From Yuukianura sp. NJ FZ-2021 (taxonomy: Eukaryota): a stretch of DNA of 64,000 bases. Shown piece after piece: positions 1-64,000 of this stretch. The translations under genes and the position numbers were made by a program. Every line of letters starts with the position of its first letter. Within the stretch, counting starts at the first letter, position 1. Below the pieces are notes generated by a model, which was not told the DNA's origin, made no database searches, and worked only from the letters and a program-made list of their open reading frames with translations. The stretch is taken from assembly GCA_046563655.1 (NCBI GenBank), contig CM102285.1:9982001-10046000 (forward strand). Reading direction: 5' to 3'.

Positions 1-2853
1 AGCTCACCTTTGAGTTTTAGCTCTTCAACGACAGTGCTATTAAATTCAAATCCATTCCGGAGTGTTACAAAGCAGTAAGCCACCTCTCCTTTGACGTCAT
101 GATAAGCAGCTACCACAGCACTCTCTGCCACAGCTTTGTGTTCGATTAGAGCCGATTCCACTTGTGCAGTGGAGAGCAAATGACCCGAAACATTCAGCAT
201 GTCATCTACTCGGCCAGTAATCCAGAGATACCCATCTTCGTCTCGACTAGCACCTGAATATGAATATAAAAGACAGACATTATGATGAGTAGGCAATTCA
301 AAGTGAATGCACGGTCAAACTGAATCCAAAGTTCCTACCGTCACCAGTCAGGAAGTATCCCGGAAACTTTGTAAAATAAATGGTTTCAAATCTGGCGTGA
401 TCGCCATAGACGGTTCTCATGAGACTTGGCCAGGGTTGCGAAAATACAAGATAGCCTTCCCCTGAAAACACAATTCAGAAGATAACCAGAGAATTAAGTT
501 TCTCTAAAACATTACAATCTATAGGATCCATACCTGGCCCTTCGATAACATTCCCCTCTTCGGTCAACAGCGCTGGAACAACTCCGAAGAATGGAAATGT
601 AGCGGAGCCTGGTTTAAGGGGAATTGCTCCTGGAAGTGCAGTGATGACATGTCCCCCGGTTTCGGTTTGCCAAAACGTGTCAACAATGGGGCAGTTTCCA
701 TTTCCCACGACATTATGATACCAAAGCCAACTGCAAAAGACGATTACACATGATATTTACAGAACACGAAGTGACATAAGAGTAAGAACGAAGTTTTAAC
801 AGCACTATTCGACTTACGCTTCTGGATTGATGGGCTCCCCAACAGTGCCAAGGGTCTTCAGTGAGCTGAGGTCATGCCTGTAAAATAAAGCACATTTAAG
901 GAAATGCGTAATAGTGAATTACTGCCAAAATGTACTTCTCTTGCATACTTTGTTACTGCCGCGTCTCCAAATTTCATTAAAGAACGTATTGCCGTCGGGG
1001 CAGTGTAGAATTGATTGACTTTGTATTTCTCGACGACTTCCCAGAATCTTGATTCCGTAGGGTGAAACGGAGTACCCTCAAACTAAAAGATAGAAAAATC
1101 TGTTGAAAGTGGGGTGAAAAAATTGGTAGTCAATTTTACCATTATGGATGTTGCGCCGTTGGCCAGTGGACCATACAATAAATAGCTGTGTCCTGTAATC
1201 CACCCCACATCGGCAGTGCACTGAAAATGAAATACGTTTAGGGGTAAGTTACGTACAATTCCAGCAAAGCCAACCTAAGCCACTAATATTTACCCAGTAG
1301 ATGTCTCCAGGATGGTAGTCGAAAACGTACTTGAATGTCGTTGCTGTAAAGATCATGTAACCAGCGGTTGAATGAAGAACACCCTGAAAAGCAATGTTTA
1401 GATTTAAATTAAACGAAGATAGTACAGTGTATTTACTAAGGTATCAAATCATACCTTGGGTTTCCCGGTAGAGCCGCTATAAAAGAATTAAACAAGATCA
1501 GTTTACTTTGAAATGAGAAGTATTTTTTAGATATTCTTCAATTAAAAGTAAAGTAATTAATTACCTCGTGTACAACATAAACAGTGGATCCTCCGCGTCC
1601 ATCCATTCGGGTTTACATTCTTCTTCAGCAGACTCCATTAATTCGTGATACCATTTGTCCCGAGTTTTATCAAATGGAGACTCATGGTCGTATTGCTTTT
1701 TCTTTCTTGGAGACTCGTTGCCAGCCTGCTTGCCAAGGTTCACTGCTAGACGAGGTAGATGCTTCACTACGACGCAATGCTCAATTGTGTGGCCTCCATC
1801 AGCACAAACTTTGATAGCCTATCAGAACAAAGGTTCGGAGTTTAACGATTAATCTATGAAAGCTCTTGGATTTTTTAAAAAGAGTGTTTGCCTGATCAGC
1901 TATTTCTTTCAGGATGATAATTTTATTCCCTCTCCAGACTCCATCTGCAGTGACAAGCACTTTGCACTTCGCGTCCAACATCCTGTCTCCAAGTGATGCA
2001 GCAGAAAATCCTCCAAACTGCCAAGAAAGCAGATATTAAAAACAACTAAAACGATAACGGAAATTCTCTTTTGCTAAACAACTCACCACCACTGAATGAA
2101 TTGCACCGATTCTAGCACATGCTAGCATAGCCACAGCTGCTTCCAGAATCATTGGCAAGTAGATTCCGACGCGATCCCCCCTTTTAACTCCAAGAGATTT
2201 TAGAGAATTTGAGAATTTACAAACTTGGGTCAATAGTTCGCCGTAAGTGATTTTGTCTTCATCTGCTGGATCGTTTCCTTCCCTGAAGGAAAAAAATGAG
2301 CATGTTGAAGAAATACAAACTGAAGCAGAACAACAAAGTTTAACGCTTACCAGTAGAAAGCAACAGTATTTTTGAGATCATGCTTATTGATGTTGTGGTC
2401 TAGCACATTATAGCAAATATTCGTAGTTGCACCAGCCATGAATTTCGTGTAAATGGGTCCATTTTTGATGTTGAAGTTATACTCAAACAGTTTCTTGTCA
2501 TGCGGTTGTGGCGTTTCAAAATGAAACTGTTCTGCAATTTTCTTCCAAAAGACTTCCGGTTCATCAATTGAATTCTTGTACATTTTCTTATATTCTTCTT
2601 CGTTTTTAACATAACTGTTCAGCGAGTACGCTTCAGCAGGGCGATACAGCTACAAAACGAAAAGAAAAGATTAATTAACGCAAGACCAACAATACGCAAC
2701 GAGATGCAAGCAAACGAGTACATGAAGCTCCCCAGATCCAGGCATTGCTTTATCCTTGCCCCTATGAATCAATTTTGAATCTTCTAAATTCGTCAGGGAT
2801 GGATCACCGCTACTATTGCCATTTTTGATTTTTATATCCTTTTCTAGAGTCAT
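1..2853 (-). CDS. AcCoAS: Acetyl-CoA synthetase (ACSS2-like), multi-exon; 3' end runs off the left edge
   Basis: Spliced translation gives AMP-forming ACS motifs: [74 protein letters not shown]. Introns are GT-AG, with an ATG at 2853 and a donor near position 7. Confidence 0.95.
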
Positions 2854-3924
2854 CTTCGAAGCCTAAAATCAAACGGAGAAAAATAACTTCAATAACAGGT
2901 ACGTACAAGGTCAGGGTGACAAAAAACATTTACTAATACTAAGTGAAGTAGTGAATGAATACTCCACTATAATATAATATAGTTGTTAGCTTTCACAGAA
3001 ACAAAAGCGACGAACTCTGCGAGATGACTAGTCTTTGGGGTTAATTAATTACTAACCCCCTAGTCGTGACCGTGGGTTCGAAACGGAGGTAGATTTATGA
3101 CACAGAAAGCAACTACGTAAAGGCCGTTAATGAATGCCTAAAAGTCGTCAGCAAACAACAAATGGCAAATATGGCACCTTACTTTACTGTTAATCAATGA
3201 ATTGATGAGAGAACGGATCTGAGCAGGGAAGTAAGCCGATACTTGTTACCAGCTGATCTAAGTAAACAAGAGGTGAAGTGCTCCAGCTGACTGATAAAAA
3301 TGCTGGACAGACGGTGATAACTGGCTTCCCGAATCCCGAGAATCTGGCCCTGGCGTGGGTGTTACCGTTACCTACTTACTACTAATTAGAATTGAATTAC
3401 TTAGCAACTTAATATAAGTTCTGACTTTACTTTACGGACTGCTCTGTGTAACTTGTATTTCTTCAAAAATACAGTGACCTTGATGATGAACTTGGCATTT
3501 GAAAGTGAAGCACGTGCCCATATGCTCTCATATCAGGCTTTAAGACTGTGACGCATCTTTTATATCGATTTGGCTTAAATGTTGGAAATTTCCCAATTTA
3601 TAGTGCTGCATCGATCACTGGTCCTGCGATCGATGCAGAAAAACGAAAACACTCGAGTTCATAGTGAGTTGTCCTAAATTCACTTTCTGCAATTGATTCC
3701 TCGACGCGACACATCAAAATGTCCGAGGGTTTGGAAATTACAATTGGCAAATTATACGAATAATTAAAAATGCATGGTATAAAGGTATAAAGGCATGCAG
3801 TTTATTTCACAATTAAAGGGATACTGCAGGGATATTCGCGAAATATCTTCAAAAACGTGAGATACAAAATAATTAATTTAAAAAATCACATCAGTCAGGA
3901 AGCGCCCGTTTCATCAATTCGTTT

Positions 3925-6750
3925 TCATAGATTTATGATTTCCGACACTTTGATGTTCTGATCGACATTTCGGGCTGAAAGAGTAAAACAAAACATTACA
4001 TAAGTTAGCTATTAGCTTCACAATAATCATGAAGGTGTTTAGATAGGTACTTACGATTGAAGTAACCAGTATCGGTTGGGGAACTCGGAGAAGGTACAAA
4101 TGGCGGTTGAGCCTGCGTCATATTATCCCAAGGTAAATCTCCAAAGAATTTGTGAAACTCTGAACTCCGAAGTCGGGAAAGACTCGGACGCTTCTCTGGC
4201 TCAAGATCCAAAAGAGATTCAATACAACTCTGAACTGCCGGGTCAGTTTCAGGTGGAAATTCCAAATCTCTTGTCTGGATGTTATGGAAAATCGTATTCA
4301 GAGATTCACCGCTAAATGGAAGACAGCCGACAACGAACTCGTACAAACAGACTCCAAGGGACCACCAGTCAGCGGCGGGACCTGGACAAGGAGTTGAAAA
4401 TTGTACGAATTCAGAACTTCAGCACATATGGAAAAATTTTTCTAAAAAGTACCGTGAGTTTGCTTTGCGATTATTTCTGGAGCAAGATAATCGGGAGTTC
4501 CAATAATGCGTGCTCCAGAACCATTTGGTGGTGACTTATTCTTTTCTCCTGACGACATCGCTTGATCATACACTGACGAAGCTCCTGAGCTGCCAGCATT
4601 ATTTACACTTCCAATCGCTAGTTTTCGCATGTGCATGGAAATTCCAGTTCTGGATCTTGAACTTGAGCTTATCCAGCGTTTTCGTTTGAACGAACCAGAT
4701 CCAACCTTCTTGGCAGAACTGTGAATGGAGATGTTATGGCTGGGATTTACATCAGATGGAATTTTTATGGGTACTGCTTGTGTTAAGTTGAGGTTGTCGA
4801 TCAAATTCATGTAGTTGGTCCTTTGGGTATAGTCTCTACGGACATACTCGGGGCTGATCTGTAAACTTCCAGTATTCGGTGTAACTTCGTATGCGGTTGA
4901 ATTCTCAGGAGCAACGGCACAAGCCAGTTGAGATGGATCGTCACGTTTAAAATTGAGGCTTTCCACGGTATCCACGACTAAGCTTGCCGTAGTCGTTAAT
5001 GGGATCCCCTCTCCAATACTTTCCCCAGCAGTTTTGTACTTCTGGCTTCCCCCTGTGCTGGCAGTAGATCTGTGTCGCTTCGATGGATTCTCAACGGGTT
5101 CTGGGTCATAGGAGTAAGCATCGCTCGAATATGGTGTTTCCAGGGGGAGCAGAGGTGAAATAAAGGGTTGAGGTATATTCCGGGATGATTCAGGCCCAAC
5201 CGGTGAACTGTGATGGAATTCGGCTCTTGGCGACACAAGCTCCGGTGAAGTTTTTGCTGGGTTCGGACTTTCGAACGTAACATTAAGGTACGATCCGTAC
5301 TCGACGCACTTAGTCAGTTTTTCCGTTGGAGTTTGAATTATGGACCAGTCATTCATATCGTATCTATCAACAAAGCACACATTATTTAGTATTTCTCACT
5401 ATTACGTTAGCAGTAAAATTTGCTGTTTTCAAGTATACTTGGGCAATTCTGGACTGAATTTGTCCATGCTTTGCATTGGTACGACAGCAGCTTTGTTCTC
5501 AACGTTCCTGAGCTTCCTGAGGGGTTTCCGAAAACGCCTGTTCTGAACCTTGACACTTGAATATTCTTGGCTACATGTTGGCGTCAGCATGTCACAACTC
5601 ATAGACATACTGGAATTTTCATTTCCGCGGAGATTTTCTGGTTTCTCTTTATAGTTTTCGAAAGACTTGGAGACATCAGGGCTTGAGGCAGGCTGAAATT
5701 GAAACAATATTAAAATGAAATCACCCAAACCATTGCCCGCACACCATGAATAACCTTACAAAACAGAACTCCGTTTTCAATGACATTATTTGACCCGGCG
5801 TAAAGTTGGTCATTCGCCTTGGGGTGAGATCTGAAATGTTTACAAGTTTACTACCTTCTTTCATAGAAAGCGTAGAATGAAGTTAAACGCAAAAGTATAT
5901 GTAGGTTTTCATTTAATAGTCTTATACTCGTACCGCTTTCCATACTGACACGACTTAGACCAAAGTCAGTCAACTTGACATGACCTCTTCCATCGATCAA
6001 CACATTATCGGGCTTGACTGTAAAACAAACGATTTAAAAAAAATCCAATAGATAATTCATTATACAATTGGAATGGAATGGAACATACTGTCTCTGTGCA
6101 CCACTCCGCATTTATGTATAAAATCCAGAGCCAAGCTGATTTCTGCAGTATAAAATGCAGCCGCCGGAACATCAAAGAATCCCATGATGGACAGCAACGA
6201 CTTCAGATCACCACCGATCATGTACTCCATAACCAAGTAGACAGTTGTTGGCGTTTGTAAGGAGTAGAACAACCGAACACAAAACGGGCTAAAGATCCAG
6301 TAAATCAAGTTATAATTCCTTTTCCTAAAACAGCTGAAATGAAAATAAGAAATTAGTAGAAACGCATACTCGGCTGCAGAAAGACAAAATGCTTTCCGTT
6401 CAATGTGGACACTGTTCACCATGTTCTTCCTTACTACATCTTCCTTCTTTATCGCCTTTATAGCGTACAGGACTTCCGGTTTGTCCTTCCGGTAACCCAA
6501 GAACACCTTCCTGAAACCAAACGGAAACATTGGTCCATTGAGTTGGACAAATTACAACAGAAACAATGAATTACCCATAAGTTCCTCGACTAATGGGCTT
6601 GATGAATTTAAAATCGTCGATGTGCTTAGCTACTCCAGTATTCATTGGATCATTCTCTGTTGATGAAATTGAGGCAGGCGTTGTAATCGGTGGTCGAATA
6701 TTACCGTGCTGTTCACGGTTTAGTTGTAAATCAGTTGATGGCGAAGGCAT
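3925..6750 (-). CDS. gwl: Greatwall/MASTL Ser/Thr kinase, multi-exon
   Basis: Motifs DDFKFIKPISRGTYG, YAIKAIKK, YLVMEYMIGGDLKSLL, HRD|IKPDN, HVKLTDFGLS and TPGQIMSL. A ~400-aa low-complexity insert precedes IIGTPDYLAPE, which is the hallmark of Greatwall. The tail reads PPFVPSPSSPTDTGYFN|PRN. ATG at 6750, TGA at 3925-3927. Confidence 0.93.
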
Positions 6751-7273
6751 TTTCTACTGAAAAACTCGTGGGTGTAGCTAACAGATTTCGTTTATTATTG
6801 TGTTAACTAGTGCATTGATTGAAAATTGAATGAGAGCTAAAATCCATTCCAATCAATTCGGAATGAAATGTGTTGATCTTCAAACATCAAATGATGTTTA
6901 CGGTTTCTTCCCGCTTTCTTCTTTGGTGGTGCGAATTTATTTTGAACCGTATCCCTTCCCGTTAAAGTCTCATGTACTAAAAAAGATGCAAAACAATTCA
7001 GGAAGTTTATTTTTAAATACAGTAGCATCGATTAACAATTTACGGACTTACTTACGATTTTTTTTATATTCGAAATTCAGTGTAGTAATTAGAGTTAACA
7101 AAGTAGTCTCTGAGTTTTAATCGTATTAAATATGTAGTTATAAACTTTTCCTCCATTTCGGTTCGATAACTGGAAAAATCAATGTCCTCAATTTCAGAAT
7201 TAACAAAATGAAAGTTTGAGGTAATTAATTATAATTAATTCTCTATATAGATAGATATAGATATAATTAATAA

Positions 7274-8017
7274 TTATCCTCCATGTAACGTCGAAATGAA
7301 GGAGATTTTATCCCCTTCCGAGAACACGTAATTCAGTTTATCATCCTATAATTCAACAAAAATACAAACATAAATTGATTTAATTCCGTAAGAATAAGTC
7401 GCAAACGAATACTAAAATGTTTTACCAAAAGTTCCCAGTCCATGTCATTCACCAGGACCAAAATACCAGGTCGCCTGTTCAAAAAGATCAAATACAACTT
7501 CTGAATTTACGTTTTACTTTGAATTTAAGTTTTGTTTAAAACCTTACACGTCATCGTCCCCGGAAAGCAATAATTCTGGACGCTCAACAATGAGGTTACT
7601 TTTAATCCACTTCAACAGATATCCAATTGTATCTAGAAATTCCGGAGTTACATAATATTTAGAGCCTAATGTATTGTAAAAACGTTCAAAACTACTTTAT
7701 TTTGAAGATTTTTAGAAAACTCACAGTTGTCCGTGCTCAGTTCATCACTTAGTTCTATTACAGTTTCACGGATGTTGCCCACTAGCTTGTCAGCTCCTCC
7801 ACTGAAATTAAAAATAGACATAGAATTCTTGGGTTCGAAATTATTAATCCAACCAATTACAAGTAAATAATAGGTTAATGATTTCTTCATACCCAAAACT
7901 TAATTGAACTTTTCGCAAGGCTCCTTTCGTATTCCTTGAAGAAGATGCTTCAGAAACATCTTGTGAATCTCCAAGAAACGCCGACGACGCTTCATCCCCC
8001 ACCAACCGAATCCGATA
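7274..8017 (-). CDS. URM1: Ubiquitin-related modifier 1 (sulfur carrier); start codon unresolved
   Basis: Exons 7893-8017, 7725-7801, 7548-7632, 7426-7474 and 7274-7345 splice (GT-AG) to ...KVQLSFGGGADKLVG...[54 protein letters not shown]. This has the URM1 signature RPGILVL and the C-terminal HGG. Mostly missed by the ORF track. Confidence 0.93.
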
Positions 8018-8600
8018 CTGAAAATGTCATAAAAATTGAAATTCTTTGTTTAGTTTCATGGTTGTTCCTTCATCGTGATTCTTTCTTAATGCTTTATCAG
8101 TTTTGCTAGCAATGCTTAGGAAGTATACGTTTTAATTTTTAGAAAATTTTCGAAGTACAATTCCAAGTCGGGTCTAAGTGCGTCCTCAAGGGCGTGCGTT
8201 TTTGTATAATAAACATTGTGGTAAAACCTGTTCGGGTATACACGGATCTTCAGCTTTTATGAAATCACATTGTTCATCGCATGATTAATTTATCACAGAT
8301 TGAGCTGTCAATTATTCCGATCATGACGCTCAAGAAATTTTGGAAGTGGTTTTAGTGAAACCAGCCACGCCCAACTAAATTATACTACTCAATACCTAAG
8401 CAAGTTTTGGCAATACCCAGCATTCCAGAGATTAAAAAAAAATTTAAGAAAAAATTTGAGTTTTTTCATAACCCGGAAAGGAATTTTGTAGGTGCGTTTT
8501 CCAAAGGAATTGATTTAAAATAAGCTACTGAATAGGATACATACGCGCGAGTTCGACCACACCTTGACCAATCCAAAAAAAAAAATTAGAACTGGAGTAG

Positions 8601-8608
8601 TATAAATA
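8601..8608 (+). promoter_or_regulatory. TATA box of the small cuticle-like gene
   Basis: TATAAATA lies ~85 nt upstream of the ATG at 8686, with an Inr-like TCAATT near 8639. Confidence 0.6.
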
Positions 8609-8685
8609 GGGCACTACTTCTACGATATAACAAGAAGCTCAATTTCAAACGTTAATTTTGTGCTAACGCAAAATCCATCGATAAG

Positions 8686-8979
8686 ATGTTCAGACAACTG
8701 GTAAGTGAGCGGATAGCTAATTGAAAGTTATCCGGTGTACCTTGGCTAATTTAATTAATCGTATTGCTTTGATTTTGCGTTTAGTTTCTCTTTGCCCTTG
8801 TGCTCGCTGTAGCACTCGCCGCGCCTACTTTGCTCTACAGCAGCGTTGGACATGTTCCATATTCTAACGGTTGGACCGATGGACCTAACAACGGAGTCGG
8901 ACCAGCAGTGGTTTACCACGCTCCAGTCGCAACATATGCTGCTGCTGCCTATCATCCTGCGGCCGCCTATGTCATCTAA
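8686..8979 (+). CDS. Small secreted Ala/Tyr/Pro-rich cuticle-like protein (69 aa, 2 exons)
   Basis: Exon 8686-8700 (MFRQL, donor GTAAGT) plus exon 8785-8979 give MFRQLFLFALVLAVALAAPTLLYSSVGHVPYSNGWTDGPNNGVGPAVVYHAPVATYAAAAYHPAAAYVI*. It has a signal-peptide-like N-terminus, a short first exon and YHAP/AAAY low complexity, all typical of arthropod cuticle proteins. AATAAA at 9096. Not in the ORF track. Confidence 0.8.
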
Positions 8980-9019
8980 ACGTTGACCAGGTTTTCCAGC
9001 CAAACTTTACTGCTGATGC

Positions 9020-10281
9020 TCAAAACAATTCGTATAACACTCTTCCCTTCAAAAATTGTTAAAGTTAAAGTTGGTGAATTCAATTCTTTCGAAAGAATAA
9101 AATAAAAGAGTAGGCATACCTGCTTGTCCCGATTTCGATCAAATGCTTTCATCCTTGCAACTGCTTCAGCGTAAGCAGGAGAAATTGGAGGCTGAACTGG
9201 AGGAAGCGATTTGTAGCCTTTGGGAAGCGAATATGTTGTGTCAGAATCGAATCCACTGAGGTCGCCACACAACACCATTGGTACCAATAGAGCTTCGGTG
9301 GGGTTGTAAGGTGTGAACCCGTCGTCGGATGGCTCCATTGCCTTTGCCTTTCTGCGTAACTCGGGGTCAACGAGGTTTTCATACCGATTAAAGGCAAAGA
9401 AGGGCGCGTCTGGAGAATATGATTTTGGTAATTGGAACCCACGAGCCAGTATGAAACTAAAAGTATACAAAAAACCCAGGAATTTTAGCAACATCTTATA
9501 GTGTGTGAAATTAGTAGAAGGTGAAAAATATTTCGGTAATAACCATTCGGCACTGGACATTCTGCTGCTCCGTGGCTTCGTCAACATAACGTCTTTAAAA
9601 AATATCCGGAACCTCATGTACGTGGATTTTGTATTGTCATCGTTGCCTCTGAAGAATTTGGAAACAAAAGTCCCATTTGTGTCCAGAATACAAATTGCGA
9701 TGTTTAGTGCTGCCAGGACAAGCCGGGACTGAAACACTTGATCCAGAGGGACAAATCCAATTACGTCAGGAGCTCCTGGAGTAGAAATATTAACAGTAAT
9801 ATGGCCTGGTTTTTAAAACCCCGGGGGTAAAAGAATTCTTATTAATTGTTCTTACCATCACAGACAACAAGTTGCGCTTTATGACCTCCCAGTCTGGTTA
9901 TAATTTCGTCCGCCGTTTCCTTTCGAGTAATATCCCCTTTAAGGCAAGCAACGCCTGGCAATGGTGCCATAGTTTGTAGATCAACTGCTACAATATTTGT
10001 CTCATCTTCGCTTCTTGGGAGCTGCTGAGACAGTACTTGACTCCAACTTCCAGGAGCTGCACAAAGGTCAACAGCTTTTGTCACATTCTTAAAGATATTA
10101 AAAGTCTGGTCAATGTGAAGAAGCTTAAAAGCGCTACGGGCTCGCCATCCTTCTTCCTTAGCCAACCTATGGATTGGACAAAATAAAAAGCTCATAAATT
10201 CAGTACCTAATTCAATACCGCTAATTAATGATTGATTTACCTGTAAAATATATCGCGCCGATCTTTAGAGGCTCTCCCCAT
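9020..10281 (-). CDS. FTSJ1: tRNA (cytidine32/guanosine34-2'-O)-methyltransferase FTSJ1/Trm7
   Basis: Exons 10241-10281, 9856-10166, 9544-9775, 9120-9456 and probably 9020-9046. Motifs [80 protein letters not shown] and [10 protein letters not shown]. Confidence 0.93.
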
Positions 10282-10701
10282 GTTATCAGCGGGCTAACTC
10301 TTAACAAATATTATTGAATTAATGTGTGTTGAGTCGGTCTCTTCTCTGGTCTCGGTCCTTTTAAGTGGCAACAAACTAACATGTAAATTAATTCATCACA
10401 CACATGAACAATCACAATTTATTTGATTTGATTTGATGAATGAAATTTATGTGTTTTTCGCCCGCGCTGCTGTGTGATGGGCAAGAGCATGTGATTCTCA
10501 TATGTTTGTAATGATCAGCTGTTTGTCTATGTGACATGTGCACATGTGAGGGCATGATAAATCAATCACTGACATCTCAAAAACCGGAAGATCAACGTTA
10601 AACAAAGCTTTAGTTACTAAAACGAATTTCGTCATTGATTTAATTACTGACTAACTATTGAATTATTGATTGAATATAGCATTTGATCTTCATTTACAGA
10701 T
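10282..10701. promoter_or_regulatory. Probable bidirectional promoter between FTSJ1 and GTPBP10
   Basis: Head-to-head ATGs lie 420 bp apart. The interval has a cluster of E-boxes (CACATG/CATGTG, CAGCTG), including the perfect palindrome ACATGTGCACATGT at 10534-10547. Confidence 0.55.
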
Positions 10702-12851
10702 ATGGAATTCGGCAGTTCTGTTTGCAGAAGTCTTGCACTCAAGGGGAATCAGTTATTCAAATTTGCTAACGCTACACAACCTTACTTTAATTACAGATCC
10801 TGGATTTTGATACCTTTGTCATCGTCATTCTATTCGTTTTCACGTAGATCATCTTCATTCCGGTACAACAAGCAGAAGTACCGGTACAACAAAACCGCCC
10901 AAGAAGAACAAGACGACAAAGAACCACAGCGTGTATGTAAATGTAATCGCTATTCCTTAGAGCATCATACGGTCTTGCACTTGAATTAATTGTCTATTTC
11001 ATTGTTTTTTTCCCAACAGCCGTCTCGGAAAGGTCGAAAATTTTTGGACACGTTGAGACTTCATGTGAAAGGAGGCACAGGAGGACAAGGTTAGTTTGTT
11101 GCAAGGCGCAGAGAAACGTAAAGTAACAAATGTGTTACGTTTCTCTGCGCCTTTGCACTGTCAATAACGTTAGGTTAGATTCGTTAGATGAATGTGCCGT
11201 AAGTTAGCAACTGGATGAGTTGGATTCAGCATCTCTTGAAATGAATCGGATTTTATTTCCTACAGGGATACCCTATCGTGGTGGATCAGGGGGAGCAGGA
11301 GGCGACGTTGTCGCAGTTGGTGTGAAAGGTATACAAATTAATGTCCTTGAAATCATAACGACGTTTGAAACCTTGTCTGGTGAATTCCAGATCTAACGTT
11401 GAAGGATCTTTCTGATAAACTTACTTCGCGAAAATTAGCTGGAGAAAAAGGAGGAGATTCCAGATTGTTTTGCTTAATCGGAGAACCGGCCCGGCCGACC
11501 GTAGTAAACGTTCCTCTCGGAGTAACAGTTCTGTCTGAAAATGGACATAAAATGGGTAAGAAAGAAAGAAGAAACTGGATGAGAATTGTATGGGTGAATC
11601 CAAAATCAGGAGGAACTGGGAAACGGTTTTAGTTCTACATAATTAAATTAAAGCTAAAATATATTTCATTTCTTGAACTAGGTGACATAAACGAAGAGGG
11701 TGAACGGGTCGTTCTAGCGCATGGGGGCGCTGGAGGATGTGAGCACAATGGATTCGCTTGTCAGAAGGGAGAAGCACAAAGCGTTACACTAGACTTAAAA
11801 TTAATTGCTGACGTTGGTTTCGTTGGATTCCCAGTAAGCTGATCACCCTTGCGATGTCTATTTGAATTTATGAAATCAGTCTGTTTTAATATTCTTGTGG
11901 GTATTAGAATGCTGGCAAAAGCTCACTTCTCCGAGGACTGTCCCGAGCCCGGCCGAAGGTCGCAGCTTATCCATGTAACTATCTTAGTAGAAACGTGTAC
12001 ATGCTGTTAAACCGAAGGAGAATTTTGTAGTACGTGCGCCTTGAGTATGATTCTTAAGTTTAAATTTCTTATAATTCTAGTCACCACGATTCAACCAAAT
12101 GTCGGCATAATGGAGTATCGCGATTTTAGACAAATATCGCTGGCTGACCTACCCGGGCTTATTGAAGGAGCTCACTCTAACAGCGGAATGGGACATAGGT
12201 AAGTCAAGGCATTAACTTCCTCGAACGACACTCTGTTACTTAATTAAAAATTTGCTAATGTATTTAGGTTCTTGAAACATGTGGAAAGAACGAAACTTTT
12301 ACTATTTGTTGTGGATCTGCATGGATTCAGATTAGGCCCCAATTATCCTTTACGATCTGCGCTAGAAACAATTCTACTGTTAAATCGCGAACTGGAACTG
12401 TATAGACCAGATCTTATAGAAAAGCCAGGTGACGACGCACATATTAGTTCAATTGTCTTTGCTGTAGTAATTGGTATGTAATTTTTACGTTCCAGCTCTT
12501 TTGGCATTGAACAAGACGGATCTTCCAGACTCCTTTCCGAAGTTAATGCAAATTCAAGACCTCTTCGCAAACGACGAGAGGTTACAAGAAGCCATATTAT
12601 CAATGCCACCAGAGTGTAGGCCAGAAGCTCTTGTCAAGTAAGAAAGCAGCGCGATAATCTAATCGTTTTAGTACAACTAACTTCCTTACTGTTGATTTGC
12701 TAGATTTGACAGAATCGTGGGCATCTCCGCCTTGCATGATAGAAATTCCGTAAATGTTCTGAAAGATATCATCCGAGACGTTCTAGATATAAACGATGAG
12801 CTGCAGTACGCAAAATACGCTGATGAAAAACTATTAGAGACTACCCTGTGA
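10702..12851 (+). CDS. GTPBP10: Obg-family mitochondrial GTPase GTPBP10, ~10 exons
   Basis: Motifs [54 protein letters not shown] (G1), [21 protein letters not shown] (G3), [16 protein letters not shown] and LALNKTD (G4). TGA at 12849-12851. Confidence 0.92.
11100..11157. repeat. Intronic inverted repeat / hairpin (19-bp perfect arms)
   Basis: AAGGCGCAGAGAAACGTAA (11103-11121) and TTACGTTTCTCTGCGCCTT (11135-11153) are exact reverse complements with a 13-nt loop, in GTPBP10 intron 2. Confidence 0.9.
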
Positions 12852-12991
12852 ACCTGTTTTAATAAATGTATTTAAATCAAATCTGTTTTTGTAGACATTG
12901 TGTTGAATTTTTTGTAATAAATCCTTATTATTCTGTATACAATTAAATTAGTAGATGAAACACTTTAACCTCCGAAGAATTTATACTTGTT

Positions 12992-14134
12992 TTAGATGAT
13001 TTGTTCCATTTCACGGGCATATTCAATAGCGTCCTTTGCTAGTTCGAGGGATGGAATTCTGTCGCTGTCCTTCTCACCGGAGTTAAATGTGTAATTTCCA
13101 TCTTTAGCGAGTTGCCAGCCGCGCTGTAAATCAAAGTAATGATAATTTAAACCTCCTATGACTGATACTTGCGTAGCAGAATTCGCTTACCTTTGAACTG
13201 AATGCTTCCAGCTGTTTAGGGGACAAGTTCAACGCCTTTGCAGCAGAGTCTACCCGCAGCGATGTGTAAGCCTTCTCCACACAAGTTGCCATTTCCTCCC
13301 GACTAGTGTCCAACAGCAAGTCAACGAAGAAGTTGTACGCTTCCGCTGGAACTGTCCGTTTAGCCATAAAGATCTTCAGAAAAAAAGAACGTTTAACTTT
13401 AGTTTTTGAAACAGGATGGGAAAGTTCGTATAAGAAGATAGTAGTGCACTAAAATAAGGTTGAAAGTTTAAGAGCATGCGCACCTTGTTGTACCGTCCTT
13501 CCATCAGATACTGTTCCAGTGAAACGGCATGCTTGATATAAACATTCTCCAGAATATGGACGTCAGGGTGAGCAAAAAGTTCCAACTCTGTATGAAAATC
13601 CGCAACCCGATTTTGGCTCAACAGACAAAGCAGATTCAGTCCAAGGAGTTCACACTTGTAGGCAGATTCGGGGAGATCATTCCTGCAGTAAAAAGCAAGA
13701 GTCAATAATGCGCACTGATTGATCAATGGTGGTTTGAACGGAAGTTTCGAAAGTTGTAAAGGTTTTACTTGTAATCCAAGTAATAGCTCTTGAGTTGGGC
13801 CATGTATCGTTCAAAAGACGGTATATCTTTCTTCGCAATCGACCAAAAGGCTCCAATTTCCAGAACGTCTCGAGCGATAATTAGCTCTTCCTTGGATGAG
13901 TCGCTGCTTGATCCGGGTAAAAATCTCAAATTCGTAAGAACAACCTGGTAGTATTGAAGAAGAATAATAAAATTCTCATGCCCTGAAGAGATTCTGGTAA
14001 ATATTCTGAATTACCTTAAATCTGTTCAACAGTTCACCACATTTGTCGAGATTTTGACATCTTCCAGAATTCCACAAAGTGGCCAAATGTTGCTTTAGGC
14101 CTTGAGCTTCTTGAAGCGTTGCGGGTGCCGTCAT
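12992..14134 (-). CDS. Rpn12: 26S proteasome regulatory subunit Rpn12 (PSMD8)
   Basis: Motifs [68 protein letters not shown] and [14 protein letters not shown] at 14134. A likely 5' UTR intron spans ~14275-14407. Confidence 0.95.
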
Positions 14135-15143
14135 CCTTTGATCGGTTTCAATTATTTTTAACAACCGATCTGATTCAGAATCTTTTGTGTAATTTTGATC
14201 TTGTATCTTTCGGTAGTGTCCTCTTGAACGTCAAAACTTGACTGGAATTCCTGGTGTCGGATTTTAGTCAGGTGCTGAAATCAAAACAACACAAAATCAG
14301 AAAATCGGTTCACAGAATTTACAAAAAGCACATCATTATCATTACTAAAATCCAAAATCCGGTTACTTCGTTTAACGCAGTTCAATCGAATGCGTAACAC
14401 AACTTACCAAAACGTTTAAACTCAGCCGAGCAGATATCACTACTGAACAAGACGACAAGAATAGCTGAGCTGCTGAGCTGAGCCGAAATAATCGAAGCAG
14501 CCGAAAATCGGTCGGATCGGAAGAAGGAAATTAAATTAAATAAGAAAATGAGAAATGACTTAACAAATTTTGAATTTCCCGGGTATTTCTGTATTTACTG
14601 CAATACAAAAAGACAGCGTTGAGCTATTGAGCGAGCATCTGGAAAAAATTTAGTGCACAGCAGCAACACATTTTACTTTAGCTGATTTCGAAATTGTCAC
14701 CAACTACATCATCTTTGACCACCAAAATCGTCACCTTTGACACGAAGAGTCAAATCTCAACACGTACATATTCATTATTGTGGTCCAATAGAATTTCCAA
14801 TTTTATGTTTACGTAAAAATCATGTTTGTGTCGCGTCGTCGTCTTATATTAAAATTACACTGGAGCCCAACCTACTAAAATTCTAGAGAATTCTAAGGAC
14901 TTTACGTAACGCACAGCGCATACGACCTTAAGCAAACAAATCAACGTTTCCATTTATTACTGTTTTATAATCATTTTTTTTCAGTATTACAAATGAAGCC
15001 GAGGTGGTGTTTCGCAGTGAGGTTTTCGCACACATCACGCACGCGCATCCCATCAAGAGTATTCGGCAGACGATAAAAGAGGAGCAACTAAAAATATCTG
15101 GCTAAATATAGGCTATGATTGTCTCTGTTATGATTGATTATTG

Positions 15144-16731
15144 TCATGTTGAAGTCGTGGGTGAGGAATCTCTGAGTAGTTGACGCAGACCGGACTGCGT
15201 TACATCGAATAAGGTGAAGGAAATTCCCACAGCTAAAACATTAGAAAACATCGAATTAAAGTTTCATTGTTGTCTGAACGTATTGTTATAATGCATTTGT
15301 AATTGTTGTAACGCGACACTTACCGATTGGTCCCTTCACCCAATTCATGGACAGGCCTTTGAACACACCGTGAATTAGTCCTTCTTCCCTGAGAACAGAA
15401 TCAAACGCATTTTTGTTACAGTATCCAGTAGATTAATCGATTAATGTCGTCAAATGGGGTTAGAATCTCGTTTACTGTAGGAATTACCGATAGACTTTGA
15501 CCAGAATCCTGAGAATTCCACCACTATAAACTTCTCCTTGGATTCCACCGACTTGCAGACGCCTTCTTACAATGTCGAAGGGATAGGAACTTGTCTGCCC
15601 AATGGCACCCGCTATAGCACCGAAAATCATTCTTTCCCAAGCGAAAGGACTTCTTCCACCAAACCTCTCAGCGTGCAGCTTCTTACATGTCTAAAACATT
15701 ATCATTAATCATTTCGTTGTTTGGATCACAAAATTCAAATTTTTAAAGAGACGGTAGTTTGTATTGTACATGAATTCTGACCTCGTAAGTGAAGAATGAG
15801 AAGCCTGCGTATGGAATTACCCCAACCATTGTTGCGAAATACCTAAAATTGGATGAAAATGTAAGTTTTTATGGAGTTGCTTTCAGTTGACTGTCCTTTT
15901 ACGCTGTACTCACCCCCTGTACAGGGTGTGGAAACCCTCCTGCTGCACAATCTTCGAAAATGTATCTCGAAGATTTTTGTATTGTGACCTAGTAGCAACA
16001 GCCAGACGAGCACGAGCCGTATCAAGCGGATAAGTAAGGGATTGCGCCGTGATTCCAGCAAGGCTCCCTGCGACGAAATGTAAAACATGAGCTGGGTGTC
16101 CCGTTCTAAAACAAAAAGCGTAAAAATGAATCTCAAATCAAAGCGGTCAAAAAATATGAAAAAGTTTACTTACGCCGTCTTATGTGTACTGTCTTCATCG
16201 AGACCAAGGACGGATTTCCACTGTTCATGCGACGAAAACTGTATGGCGGCATAAGGGACAATCCTTGTAAGAGTTGCGCTGTTCCCCCTCCACAAGGAGA
16301 TGAAACCCTCATTCTTATAGGTGTCTTTGAGAAATTTTAAGGCAGCGGCTGGAGAGAATCGGCTTTGCGATGTTTGAAAGTTTATTTTTGTTCGATCGAG
16401 CGGTGCAATCTAAAACAAATGTCAAAAATTCTTTTATTTTCAAGTTCCCCAGGTTTACGATATACAAACAGTTGACTGACATGCAAAACCTGAGTAAGTC
16501 TGCTTTATAAATACCATTGTCAATGAACTTACGACTGTCTTAGCCACTCCTCCAGCAATAGCACCTGCTGCAAGACTAGTGAGTACTTTGTCCTGGTTGG
16601 ATATTCGCTTCTTCGTAGCAACAGTGGGACGACTGTTGTCGTCCTCAACAAGCCCCCTAAGAGCGCAAATATTCTGTCGAAATCCAATCCAACAACATGG
16701 TTTCATTGGTTCTAGAATAGGCTACTTACAT
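15144..16731 (-). CDS. SLC25A42: Mitochondrial coenzyme A transporter SLC25A42-like
   Basis: Three carrier repeats with Px[DE]xx[KR] motifs ([35 protein letters not shown]), plus [15 protein letters not shown] and [19 protein letters not shown]. The start is inferred as AT|G split by intron 16657-16729. TGA at 15144-15146. Confidence 0.9.
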
Positions 16732-19055
16732 TTCAGATAATGCGTGTTGTAGAGAGACGATCCCTGAATAACCGCTGTGTTTGCAAGTATCGTTTTATAT
16801 CATTCGCGTGTAGAAGCTCTAGAATTTTCGAGTCTTTGATTTTGGCAGCCTGAAATAATAAATGGAATAAAAGAAGTTAAAGAACCAACACCAACACCTT
16901 GTGATATCGTTGAAGACATTAAACTCAAATTAAATCCAAACTAACCTGGAACTGTAGCATTTCAATTCATTCGCTCTACAAGTGTCAGCTTACATTCAAA
17001 GTTTCGGAACTACTAGACATTCTGGGTTCAACAATCTTCTTCTGTGATCACTGTTATATGGAAAACATGAAGAATTCACAGTAACAAAAGAAAAAAACAG
17101 TGAATGATGAACATTAGTAATATACTTGTTTACCAACTCAATCGCCAATTCTGAAGCTTTAATCACGTGAGGTGAGCAGATGAGATAAGACGAAATGGAC
17201 GCAAAAAGACTAGCGAAAGGCAATCACAGGACCGCTCGCAAAAGGTTAAAGCACCAGCACGCGCTACAAAAACACAAAAACTTGTTAGTAGTCCGTTTAC
17301 TACCTATAATCATATTCCAAATCCCAATCCTATTCCTTACTACTTAGCGAATTTGACTTCCTGTCCTGCCACATTTATACGTGTACTATGAAATATGACT
17401 GATTGACGCACGTACCTAAAAATAAATGATGTTTGTTTCTTTCTGTTGATGAGCCCAAACCGACTATGAAAATTGCCTCATAAATATGACCTTTGACCTT
17501 CAGCCACCCAATTCGTCCTTGCTTCCCCGTGCCGTGTTCGGCCTTCGTGCGTGTTTCTTCTTGTTCTTGATTTTTCAAATTGAAATTTATAAACATTGTT
17601 TTTATTTTTGAAATGTTTAGTTCTGCCGCCGCACGGATCAGCTGTTTTGTATTTGAGTGTTGCTGAAAGGGTTTCTACCAGCACTCCCTTTCACCTTCTA
17701 AACAGACATGGGCATAGCAGATAAGTTTTTTTTTGTTTAAAACTAAAATTCAGCTAAAAATTTTGATTTAAGGTAGCGTTAATAAGTTTACAATAGCGTT
17801 TACAGTTTTCTATTAGTTTTTTTAATAATAAATAATTAACCTGAGTTATTAAATATTTATTTAGTTTTTGACAACTTCATGTCAATATGGAATGTATTCG
17901 TAGCTGCACGCGGGAACAAGAATTCGAATAATCTGACCTGAATTTGGAATTAAAAAAAACAATAAAATAAAAATAACAATAAAAATAAAAAGTTCGCAAA
18001 CAATTTTCTGCTCATAATCAAAATTAACACCCCTGCTTTAAAGTTTCATCACAAAGTGTTTTACTGTTTGTTTTAGTGCATTTTCCGGGTGGTTGTATTG
18101 TTCTTTTGTTTCGAAGCTTGGTCGGCAGTGAACACCAATCAAACCAAACGGTTACCGTTATGTTCAGTTAGTTCAACATTGGTTAGCTGCTCCAGCTCCA
18201 ATCATCTGTTTATCTGTCAATTTGAAAGGTTAGGGCAAGCATGTGTCTTTGTCTTTGTTTTTGTCAAACCATAATCAGTTTTACACATATTTGTATTTCA
18301 GTTCTTCAGTTCAAGTTCACTACTTCACTTCAATTGCATTACGTAGCCCGAGCAGTAGTGAGATCGAGTCAAGGCCGAAGGAGTTGACGAGATTGTGTTA
18401 GGGGATGGAGAAAGTTGAACTCAACATTACTGTCATTTAAATTCTTCAAGGAGCATCGATTGAGGATCGAAGATCTCGTCATCAATTAGGTGAGTTTAAC
18501 TTCATTAACTTCATATTATCATCTAATGTTCTTCGTTAGAGAGACACGGGTAAAGAACCGAGTCCTAGTTTCTGTCTGTGAAACTACATTTGTCCTCGTC
18601 GGGTGCTGTTAATGGTTAACACGTTTTGCTCTACTATGTCGGTCAGATATCATGGCGATTGACGCATGACGCAGAGATGAGAAGGAATGTACGGAGATTT
18701 CATTATTTCCATTTAACAAATATCGGTAACTGCATAAAAGCTTCTAATTGTGAGAGTTAAGGACAGGGTTAACACCTTAGCTAGCCGACGCTCCATCCAG
18801 ACGTATATTCATTACTGTAACCTTTAATTGTGGGAAGTCGAAGTAGAGAAGAATGATGTCGCTGTCGCTTCATTCCTGACACGAAACACGATTACATTTT
18901 ATATAGGATTTATTGATTTTTTAAAATAATAGTGAGTTAGAAAGTTGTTAGACAAGTTTTGAAATTGATGCATCATGCATCTGCTTCTGCTTAGTAAGTT
19001 AGAAGTTAAAAATCTAATTTAAAATTGTAAAATATGAAAAATGGGACTGTATTGG

Positions 19056-22000
19056 TTAGGATTGTTTGTTGCTATCTTGAACGATTTTAGGAGTTGGTGT
19101 TAAATCGTCCAGAAGATGTATTTCTTCTCCTCTAGTCGAAGATGAAGCAGGTCCCATCTCCTCGTCAAATATAAACATTGTTGGTGGTGAACTACCAGCC
19201 GTGTCTTGTCTTCCAAAAATTTCTTGAACTGTAGGCTTCTTTACTTGATCGTCTGGTTTCGTAGACACTACAGTAACCAAGTTCTCGTCTAGTTCTGGAA
19301 TCGTGTCGCTCGCGTTCAAATTACTTCCGAAAACGTCTCCACTTCCTCCTTGATCCGGTAAGGACAAGTTGTTTGAACTCTTTTCTCTAGAAATCAGCCT
19401 TTTGAACAGACTGAATTTACTGCCTCCAATACTTCCTTTCCTGGACATGGAATTAATGCTTGCATTTGACCTCACACTGGGATACCTCTGCCTGCGAACA
19501 CTACGCATTGAACTTCCCTTCGCCAGTGCTCCGGGTGTACCCGCGGCTTCATTTGGATTCAATCCGAATCCATCAATTGATCTCAAGGATGGCATGGCAA
19601 TGATTTCTCCGTCTGCCTTTGAGACATGGACACTTGCTGTTGACGGTACTGGTGGACCGTCTTTAATTTGTTCTGACGCTATAGTATGCGGAAGGCTTTC
19701 GGGTATGACCTCTTCCCAGTATTGGTCACGAAGTAGTTGAGGATGTAAGCCTGAATGCATTTCGTCCACAATGAGATAGGCAACCTATGAGTATTTTCAA
19801 ACAATAAACCGGTTGTAAACCGCACATAAAAAAGTAGCTTTAGCGTTTAGGTGTTTTTTTAAACAAACAGGACTAATCAGCCCCCAGGGGGAGTGGGGGC
19901 CGGTTCCCCCCACTTCCCCCCCGGGAGAGTGAGGGTTTTCCCCCCACTTTCCCGCCCTCCTCCGGGGAGTGCGGCGGTGTTTCCCCATTTTCTCACCCCC
20001 AGTGGAAATGGGGGTGAGGTCAAGCAAAGATGTGAAGAGGTAATATCCGGATGAAGCATGAACAGAAGGAATGGACAGGACACTGGACAGTGCATGAGTG
20101 TGCTGGTCAACTGCTGCGTAGTTGATTTTTTGCTAAGCAGAAAACCAGCTCCCATGCCATTTACCTTTCCAGTCCCATAAGCAGAGTTTTTTATACCCAC
20201 AATTCCTCCATCTAACAATTCACGTGAACTTTGAGATCGGTTTTGACCCGGAAGGAGGTCACTAACCGGAATGATTTTGCAAACTTGATCTCACCCGGGT
20301 CATTAGCTGTTAAATGATGAAAACCGGAACGAAATCGATCCAGTAGTTTCCGAGATAATTGTGCGGATATTTTCACCGTTTTACAATGGTGTTCCCTATG
20401 CCATGACGGAAAACGCGATGACGGACAGGCCTTTCTTATGGACATGACAGAGAACGTGATGACGGACATGCCTATCTTATGGACATGACAGAGAACGTGA
20501 TGACGGACCGGCCTATCTTATGGACATGACAGAGAACGCGATGACCAATGGAATTCCCTATGCCATGACGGAGAACGCGATGACGGACCGGCTTTCCTTA
20601 TGGGGAAATGACGGATCACGCGATGACGGACAAAAACACTTTTATAAAGTAGCTAAAGCTACTTAATAATGGATTTGCACAGCCATAGCCATTTACGGAT
20701 TACGGAAGCGTGAAAGGGACATTGCTGTACCCAGTTTTAAAAGTGGTTACTCTTTTCAAAAATTGGATTTCTCACTTCTTAAACAACTTTCTCTTCTCAG
20801 TTCTCAAAACTACGCCATTCACTTTTTACGCAACTTTCTCACTTTTCAAACCTGGCTTTCTTACAGGGTTGCTGATTTTTTTGATTTTTTTCAAAAAAAT
20901 CAAAAATCATGATTTTTTGATTTAATCAAGATTTTTTTGATTTAAATCAAGCACATGTCTTAGTCCTAGAAAAAGGCAAATTAAGTTCAAATTTGAATGC
21001 AAAAAATTCCTAAACGACACTGCAGCACCTCGCACTTGGAGTTATTCTGATAACAATGTAAAAAATCACAGTTTTGAGCAAATTCTTTACGTGAAATTTA
21101 CGATTAAAGTGCTGAGGTTCTTACGAAAAATTGCACCATGAAATTGGGCGAAGATTTGCTCAAAACAGGCAGATTTTGCAACATTTTGTGTACTTGATTT
21201 AATCAATGATTTTTTTCAAAAAAATCAATTGATTTAATCATTGATTAAATCAATGATTTAATCAACTTGATTTAAATCAAAGCCACCCTGCTTTCTTACT
21301 TCTCAAAACTGGGTTCCCGGTTGTGAAAGTGCGATTATTTATTTTTACAACTTCACTAATTAAGTATTGTTTGGAATTAAGTGTGAATGCACCACCGAAT
21401 TAATTATGATGCGCTGGTAGCATATCTGATTCCTTGGACTGAGGTGTACATATTCACTAAACCTATCCTAATCTATTTATTCTAAAATTTACTTTGAGGT
21501 TTCAGACTGCTGGTGAAATGGCCAGCATATCAAACTGCATAAAAATGACCAAAAAAAAAAACGCAGCCAGTTGGCAGTTGCTTGGTTTAAAAAATTTCTT
21601 CATGTTTAAAAAGTGTTGTTTTTCTTTAAGAAATGTCGAAGATTTCAGGTGTAGCCGTATATGTCACTTGTAGAGAGAAGCCTGGCAAGTATAACTACAG
21701 TGCGAAATTATTTCAGCGGCTAACACAATTTGAAAGCTAAACCCAGTTGCAAGAAATGAGAAACCCAGTTTTGAGAAGGGAGGACATTGATTTGAAAACC
21801 GGGAACCCAATTTTAAGAAGTGATTAACCCAGTTTTGAGAAGTGAGGAGAAAGTTGTGCAAGAAGTGAGAAACCCAGGTTTGAGAGGTGAAAACCCCAAT
21901 GTCCCTTTTGCGCTTCCGTACTTATACGCTTCGTAGTGCAAACTAAAAGATGAAAGCTAGAAAATCCTAACTTTGTAAATCATTTACAAAGTTAGGACAT

Positions 22001-23293
22001 TTTTGAATTATTTGTTGACCTAGTGCTAATTGACTCACTTGTAGATTTCTATCGACGAGCCAGTTGAGCTCAAAATCGTCATCGTCTTCTCCAAATGGAT
22101 TTAGTAGAGACTCGGCAACTTTTAGCCAGCCCATGTAAAATAGAAATTGAAGTACTGTAAATACTGGTACAAAGAGATCAAGTTCTTCTACACCGTATTT
22201 CCCCGGTTTTGCAGTCTCTGAAGTCCCGGAACGTACCCATTGTCTACCTAGAAATTAATTAATCGTTAATTTGTCCATTTTTCACTCCAGTACTAGCTTG
22301 GATTTGAAACCAACTAACCCATGATGCAGGAAAAGAAATAGGTATATACAGATAAGGTCACAACTTGTGTGTAGACGAGGGGGACGCTGATCCAGTCGAA
22401 ACTAAGCAGGAGAAAGCACTGATCTTTGACCTTGTTCATTTCGTCAATGATCGACTTCACAACAGCATCATTCTTGAGTATATTTTCTCTTCTGGCTCGC
22501 ATTACAATACTGGAGGCCCAAACAATTGGCACAAATTGGAATTCGTACTTTGGTAGATTCTCTTTAATTTCTTTGAGAATTTCACGTTCGCCCTCAATCA
22601 GCAAACCAGCTTCCAGGAGATGGTCCATCGTTGGAAATCGTTTTTTGACCCGTGGACATATTTGGACAAAACATTGACACACGGAGAGACAAACATAACG
22701 CATTATGGTCCTCCTAAGCATGCGTTCCTTGTCACCATTTCCGCAAATACTGGAATTGACCCAGATAGCCAGTGTGTCTATTCTTGGAATGTTTTTGTAT
22801 TGTTCCCACCACCTTCCTGCAAAGTGAAAGTTAGCATTGGGATTGTTCTTAAGTGTTTGCATTTTGAATCATCAGATGGATGAAATTGGATGACTCTGCT
22901 TCTGCGAGTGACGAATTTTTGTTCTTACCCATGACGAACGAGACCTAAAAAGAAGAGAATCATTCATTTTTTGCAAGGTTTCCAAAATTACATGAATTTT
23001 TTATTTGAATTTTTAAGGTTTGTGGAAAAACTTGCATAGAAGCCAAGGACGAAGGACACTGGGATGAGCGTTCCATATTTTTCGCAATAGATTGCAATCT
23101 TCTCAAAGATCCGTTGCTGATCATCGTCGAGTAGAACTCTGTAGGTAAAACTAAGGGAAAAATATGCAGACAAGAAGACAAATAGGTCAGGCCAAACTAA
23201 TTTATAAATACTTCCTTTCCACCGAAACAGGAGTTTGAGGAAACAGCCAAATCCTTTGGCATTGGCGACGTTTGCGGTATAGGAAACTGTCAT
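19056..23293 (-). CDS. Bestrophin Ca2+-activated anion channel, 5 coding exons
   Basis: Exons 23036-23293, 22929-22944, 22319-22816, 22039-22247 and 19056-19784. Motifs [77 protein letters not shown] and [15 protein letters not shown]. Confidence 0.95.
19800..20670 (-). mobile_element. Non-autonomous Helentron/DINE-1-like (HINE) element
   Basis: Perfect 13-bp subterminal inverted repeats AAGTAGCTTTAGC (19832-19844) and GCTAAAGCTACTT (20652-20664). A palindrome AAGTAGCT-AA-AGCTACTT sits at one end and a short stem-loop CGGTT-GTA-AACCG (19810-19822) at the other. It has internal GTCCGTC-containing tandem repeats, AT-rich ends and no TSD seen. The ends are approximate. Confidence 0.7.
20395..20630. 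repeat. Tandem repeat, ~6 copies of a ~35-44 bp unit
   Basis: Consensus approximately CCTATCTTATGGACATGACAGAGAACGYGATGACGGAC, inside the HINE-like element. Confidence 0.9.
20703..21918. mobile_element. Non-autonomous TIR element (MITE-like) with probable TA target duplication
   Basis: TA|CGGAAGCGTGAAAGGGACATT at 20701 matches AATGTCCCTTTTGCGCTTCCG|TA ending at 21920, giving 21-bp TIRs with 2 mismatches. Inverted subterminal repeats of the type TTCTCAAAACTGGG / CCCAGTTTTGAGAA are present. No transposase. Confidence 0.8.
20864..21290. mobile_element. Non-autonomous hAT-like element (427 bp) nested in the TIR element
   Basis: Termini CAGGGTTGCT... and ...AGCCACCCTG, with an exact 8-bp TSD CTTTCTTA (20856-20863 and 21291-21298). 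Subterminal TGATTT/AAATCA arrays occur at both ends. Confidence 0.88.
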
Positions 23294-24405
23294 TTTCACA
23301 CTCAAAATCCAACTGTCACGCAATTAAAAGTTAAGGCGGAACCTCTGTAACCATTGCGTGGAGTTCACAAGGTTAGCACGAACACAGTATGAACATGAAC
23401 ATAGGAAAATTATCTTCTACTTTTTCCATTGTGCTTTGTTGTTAGCCTCTGTCAGGATTTTATGAAGCAAAACGAAGAGGTTCCGCGCATTTTTTTTTGT
23501 TCTTGAAGATGCTTGGCTAGGCTCTTAGCGAGACAAATTTTCGCAAATTTGGAGATGTTGAGGTTGAGTCCTCCGTCGAAGGATTTAAACCACAAGTTTT
23601 TGCACTGACACAGCCTAAGGGGACAACTTTAAATGCTGCCTTGCTTTGACTTTGTACTTAACACTTCTGTCGTAACACATTCAGCATAATGAAGAAGGAG
23701 TTTAGAAACCTTAGGTTTTTGTTCACTGGGGTCGTAGAGGGGAAGATTTTTGCAAAGCTTGACTTTGACTCTGACTCACTGAGGACGAAGCTTCCACTTG
23801 CAATTGTTATCGACTTGGTTCCGCTCTGAAACTAGCGGTGTTCTTTTCGCGAATTCTGAGAACATAGGATGTGATTTTTGGGTTGTAAACTTCTCCAGCA
23901 GTTTTTGCGTCCAAAATTCTTGTAGCTATAGCCTATAACAACTAGCACAACTTTTTCTCAGCCTGGATGTACTAATGCGTTTGAAGTTTCAGATCAATAG
24001 TTTGATGTTTAAACCAAAAGCTACTGTAATATTGCTGTACTGAGCGCATCAGCTTCTTGAAATTGAAAGTGAAAATGTAGATTTGAAAATGAAATTCAGT
24101 TGACCAAAAGAGAGACAACGATGGACATAATGACATACTAATGGTTCTAACTACTTCTAGTCCTAATCATTCATTACTAATAGTTGTGTACTCATTCAAT
24201 AGAGAGATACGTTTAAGAACGTAATCTGCCGCTGTTTACTTAATATTCGATCTGTCTGTAATGTTTATGGATGGAGCGACAGCTTTTCCTTCAGCCTTTT
24301 CCGTCTCAATTCACGGAAACGATGATTTATTTTTGTATTTTTAGGATTTAAATTTCAACTGATATTTCGATTGACCTACTTCTAGGTTTCAATTGAGATT
24401 GACTC

Positions 24406-27400
24406 ATGACGACACTAGGAAATCAAATGGAATCTATGGTGAGCAGCATCAGCGCTAGAACAAGTCGTCTAGCAGCGGAAGGTGTTGGGGCAAGAGTTAT
24501 ACGCGGTCAAGACTGGAAATGGGGTGACAAAGAATTGGTCAAAAAATATCCGAGAAAAATTTGAGCACTATGTTTAATATGAATTTTATGAAATTTCAGG
24601 GAAGCAAGACGGGGGTGAAGGGCATGTTGGAACTGTGCGGAATTTCGAATCTCCTGAAGAAGTTGTTGTTGTATGGGACAATGGAACGGCTGCTAACTAT
24701 AGATGTTCAGTAGCGTTTGATTTACGGATTTTGGACAGCGCTCCGACAGGTCTGAATTTCGTTGGATTTATTAGCTCAAATGGAACACGAAATTGGTTTC
24801 GGCAGAAGTATTTATCCAAGATTTTGGATTTATTTCTGATTTAGGTGTCAAGCACGAGGGAACGATGTGTGACACTTGCCGACAACAACCGATATTTGGA
24901 ATCCGCTGGAAATGTGCAGAATGTCCAAATTATGATCTTTGTAGTGTTTGCTATCAGTGAGTTGAGAAAATTATTTGTAACGTTTGTCTTCAGTTTCGTG
25001 ATTATTGTAACTGGGAATGATTTACCTTTTCAGTGGTGACAAGCATTCTGTGCGACATCGTTTTTCCAGGATCACTACTCCCGACAGTGGGCGGTAGGAT
25101 TTCTATTAAAAAAATTCTGAATTAGTCTGATTTTCGTTTTGAGTTTTCTAATTCATATTTTTGAATTGAATTTTTCAGAGTTTTAGTTGATCCGAGACGA
25201 AAGACGAAGAAAATTCAAGTGAGGGGATTGTACCCAGGAGCAAGAGTTGTGCGTGGAGTGGACTGGCAATGGGAAGACCAAGATGGCGGGAACGGGCGTC
25301 GTGGAAAGTTGACTGAAATACAAGACTGGTCTGCTACGAGTCCAAGATCTGCAGCCTATGTCATTTGGGATACTGGTGCGAAGAACTTGTATCGATTGGG
25401 ATTTGAAGGAATGGTAAGAAAGTTTTGGAGTTTCTTATACAATTTCTTTCTTGGAATTTTTTTTAAACTGCTACAGATCTCATTTTAATATTTAGGCGGA
25501 TTTAAAAGTCGTAAGTGATGCCAAAGGAGGCTCGTTTTACCGCGATCACCTTCCACCGCTTGGAGGCGAGGCACCGAGAAATGCAACTCAGAGAATTCAA
25601 GTCGGAGATCAGGTAAAAGATTGTACAAGATTGTATTTTGCATTTTAATGAAAGTAAAACGTTCTAAAAAATATTGAATTTTGCTTTGAACTTAGGTGAA
25701 CATCGATTTAGAAATGGAAGTGGTTCAGAGTCTCCAGCATGGACATGGCGGATGGACAGACGGAATGTACGAATGTCTTGGCACTACGGGCACAGTGGTT
25801 GGGGTTGACGAAGATCGGGATATTGTTGTGGCGTATGCATCCGGAAACAGGTAGCAATATCCTAAAACATCTACACAATATTCTACTCAATAATATTCTG
25901 CGCCAGCCAATCCTTAACTTACAACTACAGTTAAGTATACGCAAACTAAACCCTGTTTTTCTCCAGATGGACTTTTAACCCTGCAGTGTTGACAAAAGTT
26001 TTGATTCCGGTTGGAGCAGTTGGCGGAGTTGGAGTGAACGATGCACATGCAGGAAATGACTCCGTAAACGAATTACGAGAATCCGCAAATGGATTTGCGG
26101 TAGGCGACGTGGTACAATGTTGCGCTGATTTGGAAAGAATGAAGATGTTGCAACGCGGACATGGAGAGTGGGCGGATGCTATGCTACCGGTAAGTATAAT
26201 TTTTGGAGTAATTCAATAATTTTAACAATTTATGGATGAAGTGAATCAATTGAATTGGAGAAGTTTGCGGAAAGAAATTCTAAGCTGATAATTTCTTTCA
26301 AGCGTAAGCATTATGCGATCTCCACACAAAAAATTGATAGATCTCTGAGTACCAAATGTCTTTCATTGAGTATCTCGTTCCCTGTCATACAAATTTTGAT
26401 CGAAATACGGAATTTCATATTGAAATTGTATGTTAGGATGTTTGTATCTAGAAAAATGTTTAATTTGAGATTTTGCATTTTCTTTTTTGGTTTTGTAGAC
26501 TCTTGGAAGAATTGGCAGGGTGCAACAAATTTATCACGACAATGACTTAAAAATTGAAGTCTGTGGAACTTGTTGGACTTACAATCCTTTGGCAGTGACT
26601 AAAGTTGCGTCTTCTGATGGCTCGCTTCCAGGATCTTCCAGTGGAGGTATGGAAAGTTGTTGTAAGAAAGAAGAGAAAGAATGTTTTAAAATCCATTTCT
26701 TTCCCTTTTTGGATTTTTCAATCTGTTTTGATTTTGTATAGCGGCTTACCCACCGACACTCACTTTTTTGTTTGATGTTTCAGAGCGCTTGAGTGCACTT
26801 TTGAAGAAGCTCTTTGAGACTCAAGTTACTGGAGATCTCAACGAGGAACTTGTAAAGATGGCTGCCAATGGGGATATCCAAAAATGTGAAGACGTAAGGA
26901 CGGAAACGCGAAACCAATTTTTCATTTTGAAAATTAAATGGCTCATTTTTCTGTTTGCTTCAGCATTTCCTTCTACATAAATCCTAAAAAACTGACCATC
27001 ATTTCCCTTTCCAAGCGTATTTAATAACGTGGGGGAAAACTTTTGCTTTCACTAACATCTAGAAATTCTAGAATGTTTGCCAAATCTCGGAGAATGTTGG
27101 AAAACAGAGTGAGCACAGTTGTATCCATTCTATTCAGCGTTCTTGCCGTTTCTCTTGCTGGATATAACGGAGTTCGTTTCGGTTTACTACAAATCCAGCT
27201 TCTCTTGTTGCTGTATTTCGCAATGTTGTTGACAGAATTTTAATATGAATATTTTTTTTTCAGCTTTTGTCCCGAGCGGAAGTGAATGCCAATGGAGTTT
27301 TCTCTGGACATACTGCTCTTCAAGTAATGTTCTGAATTACTTTCTCCGCAATTTCTCTACTCCTTATGAAGAATTCAGTTCTTAACATTCTTTTGACATT

Positions 27401-29213
27401 TTCAGGCTGCCAGTCAAAATGGACATGTGGAAGTAATACGGATTCTTCTGAGTCATGGAGCTGATCCTGAAATTGAAGACAGAGACGGAGACCGTGCTGT
27501 TGTAAGCGCCTAACGACTACTGCATTCTACTATTTCTATGTTGTCAAAGGGGAAACTGATTTTGAGTTTATGATAATGTGGACATTTAATTTAATTCCAG
27601 CACCATGCCGCTTTTGGTGATGAGCCAAGCGTTTTAGAAATCTTGTCACAACATGGCGCTGACCTCAATGCTCGAAACAAGAGACGTCAAACAGCCCTTC
27701 GTAAGTTTTTGTCTCAACGATCCCGTTAACATTTGTATTGAAGGTTTTGATATAAATTTTGAGAGATTTTTGTATTCTTGGCAGATATTGGAGTGAACAA
27801 AGGTCATATCGGAGTCGTGACGACGTTGCTTCGACTTGGGTGTCACCCTTCTCTTCAGGTATTCACATCATGATCAAATATTTATCTCCATCTTCTTCTT
27901 TGAACAAAATTTGGCGTTCTTTTTCCGGAGAAAACTTGAGGGAAAAGACAAGGAGCTTTCCATTTTCCCTTGTGATGCTTTTTTTTCGGTTGGGCAGCCA
28001 GTAATGCGGCTAAGTTCCTTTCTCTTATTGTATCTTTGGTTTCTACTCAAGAGAAACTGGAAGATAAAAGGAAAATGATTTAGGAAATTAACTAAAGAAT
28101 CGAATCAGATAATGAACTGTCTCTCTCTTCTCTTTTCCTTTCTTTTTGAGTCTCCAGTTCCTCAGAGAAAGTAAAATATTTACTTTTGTCTGTAGAATCA
28201 AGATGATGTATTAAGTTTTATTTTTCCACTCAAGTGCTGTACAATATTTCTCAACAGGACTTTCTCTTCATCTGTTCCAAGCAGAGGAAGAGAAAGTAGT
28301 GTCTCATTATCCTTAAAGCTAAAACCGACCTCATTTTTCTTTTATGATCTGAAAGCTTTTTTCTCCAGTACTGATACTGGACTTTCTCTTGTACATTTGG
28401 ATTTGATGTTGAGCGGATCAGATCCAATGGAGACGGGATAACGTGGGCTGGTTGCTCTTTCTCTGTCACAACTTAACCAATTCAACCTACAAAGCTCTTC
28501 TAAACCCGCAATAATGTATATACTTTCTCTTCCTGAGAGACTGAGAATTGTGGCCAGCAATTGAGCTCTCTTTTCTAGAGGCAGTTCTTTTAATTATTTA
28601 AGTTTATAAACGTTGTTAAGAGTTTGCAGAGTCCTAGCCTTGTCTAGGCTCCAGAAAACTCTAAGCATTAGGCGCATTCACATAAAATGGAAAGCTTTAG
28701 CTCTGGAACCCCTCCAGCAGAGTGATTAACTATTTCATCAAAAAGCCTCGTTAACTTGGTTTTTCTTTGATGTTAATTTTAATAGGATGCAGAGGGAGAC
28801 ACGTGCCTGCATGGTAAGATCCATACTTTTCGTTTTTTTAACGCAAATTCAAATTGGAAAAAAAAAGAAAGTTGGTGACAAGTTTTTCTGAGGCAAATTT
28901 TAAAATGACACCTTTAAAATACATTTAATATTAAGTATTTTGATGAGTTTTGTGTATGTGAAAGTTTTTTGAGAGATTGATTTCAATCTGCTTTAAAAAT
29001 TGTTATGGTGGTGATTTTTAAAATGAAATGGAGGAAGATGGACTAGTGAAAGTTGTAATTTGACGATTCTTTTGTGCCTTGTTTGTTAGATGCCATATCA
29101 AAGAAGCGTGATGACATGTTGGCTCTTTTGTTGGATCATAACGCTGACGTGACGCTGACCAATACGAATGGTTTCAATGCTCTACATCATGCGGCTCTCA
29201 GAGGAAATCCCAG
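24406..29213 (+). CDS. mib1: E3 ubiquitin ligase mind bomb 1, first 16 coding exons; 3' part not found in the window
   Basis: Exons 24406-24523, 24600-24749, 24845-24956, 25034-25093, 25179-25413, 25496-25612, 25696-25850, 25967-26189, 26499-26646, 26784-26893, 27264-27323, 27406-27501, 27601-27700, 27785-27858, 28786-28813 and 29090-29213. They encode Mib/HERC2 ([20 protein letters not shown]), a ZZ finger ([19 protein letters not shown]), a second Mib/HERC2, Mib repeats (QHGHGGW) and ankyrins ending [15 protein letters not shown]. The remaining ankyrins and RINGs are absent. Confidence 0.96.
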
Positions 29214-32200
29214 GTAAGATTAGTCCTTTGCTTTCCTTACTGTTTTCTCTTATTTTGGGATATTTTGGGCTTTTGGCTACTGATTCTCATTCCGGAGGGA
29301 GAAAATCCTTGGAGGACGCAGTCCTTGGTGTAGGTTGGAGAAAGCAAGGGAAGACGACGTAATCCTGGAGAATATCCCTTGCGCTTCTGTAAAACAAAGT
29401 ATTAGGGAACAAGGGATTTTGTACGTGCAAATGGTATGGGAAGCTCCTAGAATATTTTCTGGAAGGAGCCTGTGTCCGTGTGTGGGTGCGTCCAAGGAAT
29501 AAGCAGGGTTGACTTTCCCTTTGGTTTTCTTCCCGTCATGTGTTATGATGTACTGCTGGTGTCCCAGTTCAACCGAGCAGCGTAGTATCTACTTTCTTTC
29601 TTGGAGTTCTTGACCATAAGAAGGGAGAGAACCCTTGGAAAGTTAGAAAACATTAAGGAATGGGTGGGAGAAGACTATTTTGGAGTCGGGAAACTTTTCT
29701 ATCTTCTGACAATATCGCTCGGTTTGTGTAGTATAAAGGGAAAGTTTTTACACAAAGGGGATACAGAAGCCAATTTATTAAAGTTTTGTTGAGAACTTTG
29801 AAGGAAACAGAAATAAAAAGTTTGGGAGAAAGGCTTTTGAAAAGTATGATGTACAAAGACAACCATTGCTGCTGTGAAGAGGTCCTCGGTTGAGGTTGTG
29901 GATCTCTGGAGTCCAGATTCTGGTCGGAATGTTAATGTCAGTATTGGCCAAGATCGACTAAAGTTTGCTCTTTTTACGTAATCTCCTAGCATTTGGGGTT
30001 TTAAATGAATAGACTTTTTATTGATAGATAGTGCCATCACAAGGGATGAAGACTTTCACTGCAGAGAAAGCCTAGTGGCGTTTGTTAAGTTTTTGGTTGA
30101 TTTGTTTCCAACTTTTTTTTAGCAACTTCCTGCAACTCCCGGCAAAAAATGTAGTAAGTTGTCTGTTATGTTTTGGTCGTAAAAGGGCAATTTGATGGCA
30201 GGATCTTCGTGTTCCTTAGCTTTTGTCACTATTTTTCGGCTCTATTTGTAGCCTTATTTTATGCGTGTTTCAGAAATTTATTATCCATCCACTTTTGTTT
30301 ATGTGTAGCCATTGTATCCTTAGAATCTGACGTAAATATTGATTCCTGATTATTCTGCTTGGCGAAGGAAGACAGGGGAGAAAGTTTTGATTTCCAGGAT
30401 GGTGACATATGTTATTACTCCTCCCGCTGCTCCAGCCTAACCCTAACATGTTAGGTTAGGCAACCTAACGTAGTGCTCCTGCTGTCTCATCTTCTTTCTG
30501 GTACTAAACACGTTTCCTTTGCCTAAGCAAAATTTTCTCCTTTGCATGTCTCTCTCCGAGAGCCGCAAGATCTGTGTGAAATTTGTTGTAGAGTCTAAAT
30601 TCCCCGAATTCAGGACTTTTTGGGATGAAATTGGAGGAGATGCGTCTTCCGTTTTTGTTAGTATTTGACTAGGAAGTACGTGACAAGAGAAGTTCAGCTA
30701 GAAGGAGGACGCGGGGGCGAGAACAGACGAATATATGTATGTCTGAACTACAGCCAAATCGAATGTCACATTTTCTGGATACTGAAAACGAAGAATCAGA
30801 ACATGGGAGATGCTGTCTGTCACTGTAGCTCGTCAGAGGAAAGTTATGCCAAGGCTGGGGAAAGTCGCAAAAATTTCTCGGAGGGAAAACAAAAGTTGAG
30901 TTTTTTAAAACTTTTAAATCTTTGAATTTCATGGTTTTCAATGAGGAACTTATTTGAAATATGCGGTTTCTTTTTATCTAAAAGATGATTTGGCGGACTT
31001 GTGTTTTGTACTACGTAGGTAGTTTATATTGAAGTTGGGTTTAGGTTTGATTTTGCAAACCGAAAATCTGCCCAGAATTTTATGAAAATCGGCATGCGAA
31101 GTTCGGATTGGTTGGTTAGGGATTTCGAAACGTTTTGAATTTCAGGTCATGCTGAGATGTGTAGTTAACGAGCCTGCGTGGAAACGAATGTAAAATTTCC
31201 ATCCTTCTCTTCTTGGTGAAAGTCTTGGAGTGAGAAATTGAAGTGAAAGTCTCAGGATGGTGTTTTTAATTAAGAAATAACTTTTGTTTTATAAAGGATT
31301 GGTGTAAAATTAAGGACAATTCCGGGGCGGGGAAAGTTTTGTTAAAGTTAAATTACATTTCGCTCTTTAATTCAGTTTTCACTAGAAAACTATAGCTATC
31401 ACTACAGAGATTGTGTCTGATGTCTGTTTGCATGTCCGTCCGTCGGCGATATCTCGCAGCACAGTACTAAAAAAAAACTAGTTCTTATTTGCCTTAATTT
31501 GAAAAAAAAGACGAGGATTTTAAAAGTTTCACTTGGAAAAAGTTACACTGTGCTAAAACTGTTTGGGACTTGAGTTAAAATTATATATCAACTCTCAGAA
31601 AGAAAAAATTGAAAATGCATTCTGGCCTACACATTTTCTTTAAAGGTCATCCATATTTGAATTTCCGGACCATGAAAAATGGTTAGGGTTAGGTTAATGT
31701 CAATAGTAGTTTACTATGTAATTTGTTCCCGCTTCTCTGTTTCTGCCTCAAGTTGTGACGGTGTATTTGGGTTTTAATTTAATTTTAGGAAGTCCTCTTC
31801 TCATTGGAATGAAAATTTTCTCTTTTGTAGTCCAATTTAAGTTGGATTTTGAAGTGCTTAAATTTTGAATAACAATGACTTTAACCTCAACGGAGACACC
31901 ATTGGTTGGAACAACAAGAAATTTGTCCCCGAGAACAATAGAATTGACAAAGGACGAAGGAAATGGGGAATGGCTCTTTACGTCTAGTTAAACCAAGACA
32001 AAGCGAAGATGATCACAGGGGAAACGAAGAAGCTTTCTTCTTCTTGTTGGCCAGAAAGTTTTCCTTTTTGGGGTGCTTTCATTGGATTTAGAGTTGTTTT
32101 CCCTTTTTGGATTTATCCGCCTACTTTCATCTTTTCTGTGGTCCATTTCTGCTTTTGTCCCAATTTGCAATAGTAAGTGAAAGCATAGAAAGTTTTGGAG

Positions 32201-35200
32201 GATAGGCCTCTTCGGCTTTTGTCTCTCTGTCGTTACCAAGCATTACTCAAATTCTTATATTTATTAACAACTGACAAGCCCAATGTAAGGAGAGAAACTT
32301 TTGGAGAAAGTTGAGATGAAATACGACAAGTAATCAGAACAAGGGTTTTCCGAATTGCGAAACTTTGTTGAATGGAACTAATTTAAGATGTATTTTTATA
32401 GAGAAAGTTTGTGTTGGGAACAGATTTTTAGTGAGTAACAGTTTTAAACCTAAGGAAAGTTTCAAACTTGTGCTAACCGTTAGTAATTGGAGGTTATTGA
32501 ACATTTATTAAATTTTGCAAAAGCAAAAGGGTTTAGGCTGCTAAAGGGGGAGGAGGCTACGGTGAAAACTAAAGTTTCGTGTCACTTTTTGGTTGATTTT
32601 TTTGTGGGGTCAAAAGTTGAGTGAAAGGCGCTTCCTTTTATTAATTAGAAACTTTGTGTGGTTTTGGTTTGAGAGTTTTGAAAGGGGGAAGTGGTTCCAT
32701 TATGTTAGGTTAGGTTTTAAGTTAGGTTTTGTTGCGTAGATGGGAACGTGTCAGTCAAAAGTAAGCGACAAGGAGAAAGTCACTTCTGGTTTTGGCGGGA
32801 AAGTGAATTGGGTGCTGGGGTTTCGGCTAGACTAAATTCAACTGATGACAAAAGTGAAGAGGAGTCAAAGGGCACATGAAATGAAGACGATTCGCAATTT
32901 ATTTCTTGGGTAGCATGCTCAAATTGTGAGAAAAATGAAACTTTTTTGGTCAATTTAAAAAATTCATCTAACTTCCTTTTCTGGCAGTTAGAGTAAACCC
33001 GGTTTGTTGATCAAATGTCAAAACCAAGTTGGACGTTGACGTAAGCGTCACAGATTTGAACTTTAGATGTTTTAGGTAGAGCCATTTTTCGTGATGCGGA
33101 ATTCTGATGATGGATTTGAGTTTCAGAAATGAACTGCTGAAACTATTTGTCTTCATTAGGAAAATTTCTACTTTTCATTTTCATATTCAACCTCATCTCC
33201 TTCTCTAGAAATTTCTCTAAGCAAGGAAGGGCGGTAGCCTGCGTTTCCAGCCCCATATTTCTTCCTGTTAAATACAATTCTAAGGGAATTACTCGTCAAT
33301 CAAGATTTGAATTTAGATATATGTGAGCACTCAAAATAGGTTTTCTCTGTGAGCCTGCTGGGGAAAAGTAAAATGGAATATTGGAAGAAAGTGGATGCAG
33401 AAGAGTCAAGGGAAAGCAGAGCGAAGCTGTAATAATAACGATGGCTTTTTCCTTCTACTTTTCTCTTATTCTTTTTTCAAGGATTATCGGGCGTTACTTC
33501 CCCCTTTGTATCCGGCTAGGAGACGCCTACACCCGTTCTGCGTGATAGAAAATCCATTACCCGCTTTTTTGATTGTTACTTGTTTTTCTATTTCCTATTT
33601 CTTGTGTGAGCAGCAGCAGCGGTTCTTCCTCTGCTGTCTAAATCCTGTTTGAAAGCGTCAACTGAAGTTGATGGAACCTAGGAAGTCGAAGAAGCTACGT
33701 CTTTTAACGAAGTGTAAGAGACAGGGCTACTTAGATGGATGGATTCAGTTTCGTTTGTTACTAGGGTAGTTCTGGAGTGGAGAAAACAGGAAACTTAAGA
33801 AGTGCTTGGCAAAGTGTCTGGAAGATGCGTCCACTAAGTTGTAGCCGGTCTAGAGTGATTGTTATAGGCGTGGTGTTGATTTAACGTGAGATGGGTTTGA
33901 ACACTTAATAAGCTGTCTACTTAATAAGGTGGTGGTGTAATCGCTATGCAAATTACAAATTTAACATTCTAAGATCGTCTCGGAAAATCAACGCAAACCG
34001 GCAAATCCTACTTGAGCTAGTTTTTTTTTCATTATTCCGGAATCGACTGAATTGATCTGAACTCTGACCTGATTAATGCCTCGTTCGATTTTTTGGAACT
34101 CACGACGTGGTTGAATAGAATGTGTTTGATCAATTCAAAATTGAACAAATAATCTCTGCTTGATTTCCTGGTAGCGAATGAGTAACCTGTTTTCGGTGAA
34201 AGTTGCAGAACTTTTTTTCTGTGGCACACGACTTGGTTTCAAAGAACCCTGCTACAGTTGAACTTTTAATAATTTTGTTGTAAACTGAATTTCAAAATTT
34301 TGGACTTTGGATTTTGAGCTAGGTTGGCTTCGAAAGCGTGACGACAGGAATAGGAAGAAACCGGGGATTTTTCAAACTCTTTTTTTCCGTTGCGAGAATC
34401 TTTGGACTTTGTGATCTCTGATCCCTGACGTTTACGCTCCAATTTCAGAAAGTTGATGAGTTATGATTACATTTTCTTTCAGAGTCTCTAGTGTTCTGGG
34501 TTACTAACAAAAGCAAAAAAAAAACGAAGATTTAGTAGACGGACGACCATATAACTCTTTGAATGATATTTGCCTGTCACGAACCTTAACTTTATTTTCC
34601 TACGAGAAAAGAGAAAGTGGTTGACATAGTTTGGTTGGATTTTTATTTTTACTCTTTTTTAATTTAATTTTTTCAACTTTTGATTTTTTTTTGTGCATAT
34701 ATTCTAAATTTTCTCATGGATTTCAATTTTAAGAGTCCTTTTTGCATAGAAATTGAGCCCATGAGTGCATGTAGAGTAATACTTCTGCTCACAGTCCTAG
34801 AATACTCTTATTACTATAATTCTAATTCTGGATTCTGGAATTCTAATTTGGGATTTGAATTTCATACTCTGCTGTGGGATGGAATAATTTTCTACATTTT
34901 GTCAAGCTCATACTACTGTGGCGCTAAATCTGGAGTGAGTAGAGTAGCTAGGAATAGAAATGTACAGTTTTATACTAACTGCAGAGGAGAAAGTGAGTTG
35001 GGTGTGTTTAGTAAATTTGCATTGCGTTTTGCGTAATATGTTATTTTGAGTTAGGTACTAGATCAATCTGAGTATTATGCCTGAACAATTTAACATTGTG
35101 ATTCGGCTGCTCGTGATTTTAAGGACCAAATGGAAATTGTTTTAAAGTTTGTTTCAAATTCGAGTTGATAAAATGCTATAAGTTTGTGTAATTAAAAACT

Positions 35201-38200
35201 GGTATGGAGGACCAGAATTTTTTCGTTTTTAGAAACGTAATTTTGGCAAAGTTTCTTTAAGGTTTTCAATGTAACTGAAGAGAGAGAATAGGACGAGTGA
35301 AAGTTTCTAGTAAACTTTGCTAAAGTTTGTGCGTGTAGAAAGTTACTTTCGAGGTTTTTTTTTCTTCAGCTTTGATGATTTTTCTTTCTTCAAAGGTTTC
35401 TTGAGGTAAAAGAAATTAGAGCCGCCAAACTTTTCTTTCCTCTTGATTTAACACGGTGCCCTGAAATTTCTAAAACAAAAATACGTGTTTTAGGACATAA
35501 ATGGTATTTTGGCGTAGGATTTTGGTAGTGCCAGGTCGAGGTTGATTAATTATACTTTTTTGGGAATTCCGTGTACACAAGCGTTGTACGACACGGGAGA
35601 GTACGACACAACATGGATTTTGGAATTTGAAAAACCGTAGTTGTTTTGTTGAGATTAAAAAATGAAGCAGAGAAGTTGTAAAAGTTGTATTTTTTGAAGT
35701 TAATATTTATGGGATATTTCCTGACGTGCGTTGTTTTAAAATTACGAGGTTGTTGTTTTTGAAATTAATTACTTTTTGTTAATCAAGGCTTAATTGCAAC
35801 AAACATGCTTTCCCTTGATCACAATACCTCGCCGTTGCTCTTACTTTTAGTTTACATTTTTACATCTATGTGAGGTTGGTGAGGTCGTGAGCCACGGAAT
35901 TGTGTGTCCACTTGCGTTGCTCAAATGAGATTTGTTTGCTTGTTACGTTTGGCCAGTGGCATTTAGGAGAGAAAGTTCTTACGGTTAGGTTTTTCCGCTG
36001 TTTGTTTTTGGCCACTGCCTTGGATATAAAGTTGACTTTCTTGGACTTGGCTGCTCCCGAGGAGACATCCTGTTTCTCTGTTAGGTTAGCATTGGGAGGA
36101 TGTGAGAAAGTGATGTTGATACGATAAAGCTGACTGGAGGTCAAAGGACAATCTAACATAAGTCCACTGACCTCAAGGAAACTGCATGTTGTGCTGATGT
36201 GATGCTGTTGAAGTGTTGGAAGTCTAGTCGAGGTCATTGGGGAATTGGGATTGAGGAGAAAACGAGCAATGCATTTGAATCGAAGCGCTGAAAGAGCAGA
36301 ACCTCATTTGAAATCGAAAGTGAAAGCGGGAATTCAAAGAAACCAAAAATTTATACGAAAGGATTCTACTTGTGTTCCAAACTTTCAGCACAAGTTTTGG
36401 TTTTTCAATCATGGCAATGACGGAGCCCTTGATCTTTTTTCTTTGTCATTCTTTGAAATGTCAAAGGTCACTCCTATGTAAGGTTTAATATTTACCTTCA
36501 CTGATGCTATTTTTACAATTCTGAAGATGTGTATTGTTGCTGCTTTCTTTGAAGGAGAAAGTGAAATTCTACTGTGGGAGTAAGATGCCATAGTATCCAT
36601 ATCAGCGCTCGCCCACACTTCATCTTTAAGTCCTTATTAGATTTGAGTGGGCTTGTAGGAAAAAGAGCGGGAAAGTAATTGGTGGTGAAAGTTTGAAAAA
36701 TTGGGGCTACAGTGTTTATCACATTGTGATTCGTTAGACTAGACACATTAGAGTGATGACGAGGGCGTTGCCCGGACTGATCCCACTCTCTTCTGGGTCA
36801 TTTTCTGCGATTGCTTTTCACTTACTTTTGAAAATAGAAGTTTGATGTGGAAGGAGGTGGAACTATTTTTGGTTTTAGAAAGATAACTTTTCTTAAAATA
36901 AATTTTTGAACTAAAACGAGAATGAGTGACAAGCGTTGTCTCACTGGAGTTGTATTTTTTCCCCAAGTTGAAATGAAATTTAACTGTCTGCCTTCTCTTC
37001 CTGTGCCACTTCGTCCATTTAATCCTTCACTTTTCAAAAATTTAATTTCCCTTTCTCCGCCTCTGGCTTCTTCTTTTCTCTTGTAACATATAAAATGTGC
37101 AGCCGTTGTTCTTTTGTAGGCGGTTCTTATTCTAAGTTTCCGTCGATTCAATTTTTATTTCCAAAAGACTCATATATTTTTTGGAAAGAAGAAGATAGGA
37201 GCCAGAAGCCCTACTAAAAAGATTATGGGAAAGCACAAAGTCACACATTTGGAGAATTTTTTCTTTTCTTTCTTCCGTTACTTTTAGTAAAGAACGAATG
37301 CAAAGTACTTCCTCTGCGCTTTCTTTCCTCGTTTGCCTCTTTTTCTTTTGTGTGTGCGTTTTTTTCGTCTCCTTTGTGCTATTAGGTCGTGGGGAGGATG
37401 TATTTTATGGAGAATTGAAAAGAAAGCGTGCATGAGTAGCCTCATTGTGAGTAAGCGGCCTGGAATCCCATTGTCTTTTGGAAACATCAGCAGCAGCCTT
37501 GTGCCTTGAAAGATTTTCTTTTTAGGTTTAAGTTAGGAGAAAGTGAGGCATTAGAAAGTTAGACAAAAAAAGAAGAGGGGCAGGTAATGTTTGCTGAGAG
37601 TTGAAATCCAAAGGGATGGAAAAAGTATCTCATCTAATGAAATGATAGGCCTTCCTCTTGGAATGAACTTTTTCTTCTACTTTCGTTTTATTTCTAATAA
37701 TGGTTTCCTTCACTTCAACAAAAACCCGGGTTTCTATACACTCTATCTCAACTCCAATCACCACTGACCAAAATGGAGTAGCCTCCGATCAAAAACGATG
37801 ACCCGGAAAATGATATAGTTTTGCCCTATGGCTGTTGGAAAATTGTATTGGTTCATAAAGTAAGTTTTGACGAGGGTTGTGGAAAAATAGCTTAGGGTTT
37901 TGGGGGCTTTTTTTTACGAATCGGATTGGAGAAAGTTTCTTATTTTTTGTTTTAATTTTTTTGAAGAAAATTTGTGATCAAACTCCATTTGACGTAGGGA
38001 CTTAATTTTGAACCGATTTTTTTGTTAGAGGTTTTGTTTGATCCGTGATGCTTCTAATATTTCTTCTGTTGAGTTTTTCGTCTACAGTTGTAAAAGGAAA
38101 TTGGATGATTAGATTGAAATGGAAAAGGAGATTTGGGCAATTTGGGATACAAAGAGGTGGAAAAGACGGTGAAAGACGAACGGAAAGATATTTAGAGGGA

Positions 38201-41200
38201 AGAGAAGTTTTTGGGTTGACGAAGATTGAAGGGAAGTCGGCTCCAAGTCGACTTAGATAAAGTTGAAAGGAGAAAGTGTGAAAAGAACGTTGGTGGGAAT
38301 TCAGAGATTTGGTAAGGAATTGATGATTAAGTATTTGAAAGATGTGCTTTCCAATAAACTTTCTTTTCCCCATCACTTTCTTCTTGTACTTTTCTCTTCT
38401 CAAGCGAACTATTTGAATATTTCACTTTCCTTTGTTTTCTTTTTTCAAAGGAAATTTCGTGGCTTGCTTTCACTGCTTTACAAAAAGTAGAATGAGGTCG
38501 TTTTTGTGGAAAATGGAATTTGAAAGGAAGGGAAAACTGTATTGGAAAGTGTACTGGAGAATGATGAGATTAGTTTTAAAATTAATGCGTTCAGTTATGT
38601 TTGGATGTTCTGTATGTTGCTGGTCATGTGTCTCTGTTGAATCCAGGAGGACCATGACATTTAAGCCTACTGTACTGTCATTGTTCTCTCTTGAGTTTCA
38701 ATATCAAGATTGAGAGGAGTATGGTGGCTTAATGTCTTCGTTGTAATGAGCTTTAGGCTTTTGGAATCCACCAAAATGAGGAGATAATTCTTTTGGAAGA
38801 GACTAACCCACCAAAGAGCCCCGCCTAAAGTCTAACCTTCTGTGTAGTGCAAAAGGAATTTATAACTGTCACTTTTGGAGATGTGATAAAAATCAAATTT
38901 GGAGTAAATAGCCTTTTGATGTGATCTGATTACAATGGGAAGTGTGGGAATCTATGAAAACTAATTAGCAGCTCTATAACTTCAAAATGCCCGGGAAACT
39001 AACCTATGTTGAACCCATCGCTTTCCATTTCATACGTTGGTGGCATCGGAGTAAGGATTTTTAGCCTGTCGTGGATGATTTAAAGCTCAAATTCAAAAGT
39101 TTGGAGCCTCCTTTTTTGGCTGCACTACAGACGGCTTTTGAAGGTTATGTTAGGTTAGCCGATGCTACAGTTAAGTTAGGCTGTGCTGTTGCAGTATTGT
39201 GAGCGAAAGCTTTGAATCTTGCATGAACGCTACCTCAACCAAAAGAAAGCTCGACGTCGAGGCTCTTTTATTTGTTCCTTGTTATTTTGTCTCGTTAACT
39301 CTGTGGGTTGAAGGTGTAAAGGCGGATGAAAGCAAATAAAATGGCTCTGCGACTGGCTTTCACCAATTCTCTAGAGAGAACGTCACGTGGAATATGGTTC
39401 ACAGTTTTCTCTGCTCTGATTGTTTTTGATTTTTTTTAGGTTAGGTTAGCCGTGTAACTTTCTCTTTTTGGTAGGTAATAAAGTCTGACTTTCATGTAAA
39501 GGCTGTTAAGGTTCTGGACGGTCATTAGTGACTCTTTGACTTTGATATTTATTTGAGAAGCTATTTGTAACAGTCCATAAGGATTTTGAGCTAAAAGGTC
39601 CTAATGGCCTGCTCATGGATTCTTCTGTAGGAAATGTTCGTAAAATATAAGTTGGAGAAATTTGTGAATATGAGTTCCATTCCGGAACATTTACGATTTG
39701 GGGGAGAGCAATCAATAACAGAAGAGGAAACGGATTGGACTTGAATGGTTTCGGTTTGGTTAGACTTTTGCAAGTTTTAGAGTTTGTAGAAAGCAGTTTG
39801 GGCGAAAGTGGTGAACGTGTATGTCATTGTATAAATGCAAATTGGGGAGAGAGACAAGGAGCTGTGTTGTATGTGCTGGCAATTGCATCAGACTCCAAAC
39901 CCTGATTTATTTCTGTAGTCAAGTTGTCGACTGGAGGAGAAAGTCGCGTAGAAAGTGCTCGTGAGATGGGAGTAATAAATTCAATTTTGGCGGGTTGGTA
40001 CTTGAAAATTGGATGAATAGTAGTTGGCGGCGTGAGGATGTTATCATTAGGTTGGGTGGTACTGCCAGTTACATTCATGGTTAGGTTATGCATGGTAAAG
40101 AGACTGGACGATTTGGGGGAAATTGAGTAAAGGTCATTGACCTTTTGTAGTTTACTTTCTCTTACTAGAAGATTCTTAACATTTTTAGACTGATTTTTTT
40201 TTGAAATGATGGAGTGTGAATAGATTATCTAAGGTAGTGATCAGTATGTTAGTGTCAGGATTTTTTTGGAAGTGGATTGACATTCCATCGGAGAGTGCTT
40301 TCATGTAGCGTTTTTGGGTGTTGGTTCTCTTTTTATAGTAAGTAAATAGTGCAGAGTTCGTGATTGACGAGATGGGTGTGAAAAGGGGTTGGTGTATTTT
40401 GTGTAGTTGTAGTAGGAATTGTCACGACATGGGAGATTTTGGATTTTTTCGAACGATTTTTCCAGTGTTTTTGCTCTAAGGAGAAATTGACGAGAAATTA
40501 ATTGCCGCTAGACTTGCTTTCACTTTTGTAATTCCAAAGTTATTGCGTTTCTGCAGTGCAGTTGAAGGAAATCAGGAGTTATTATTCATTTAATTCAAAA
40601 TTTAATTTAATCAATTTTTTTTTATTGAGCTTGACTTCAGTTTGAGTGCGTACGGGAATAGTGAATTATGAAAGACTGTAGAATGGAGGCTGAGATTTTA
40701 ATCCTTTTCTGCTTCTTGAACTTCTGGCTCAAAGAGAAAGCGGGTGAAAAGTTCTAAGACGTAGGGCATCTGCATAGAAATAAGCTGAGTAAGATTTTTA
40801 GTTATTTTCGTGGAGACGGGAAAGTACTATTTTCCTATGGAAGAAGAATATAAAATAAAAGTAATCGCCTTATCACAGTCAGCTCTCTTTAGTTTTATGC
40901 TTCACCAATTGAGAAAGGCAGAAAACTCTGGTGGCGGCGGTAGTAAATAGGCGAAATAATGCTGACGGGCAAAAAGTGAAGGTTGGAAAGAAATTTCCAA
41001 AAGAGAAAGGAAAAATCGGATTTGGGAACAGTTTTTCTCTGGCACGGAAAAAGTTAGGCGCTGCTTTCTCTACTTTTCGTAGGTTTGCATATACAGGAGG
41101 CTTGAAAATTAAAGGAGTCTTATGGTTTATGGGAGCAATTGCTTTTATGGAGAGATAGCTTCGGGACTTGTTCTTTTCGGAAGGAACCTTATTATTAGTT

Positions 41201-44200
41201 TGAGACCTGTTTGAAATGGCGCTAGGAGAATACGTTCCCTGTCTAACGCTTTTTCCGTGCTCAGCGAGGCGTTTTTGAATAAAGCTTTTCAAAGGGTATC
41301 CTGCGAAGAGAGTAAAAAAGATGAGCTTTATTTTTAAACTAAAAAGACATTGGTTTAATTAGCCTGGAGAAATTCCCAAATGAGCTTTGAGAGTCTAAAG
41401 TACTTTCTCTTACCTTAAAAGTAATAACCGGTGGAATGAAGCCTCTTCTGTGCCCTGGGAACGTACAGACTGTTGTGTCGACGCTGTTGAGTGGCGCTTC
41501 TCGAAGCCCTTCTGGATAGAGATTCTTTTGAAGAGGGGCGTGTTGTTAGTTATGCGTTATTTGCGTGGAGCTGGGGAAGCGTGGAGGCGCGTGTCGTGGG
41601 GTCGTTGGTTAGAGTAGGAAGAAAGTTAGGGTGAGAACCTAACCTAAAGGTCAGAATTACATTTGAAGTTGAGATTATGGCGTGGCATTTGGAGAAGAAA
41701 GCTGAGTGAAGTGGAAATTGGAAAAAGGAATTTTGGGCCATGTGCTTGATGGTGGAGAGACTGAAGTGGGATTGACGTGGGGCTGGTGGTGTTAGGCGTA
41801 TTATGTTGTCCCACCAAGCTACTGCTGCCAAAAGAACCTAACCTATGTCTCGTTTCTGAGTTAAGTTTTCCCTACAGTGAAAGTCCTACACTTTGAGTTA
41901 TTACTTTTGACGTTACAATGGAGAAAGGAGAGAATAGGGTCCAGGACGTGATGGGAAGGCATGCTCAAAGGTCATATTGTGTCTATGGATTTGAACTTTC
42001 TCTTTTTTCTTGCTTTGTGGAACTCTATTTTTTGTGTAGATACAAAGGTAGTACGGCTTTCTCCCCCTTGGCGCTGGGCAGTTTTAGAAGTTCCTTGGGT
42101 GCTTTTAGTTGACTTGATGGATATGTACAATCCTATAAGGTTCTCACGAGTCAACAACCAGAAAAATAGGTGGTTGAAATGAGGAGGTAATTCATTTTGA
42201 CAGGCTTTGTGGAGAGTAATATTTAAAGTTGCTTTTGGCTTACTTGTTTAGTTGGTTTTTCTTGTTTTCCGAGTAGGAAGTGAAGGGATTTAAAGTGAAT
42301 TTGAAGCGATGACAGGGTGCAGAGTGATGGTAAATTTAAATGCCAACTACAGCTGGTTGAAGGGGACCAAATACGTAGTAAAAGAAATTTGGCCCGGTTT
42401 CAGCCAGCTAGAGCTGTAAGGCATTTATATTCTATTCGGAGTATTCACAGACTTCTTCCCTGCTTCTTCTTCTTTTCGTAACATCCGAATCCCATTTAAA
42501 TCCTTGGAGGGATTTTGTGCTGCTAGAGGAAACTAAGTTGGCGGCGTCCACTGTTGAAAATAGCTGGTGAAAGTAGGTTCCTGGAATTGCAAAAGTTATG
42601 GCTCCAGGTTCTCGAGTGTTCCTAGGTCTTGAGAGTTAGTAGGATTTATCGGTTCGAACTGTAATTAAACTTGTTTTGAGAACTGGCACTATGTACTTCG
42701 TTTTTTATGTTTTCTTGACATTTGACTTTCACTTCCGTTCAATTCCAAATCAGAAAACTGTAAGCACGGGATTGGTTAGGAAATGGATTTGAGCGGTAGA
42801 GTTGTTGGTTTCAACTGGGGTCGCTAAGGTCATTGGACTAGACCTAACGCAAGGAGAAAGAACAGCCATTTGGAACAACTAGAGTTACTTGGACTGACTT
42901 TTGTGGAGGGAGAAAGCTATCACTATCATGTTTCCTCGACTAAAGTGCGGGAGAAAGTGAACCACTACTGAGGAAAGGACCGAGTCCATGGAAAATGGAA
43001 TCTTCTTCTGCTTCTGGTCCGCTTTCTACAGAACTTTTTCTGTTTGTGTCTTATTTGGATGTAATCTGATAGGCCGAGGAAACCACAGGAAACAGCTCCT
43101 CTCTGTTTCTGCCTTGGCAATAGTCGAAGTCAATGCCAAAATGGAAAATAATAACTTTCTCCTACTTTCTCTAATTAAGGTCTAGTCTTCATAGTCACAA
43201 TTGGGCGCAATAGGCTAGTTTAAGGTTACATTGGGATATTAGCATTGCTCTGAAGTTTCTATGTAGAAGTATTAGTTTACAAAAGTAGATTGACTGATAC
43301 ATAACTTATGGCTCATAGAACAAAAAATGAAGAGAGGTGGATGCTATCGCGATGGCAGGGAATGAGGGAAAGTGGAGAATTTGCGGAAGAAAAATATGTG
43401 TGAGGGCAGAGAAATTTCATCTTAATTTTAGTTTGTTCTGACATGAGTCCCAAGGCGACTGAAAGGAGCTTTTTCTTCCTTATCGTGATGGGAGAAGGGA
43501 ACTGACGGGAAATTACCTTCAAAGGAAAATCTGTTACTGGAGCAAAGTCTAGTAATTTGTGAATGGTTTTCTTTTAAGCCAAAAGAGAAAGGCGTTTGTT
43601 GATTTACGAGTTTGATTTGGGCAAGAATAGGAGAAAAGTATTAAACTGTCTGTCTAAAATGGGATTCCTTTCTTCTTCTACTTCTCTTTCGCTTGGGGAA
43701 AGTGAGTGGTGATGTAATTTCAAAGGATTACTGACCAAGGCATTTGGGTTTGGTTCAAATTGGAACCAAACTCATGCAATCTATCTATTAACTACTCTTG
43801 ACCAAAAAATGTTCGTGGTGGACCACACTGAAAACATTTGAGTAAATAGGAAATCATTTGAGCTGTGTTTCGTTAGATTTAGGCAATTTGCAACTTTGTG
43901 GAAACGAGATTTTTTAAGGTGGAATGAAAATTGAAATGAGTTAAAAGATTAACTTTTTCTAAAAGAGAGATTCACGTAAATGGATGGGTAAAAAGTAGCG
44001 AAAGTAACTTGATTTAATAATCGTTTTAACTAATATAGTAATTTAGGCTTGGAATTTTGTAAGGATGTAGATTAGGTTTGCTAGCAATGTTGAGGGTGTT
44101 TTTCTAGTAGTAAAATTGAATATCCAATTAGTTCTTTTTCTCTGTGAAGCTTTTTATCTGTATAATTCAAACCCTTTCTAATTGAAAGTGTGTAATTTAA

Positions 44201-47200
44201 ATGGAGGAAAGTGGAGTCTGTGGGATTTGAACTCGTTTGTTACTATAGTGCTCTGCGGGCTGTTGGAATTTGCAAGTAGAAAGGTAATAGTAGTGATGTA
44301 GGAGCAACATTACCCATTCTTTTTGTGTGTTTGGGGAAAGTGAGGTTTGTAAATAAATTAGAAGAGTTGGGGGCGCTTATTATTTAGGAGGAAGTGGAAG
44401 GAGGTAGAGCATGGGCTGAAGGCGGAAGTCAACGTGCAATTTTAGGAGCGGGAAACGCTGGGAATGGACTAAAGTGAGTCAGACAGGAAGTTTATCATAT
44501 TTGGAAGATGCAAAAGAGGAATGGATTACTCATTTGTTTAAAAACTGCGGTAGAGAAAAGGTAGTTGTTTTAAAAATTACATAGTTTGTTGCGTGTGAGT
44601 AATTAATAAGGTTATTAATTGAGTAGAGAATTAAGATAATGGCTGACCTTAGAGTGACGACGCTCCAGACGCTCGTTGGAGAAATTAAAGTGATGATGGG
44701 ATTGCTGTTTTGAGTGATGAAGAGCTAAAGGGGAAAGCAGGAAATGACGAACAAGGAGAGAAAGTTGGCGTGGAAAAGTTAATTTAGTGAAGTCGTATCC
44801 ACTAAGTAAAATGGAATGAATTTGGTGAAAGTAAGGATTGTGACAGGAAGACTTTAACAATGGTAACCTTTAAAAAAGTGAAAAATCTGTCTGTGTGTGT
44901 GTGTCTGTTTCTCCACCAACTTCCCTTTTCTTTCATTGAGGAAAGACTTTCACCCAGAAGACTTGTCTATTCGGGGCGGAAGATTTCTCCAGCTTTCTCT
45001 ATTGATTTTCCTTTTGGAACAGCCCACCCACTGCCTCCTGGTAACTAGGAAGCCACCAGCCGCTTCCCTACTACCCTTAGGTTACGTTATGCCACAGCAT
45101 TTGGTTCTCAGTGTCTATGTATTGCGTAACTACAAGGCTCCTCTTCTTTCCTTATCTCACTCCAACCATGAACAACTTGGAAGAGACTTGAGACTTTAGG
45201 CCATCCCCATAATCGTTCCAAGAGAAATATTGTCCACTACTTCAAAAATCCCTTGGCACTTATCAGATTAGGAACAAAAACTATTCTCCTTCCGTATAAT
45301 TAACTTTTGACTGGAACAAGAGAGGAGGAGGAGAAAGTTGAGGCCTTTCTCTAAACTTGAATTGTAAAGTTTTGAAGTTTATTTTTAAGTAGGGAGATAC
45401 TATATTTTTTGAGTTACACTGTAAAGTTTTAGTGTAAGAAACAAGTTTTTTGAAAGGAATCGATAAAATTTTTGCCTCGAGGAATCATCTTTCTCCTTTC
45501 GCTTTCTCTTTCCTACTGCTGGATTCTAAAGGATATCGGAAGACGACTAAGTTTTAGTGGTAGTTGGTATGCTTCCAAGTCTGAAAAGGAAAAGTAGGAA
45601 TTGGGAGGCTGATTGTTCATTCAACTCTCGTTTTCTCCACTACTTTCTCCTCCTTTTACTTTGGACAAACTTTCGATCGGAAAAGGGAGGATGCTCCTAC
45701 GTTCCTAGTTCGTGGGTTATCGACTAAGGTTTTGAAAACGAAAAACGAAAAAAAAAGTTTGTGAACTTTGACTATAAATTCTGGATGGCCTCTTGTGTTT
45801 CCTCTCGCCCTGGCCTTTTGGAAAGGATCCGAGACAACTACATGTCAGTCAAGTTTAAATCAACTTTGTTTTGACGAGAGAAAAGTGTAAGTATACGTGC
45901 TTAAACATTCTCAAATTGAACGTTACACTTGGAAGCTTGAATTTGAAGAAGGTGTAGGATATCCTGTAGGAAAATGGTGTGCGTTAAGGAGCTGCTTGAG
46001 GCAGTACGGTCCGTTGCTTGATTTGGAAATAGAGAAAGTGGAGGAGACACTGTAGGCAGTATGGTTGAGAGGATACGAAGAAAGTGATACGGAAGAGAAG
46101 ATGATGGCAGGAAGGGAGACGTTACTAGTAGCAGCAAAGGAGTGGATAAGTTCCAGGTATTTTTTGGAGGGAAAAGAAACGTTATTTTGAATCCATTTGA
46201 AACCACCATATTTTACATTATTCCGCCCGCCTTCCTTCCTATTTTATAACTTTCTCTTTCCCTCTTCTTCCCTTTCACATTTCTTCCTTGTGTTAAATTA
46301 TCCTGAATCATTGCGTCATTTTTTGAAACTTTGAGAGTTTTTAAGTTTGGAGCCTTCAGCTAAGGATAGTAGGAAGGAGATGGTGCCTTATAATACATTT
46401 AACGACATCAGAGAGATATCTCTTGGTGTTTTTGTAACAAAAACATGAAGAGGCAGAAGGCGCGCATATACTTTATGAGATGAGAAACTTTTTTTTACAG
46501 GAAAGTTTGAAATGGAAACTCCTTTCTTTCTTTTTGCAGAGTAAACCTTGTCTTGTCGGATAATCTAACTGAATTTTCTGGATTTTTTTTTCTATTCTAC
46601 TGCAAGCGTTACTTTCCTGTCACTGACTGGTTGGAGTAAGAGAGAGTAGAAAAAGTGAAAGTTTCCGCTTGTTTTTCTTACATTTAACTTTTTTCTCCTT
46701 CTGTTTTCTTTCTAGCGGGAGAAAGTAAGTTGTGAAAAGAGCTGGACGTAACGGATGGGTTTCTAGACGAGAGTTTATTGGCAGTGAAACATTAGCACCA
46801 TGAGCTGTTGTAATATGCCCCTCTGTCTAGAGGTCTTTCAAAACCATTTTTCCTTTAACCTCATTCACTCTCTGTTTATTAAAGCCAAGAAAGATGCAAA
46901 AATATATTTTGGGAACGTTTCCTTTCGAGTTGTGCCAATTTGAAGTTATTTATAACTTGAATAAGGATTGAGTTACGAATTTTTGCTAGAGAGACTTTTA
47001 AAGGAACTTTTGAAGAATGAGGTTTTGGAAAATTGGAAATTATAATGGAGAATCTGATTTAATTTTGGTAAAAGGAATTAGAAAGTTATTAACTAAAAAA
47101 AACTGGTTTTCTGGGAGGTGTTTTTTAGGTTAGGGAAAAGAGAACAATGGAAACTGACTTGGCGGAAATGTTATTGAGTAAAAGTCAGGATTTGACATTT

Positions 47201-50200
47201 TCTAATTCCTTTGGCACTTATTCTAATGACCTCCCATCGGAGTTACTAATAACTCCTCTCCCGAGACTTTTGACTTGGTACTGCTGGGTACTGACTAGGT
47301 AAACAAAAGGAGAAAAGTTCAGCTCTGACAAAGCTTTTAGCTGAGGTTTACAGAAAAATAACACTTTCGATTGACTGATTACTGAGAGAGCGGGTTTAAT
47401 TATGCTTTTCAAAATTTCCTCTGACAAGGATTTCCTGCTCAAACTTAATGCGATAATAGAACCCTAACTTTAATTTTTACTTAAACGTGCTACTTCAACT
47501 TACGTAAAGTTGTACGGCAAGATAAAAGTGCGTTTTTTATTTCCATTTTTAGTTACTGAGACAATTGCGTGTGCCTCTTGTGAGTGTGTAGTAATTAAGT
47601 TAGGTTGATTGAGGAGGTTTGAGCATATGGAAGGAGGTTTATGAAGGAAAAGAGAAAGTGGTCTTTAAGGTTAGGTTTTAGTTAGGTTTCTGTTATGTAA
47701 GGAGAAAGTTGAGGTTATATGGGAATGTTGCATGGAGTAAAGCCCCTGGAAAGTACATTTTTATGATTGGATAAAAGGGAATCGTGCGTTCTCAATAAAA
47801 CAAGTTATTAGTTTCCCTTCATTGAGTTCTGCGTCCTTTCTCTGGTCTCTCCGTCGTTTCAGCGGGAATCGGTAGTAAAAATACGAGGGAGAGGCGTATT
47901 AGATTTGAATTGATTACACGTTTGTGGACTCTAAGTTGAATAGGGCTTCTCTTGGCTCCAGCAGTTGTGTCCAGCGATGGTCCTTTGGAACAGTAAATAA
48001 ATGTTTTATGAAGGAAACAAACCTATTGTGTGGTGACGATGGAACGACTTCGGTGTAGAGCAGTCTGGGTGATGTTGATGTTGGTTCACTGTGCTTGGAC
48101 GTCTTTTAGAACCCACATATGATCACTTTCACCACTTTCTCTTTTGTGGTTTGTTCGATTCGTGGACCAGAGTCGTGATGTCTAACCTCTGATCTGCTAT
48201 TTCCTGAATTCTGACTAATAGAAGGCCCTGGAAACACTGGTTAGGCTTTAAAGGAAATGGAGTTTACACGACAGAGGCAAATGGATTTCAATTGTGAGTT
48301 ATACAGAAATGAATTTTGCGAAAAGGAACAGTAGTTGAGAAGCATACGGAAGGGAAAGCTATTTTTAGCAACGTGTCCTAGTCTCTGCCTCAGAATGAAA
48401 TGTTTGTGCGGAAAACTGGGGAGGTTTTAGAGGAAGTTTTTGCGGCAGTGACTCTAGATTCGGCTCGAGTCGGCTTTTCTCTTGAGCAAGTCGGAAGTTT
48501 GGGCTGAAAAGAAAGCGAAATTCGCATCGTGCCTGTTTAGAACTACCCAAAGACTCCTACAGTTTTCTGGCGCATGGTCTGTCTTACTTTAGTCCCGTCG
48601 AGACTAAAGTGCCAAGGCAAGCAGTCGCTAGAAACTTGTAGTCGACGACTTTCTCCAGCCAGATGCTAATAATTCCAGATTTTCCATTTATTCTTTGAAC
48701 AGGGTCTCTCCATAACTTTCTCTCTACAGTCTGGAACAACCATTTTTGTTCTTGATTCTTATCCAAAGGGAGTAGAGTTTGATTAAAAGGAGTATTGACG
48801 AGGAAGGTGAAGGAGAAGTGTGGTAGTTCTTTCATTTGATAAATTAAAGTCAAAATGAGATTTTTGATGGCTAAGAATAGACTACGGAAATTAGTTGCTT
48901 TCAGAAGAGAAACTCTACTAATGTCAGGAAATTACCGTGGGGTATTATTAATTGATTCGAATCTGATGGAGGGGGATGGTCACTAGTTGACTTTTTACCG
49001 TTGAACTCTTGGTTTTTGATCTTGTTACTATGTTAGTTTTGTGCAACGTATTGCGTAAATAGTGCACAAGTAAGGATTTTGGCGCGAGTTTTGTAGTATC
49101 CAGTTTCTGCTTAAAAGTAATTTTCGCTTTTGTATTCCAGTGACCCGGAGAAAGCTGTTTTTCCGGAAGGACAGTAAAGATTAATTGTAACTTGATTGTA
49201 TTTCGTACGTCAGCAGAAAGTCCATGGGGACAGAAGTTCCCATTTATGTCACCGTTTTTTTTATGAAAATGGAAGAGGAGAATTTTAAAGAGCGCGGGTA
49301 GAATAACAGACAAAAATGGCGCGAACGGATGCTGAATTTTAATGTTTGTATTATTTGTGGATGTACTTTCCCTTGAGGGCTATGGAATTGGAAAGCAGAA
49401 ATGATTTCTGTTCAAACCTTAACTCTCAAACAGATATTAATTGGGTAGTGGGAAAGAGGACTGTTTGCGTTGGAGTGATCCTTAAAAGTAATTTTCTGTG
49501 TAGAAGCGTTCAGATGACTAGGTTATGTTAGGAACCTAAGTTAGAAAGACCATGACCAGGAGACTTCCCACTTGTTAAGGTGAACTCATGATGAAAATCC
49601 AGCCACTGAGTAAACAGGTTGAGTCAAATGGACTTCTTGTGTACAGTGAGATTCAGAAGTGGAGAGTGAAAGTCGTTGAATCTAAAGACTTTTTATGTTC
49701 TGTTCAAATAGGGCAGAAAGAAGGCCCTTCGAAGCTTCATTTCTCCTCATCAGCGTTAGGTTGAATGACTTTGAAGGGGAGTTTAAATACGTGAAACCAA
49801 GAACTTTTTAAGCGAGAAAAAAATTCTTTAAATTCTGGCTCCATTTTCTTGAAGAAAAAAAATTAGGAAGTCGTTTCTTTTATGAGAGAAAGTGAGAAAG
49901 TCTTCCTCCCATTAATCATGCCTCATGACGGCTGATATTAGAATTTCTGAAAGGTAGAGGATTTTAAAAAAATAAGAAAGAAAAGGAATTAGTCATGGAG
50001 AAAGTCATAAGTCTACCAGTTCTGCCTCTGTCTTTTGCATTCTTGCCTATTTTCAGTAAGCGAACCAGCTTGCCATGGACCTGTCACTCCTCTTGTGTGC
50101 TTCGTTTGTTTCTTTTGTTTTATTTGCACTTTTAGTTTTTTAGAACTCGCGGAGGTTAAAAAGTTTTCGAATGGAAAAAACGTCAAGGTGAAAGTTTTCT

Positions 50201-53200
50201 TGGAATACACACGCGGTCAAAATTAAAGTTTTCTTTTTCGTTTTTGAAAAGGATTTGTAATAAGGAGGTGGTGCTGTGTGTAAAGCCTTTCAGAATTTTC
50301 CTCTTGACTTTTTACCTCTTCTACAAGTTTTTTTTTCTTATTTTTTCCATGACTAATGATCCGCCAGAGGAAAAGTCGCACAAATTACTCTGCGAAGAAA
50401 AGAGTTCCTGTCGTTAGACTTTCTTTCTTGTGTGTGGTAGTTTTTCCTATTTTTCGAACCCTGTGGCACACCCGCCGCACACTTTTGAGCGTTAGATGTT
50501 TCAAACTTTCTTTTTTGAACAAGGAGACAGGATCTTTCATTAGTTGCTCTCAAAGAGAGTGGGAAAAACGTAGGAGCAAATGTGAAAGGAATGGGAACAA
50601 AGGAAGATGCAGGAAAACGCAAAAGTGAAAGTTGAATTTTCTTGATGACTTGGTTTTCTTCTAGTTCTTAAAAACTGATCACATACGTAGATTGGGACAT
50701 TCAAGTTGAGAAAACTTCACTTTTTCCTCTTCTGAGTCGGTTCATTTGATGGGCTAAGTTTTTTGGAAGATGGGAAAATGCTTCTGCTCGTTTGAACTTT
50801 GGTGAAGTTTGAAGATAATTTTGGCTTTGGCGGAAGTTAGTTTTCTAAAAAGAAAGTTTGAATTCTGGAGCAAATGGGGATGATTATGTCAATGGCGAGA
50901 ATATTGAAGTTTTTTTTTTGTAACTTTTTCCGTTACGCTGTTTCCCCTCAACCGATCCAATTTCTTGATCCATTCAATTTAAGTAAAGTCATTCCAAACT
51001 GATTTCGTCATTTTGAAAGTGGTAAGAAGAAGACTTCGTTTTTTTGGTTAAGTAAAAGTTGAAAGCGGAGAAGTTACAAAAGTTTCGGAATGGAGAGAAT
51101 AAGAAGAAAATCTCCAAACTTTTGTACTTGGTTTCCCTAATTGCTTTAATATTCTAATATTTTTTTTTCCTAACTTTCAGTTTTCGTAGTCTCTTGGGCT
51201 TGATTCGTTATAGTCGTAGGCCATAAGAGTAAGTAGTAAGGTGGAGGGAGTAACTATGCAGAGGGAAAACTTTGGGTGTGTCTCTGCTTCAGAATTTGTG
51301 TAGTGGCTTGGACAGAATGGCACACCTTAGGCGGCCAGGTCGTAATTGTTTTTATGGGAAAAGTAGCGTAGGCATAAGGTGAAAGTGCCTTTAAGTACAG
51401 CTGGGTTCGCAGAAAATGGTGGCGGGATTTCCTTTGATTTGTGACCTCGTGCGGCTTACTTTCTTTCTATTTTTTTCTTCTATTTTTTTTTCCCAAAACT
51501 CATCTTCTACACGCAACTGTGATTGTGAATTTGAAGCTGAAAGGCGATAAATTTGTAAAGTTAATATCACTCACCACACATGGGTGAGATTGAAAAGCAA
51601 TTTTTTGTAACTGATTTTGGCAAGGGTGAATACTGAGTGATCATTGAAATTCTGGTGAATTCACTTCCGTGATGGTGGTTGGGTTTAGTGTAAATTGTGA
51701 CTTTGAAATATGTTTCATTTGGTTTGGAATATTAGAGAGGGAAAGTGGGATCAAAGCGAATTTGTAATTAAGTTAGAGCAAGGGAATGCTCTCGTTATGG
51801 ATTTGGAGTTCTACTGTCCTAAGCCTTTGCTCACATGTTAGTTTACTAGTTTTGTTATTATTATGCTAATTTCCTATTTACTTTCTCTTTGCGAATAAAA
51901 TGAGAGGCGAATTCAGTGAAATGGAAATTGTAATTCTGGAAATGCGGTTCTGCTCTGAAAAAAGAGGCTTATGGAATAGAATTACCCGGTGCGGTAAAAG
52001 GGATAAAGCGAGAGCATAAAAAATTGGAATTGGTGAAAATTATGTTTTTTGTTGCTGTTCAGAGAAGTTTGTAGTGTCCGATTTGTCATTCTGGTGTGAA
52101 TAGAATTTTAAGTTGAAATGCTGTTGTTTCTGTTTGAATTTTTTGAAATCGTATTTTGACGGGGAATTGGCAAAAACAATACAATACATTGCGTAAGATT
52201 TGATCTGAAGCCTAGTGATGTGTTTCAGAAAACGAATAAGAAAAGTACGGCATGTTGTTTCTTTTTCTTTGTGAATTTTGGAAACGCTTCTTTGACAAAC
52301 GCTGTTTTGCATACCATCTTCACGCTTTTCGAAATTCAGAGTTACTCATTCCGAATTCCAGCTTCAAGCGGAGTGTAATTATTTGGACGGAGCGGAGCAT
52401 CCGGCTGTTTCGCGATGTTTTTGTGCAGAAGATGTTGTCAAGACCAAAAATGGTGTGGGAAGAGATGGAAGAATTTTTGTTTGCTTATACTAGTACTAGT
52501 ACGGAAGCTGAATTAGAAGGGATTAGCAAAAGAAAATAAAACCAGGGACTCTTAGCAATGGTAGTAACACGAGGATTGAAGTAGTGGCGCAGTGCAGGTT
52601 ACTAAAAACAAACCCACTCATTCCGTTTAGTACATTTTGGGTGTTAGGATCAAGAGCGGAACTGCTAATATTAGCCTGGCAAGCCTGTTCGGATTTTTGT
52701 GGTTTGCAATGTGAGAAAAGTCCTTGTTAAAAATTCTGGCCACATTTAGAAATTCAGATTGCGAGGAGAGATTTTTTGTTTGAAAATGGGCTCGACGCCC
52801 GCATATATCGATTTGCCCATTGTTTAATCCAGATTCTTTTGAAAATGGAAGCTGCTTGGAAAGGAGGCGGAATTACTTTTCCCTTTACATTACTTTTCGC
52901 AACTCTTTTCATTGTACCTCTTTCTCTCTCTGCCTAGAAAGAAGTTTGGCGGAAGTGTAAGGACCAGTAATGCCCTCCATTCTACTCACATCCATTGTTC
53001 ACGCCAAAAGCAACGCAAGAATTGGAATAGGTTTTGAAAAGAGAAAGTTTTCGGGAGACCATTTCCAAGTATAACTGGTAGGACGATAGAATGGAAGGTA
53101 ATAAAATTGGGCTAGACGAAAAGTAAAAGGAAAAAGTCCACTCCCATTTGTCTCCATTCCTTTGGAAGGAAGCGGTTGGATGATCCATGTAGATTGGATT

Positions 53201-56200
53201 TCTGTCTCCAACTTTTAATTCTGAGCCACATAGCAGCCCTTTCGTCGCTTTTCTACAAGTTCCAGTCTGCTGTGCTTTCACTTCCACTTTCACTTCGGGA
53301 ACGGATCACGTTTTTGTCATTGCAGAGATCCTAGGAACAGCAGAACTGTAGTCGACAGTGTCATGGCAAGCGAGCCCAGTTTCCTGTCACATCTGAACCG
53401 CACCAAAAATTCTTGAAGTTCGATACTTTTCAAAGTTGAACTTTTCGTACACCGAGGAAGTGCAACAACCCCGAAACCCAAAAAGACATCTTGCGGCTTT
53501 CTCCATTGCGGAGATTTTGAGAGACAAGAATAGGGAGAGAGTGATGGAAGAGGGTTGTAAAGTTAGTAAAAGTCAGAGAACTAACTGACAGTTTCATGAA
53601 ATGGTCCGTTGCCCTTGGCGTATTCTGAGATGCTACTTTCTCTTTTTATCTTTTTCACAAGTCTAAAAGGAAAAAGAATAAAGTTTTTTCGGGAGAACAG
53701 AACTTATGAGAAGTAAAGCGGAGAGAGCTAGAGCTGCTGGAAGCTTTGCTAAAAGGAATAGAGAGTGCAAAGTATCTGCATACAGAATGTGGATGATATG
53801 GTAATGCGGAAGGAAGGAGGCAGAAAGTGGTTTGTCAGGGGCTTAAAAGTCATGTGGAACCTGAAATATGGATGGAATGTTTGGTTTATCCTACTATGGA
53901 CAAGGAAATGCTAAGCTTTTGTCTTCTTTTGCTTTTTTCTTTCTTTCCAGTACTTTTGTCTCTTTTTGGAAGAAAGTTGGCGAAACTTTTTAGGAGTGTC
54001 AAGGGATTTTTGAAAGGGGGGCATGGGGTGGTGGGGATGGAGAGAATAATGGACCGTGTCAAAAGGGGGGCGGGGTGAGGAGATGGTGGATGCTTTTGTT
54101 AGAGGACGTTTGGGATGGAGGGAAATGAGCAATTATACAGATTCATGGACATTTATATGCATTTATACTGGGAGAAAGATTTTAAAAGTTGGAAGAAAGT
54201 TTTTATGAAGCGGAAAGCAGGAGCTTTTGTGTCTTTTAAGTCTCCAATGCTGCTGCGCTGTGAAGGTTCACTGAAATGGAAAATGAGTGTTTCTTAATCC
54301 CTAAATTTTTGTTTGTCTAAAAAAGGATTTTGAAAAGATTTGAAGATTTTAGAAGCGCTTTTGTGCTGGAGCGAAGATGAGAATAGGATTTAAGAGCATT
54401 AATTAAAAGTAAGAGTTGAGTTTGAGTTTTGATTTTGTTGATTTTAGGATTTGGTTTGATAATGGGCGGTGGAAGGTGCGTGAGATGGAGTAATTTAATT
54501 CCGTCGAAGTGGTTTAGTAGTGAAAGCATCCAGAGGCCCAAAAGTTTATAAGTTATTAACGTTAACTACCAAAGGGGAGGTCTAGGGTCTTTTGTTTTGT
54601 GTGTCTGAACTATTATTGGTTTCAGGTGATGTATTCTCCTTGTTTTCAGGCGGGGAAAGTTCACCCGAACGTATAGATTTATTTGTTTTGGTGGGTAGTA
54701 GGTGGGGTCCTTGGTGAAACTTTGTTTTCAGAATGGGAAAGTGATGAAAAGAGGAACGTAGCACACCATTTGACAATGAGAGTTGACAAGGGCTGGTTCA
54801 AAATCTAATTAACTCTGCTTTCTCCTTTGTTTGTTATTCTGTTGGGAGACAGATTTCTTTTTTCCATTTGAGAGAGAAACTTGGAAGATTTTCTGTTGTT
54901 AGGAGAAAGTTGCAACTTAGAATTCAATAGGGGACGTCCACGATTTCCTAACTTTAGGAGAAAAATGTCCAAGATCTGTTTTACTTTCTAAGGGCGAAGA
55001 GCAGTTTAAAGTTTTTATCTTGAGACAAAAGCGGAACGTACCCCGAAGACATATCAGAGTCTAGAAAAAAGAAAACTTTTCCTTAGAAATTGTGAAACTT
55101 TTGGAAAATTAGAAGAATCTGGGAAATCTGTGCGAATTACATGCAGACTAATTTTTGTGCAGATTTGATCTAAAATATAAAATGGGTACAAACACTACAG
55201 GCTCAAAGAAAAATACGAAATTGAAGGCAAAAAATTCTTTAAAAAATAAGGTTGTCGACTTCCGATGAAAGCGTTGCTTCATTTTCTGTCACTTTGTACA
55301 CTATGTTTTGAAAATTTTCTCTAATGATTTCTGACTAAAGATAAGCCTCTAAGCGAATGGAAAGTACCGAGTTTTGAGACGCAGTTTTAGTAATTTTGCA
55401 ATTTGGAATTTTCTGCGAAAAGTATGAAATCAAAGGACGTGATTGTTGGAATTGTCTGGCTAAGGGCAAAGGGCAGAAACTTTAGCGGGTAATTTTGTTG
55501 TGGTAGATTGACTATTATTGTTGGAGGGGAAGGCACACGAGGTAGTTGTTATTTCGCTCCGGTGGTTTGACAGGTATTGGGATATTTGCGGACGTGATTC
55601 AGATATAATACACCACCAAATAAATGGGCATATGAAATCCTTACCCAACTTGCACTCAATTTCGTGTTTCGTCTCCAATTTGGAGTGTGTTGTTGATGGA
55701 ACATAATATACCTGTTTTGGAGAAAGTTGTTCAAAAGTGTAATAAGCAAGAGAAAGATACAGGGAAACATTGTGGTAAGAAGGAATTGTATTTTGTATTC
55801 AAGAAACTTTGTAAGAAAAAATTTGAAAAGTTAGAGAAAACTTTTACGTTGGAAAGTGAGTTTAAGGAGGTCAAAATAAAATTCAATTGAATCGGTTTTT
55901 CTTCACAGAGGAGGATCTGAAAAAAAGTTGTTGGGAGAAAGTCAAAAGTAGGATAGTTTTTTTTAGGTTGCAATTTGGATAGGGAAGAAGACCGGAGGAC
56001 ATTTTGTGCTGGGTTTGAAATTTATGCAGGAAGTGAAAGCGGGTGAAAGTCTGAATAGATGAAATTGGCTTTTGAATTTGAGGACTCTTCTGCTGCGGAG
56101 GAGCTTCTGGAGGCGCGGGGATGTTGAAAATACAAGTTTCCTAGCATAGATTTTTTTCTTTTGCTTGTGGAACTCTCTCCTGGATTTTCTAACGTTTGAA

Positions 56201-59200
56201 AACTGGGAGAGACACAATGAGAATTCCTGGAGGCGAAAAAATTGGATTATGTAAGTAGCTCTTCTGTTCCTTTTCTCTATTCTTCTCATCAGAACCTCAA
56301 ATCGCATTAAGGTTCCCACTTCGTTTCTTCATTATAAATGTGAATACATTTATTCTAAGGACGGGGGAACTTTTCTAAAGGAAAAAGTGCTGACACAGAG
56401 TTACCTTGTTGCTATTGATTACAACAGGTAGCTCTTAGCACGATGAAACTCATTTTTCACACGTATTTTTCAATGCATTGGGTATTTTAACCTGTCGTTT
56501 TCTTGATTTGTAAACAAAATTCGGTTTAGTTGAGTTTTAATTTAAAAGTGAAAATTGGAAAGGAAAATTTATGTTTCTGGATTTGTAATTAAGTTAGTTG
56601 AAATATTTACGAAACTGTTGATGGAAAGTTTTGAAATCACAAACGAGTTTATGTTTGACTTTCTCCTCTTGACTGAACACAACATTGTTGACAATTTGGA
56701 GCTTGTTTGCCCTTCCTGCCTTGTTATTTGCAGATTGGCAACCAAAAGTGGCCCGAAGGGGCGAATCCGCGAATTTGTATGATGACAGAAAAGACGTAGT
56801 TTTGCGGAAGTGAAAGTTTGATCAAATGGGATCTAATGACCTTTGCTTGTGTTTTTGTTCAATTGGGTTTAGCGGGAAAGTTGAAATGTGGAGTAGAGGC
56901 CTTTGGAGTTCTAATTAAATGGACAAGAAGTTTATGCGTCAATTTTGGATTTCCCATCATTCGTCCAACTTAAGCTGCTCCTAATTCATTTTGAACTTCC
57001 AAGGAAAACGATCATTTCATTTCTTGAAGTTGCTTTAGTAGATCTCTCTCTCTCTCTTTCGTTTTATTAGAGAACTGAGGAAAGGGATTCCGTCTACGCG
57101 ATTTATGAGAGAACTGCAGAGGGAGAAAGTGGAAGTTGTTTTTGACTTTGGAAGAAGCAATTTCTCTGCTAGCCTAACTTTCCCTGCTTTCCTAAACCTA
57201 ACCTAACCAGAAGTCTCCGCACAAGAAAGCTAACCTAGAATGGAAACCTAACCTAAATGGAAAGGTGAAAGTTTAGAAGAGAGAAGATCAAGGCGATTTG
57301 GTCTAATGATCCCCTTTTTTCTGTTTTTCTTCACTATTTTCACATCGAGGTCGCAAATGTGTATTACATTAGTTTAACAACTCTGTATAGGGTTAAACTT
57401 TTTGACTTTTCTTTTGTTTCAAGGAAACTGAACTTTTTTGGTTGATCTTTTATCTCTTTAGTTTTTGTTTTAAATCTCTCCTCTGGCTTTGCGCTCGCTA
57501 AATCTGAAATCTCTAGAAGATGTGAGATGAGATTTGGAAAAGAGTTTTGAATTGTTGAGTTTTACAATGAAATTGAAATTGAGTCTTGTGTGCCTCTCTA
57601 GATTTTGAAAATAGGCAGGGTTTGCTTTGTAAGAGAAATTGTAGACGTGGAATTCGAGAGGCTAGGGAGAACTGTGATAGAATTTTATTGAATTTTTTTT
57701 AGTAGTTAAATGTTAAAGCATCAAATTTTGAAAGTTTGGTGGGGTCAGCGACCTTTAGTCTCACGTTATCGCCTTAGAATTTTTGGTAGCATAAAAACGC
57801 GTTTGAAAGGTACCTTTTGGACGAGAATTTATTTGAGTATCAAACTTTTGCAAAAGTGGGACATTAATTTAAGGCTAAGTTGATGTGAAATTGTCTTTGG
57901 GAGATAAGTCTTGAGCCTCTTTTGGTACTTCTTATGGTAGAATCCAATACAAAGTTAGGTTGGCTAGCGTAAGTTGGCTTGAGAGAAAGTTGGATCCCTG
58001 GAAGAAAGTTGGTGTGACTCTTAACGGCCTGGAATATATCAAGGGATCCCTTCAACTTGACTTTCCAGGGCCCTCTCTTATCTCCTGCTGCATCGTCTGG
58101 AGATCTTGGTACTTAAGGACGCTAGCAGGTTCTAATTATGTCTCTCCAAATATCTTCCAAAGAATAATTACACTTTGAGTTCCATTCTTTTCACCTGTTT
58201 CCCTTCCGTTTCTGCACTTTAGCTCTGCTATCACAGTCTTAAAAGGATTTTAAGAGAAAGGAATCCAAGGATCTTTAAACAATTTTTCTAAAGTTAATTA
58301 AAGAACTTGAAGGAAATGGGTGGATAACATCTCTAAGAAATGCAGACAATGTTAAGTACTTTCTATTTTTTTTAAAGTTAAACGTGAAAGTTACAGAAAA
58401 TGTTTAAAAAAATGCGAAAAAAAAAGTTTTGAAATGGCAATTTAGTAACTTTTTTGAAAAACTTACGCTGGTAGCTCATTTTCCTTATGTTGGAGTGAAA
58501 GTTGGCTTTATGAGTTTCCAGTTTTTGAAAAACGAAGTTGAAGTCTGAAATTTTGAAGTTGTAAACCCTCCGAGTTCTCCATACTTCATTACATTCCATA
58601 CGATTTGTGAAAAGACAATATGGGAAGTAAAGAAGTACGGAGGTCGTACGGTAGGGTGAAATTTCTCTCCAAATTTTGAATTCTGCTGAAATTTGCTTGA
58701 TCGTTTCCTGATGACGGTTGGATTTTGTTGAAGTGATGAGAAGGACGTGCACATTTACGTAAAGATCTCAGACTTTCACTTACACTTCTGCTGGATTCAG
58801 GGAAGAAAAAAATGTTTTAGTCTTTTTTTTAGTCGTTTGGGAAAAGAAGACTTGTGAAGTGGAAGATCTCTTTACTCTTTTTTTGTTTGCTTTCTCTATT
58901 GTAGTTGTCTCAGGTGTATTTAAGTTGGGATTGAAAAAAAGGCAAAGACATAATGACTTCAACACTGGGTTCTCCCTGTGCTATTTCCAAACCTTACGTT
59001 TCCTTCTTATAGTCTTTTCCATTTGTCTGATGATAGTTAAGCGTAGGGAGTTCTCATGGGACTTTGAAGGAAATTCTTCACATGGCTACTTTCTCTTTTT
59101 AGGTTCGGTTTTTCTGTTTCGTTAGGGATTGAGCAAGGGAAAAGTCAAAGAGGAAAAGTCTTTGAATCAATCTTGAAAAACGTGAGAGATCAGGGATGTT

Positions 59201-62200
59201 TTGTGTTTTGGTTAGAAATGGGAAATGCGACTTGGGAGAGAAAGTAGGTCAAGTTGCACAATATTGTTGCTAAATTTAATTCAAAACGTTTCCAAATTCT
59301 TTCTCATCCTTAAGGACTATAAGGCAAACTTGGATTTTAAAATAACACAAACTTACTTGTAAATTCAGAGTTTTAAAAACAAAAACGGAGTTACAAGAAT
59401 GATTCACGGTTTTAAAGTAAAAATTTAAGCGAGAGTCGCTGGAAGTGGACGGACCTCCTTGAAAAAGTACTTGAAATTTTGAAGTACTTGAATTTTCTTG
59501 GAAAAATAAGAGTTTTGACTCTGAAAGATTTTGAAGCGGAGACGCACTTGAGAGACAACAGACGCTGACGTTCTACTAATGCAAATGAACTGCAGTTTTC
59601 TACCTTTTTGACTACTTGGGGCCTGGACCAAAAAAATCGGTTTAGAGACGAAACCAAGTACTGTAAGGGAGAAAAAAATGGAGAAGGGAATGAAACCTAA
59701 GGCGACTTGAGCGTGTATGAGGTTTTGGCCGGGTCCAATGATTGGCTAAGTGTGGTTCATGCCATTCCAAATTTGTACAGACCCCAAAATAGAATTTTAT
59801 CTTGTAAGAAAGAGGGAAATTCGGTTTAAGAACAGAAGAAGAACGAGCCAGAAAGGATATTCTTAAGGGAAGGATTCAGTTTTCCTAAACCCCGAGAAAT
59901 GTAGGAGGGATGCATAAGATTCAAGTCCTATTCTGGAGCTGAAGGAGCCCAGACACCACCAGGGATAGGGAACAAAAACCGGGCAGCAGGGCTTGTCGTC
60001 CCCATTCATCTCCGGCTTGGATGCAAGAAGAAGACGAACATCTTCTGGCATTTCCCTTTTACTTTTTTTTTCTATCTCCTGATTTTTGGGGGTATCCGAG
60101 GATGAATCCTCATCCTCAGTGAGAGACACATATTGCAAACACTCCGCTCCGGCAGGAAAGGAGGCTTCACAAAAGCTTCGTCTGTTTCTGGAAATGGATA
60201 TGCCTCAAATCCTAGGAAAACGTTGTGCGTAAGAACAAAGTCAGTCTGGACTGTCTCTGTACTTTGTTTTGGTATGGACAGAAAAAATTCGGGTAGTACT
60301 TGAAGCTTAGTTTTTGTCGAGGATGTTGTTTCCTCTTGTGAATCCTTTGGTGCATTTTTTTAATTTTAAAACGGAAAAGGATGAAAATTATTCCATAGAT
60401 TTGAGACGGTATAGGGAAGAGAGGAGAAAGTTTGTATGAAAGCTTAGGCATTAGAGTCACAGGATGTCCGAAATGATTCTAGAAGCGGATGAGAGTTAGT
60501 TTGTGAATGCTTAGGAGCTCATGGGAAGAAGTCTCATCCGCTGGCACTTCCTTCCTTGGTCGTAGCTAGCACCACTTCTAAAGGCGAAACAACTTCTCAA
60601 ATTTCTCCCTCTTAAGAAAAAATTTCCCTCTGCATGAGGCAGGGTTTTATGTCCGCTTGGTGTCATATCATACCTAGTACTATGAAACTTACTTTAAGTA
60701 TAGGCTCCGGTCTGGATTTCTCGGAGTAATGCGGAGGAAAGAAGTTTTAGTTCATCCTGTGTGTTTTGGATGGAGAGTCATCTTTCTCTCTCATAAAAGT
60801 GTCGGGATTGGAAATTCTTCGATGAATTGTCTATGATCCAGCCAGACTAAAAGACACGTTTTTAGTAGGATTTTTTGTGCTGTCTGGCGTCTTCAACGGT
60901 TTCCGGAAGGAGAAAGTTGGTAGTCCCCGATCTTAAAAAAAAATAAGAGAAACGAAGTTAGAGAGACGACGTACATTTAATACATTTTTGTTCGAAAATT
61001 TTAGTAAGATTTTATTGGAAACTCTGAGTTTGGAGAGTTTAATTTGTTGAAAAACTCAGAATCTAGAAACTCGGTTGTAAATTTTCTCAGACGCATAAAG
61101 ACAGCTAAATCGAGTGTCTTCCAGGAAGAACATTTTAATCGGTTGTGTCATTTTACGCTTGAACTTTTTTTAAAATTTGACATTTTTTATAGTAGTAAAA
61201 CTATTACTATTAAATTTATCGAACCACAGAAAAAGACTTTTTAGGAACTCACAACAGATTAAAATGCTAGGAGCAGGCATTAGAATTTGGAATGCAATTG
61301 GTACTGGAAATCGAAACTTGAGTTTTACGAATAGCTCTACACATGCAGATCCACTTGGGTAAAGTTTGATGTCTTTTTTGGTAGTGGTTTTAGAGGGCTA
61401 GGATAAATGTAGCCATTCCTTTTGTAATTCGTCACACGTAATTTCTTTTTAGTGATGCAATTTATGGTTTGAAAGGACTTTAGCATTTGGTTGGACTTGA
61501 GGGAAGTGACCTTATAGTATTTGAGGTTGTTGAAGTAAAAGTAGTAATAGGAGTCTCTGCTCAATTGGTTATGCAGTGCCTGTGGTTTCCAAATTCTTTT
61601 CTCTGGAAGCACTTGGGAGAAGGATGTGGAGAAAGTCAATTTGCAGGATTTCATGTATGAAATTGGAATCTGGCTCTGGTTTCTCTTGGACATGGAGCTT
61701 TCCATAGGATATTGCAAGCCTAACCTCCAACGGTGGTTTCTCTACTCCCTTCGCATCGTCAGCTCTGTTTTGGACCTTATTATTTGCAGCTTCGCCAAGG
61801 AGCCAATTCGGGAAGGAGTAGAACTTGGAAGTTGAAATGAAAAGAAAGCACGGGTGAAAGGATGGTGGCTGTTACGTGGAGTGGCGAGAGACAAATAGAC
61901 CTGAGAAACATTGCTGAGGTTGATGCCAAGAATGGCCCCCAGTGGGATTTTCTCTTTGTTCTAGCCTCTCTTTTCAAAATTGTACACACATAGCCATAAG
62001 ACGCAATTGTTTTGGGCTAGAGGTGGCTTTTAGAATTGAGAATCCAAAATCCCCAATATGCTTCTCCATTTTTTTCGTTTCTTCTGCTGCGAGTTCAAAT
62101 GGAAATGGGGAAGGGACTTGGAGAAATTGAAGACGCTCGTTTGGGCCAAAGGAAAAGACGTGTTTTTTGTGTTCAGAATTTGTCTCTTGGAGACTTCTTG

Positions 62201-64000
62201 GTTGGAGTGGAGATGATTGGATGTGTCAGGGTTGGTACGAAGGAGAAATAAACCTTCAAATTCCCAATGCCCCTTGACAGGGCCCTCCCAAACAGCTGGG
62301 ATCTGTCTTGGCCCAATAGAAGTTCGAGAGACTTGGGAAATAAATTAAATAGAATAATTTAGGGTTAGCAGAACTAACGACAAAATTAAGGTCTTTCGGT
62401 AGTTTCAGCGGGGAGAAGAAATTGGTCTAAGTACTTGGCAGCGAAACCTAAATCTATATAGATGGATTTGTAGAAACCGGGAAAAATAGGCTGGCCTATA
62501 CCCTCTGTTTTTTCAATTCAGTCCGTGTGCTGCCAATAATTTGTGTCATGGATAGCAAAAGATTGCGAGAAAAACATTTCTAGGGAGGGAATTTTGCGAA
62601 AGCAGGTGAAAGTTGAATCAGTTGGCGCGAAAAAATCCAGCTGAAATCAGCATAGAATCACTACGAGAATAAACCTTGTCACACGGAGATGACATTTGGG
62701 ATGACAAAAGATGTGAGAAAAAGCCTTTCTTCCTGCCTGTCTTCTGCTCTGACTTTTGCCCGTGTTCTCTTGAATTTAACTTTTCTTCTAGAAAGTCAAG
62801 AAAAGTTGTCCTCCTGTGTGACATGTTTGAAAAAGTGAGCAGTGTAGGTCATATCCCTTTTCTTTCTAGGAACAACTTTCGTCAAAGTTTGTTGATTTAT
62901 ATGTCTCCCGTGTGAGTAGTTATCCCTGTGGTGAGAAAGTGCCCAATTTTAGGCATTAACTGCGAAAGAGAGTCTAACGTAACCCAGAGGAGGAGAAAGT
63001 CTATGCCTGAAAACGTAAAAGTAGTTTGTATTTTGGTGGATTGAAGCAACGAGGGACTAATTAATTTTCCAAAGTTGGTTAGAGTTGTAAAAGAAGAAGG
63101 GAGGTTGCGTGTGTGATGCCTGGAGGAATGGGAAAATGGGAGTGGTCGTCGGGAAGTTTCATTACTATTCTGACAAGGCATCTCTTACGCTAGTAACTCA
63201 AAAGTAAATGCGGGAAAGTTCTTTTTTTTAATAAAGAGAAAGTTTGTTTTTTTCCCGGTGGGCTCTTTGATTGGTAGAGTAAATTGGAGTGTAAAGGAAC
63301 AAACCCTAAACCTGAAAACTTTGAACTTTTCCGCTTTTACTTACACTTTGATTTGATTTTGGAAAATTTATAGACCCGTCTCAGTACAATTTATGAGAAC
63401 TCGAAAGCTATCATCCAAAACCAACTCAAGTCGTCCTTACAACTTCTAGTGAAGAAGTAAAAGAAGCTTTGTGAAGTTAGTAAGAAGTAAAAGTAGAAAA
63501 ATTAAAAGTAGTAAAAGTAAAATTCCTGAAATGTGGAACTTGGAAGACGTTAAAAAGTAACTGTTGGATTGGAATTGGTCTGAGGAGAAAGTGGAGAAAG
63601 CTATAATGTTTATTGGTATGGAAGAGATTCCTTTGGATTGAAGACTTTTTGTGTATCTAAATTGCCAAAGTTGTCCTCTGTGTTTGTACTTTCTTCGGAT
63701 AGAAAGAGTTTGTGTGGATTGGATCCGATTCGGATCCAAGTGTCTTGAGTCAATTAAAAGTGTAATGGATGCAGTGTCTTGGAGGAAAAGCAGAGGATGC
63801 CCTGTCTTTGGTCCTTATTGGTATTCTAGTGGCTGGGATGATAATGTTACTTGAAGCAGTTAAACATTTTCTGGAAGGTTGCTAAGCCAAGATCCAGAGA
63901 AGCCAGAGTGTGTCAGTTGATTTAGGAGTTGGTTGGAGGTAAAAGGCTTTAAAGACAAAAAGGAAATGAATGGTTGGACGTGGGCTGGTGTATAAATTGT
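29214..64000 (+). other. Apparent giant mib1 intron (>34.7 kb), non-coding
   Basis: Begins with the strong donor AG|GTAAGA in mid-ankyrin. No recognisable next mib1 exon, other conserved gene or transposase ORF was seen. A persistent excess of G over C and T over A on the + strand is consistent with + strand transcription. Confidence 0.7.

Follow-up and report, generated by a model that had tools for sequence, protein, structure and literature searches.

Homotypic clusters of transcription-factor sites extend over hundreds of bases to a few kilobases and are bunched within enhancers or silencers. Short words also recur across longer domains, as in the periodic A/T clusters of C. elegans germline-gene introns and the GA-rich MSL/CLAMP recognition elements of the Drosophila X, both of which are thought to set chromatin state. 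Drosophila Ken, a Ken/BCL6-type zinc-finger protein, has the consensus GNGAAAK, although this consensus was not found in the literature searched. The in-vivo motifs of BLIMP1 join a GAAAGT core to a 5′ triplet that is either strictly GTG or a degenerate GNG, and G-to-C changes at two guanines eliminate BLIMP1 binding while sparing that of IRF (Doody et al., 2010, PMC2938208, available in part). In their accessible parts, one further source gives AAGAGAAAGAT as a predicted Blimp-1 site of mouse Pdcd1 (PMC3949569) and another contains no BLMP-1 site sequence (PMC4072510). In mouse, miR-1-2/133a-1 lie inside a mib1 intron (PMC3777988), and in flatworm miR-1/133 lie near Mind bomb genes (PMC4405270), both sources again being available in part.

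The window analysed here, a stretch of 64 kb, contains the 5′ part of mib1 (mind bomb 1) and a very long intron that continues past its end (Table 1). The last mib1 exon in the window ends at 29213 (CCAG followed by GTAAGA) and reaches MIB1 residue ~616 of ~1017; no later mib1 exon is present from 29213 up to 64000, bearing out the giant intron proposed in an earlier reading made from the sequence only. The sense strand of this intron has a strong G+T bias (GC skew 0.22; TG 2711 versus CA 1362) which is absent from the shorter mib1 introns, and the 1.2 kb intron shows no GC skew.

Two microRNA precursors, mir-133 and mir-1, are embedded in the giant intron with 16 kb between them. In both, the mature sequence is present and the Rfam covariance-model score exceeds the gathering threshold. 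These minus-strand genes were overlooked in the earlier reading of the window. As at the mouse and flatworm loci, mir-1 and mir-133 are associated here with mind bomb, lying within a mib1 intron, and the linkage is an ancient one; the accessible parts of the two accounts (PMC3777988, PMC4405270) describe no comparable motif array. Neither MEF2-like words (11 in the giant intron and 11 elsewhere in the window) nor CArG words (2 in the giant intron) are enriched.

Table 1. Features of the 64 kb window, with positions counted from its first letter.
Feature	Position	Strand	Details
Exact copies of the 8-mer, first 27 kb	18408, 20786, 20833, 21847	+, −, −, +	
MITE-like element outside mib1	20701..21920	.	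1.2 kb, TIR-bounded
mib1, 5′ part	24418..29213	+	~13 exons matching arthropod MIB1 residues ~1–616
1.2 kb mib1 intron	27859..29089	+	7 degenerate sites (4 +, 3 −) versus 0.4 expected
Short palindrome, word in both arms, ACTTTCTCTTC ... GAAGAGAAAGT	28259..28297	.	11-nt arms
Giant mib1 intron	29214..64000	+	5′ splice site at 29214; 3′ end past window
Second dispersed word, GTTAGG(TT)	30449..61719	.	30 loci in giant intron; resembles TTAGG telomere repeats
mir-133 precursor	42344..42416	−	RF00446, 60.4 bits (gathering score 55.5); antisense to mib1, in giant intron
Close pair	43154/43164	−	
Close pair	48125/48134	−	
Sole exact tandem doublet, GAGAAAGTGAGAAAGT	49886..49901	+	
mir-1 precursor	58570..58649	−	RF00103, 59 bits (gathering score 45.6); antisense to mib1, in giant intron
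Close pair	63585/63594	+	

A sharp 8-mer enriched in the long mib1 introns

The word GAGAAAGT/ACTTTCTC has 62 exact matches in the window, compared to 4.91 ± 2.28 (largest 12) in 100 dinucleotide shuffles, and GAGAAAGT is the top-ranking 8-mer of positions 24001–64000, where it occurs 39 times and T8 37 times. Between 29214 and 64000 there are 52 exact copies, 37 on the plus strand and 15 on the minus strand. The sequence-only reading had estimated ~38 and ~14 by eye, and the positions it listed are correct to within one base. A low-order Markov background, which that reading had named among the explanations that would overturn it, fails: in simulations of the giant intron at orders 1–4 (200 per order) the observed counts are never reached. 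At orders 1, 3 and 4, the 37 plus-strand copies compare with 2.5, 6.7 and 11.9, and the 15 minus-strand copies with 1.0, 2.6 and 4.9, respectively; the highest counts in any simulation are 23 (plus) and 10 (minus). The claimed variants are also present, GTGAAAGT in 19 plus-strand and 6 minus-strand copies and GGGAAAGT in 14 and 3.

Using the degenerate word G[AGT]GAAAG[TC] (GDGAAAGY), we find 120 sites in the giant intron (84 plus, 36 minus), including the 52 exact copies of GAGAAAGT. The long mib1 introns together hold 127 such sites over 36 kb, or ~1 per 280 bp, and are 6- to 16-fold enriched, whereas the upstream 20.7 kb is at chance (5 sites versus 5.0 expected); within the window, the word keeps to the long mib1 introns. 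The upstream stretch itself contains introns and spacers. Onset of the word in the lengthening mib1 introns, as proposed earlier, is evident in exact copies at 27339 (−), 28165 (+), 28259 (−), 28290 (+), 28381 (−) and 28522 (−). For the first 27 kb, the reported scarcity holds but the number does not: there are four exact copies instead of ~3, and three instead of two of them lie in the MITE-like element.

The profile of the word is sharp over eight positions, G-[A>T>G>>C]-G-A-A-A-G-[T>C], and positions 3–8 are near-invariant. The perfect word occurs 52 times in the giant intron versus 3.6 expected at order 1. Position 1 is G in 52 copies and C in 4, position 2 (N) is A in 52, T in 25, G in 17 and C in 2, and position 8 is T in 52 and C in 13. 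Single-base variants at positions 3–6 are at background (GACAAAGT, 0 versus 2.1 expected; GAGGAAGT, 4 versus 2.0; GAGAAGGT, 0 versus 2.0). Outside the word, position −2 is mostly A, and the base immediately following is most often T (24 of the 62 copies).

Placement, flanks and relatives

Sites in the long mib1 introns are distributed as if placed uniformly at random (gap CV 0.89 versus 0.99 ± 0.09; variance/mean of 1-kb bins 0.70), with no periodicity or clustering seen among them and no tandem arrays of the word. The ±20 nt flanks of the 127 copies have a pairwise identity equal to the column-permutation null, in agreement with the earlier statement that the flanks are unrelated. That the word belongs to neither a satellite nor a transposon is likewise upheld by negative self-similarity, tandem-repeat and transposon-protein searches: the giant intron is 0% self-similar at E<1e-5, just 2 of the 62 copies fall within self-similar DNA, and the 40 ORFs scanned (of 113 of at least 70 aa) contain no transposon protein remnants. 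A sensitive self-BLAST yielded 317 weak matches, compared to 164–213 in six simulations; its best match scored 46.8 bits.

The copies could be relics of a decayed repeat family, such as MITEs carrying the word in their subterminal repeats. The MITE-like element, which holds three of the four exact copies outside mib1, ends in 24-nt inverted repeats that are 92% complementary and include GTGAAAGG, and it also has ~45-nt subterminal repeats. It shares 31 12-mers with the intron where upstream controls share 13.8 on average and 23 at most, an excess that is weak evidence given that the controls are mostly coding. The intron, however, has neither the self-similarity nor the related flanks that such a family would leave, and its best self-matches are weak, making this origin very improbable. 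Copies of a dispersed repeat, MITE or satellite would share sequence outside the core or form tandem arrays, and the copies here do neither. The flanks cannot be aligned, yet 52 8-mers are intact, and the copies must therefore be maintained by selection or continually created, and are not the outcome of decay.

It is also conceivable that the word is functionless here. It could be a neutral by-product of mutation or of some process that generates sequence, or else a k-mer preference of long non-coding DNA throughout this species' genome. The uniform, Poisson-like placement is in keeping with this, and so is the MITE-like element, in which four degenerate sites (3.3 per kb) give the same density as in the intron. 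The word is also accompanied by another dispersed one, GTTAGG: GTTAGGTT is found 15 times on the plus strand and 6 times on the minus strand of the giant intron, versus 1.3 and 0.3–0.4 expected, and the GTTAGG loci lie nearer to GAGAAAGT than chance. The relatives point the same way. None of 43 metagenomic mir-133 loci is enriched for the word (highest 1.5 per kb, versus 4.2 per kb here over the same ±2 kb), and the closest relative found, L043, has two sites in 4 kb. The distance from exon to mir-133 is 744 nt in L043 and 13.1 kb here, and much of the intron may therefore be lineage-specific DNA. Set against these points, we know of no neutral process that would write so sharply defined an 8-mer, in both orientations, among unrelated flanks. 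Single-base departures from the word stay at background, the upstream 20.7 kb is at chance, and there is no self-similarity beyond simulations, nor are there tandem arrays or, in the ORFs scanned, transposon protein remnants. On balance we consider a neutral origin rather unlikely; even as a genome-wide quirk, the word would be a sign of an unknown process writing a specific 8-mer into unique DNA.

Strand symmetry and RNA-level readings

The degenerate word is equally enriched on the two strands of the giant intron. At order 1, the 84 plus-strand sites compare with 9.06 expected (9.3-fold) and the 36 minus-strand sites with 3.81 (9.4-fold), while at order 3 the enrichments are 4.1-fold and 4.9-fold, respectively. 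The excess of plus-strand copies arises because the giant intron has a strong skew of G over C, and equals the excess predicted from that skew alone; the 1.2 kb intron, which is unskewed, has 4 plus-strand and 3 minus-strand sites. Equal enrichment on both strands is the expectation for orientation-independent selection on duplex DNA, unlike a sense-RNA signal, and therefore favours a double-stranded DNA word and disfavours an RNA signal.

Such a signal would consist of GNGAAAGU elements in the mib1 pre-mRNA, bound by an RNA-binding protein that helps such a long intron to be packaged or spliced. In line with this, the word is confined to the introns of a single transcription unit, the sense strand carries 70% of the copies, and the sense G+T bias of the giant intron, absent in the shorter introns, hints at a strand-specific constraint. 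The antisense copies are nevertheless as enriched as the sense copies, which disfavours the sense-strand protein array envisaged in the sequence-only reading, and both the near-even split in the 1.2 kb intron and a sense excess that skew alone predicts tell against it too. Specificity over eight positions is, moreover, unusual for RNA-binding domains. We judge an RNA-protein signal to be improbable.

That reading had further suggested pairing between sense and antisense copies, and a decoy function towards U1. RNA duplexes that compact the intron would be compatible with the presence of the word in both orientations and with the one 11-nt-arm palindrome, but complementarity stops at the 8-mer and the flanks are at the permutation null. 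The best inverted repeats (20–34 nt, 70–95%) are mostly kilobases apart, and long-range RNA pairing elements, with at least ~15 nt of complementarity between sense and antisense copies, were rejected as a match. A role as U1 snRNP decoys could draw on the 4 of 37 plus-strand copies that continue as GTRAG. On the giant intron's sense strand, however, words resembling 5′ splice sites are scarcer than expected (AGGTRAG, 0 versus 4.6–6.6 expected; GGTRAG, 8 versus 14.9–21.0), and the base found most commonly after the word is T where a splice site needs a purine. Both the duplex and the decoy explanations are thus extremely unlikely. With no AGGTRAG on its sense strand, the giant intron also lacks recursive splice sites.

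Comparison with Blimp-1-type binding sites

The word matches the published consensus for BLIMP1/PRDM1 sites. It displays the same G-N-G-A-A-A-G-T architecture (PMC2938208, available in part) and contains the GAAAG(T) core, with T or C accepted after GAAAG, and both of the guanines flanking N are required here. So are the two guanines that correspond to positions 3 and 9 of the consensus, whose replacement by C leaves a site bound only by IRF. The strict GTG class does not fit, the order at N being A > T > G > C. In the mammalian BLIMP1 sites quoted in the accessible text N is T or C, whereas here it is mostly A, such that the degenerate GNG class alone is compatible.

The IRF/ISRE element (AANNGAAA, in which GAAA(C/G)T is tolerated and tandem copies spaced by 6 bp are frequent) was rejected. 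The IRF-type variant GAGAAACT (GAAACT) is not enriched (4 versus 3.3 expected), G is required at position 1, and gaps of 12 nt or less number 7 versus 5.4 expected. Of the Blimp-1/PRDM1- or IRF-type DNA array suggested from the sequence, the former half is thereby retained as the best-fitting role and the latter dropped. Ken/BCL6-type sites share the core G-N-G-A-A-A-(G/T), but their consensus leaves the final T unspecified, and no STAT-like TTC lies upstream of the word here.

On this basis, we suggest, with a probability of about 0.4, that the array is a domain-wide set of putative binding sites for a Blimp-1-like factor. The word G-N-G-A-A-A-G-(T/C) would be a free-standing double-stranded DNA recognition site with the profile of a Blimp-1/PRDM1-type C2H2 zinc-finger repressor, and selection would maintain a high and roughly even density of such sites along the long mib1 introns in which the antisense mir-1 and mir-133 genes reside. 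A Blimp-1-like factor may then bind in either orientation along the whole intron and set the chromatin state of the domain. A possible outcome is that the muscle-microRNA locus is repressed, or primed, at set times or in particular tissues, independently of the mib1 transcription passing through it.

The uniform placement of the sites speaks against a Blimp-1 reading, being unlike the bunched, enhancer-sized clusters of ordinary binding sites. The preference for A at N and the lack of enrichment at the metagenomic mir-133 loci and in L043 count against it too. BLIMP1 sites occur one or a few to a promoter, whereas the 127 putative sites here are scattered evenly across 36 kb of intronic DNA. 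Like homotypic clusters, the array consists of many copies of one site, facing either way and situated in the non-coding DNA around regulated genes, but those clusters are bunched whereas the array keeps an even density for 36 kb or more. With the C. elegans A/T clusters and the MSL/CLAMP elements it shares a short word repeated across a long domain, although the words are different and the array is without periodicity. We know of no description of such an array from the literature searched; among the matches listed, the word occurs only in primers and unrelated uses.

If the sites are functional, a classic point-acting repressor site would be deployable as a uniform, orientation-free coating over an intron of 35 kb or more. 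The array would then offer a sequence handle both on how, in an ancient conserved arrangement, a host gene is regulated independently of the tissue-specific microRNA locus antisense to it, and on how compact genomes manage rare giant introns. A bolder possibility, which we regard as doubtful, is a 'domain-coating' code, in which lineage-specific expansion of a Blimp-1-type site, at even density across tens of kilobases, would let one zinc-finger factor switch the chromatin of the whole intron, either controlling the antisense miR-1/miR-133 apart from their host gene or marking long introns in a compact genome generally.

The stretch is also present in the sequencing data of two studies (four DNA runs). 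Among the 40 differences listed, out of 935, none falls in an exact copy of the word, where about 0.5 would be expected. The data include a contig from a ~2% diverged 'organism B', which differs at 207 letters and by 63 gaps along 10.7 kb.

Abundance of the word and its setting in mib1

Counting both orientations, the window has 62 copies of the dispersed 8-mer GAGAAAGT (the word), where 100 dinucleotide shuffles gave 4.91 ± 2.28 (largest 12). Between 29214 and 64000, the giant intron of mib1 (mind bomb 1), 37 copies read on + and 15 on −, close to the ~38 and ~14 that the sequence-only reading had estimated, and as read on the + strand the word is the top 8-mer of 24001–64000 (39 copies; T8 has 37). 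Markov simulations of this intron (200 per order) gave 2.5, 6.7 and 11.9 copies on + at orders 1, 3 and 4 (simulated maximum 23) and 1.0, 2.6 and 4.9 on − (maximum 10), such that no low-order model tried explains the counts. The excess is a solid observation, more striking than chance under every model applied. Only four exact copies in the window lie outside mib1, three of them within a MITE-like element.

Exons of mib1 were placed by tblastn with three arthropod MIB1 proteins. They start at 24418 on the + strand, and the final exon in the window ends at 29213 (CCAG/GTAAGA), around residue 616 of ~1017; the best protein matches are to arthropods, the first being a springtail (92% across one exon). 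The same search found no further mib1 exon between 29213 and 64000, so the giant intron spans at least 34.8 kb and continues past the window, in a genome with introns of 50–300 nt. Within it, antisense to mib1 and 16 kb apart, lie mir-133 and mir-1, both overlooked by the sequence-only reading; we take it that the mir-1 mature region (...GTAATGAAG...) may be one base off the usual miR-1. The mouse miR-1-2/133a-1 cluster is described as sitting within a mib1 intron (PMC3777988) and flatworm miR-1/133 as lying near Mind bomb genes (PMC4405270), and the linkage is an ancient arrangement.

Features of the window and distribution of degenerate sites, G[AGT]GAAAG[TC]
Feature	Coordinates	Strand	Details
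Upstream region	1–20700		5 sites; 5.0 expected
Presumed compact proteasome-lid-like gene	~13.8–14.2 kb	−	By-eye ORF translation
Presumed compact mitochondrial-carrier-like gene	~15.5–16.7 kb	−	By-eye ORF translation
MITE-like element	20701–21920		1.2 kb; 24-nt terminal inverted repeats containing GTGAAAGG; ~45-nt subterminal repeats
Presumed compact bestrophin-like gene	~22.3–23.3 kb	−	By-eye ORF translation
1.2 kb mib1 intron	27859–29089	+	7 sites; 0.4 expected
Giant intron, first part	29215–42343	+	44 sites; about 10-fold enriched
GTTAGG(TT)	30449–61719		30 loci, e.g. 32704–32728, 47670–47688, 57195–57252
mir-133 precursor	42344–42416	−	Rfam, above gathering threshold; mature sequence visible
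Giant intron, second part	42417–58569	+	62 sites; about 10-fold enriched
mir-1 precursor	58570–58649	−	Rfam, above gathering threshold; mature sequence visible
Giant intron, third part	58650–64000	+	14 sites; about 6-fold enriched

Profile, spacing and likeness to Blimp-1 sites

A profile built from the counts of every single-base variant of the word is sharp: position 1 is mostly G (52 copies; A has 15, T 8 and C 4); position 2 has A in 52, T in 25, G in 17 and C in 2; positions 3 (G) and 4–6 (A) have variants only at background; position 7 is G; and position 8 has T in 52, C in 13, G in 9 and A in 7. On the 5′ side there are just two purine-rich positions, and farther flanks are background-like. 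The degenerate form occurs at 127 sites in 27859–64000 (88 +, 39 −; mean gap 281 nt), with spacing indistinguishable from uniform random (gap CV 0.89 vs 0.99 ± 0.09; variance/mean in 1-kb bins 0.70) and neither periodicity nor an excess of close pairs found among them. The MITE-like element contains four such sites, a density of 3.3 per kb that equals that of the giant intron. That the word reflects an unexplained habit of the sequence, neutral or genome-wide, seems to us unlikely, if far from negligible.

Motifs bound by BLIMP1/PRDM1 in vivo are described as a GAAAGT core after a strict GTG or degenerate GNG, and BLIMP1, but not IRF, loses binding when two critical guanines are replaced by C (Doody et al. 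2010, PMC2938208). The word fits this arrangement, reading G-N-G-AAAG-T with both critical guanines required, although N is mostly A here and T or C in the mammalian sites quoted in that paper. AAGAGAAAGAT is given as a predicted Blimp-1 site in mouse Pdcd1 (PMC3949569). Of the Blimp-1/PRDM1- or IRF-type DNA array proposed from the sequence, the first half fits the profile, whereas IRF-type GAGAAACT stands at background (4 vs 3.3 expected). A second difference is that the sites in the window are not bunched. The Drosophila BCL6 homologue Ken has a similar consensus, GNGAAAK. Our preferred reading (probability about 0.4) is that putative sites for a zinc-finger factor of the Blimp-1 type form a domain-wide array, independent of orientation, across the mir-1/mir-133 host intron; that anything binds, which factor it is and what the array is for are what we infer.

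A second dispersed word, GTTAGG(TT), is reminiscent of the arthropod-type telomere repeat TTAGG in short runs. The window contains 22 copies of GTTAGGTT where 2.4 are expected, and GTTAGG loci lie closer to GAGAAAGT than chance (median 98 vs 215 nt, P about 0.002).

Strand symmetry and origin of the copies

Strand asymmetry is strong and uniform along the giant intron (GC skew 0.15–0.33 in every 2-kb bin; TG 2711 vs CA 1362; T>A). The shorter mib1 introns do not have it (GC skew 0.03 when pooled; 0.05 in the 1.2 kb intron), so simple transcription-coupled mutation bias is not its explanation. CpG observed/expected is 0.69 in the giant intron and 0.91 upstream. With such a skew, base composition by itself would put about 70% of copies on +. 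Relative to expectation the degenerate form is enriched 9.3-fold (+) and 9.4-fold (−) under order 1, and 4.1-fold (+) and 4.9-fold (−) under order 3; where skew is lacking, in the 1.2 kb intron, its sites split 4 + / 3 −. Equal enrichment in both orientations is the prediction of orientation-blind selection on duplex DNA and is not predicted by a sense-strand RNA signal, and we regard an RNA-binding-protein signal as improbable. Two further RNA roles suggested from the sequence, pairing between sense and antisense copies and a U1 decoy, did not hold up and are very improbable. Complementarity between copies never reaches past the word; a GTRAG continuation follows only 4 of the 37 + copies, T being the commonest next base, and the sense strand has fewer 5′-splice-site-like words than expected (AGGTRAG 0 vs 4.6–6.6; GGTRAG 8 vs 14.9–21.0). 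No canonical recursive-splice-site candidates were found on the + strand of 29214–64000.

The claim that the flanks are unrelated, and the word neither satellite nor transposon, agrees with several results. Self-BLAST of the giant intron at E<1e-5 covered 0% of it, and of the 62 exact copies just 2 fall within self-similar sequence; a sensitive search gave 317 weak matches (top 46.8 bits) vs 164–213 in six simulations. Tandem Repeats Finder returned only tiny arrays, among them one two-copy GAGAAAGT doublet, and the 40 longest of 113 ORFs of at least 70 aa had no Pfam matches. In pairwise identity the ±20 nt flanks of 127 copies match a column-permutation null (pairs sharing 18 or more of 40 positions: 101 vs 101; maximum 24/40 vs about 22). 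Flanks so unrelated imply so much divergence that few 8-mers should have outlasted it, and 52 intact copies with unenriched one-off variants argue that the word is maintained or continually created. The same evidence speaks against inheritance from a decayed element, and decayed repeats are a very improbable source of the word.

Relatives and sequence variation

An exact-match scan with the mature mir-133 sequence gave 43 metagenomic loci, at none of which is the word enriched (highest 1.5 per kb, most near expectation); the ±2 kb around mir-133 in the window hold 17 sites (4.2 per kb vs 1.6 expected). The closest relative found, L043, a 4022-nt contig piece, carries the last mib1 exons (74–80% identical) and then mir-133 (hairpin 93% identical) at 143–2076 in reverse-complement coordinates. 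The distance from exon match to mir-133 is 744 nt in L043 and 13.1 kb in the window, so the intron has hugely expanded in the window lineage or contracted in L043. With 2 sites in its 4 kb, L043 does not share the enrichment; this count and the short distance suggest that the enrichment, and much of the giant intron, may be lineage-specific. In place of GTTAGG, L043 has a different dispersed word, TAGTTAGT; downstream of mir-133 it too has G>C skew (0.16–0.32). The exon at 29090–29213 is single in the window, and its L043 counterpart is apparently split by ~130 nt.

DNA runs of two studies include the stretch, one about 2% diverged. Across 30101–50100, contigs of the best-matching sample show alternative letters and small indels at hundreds of places per run, which suggests high heterozygosity or pooled individuals.
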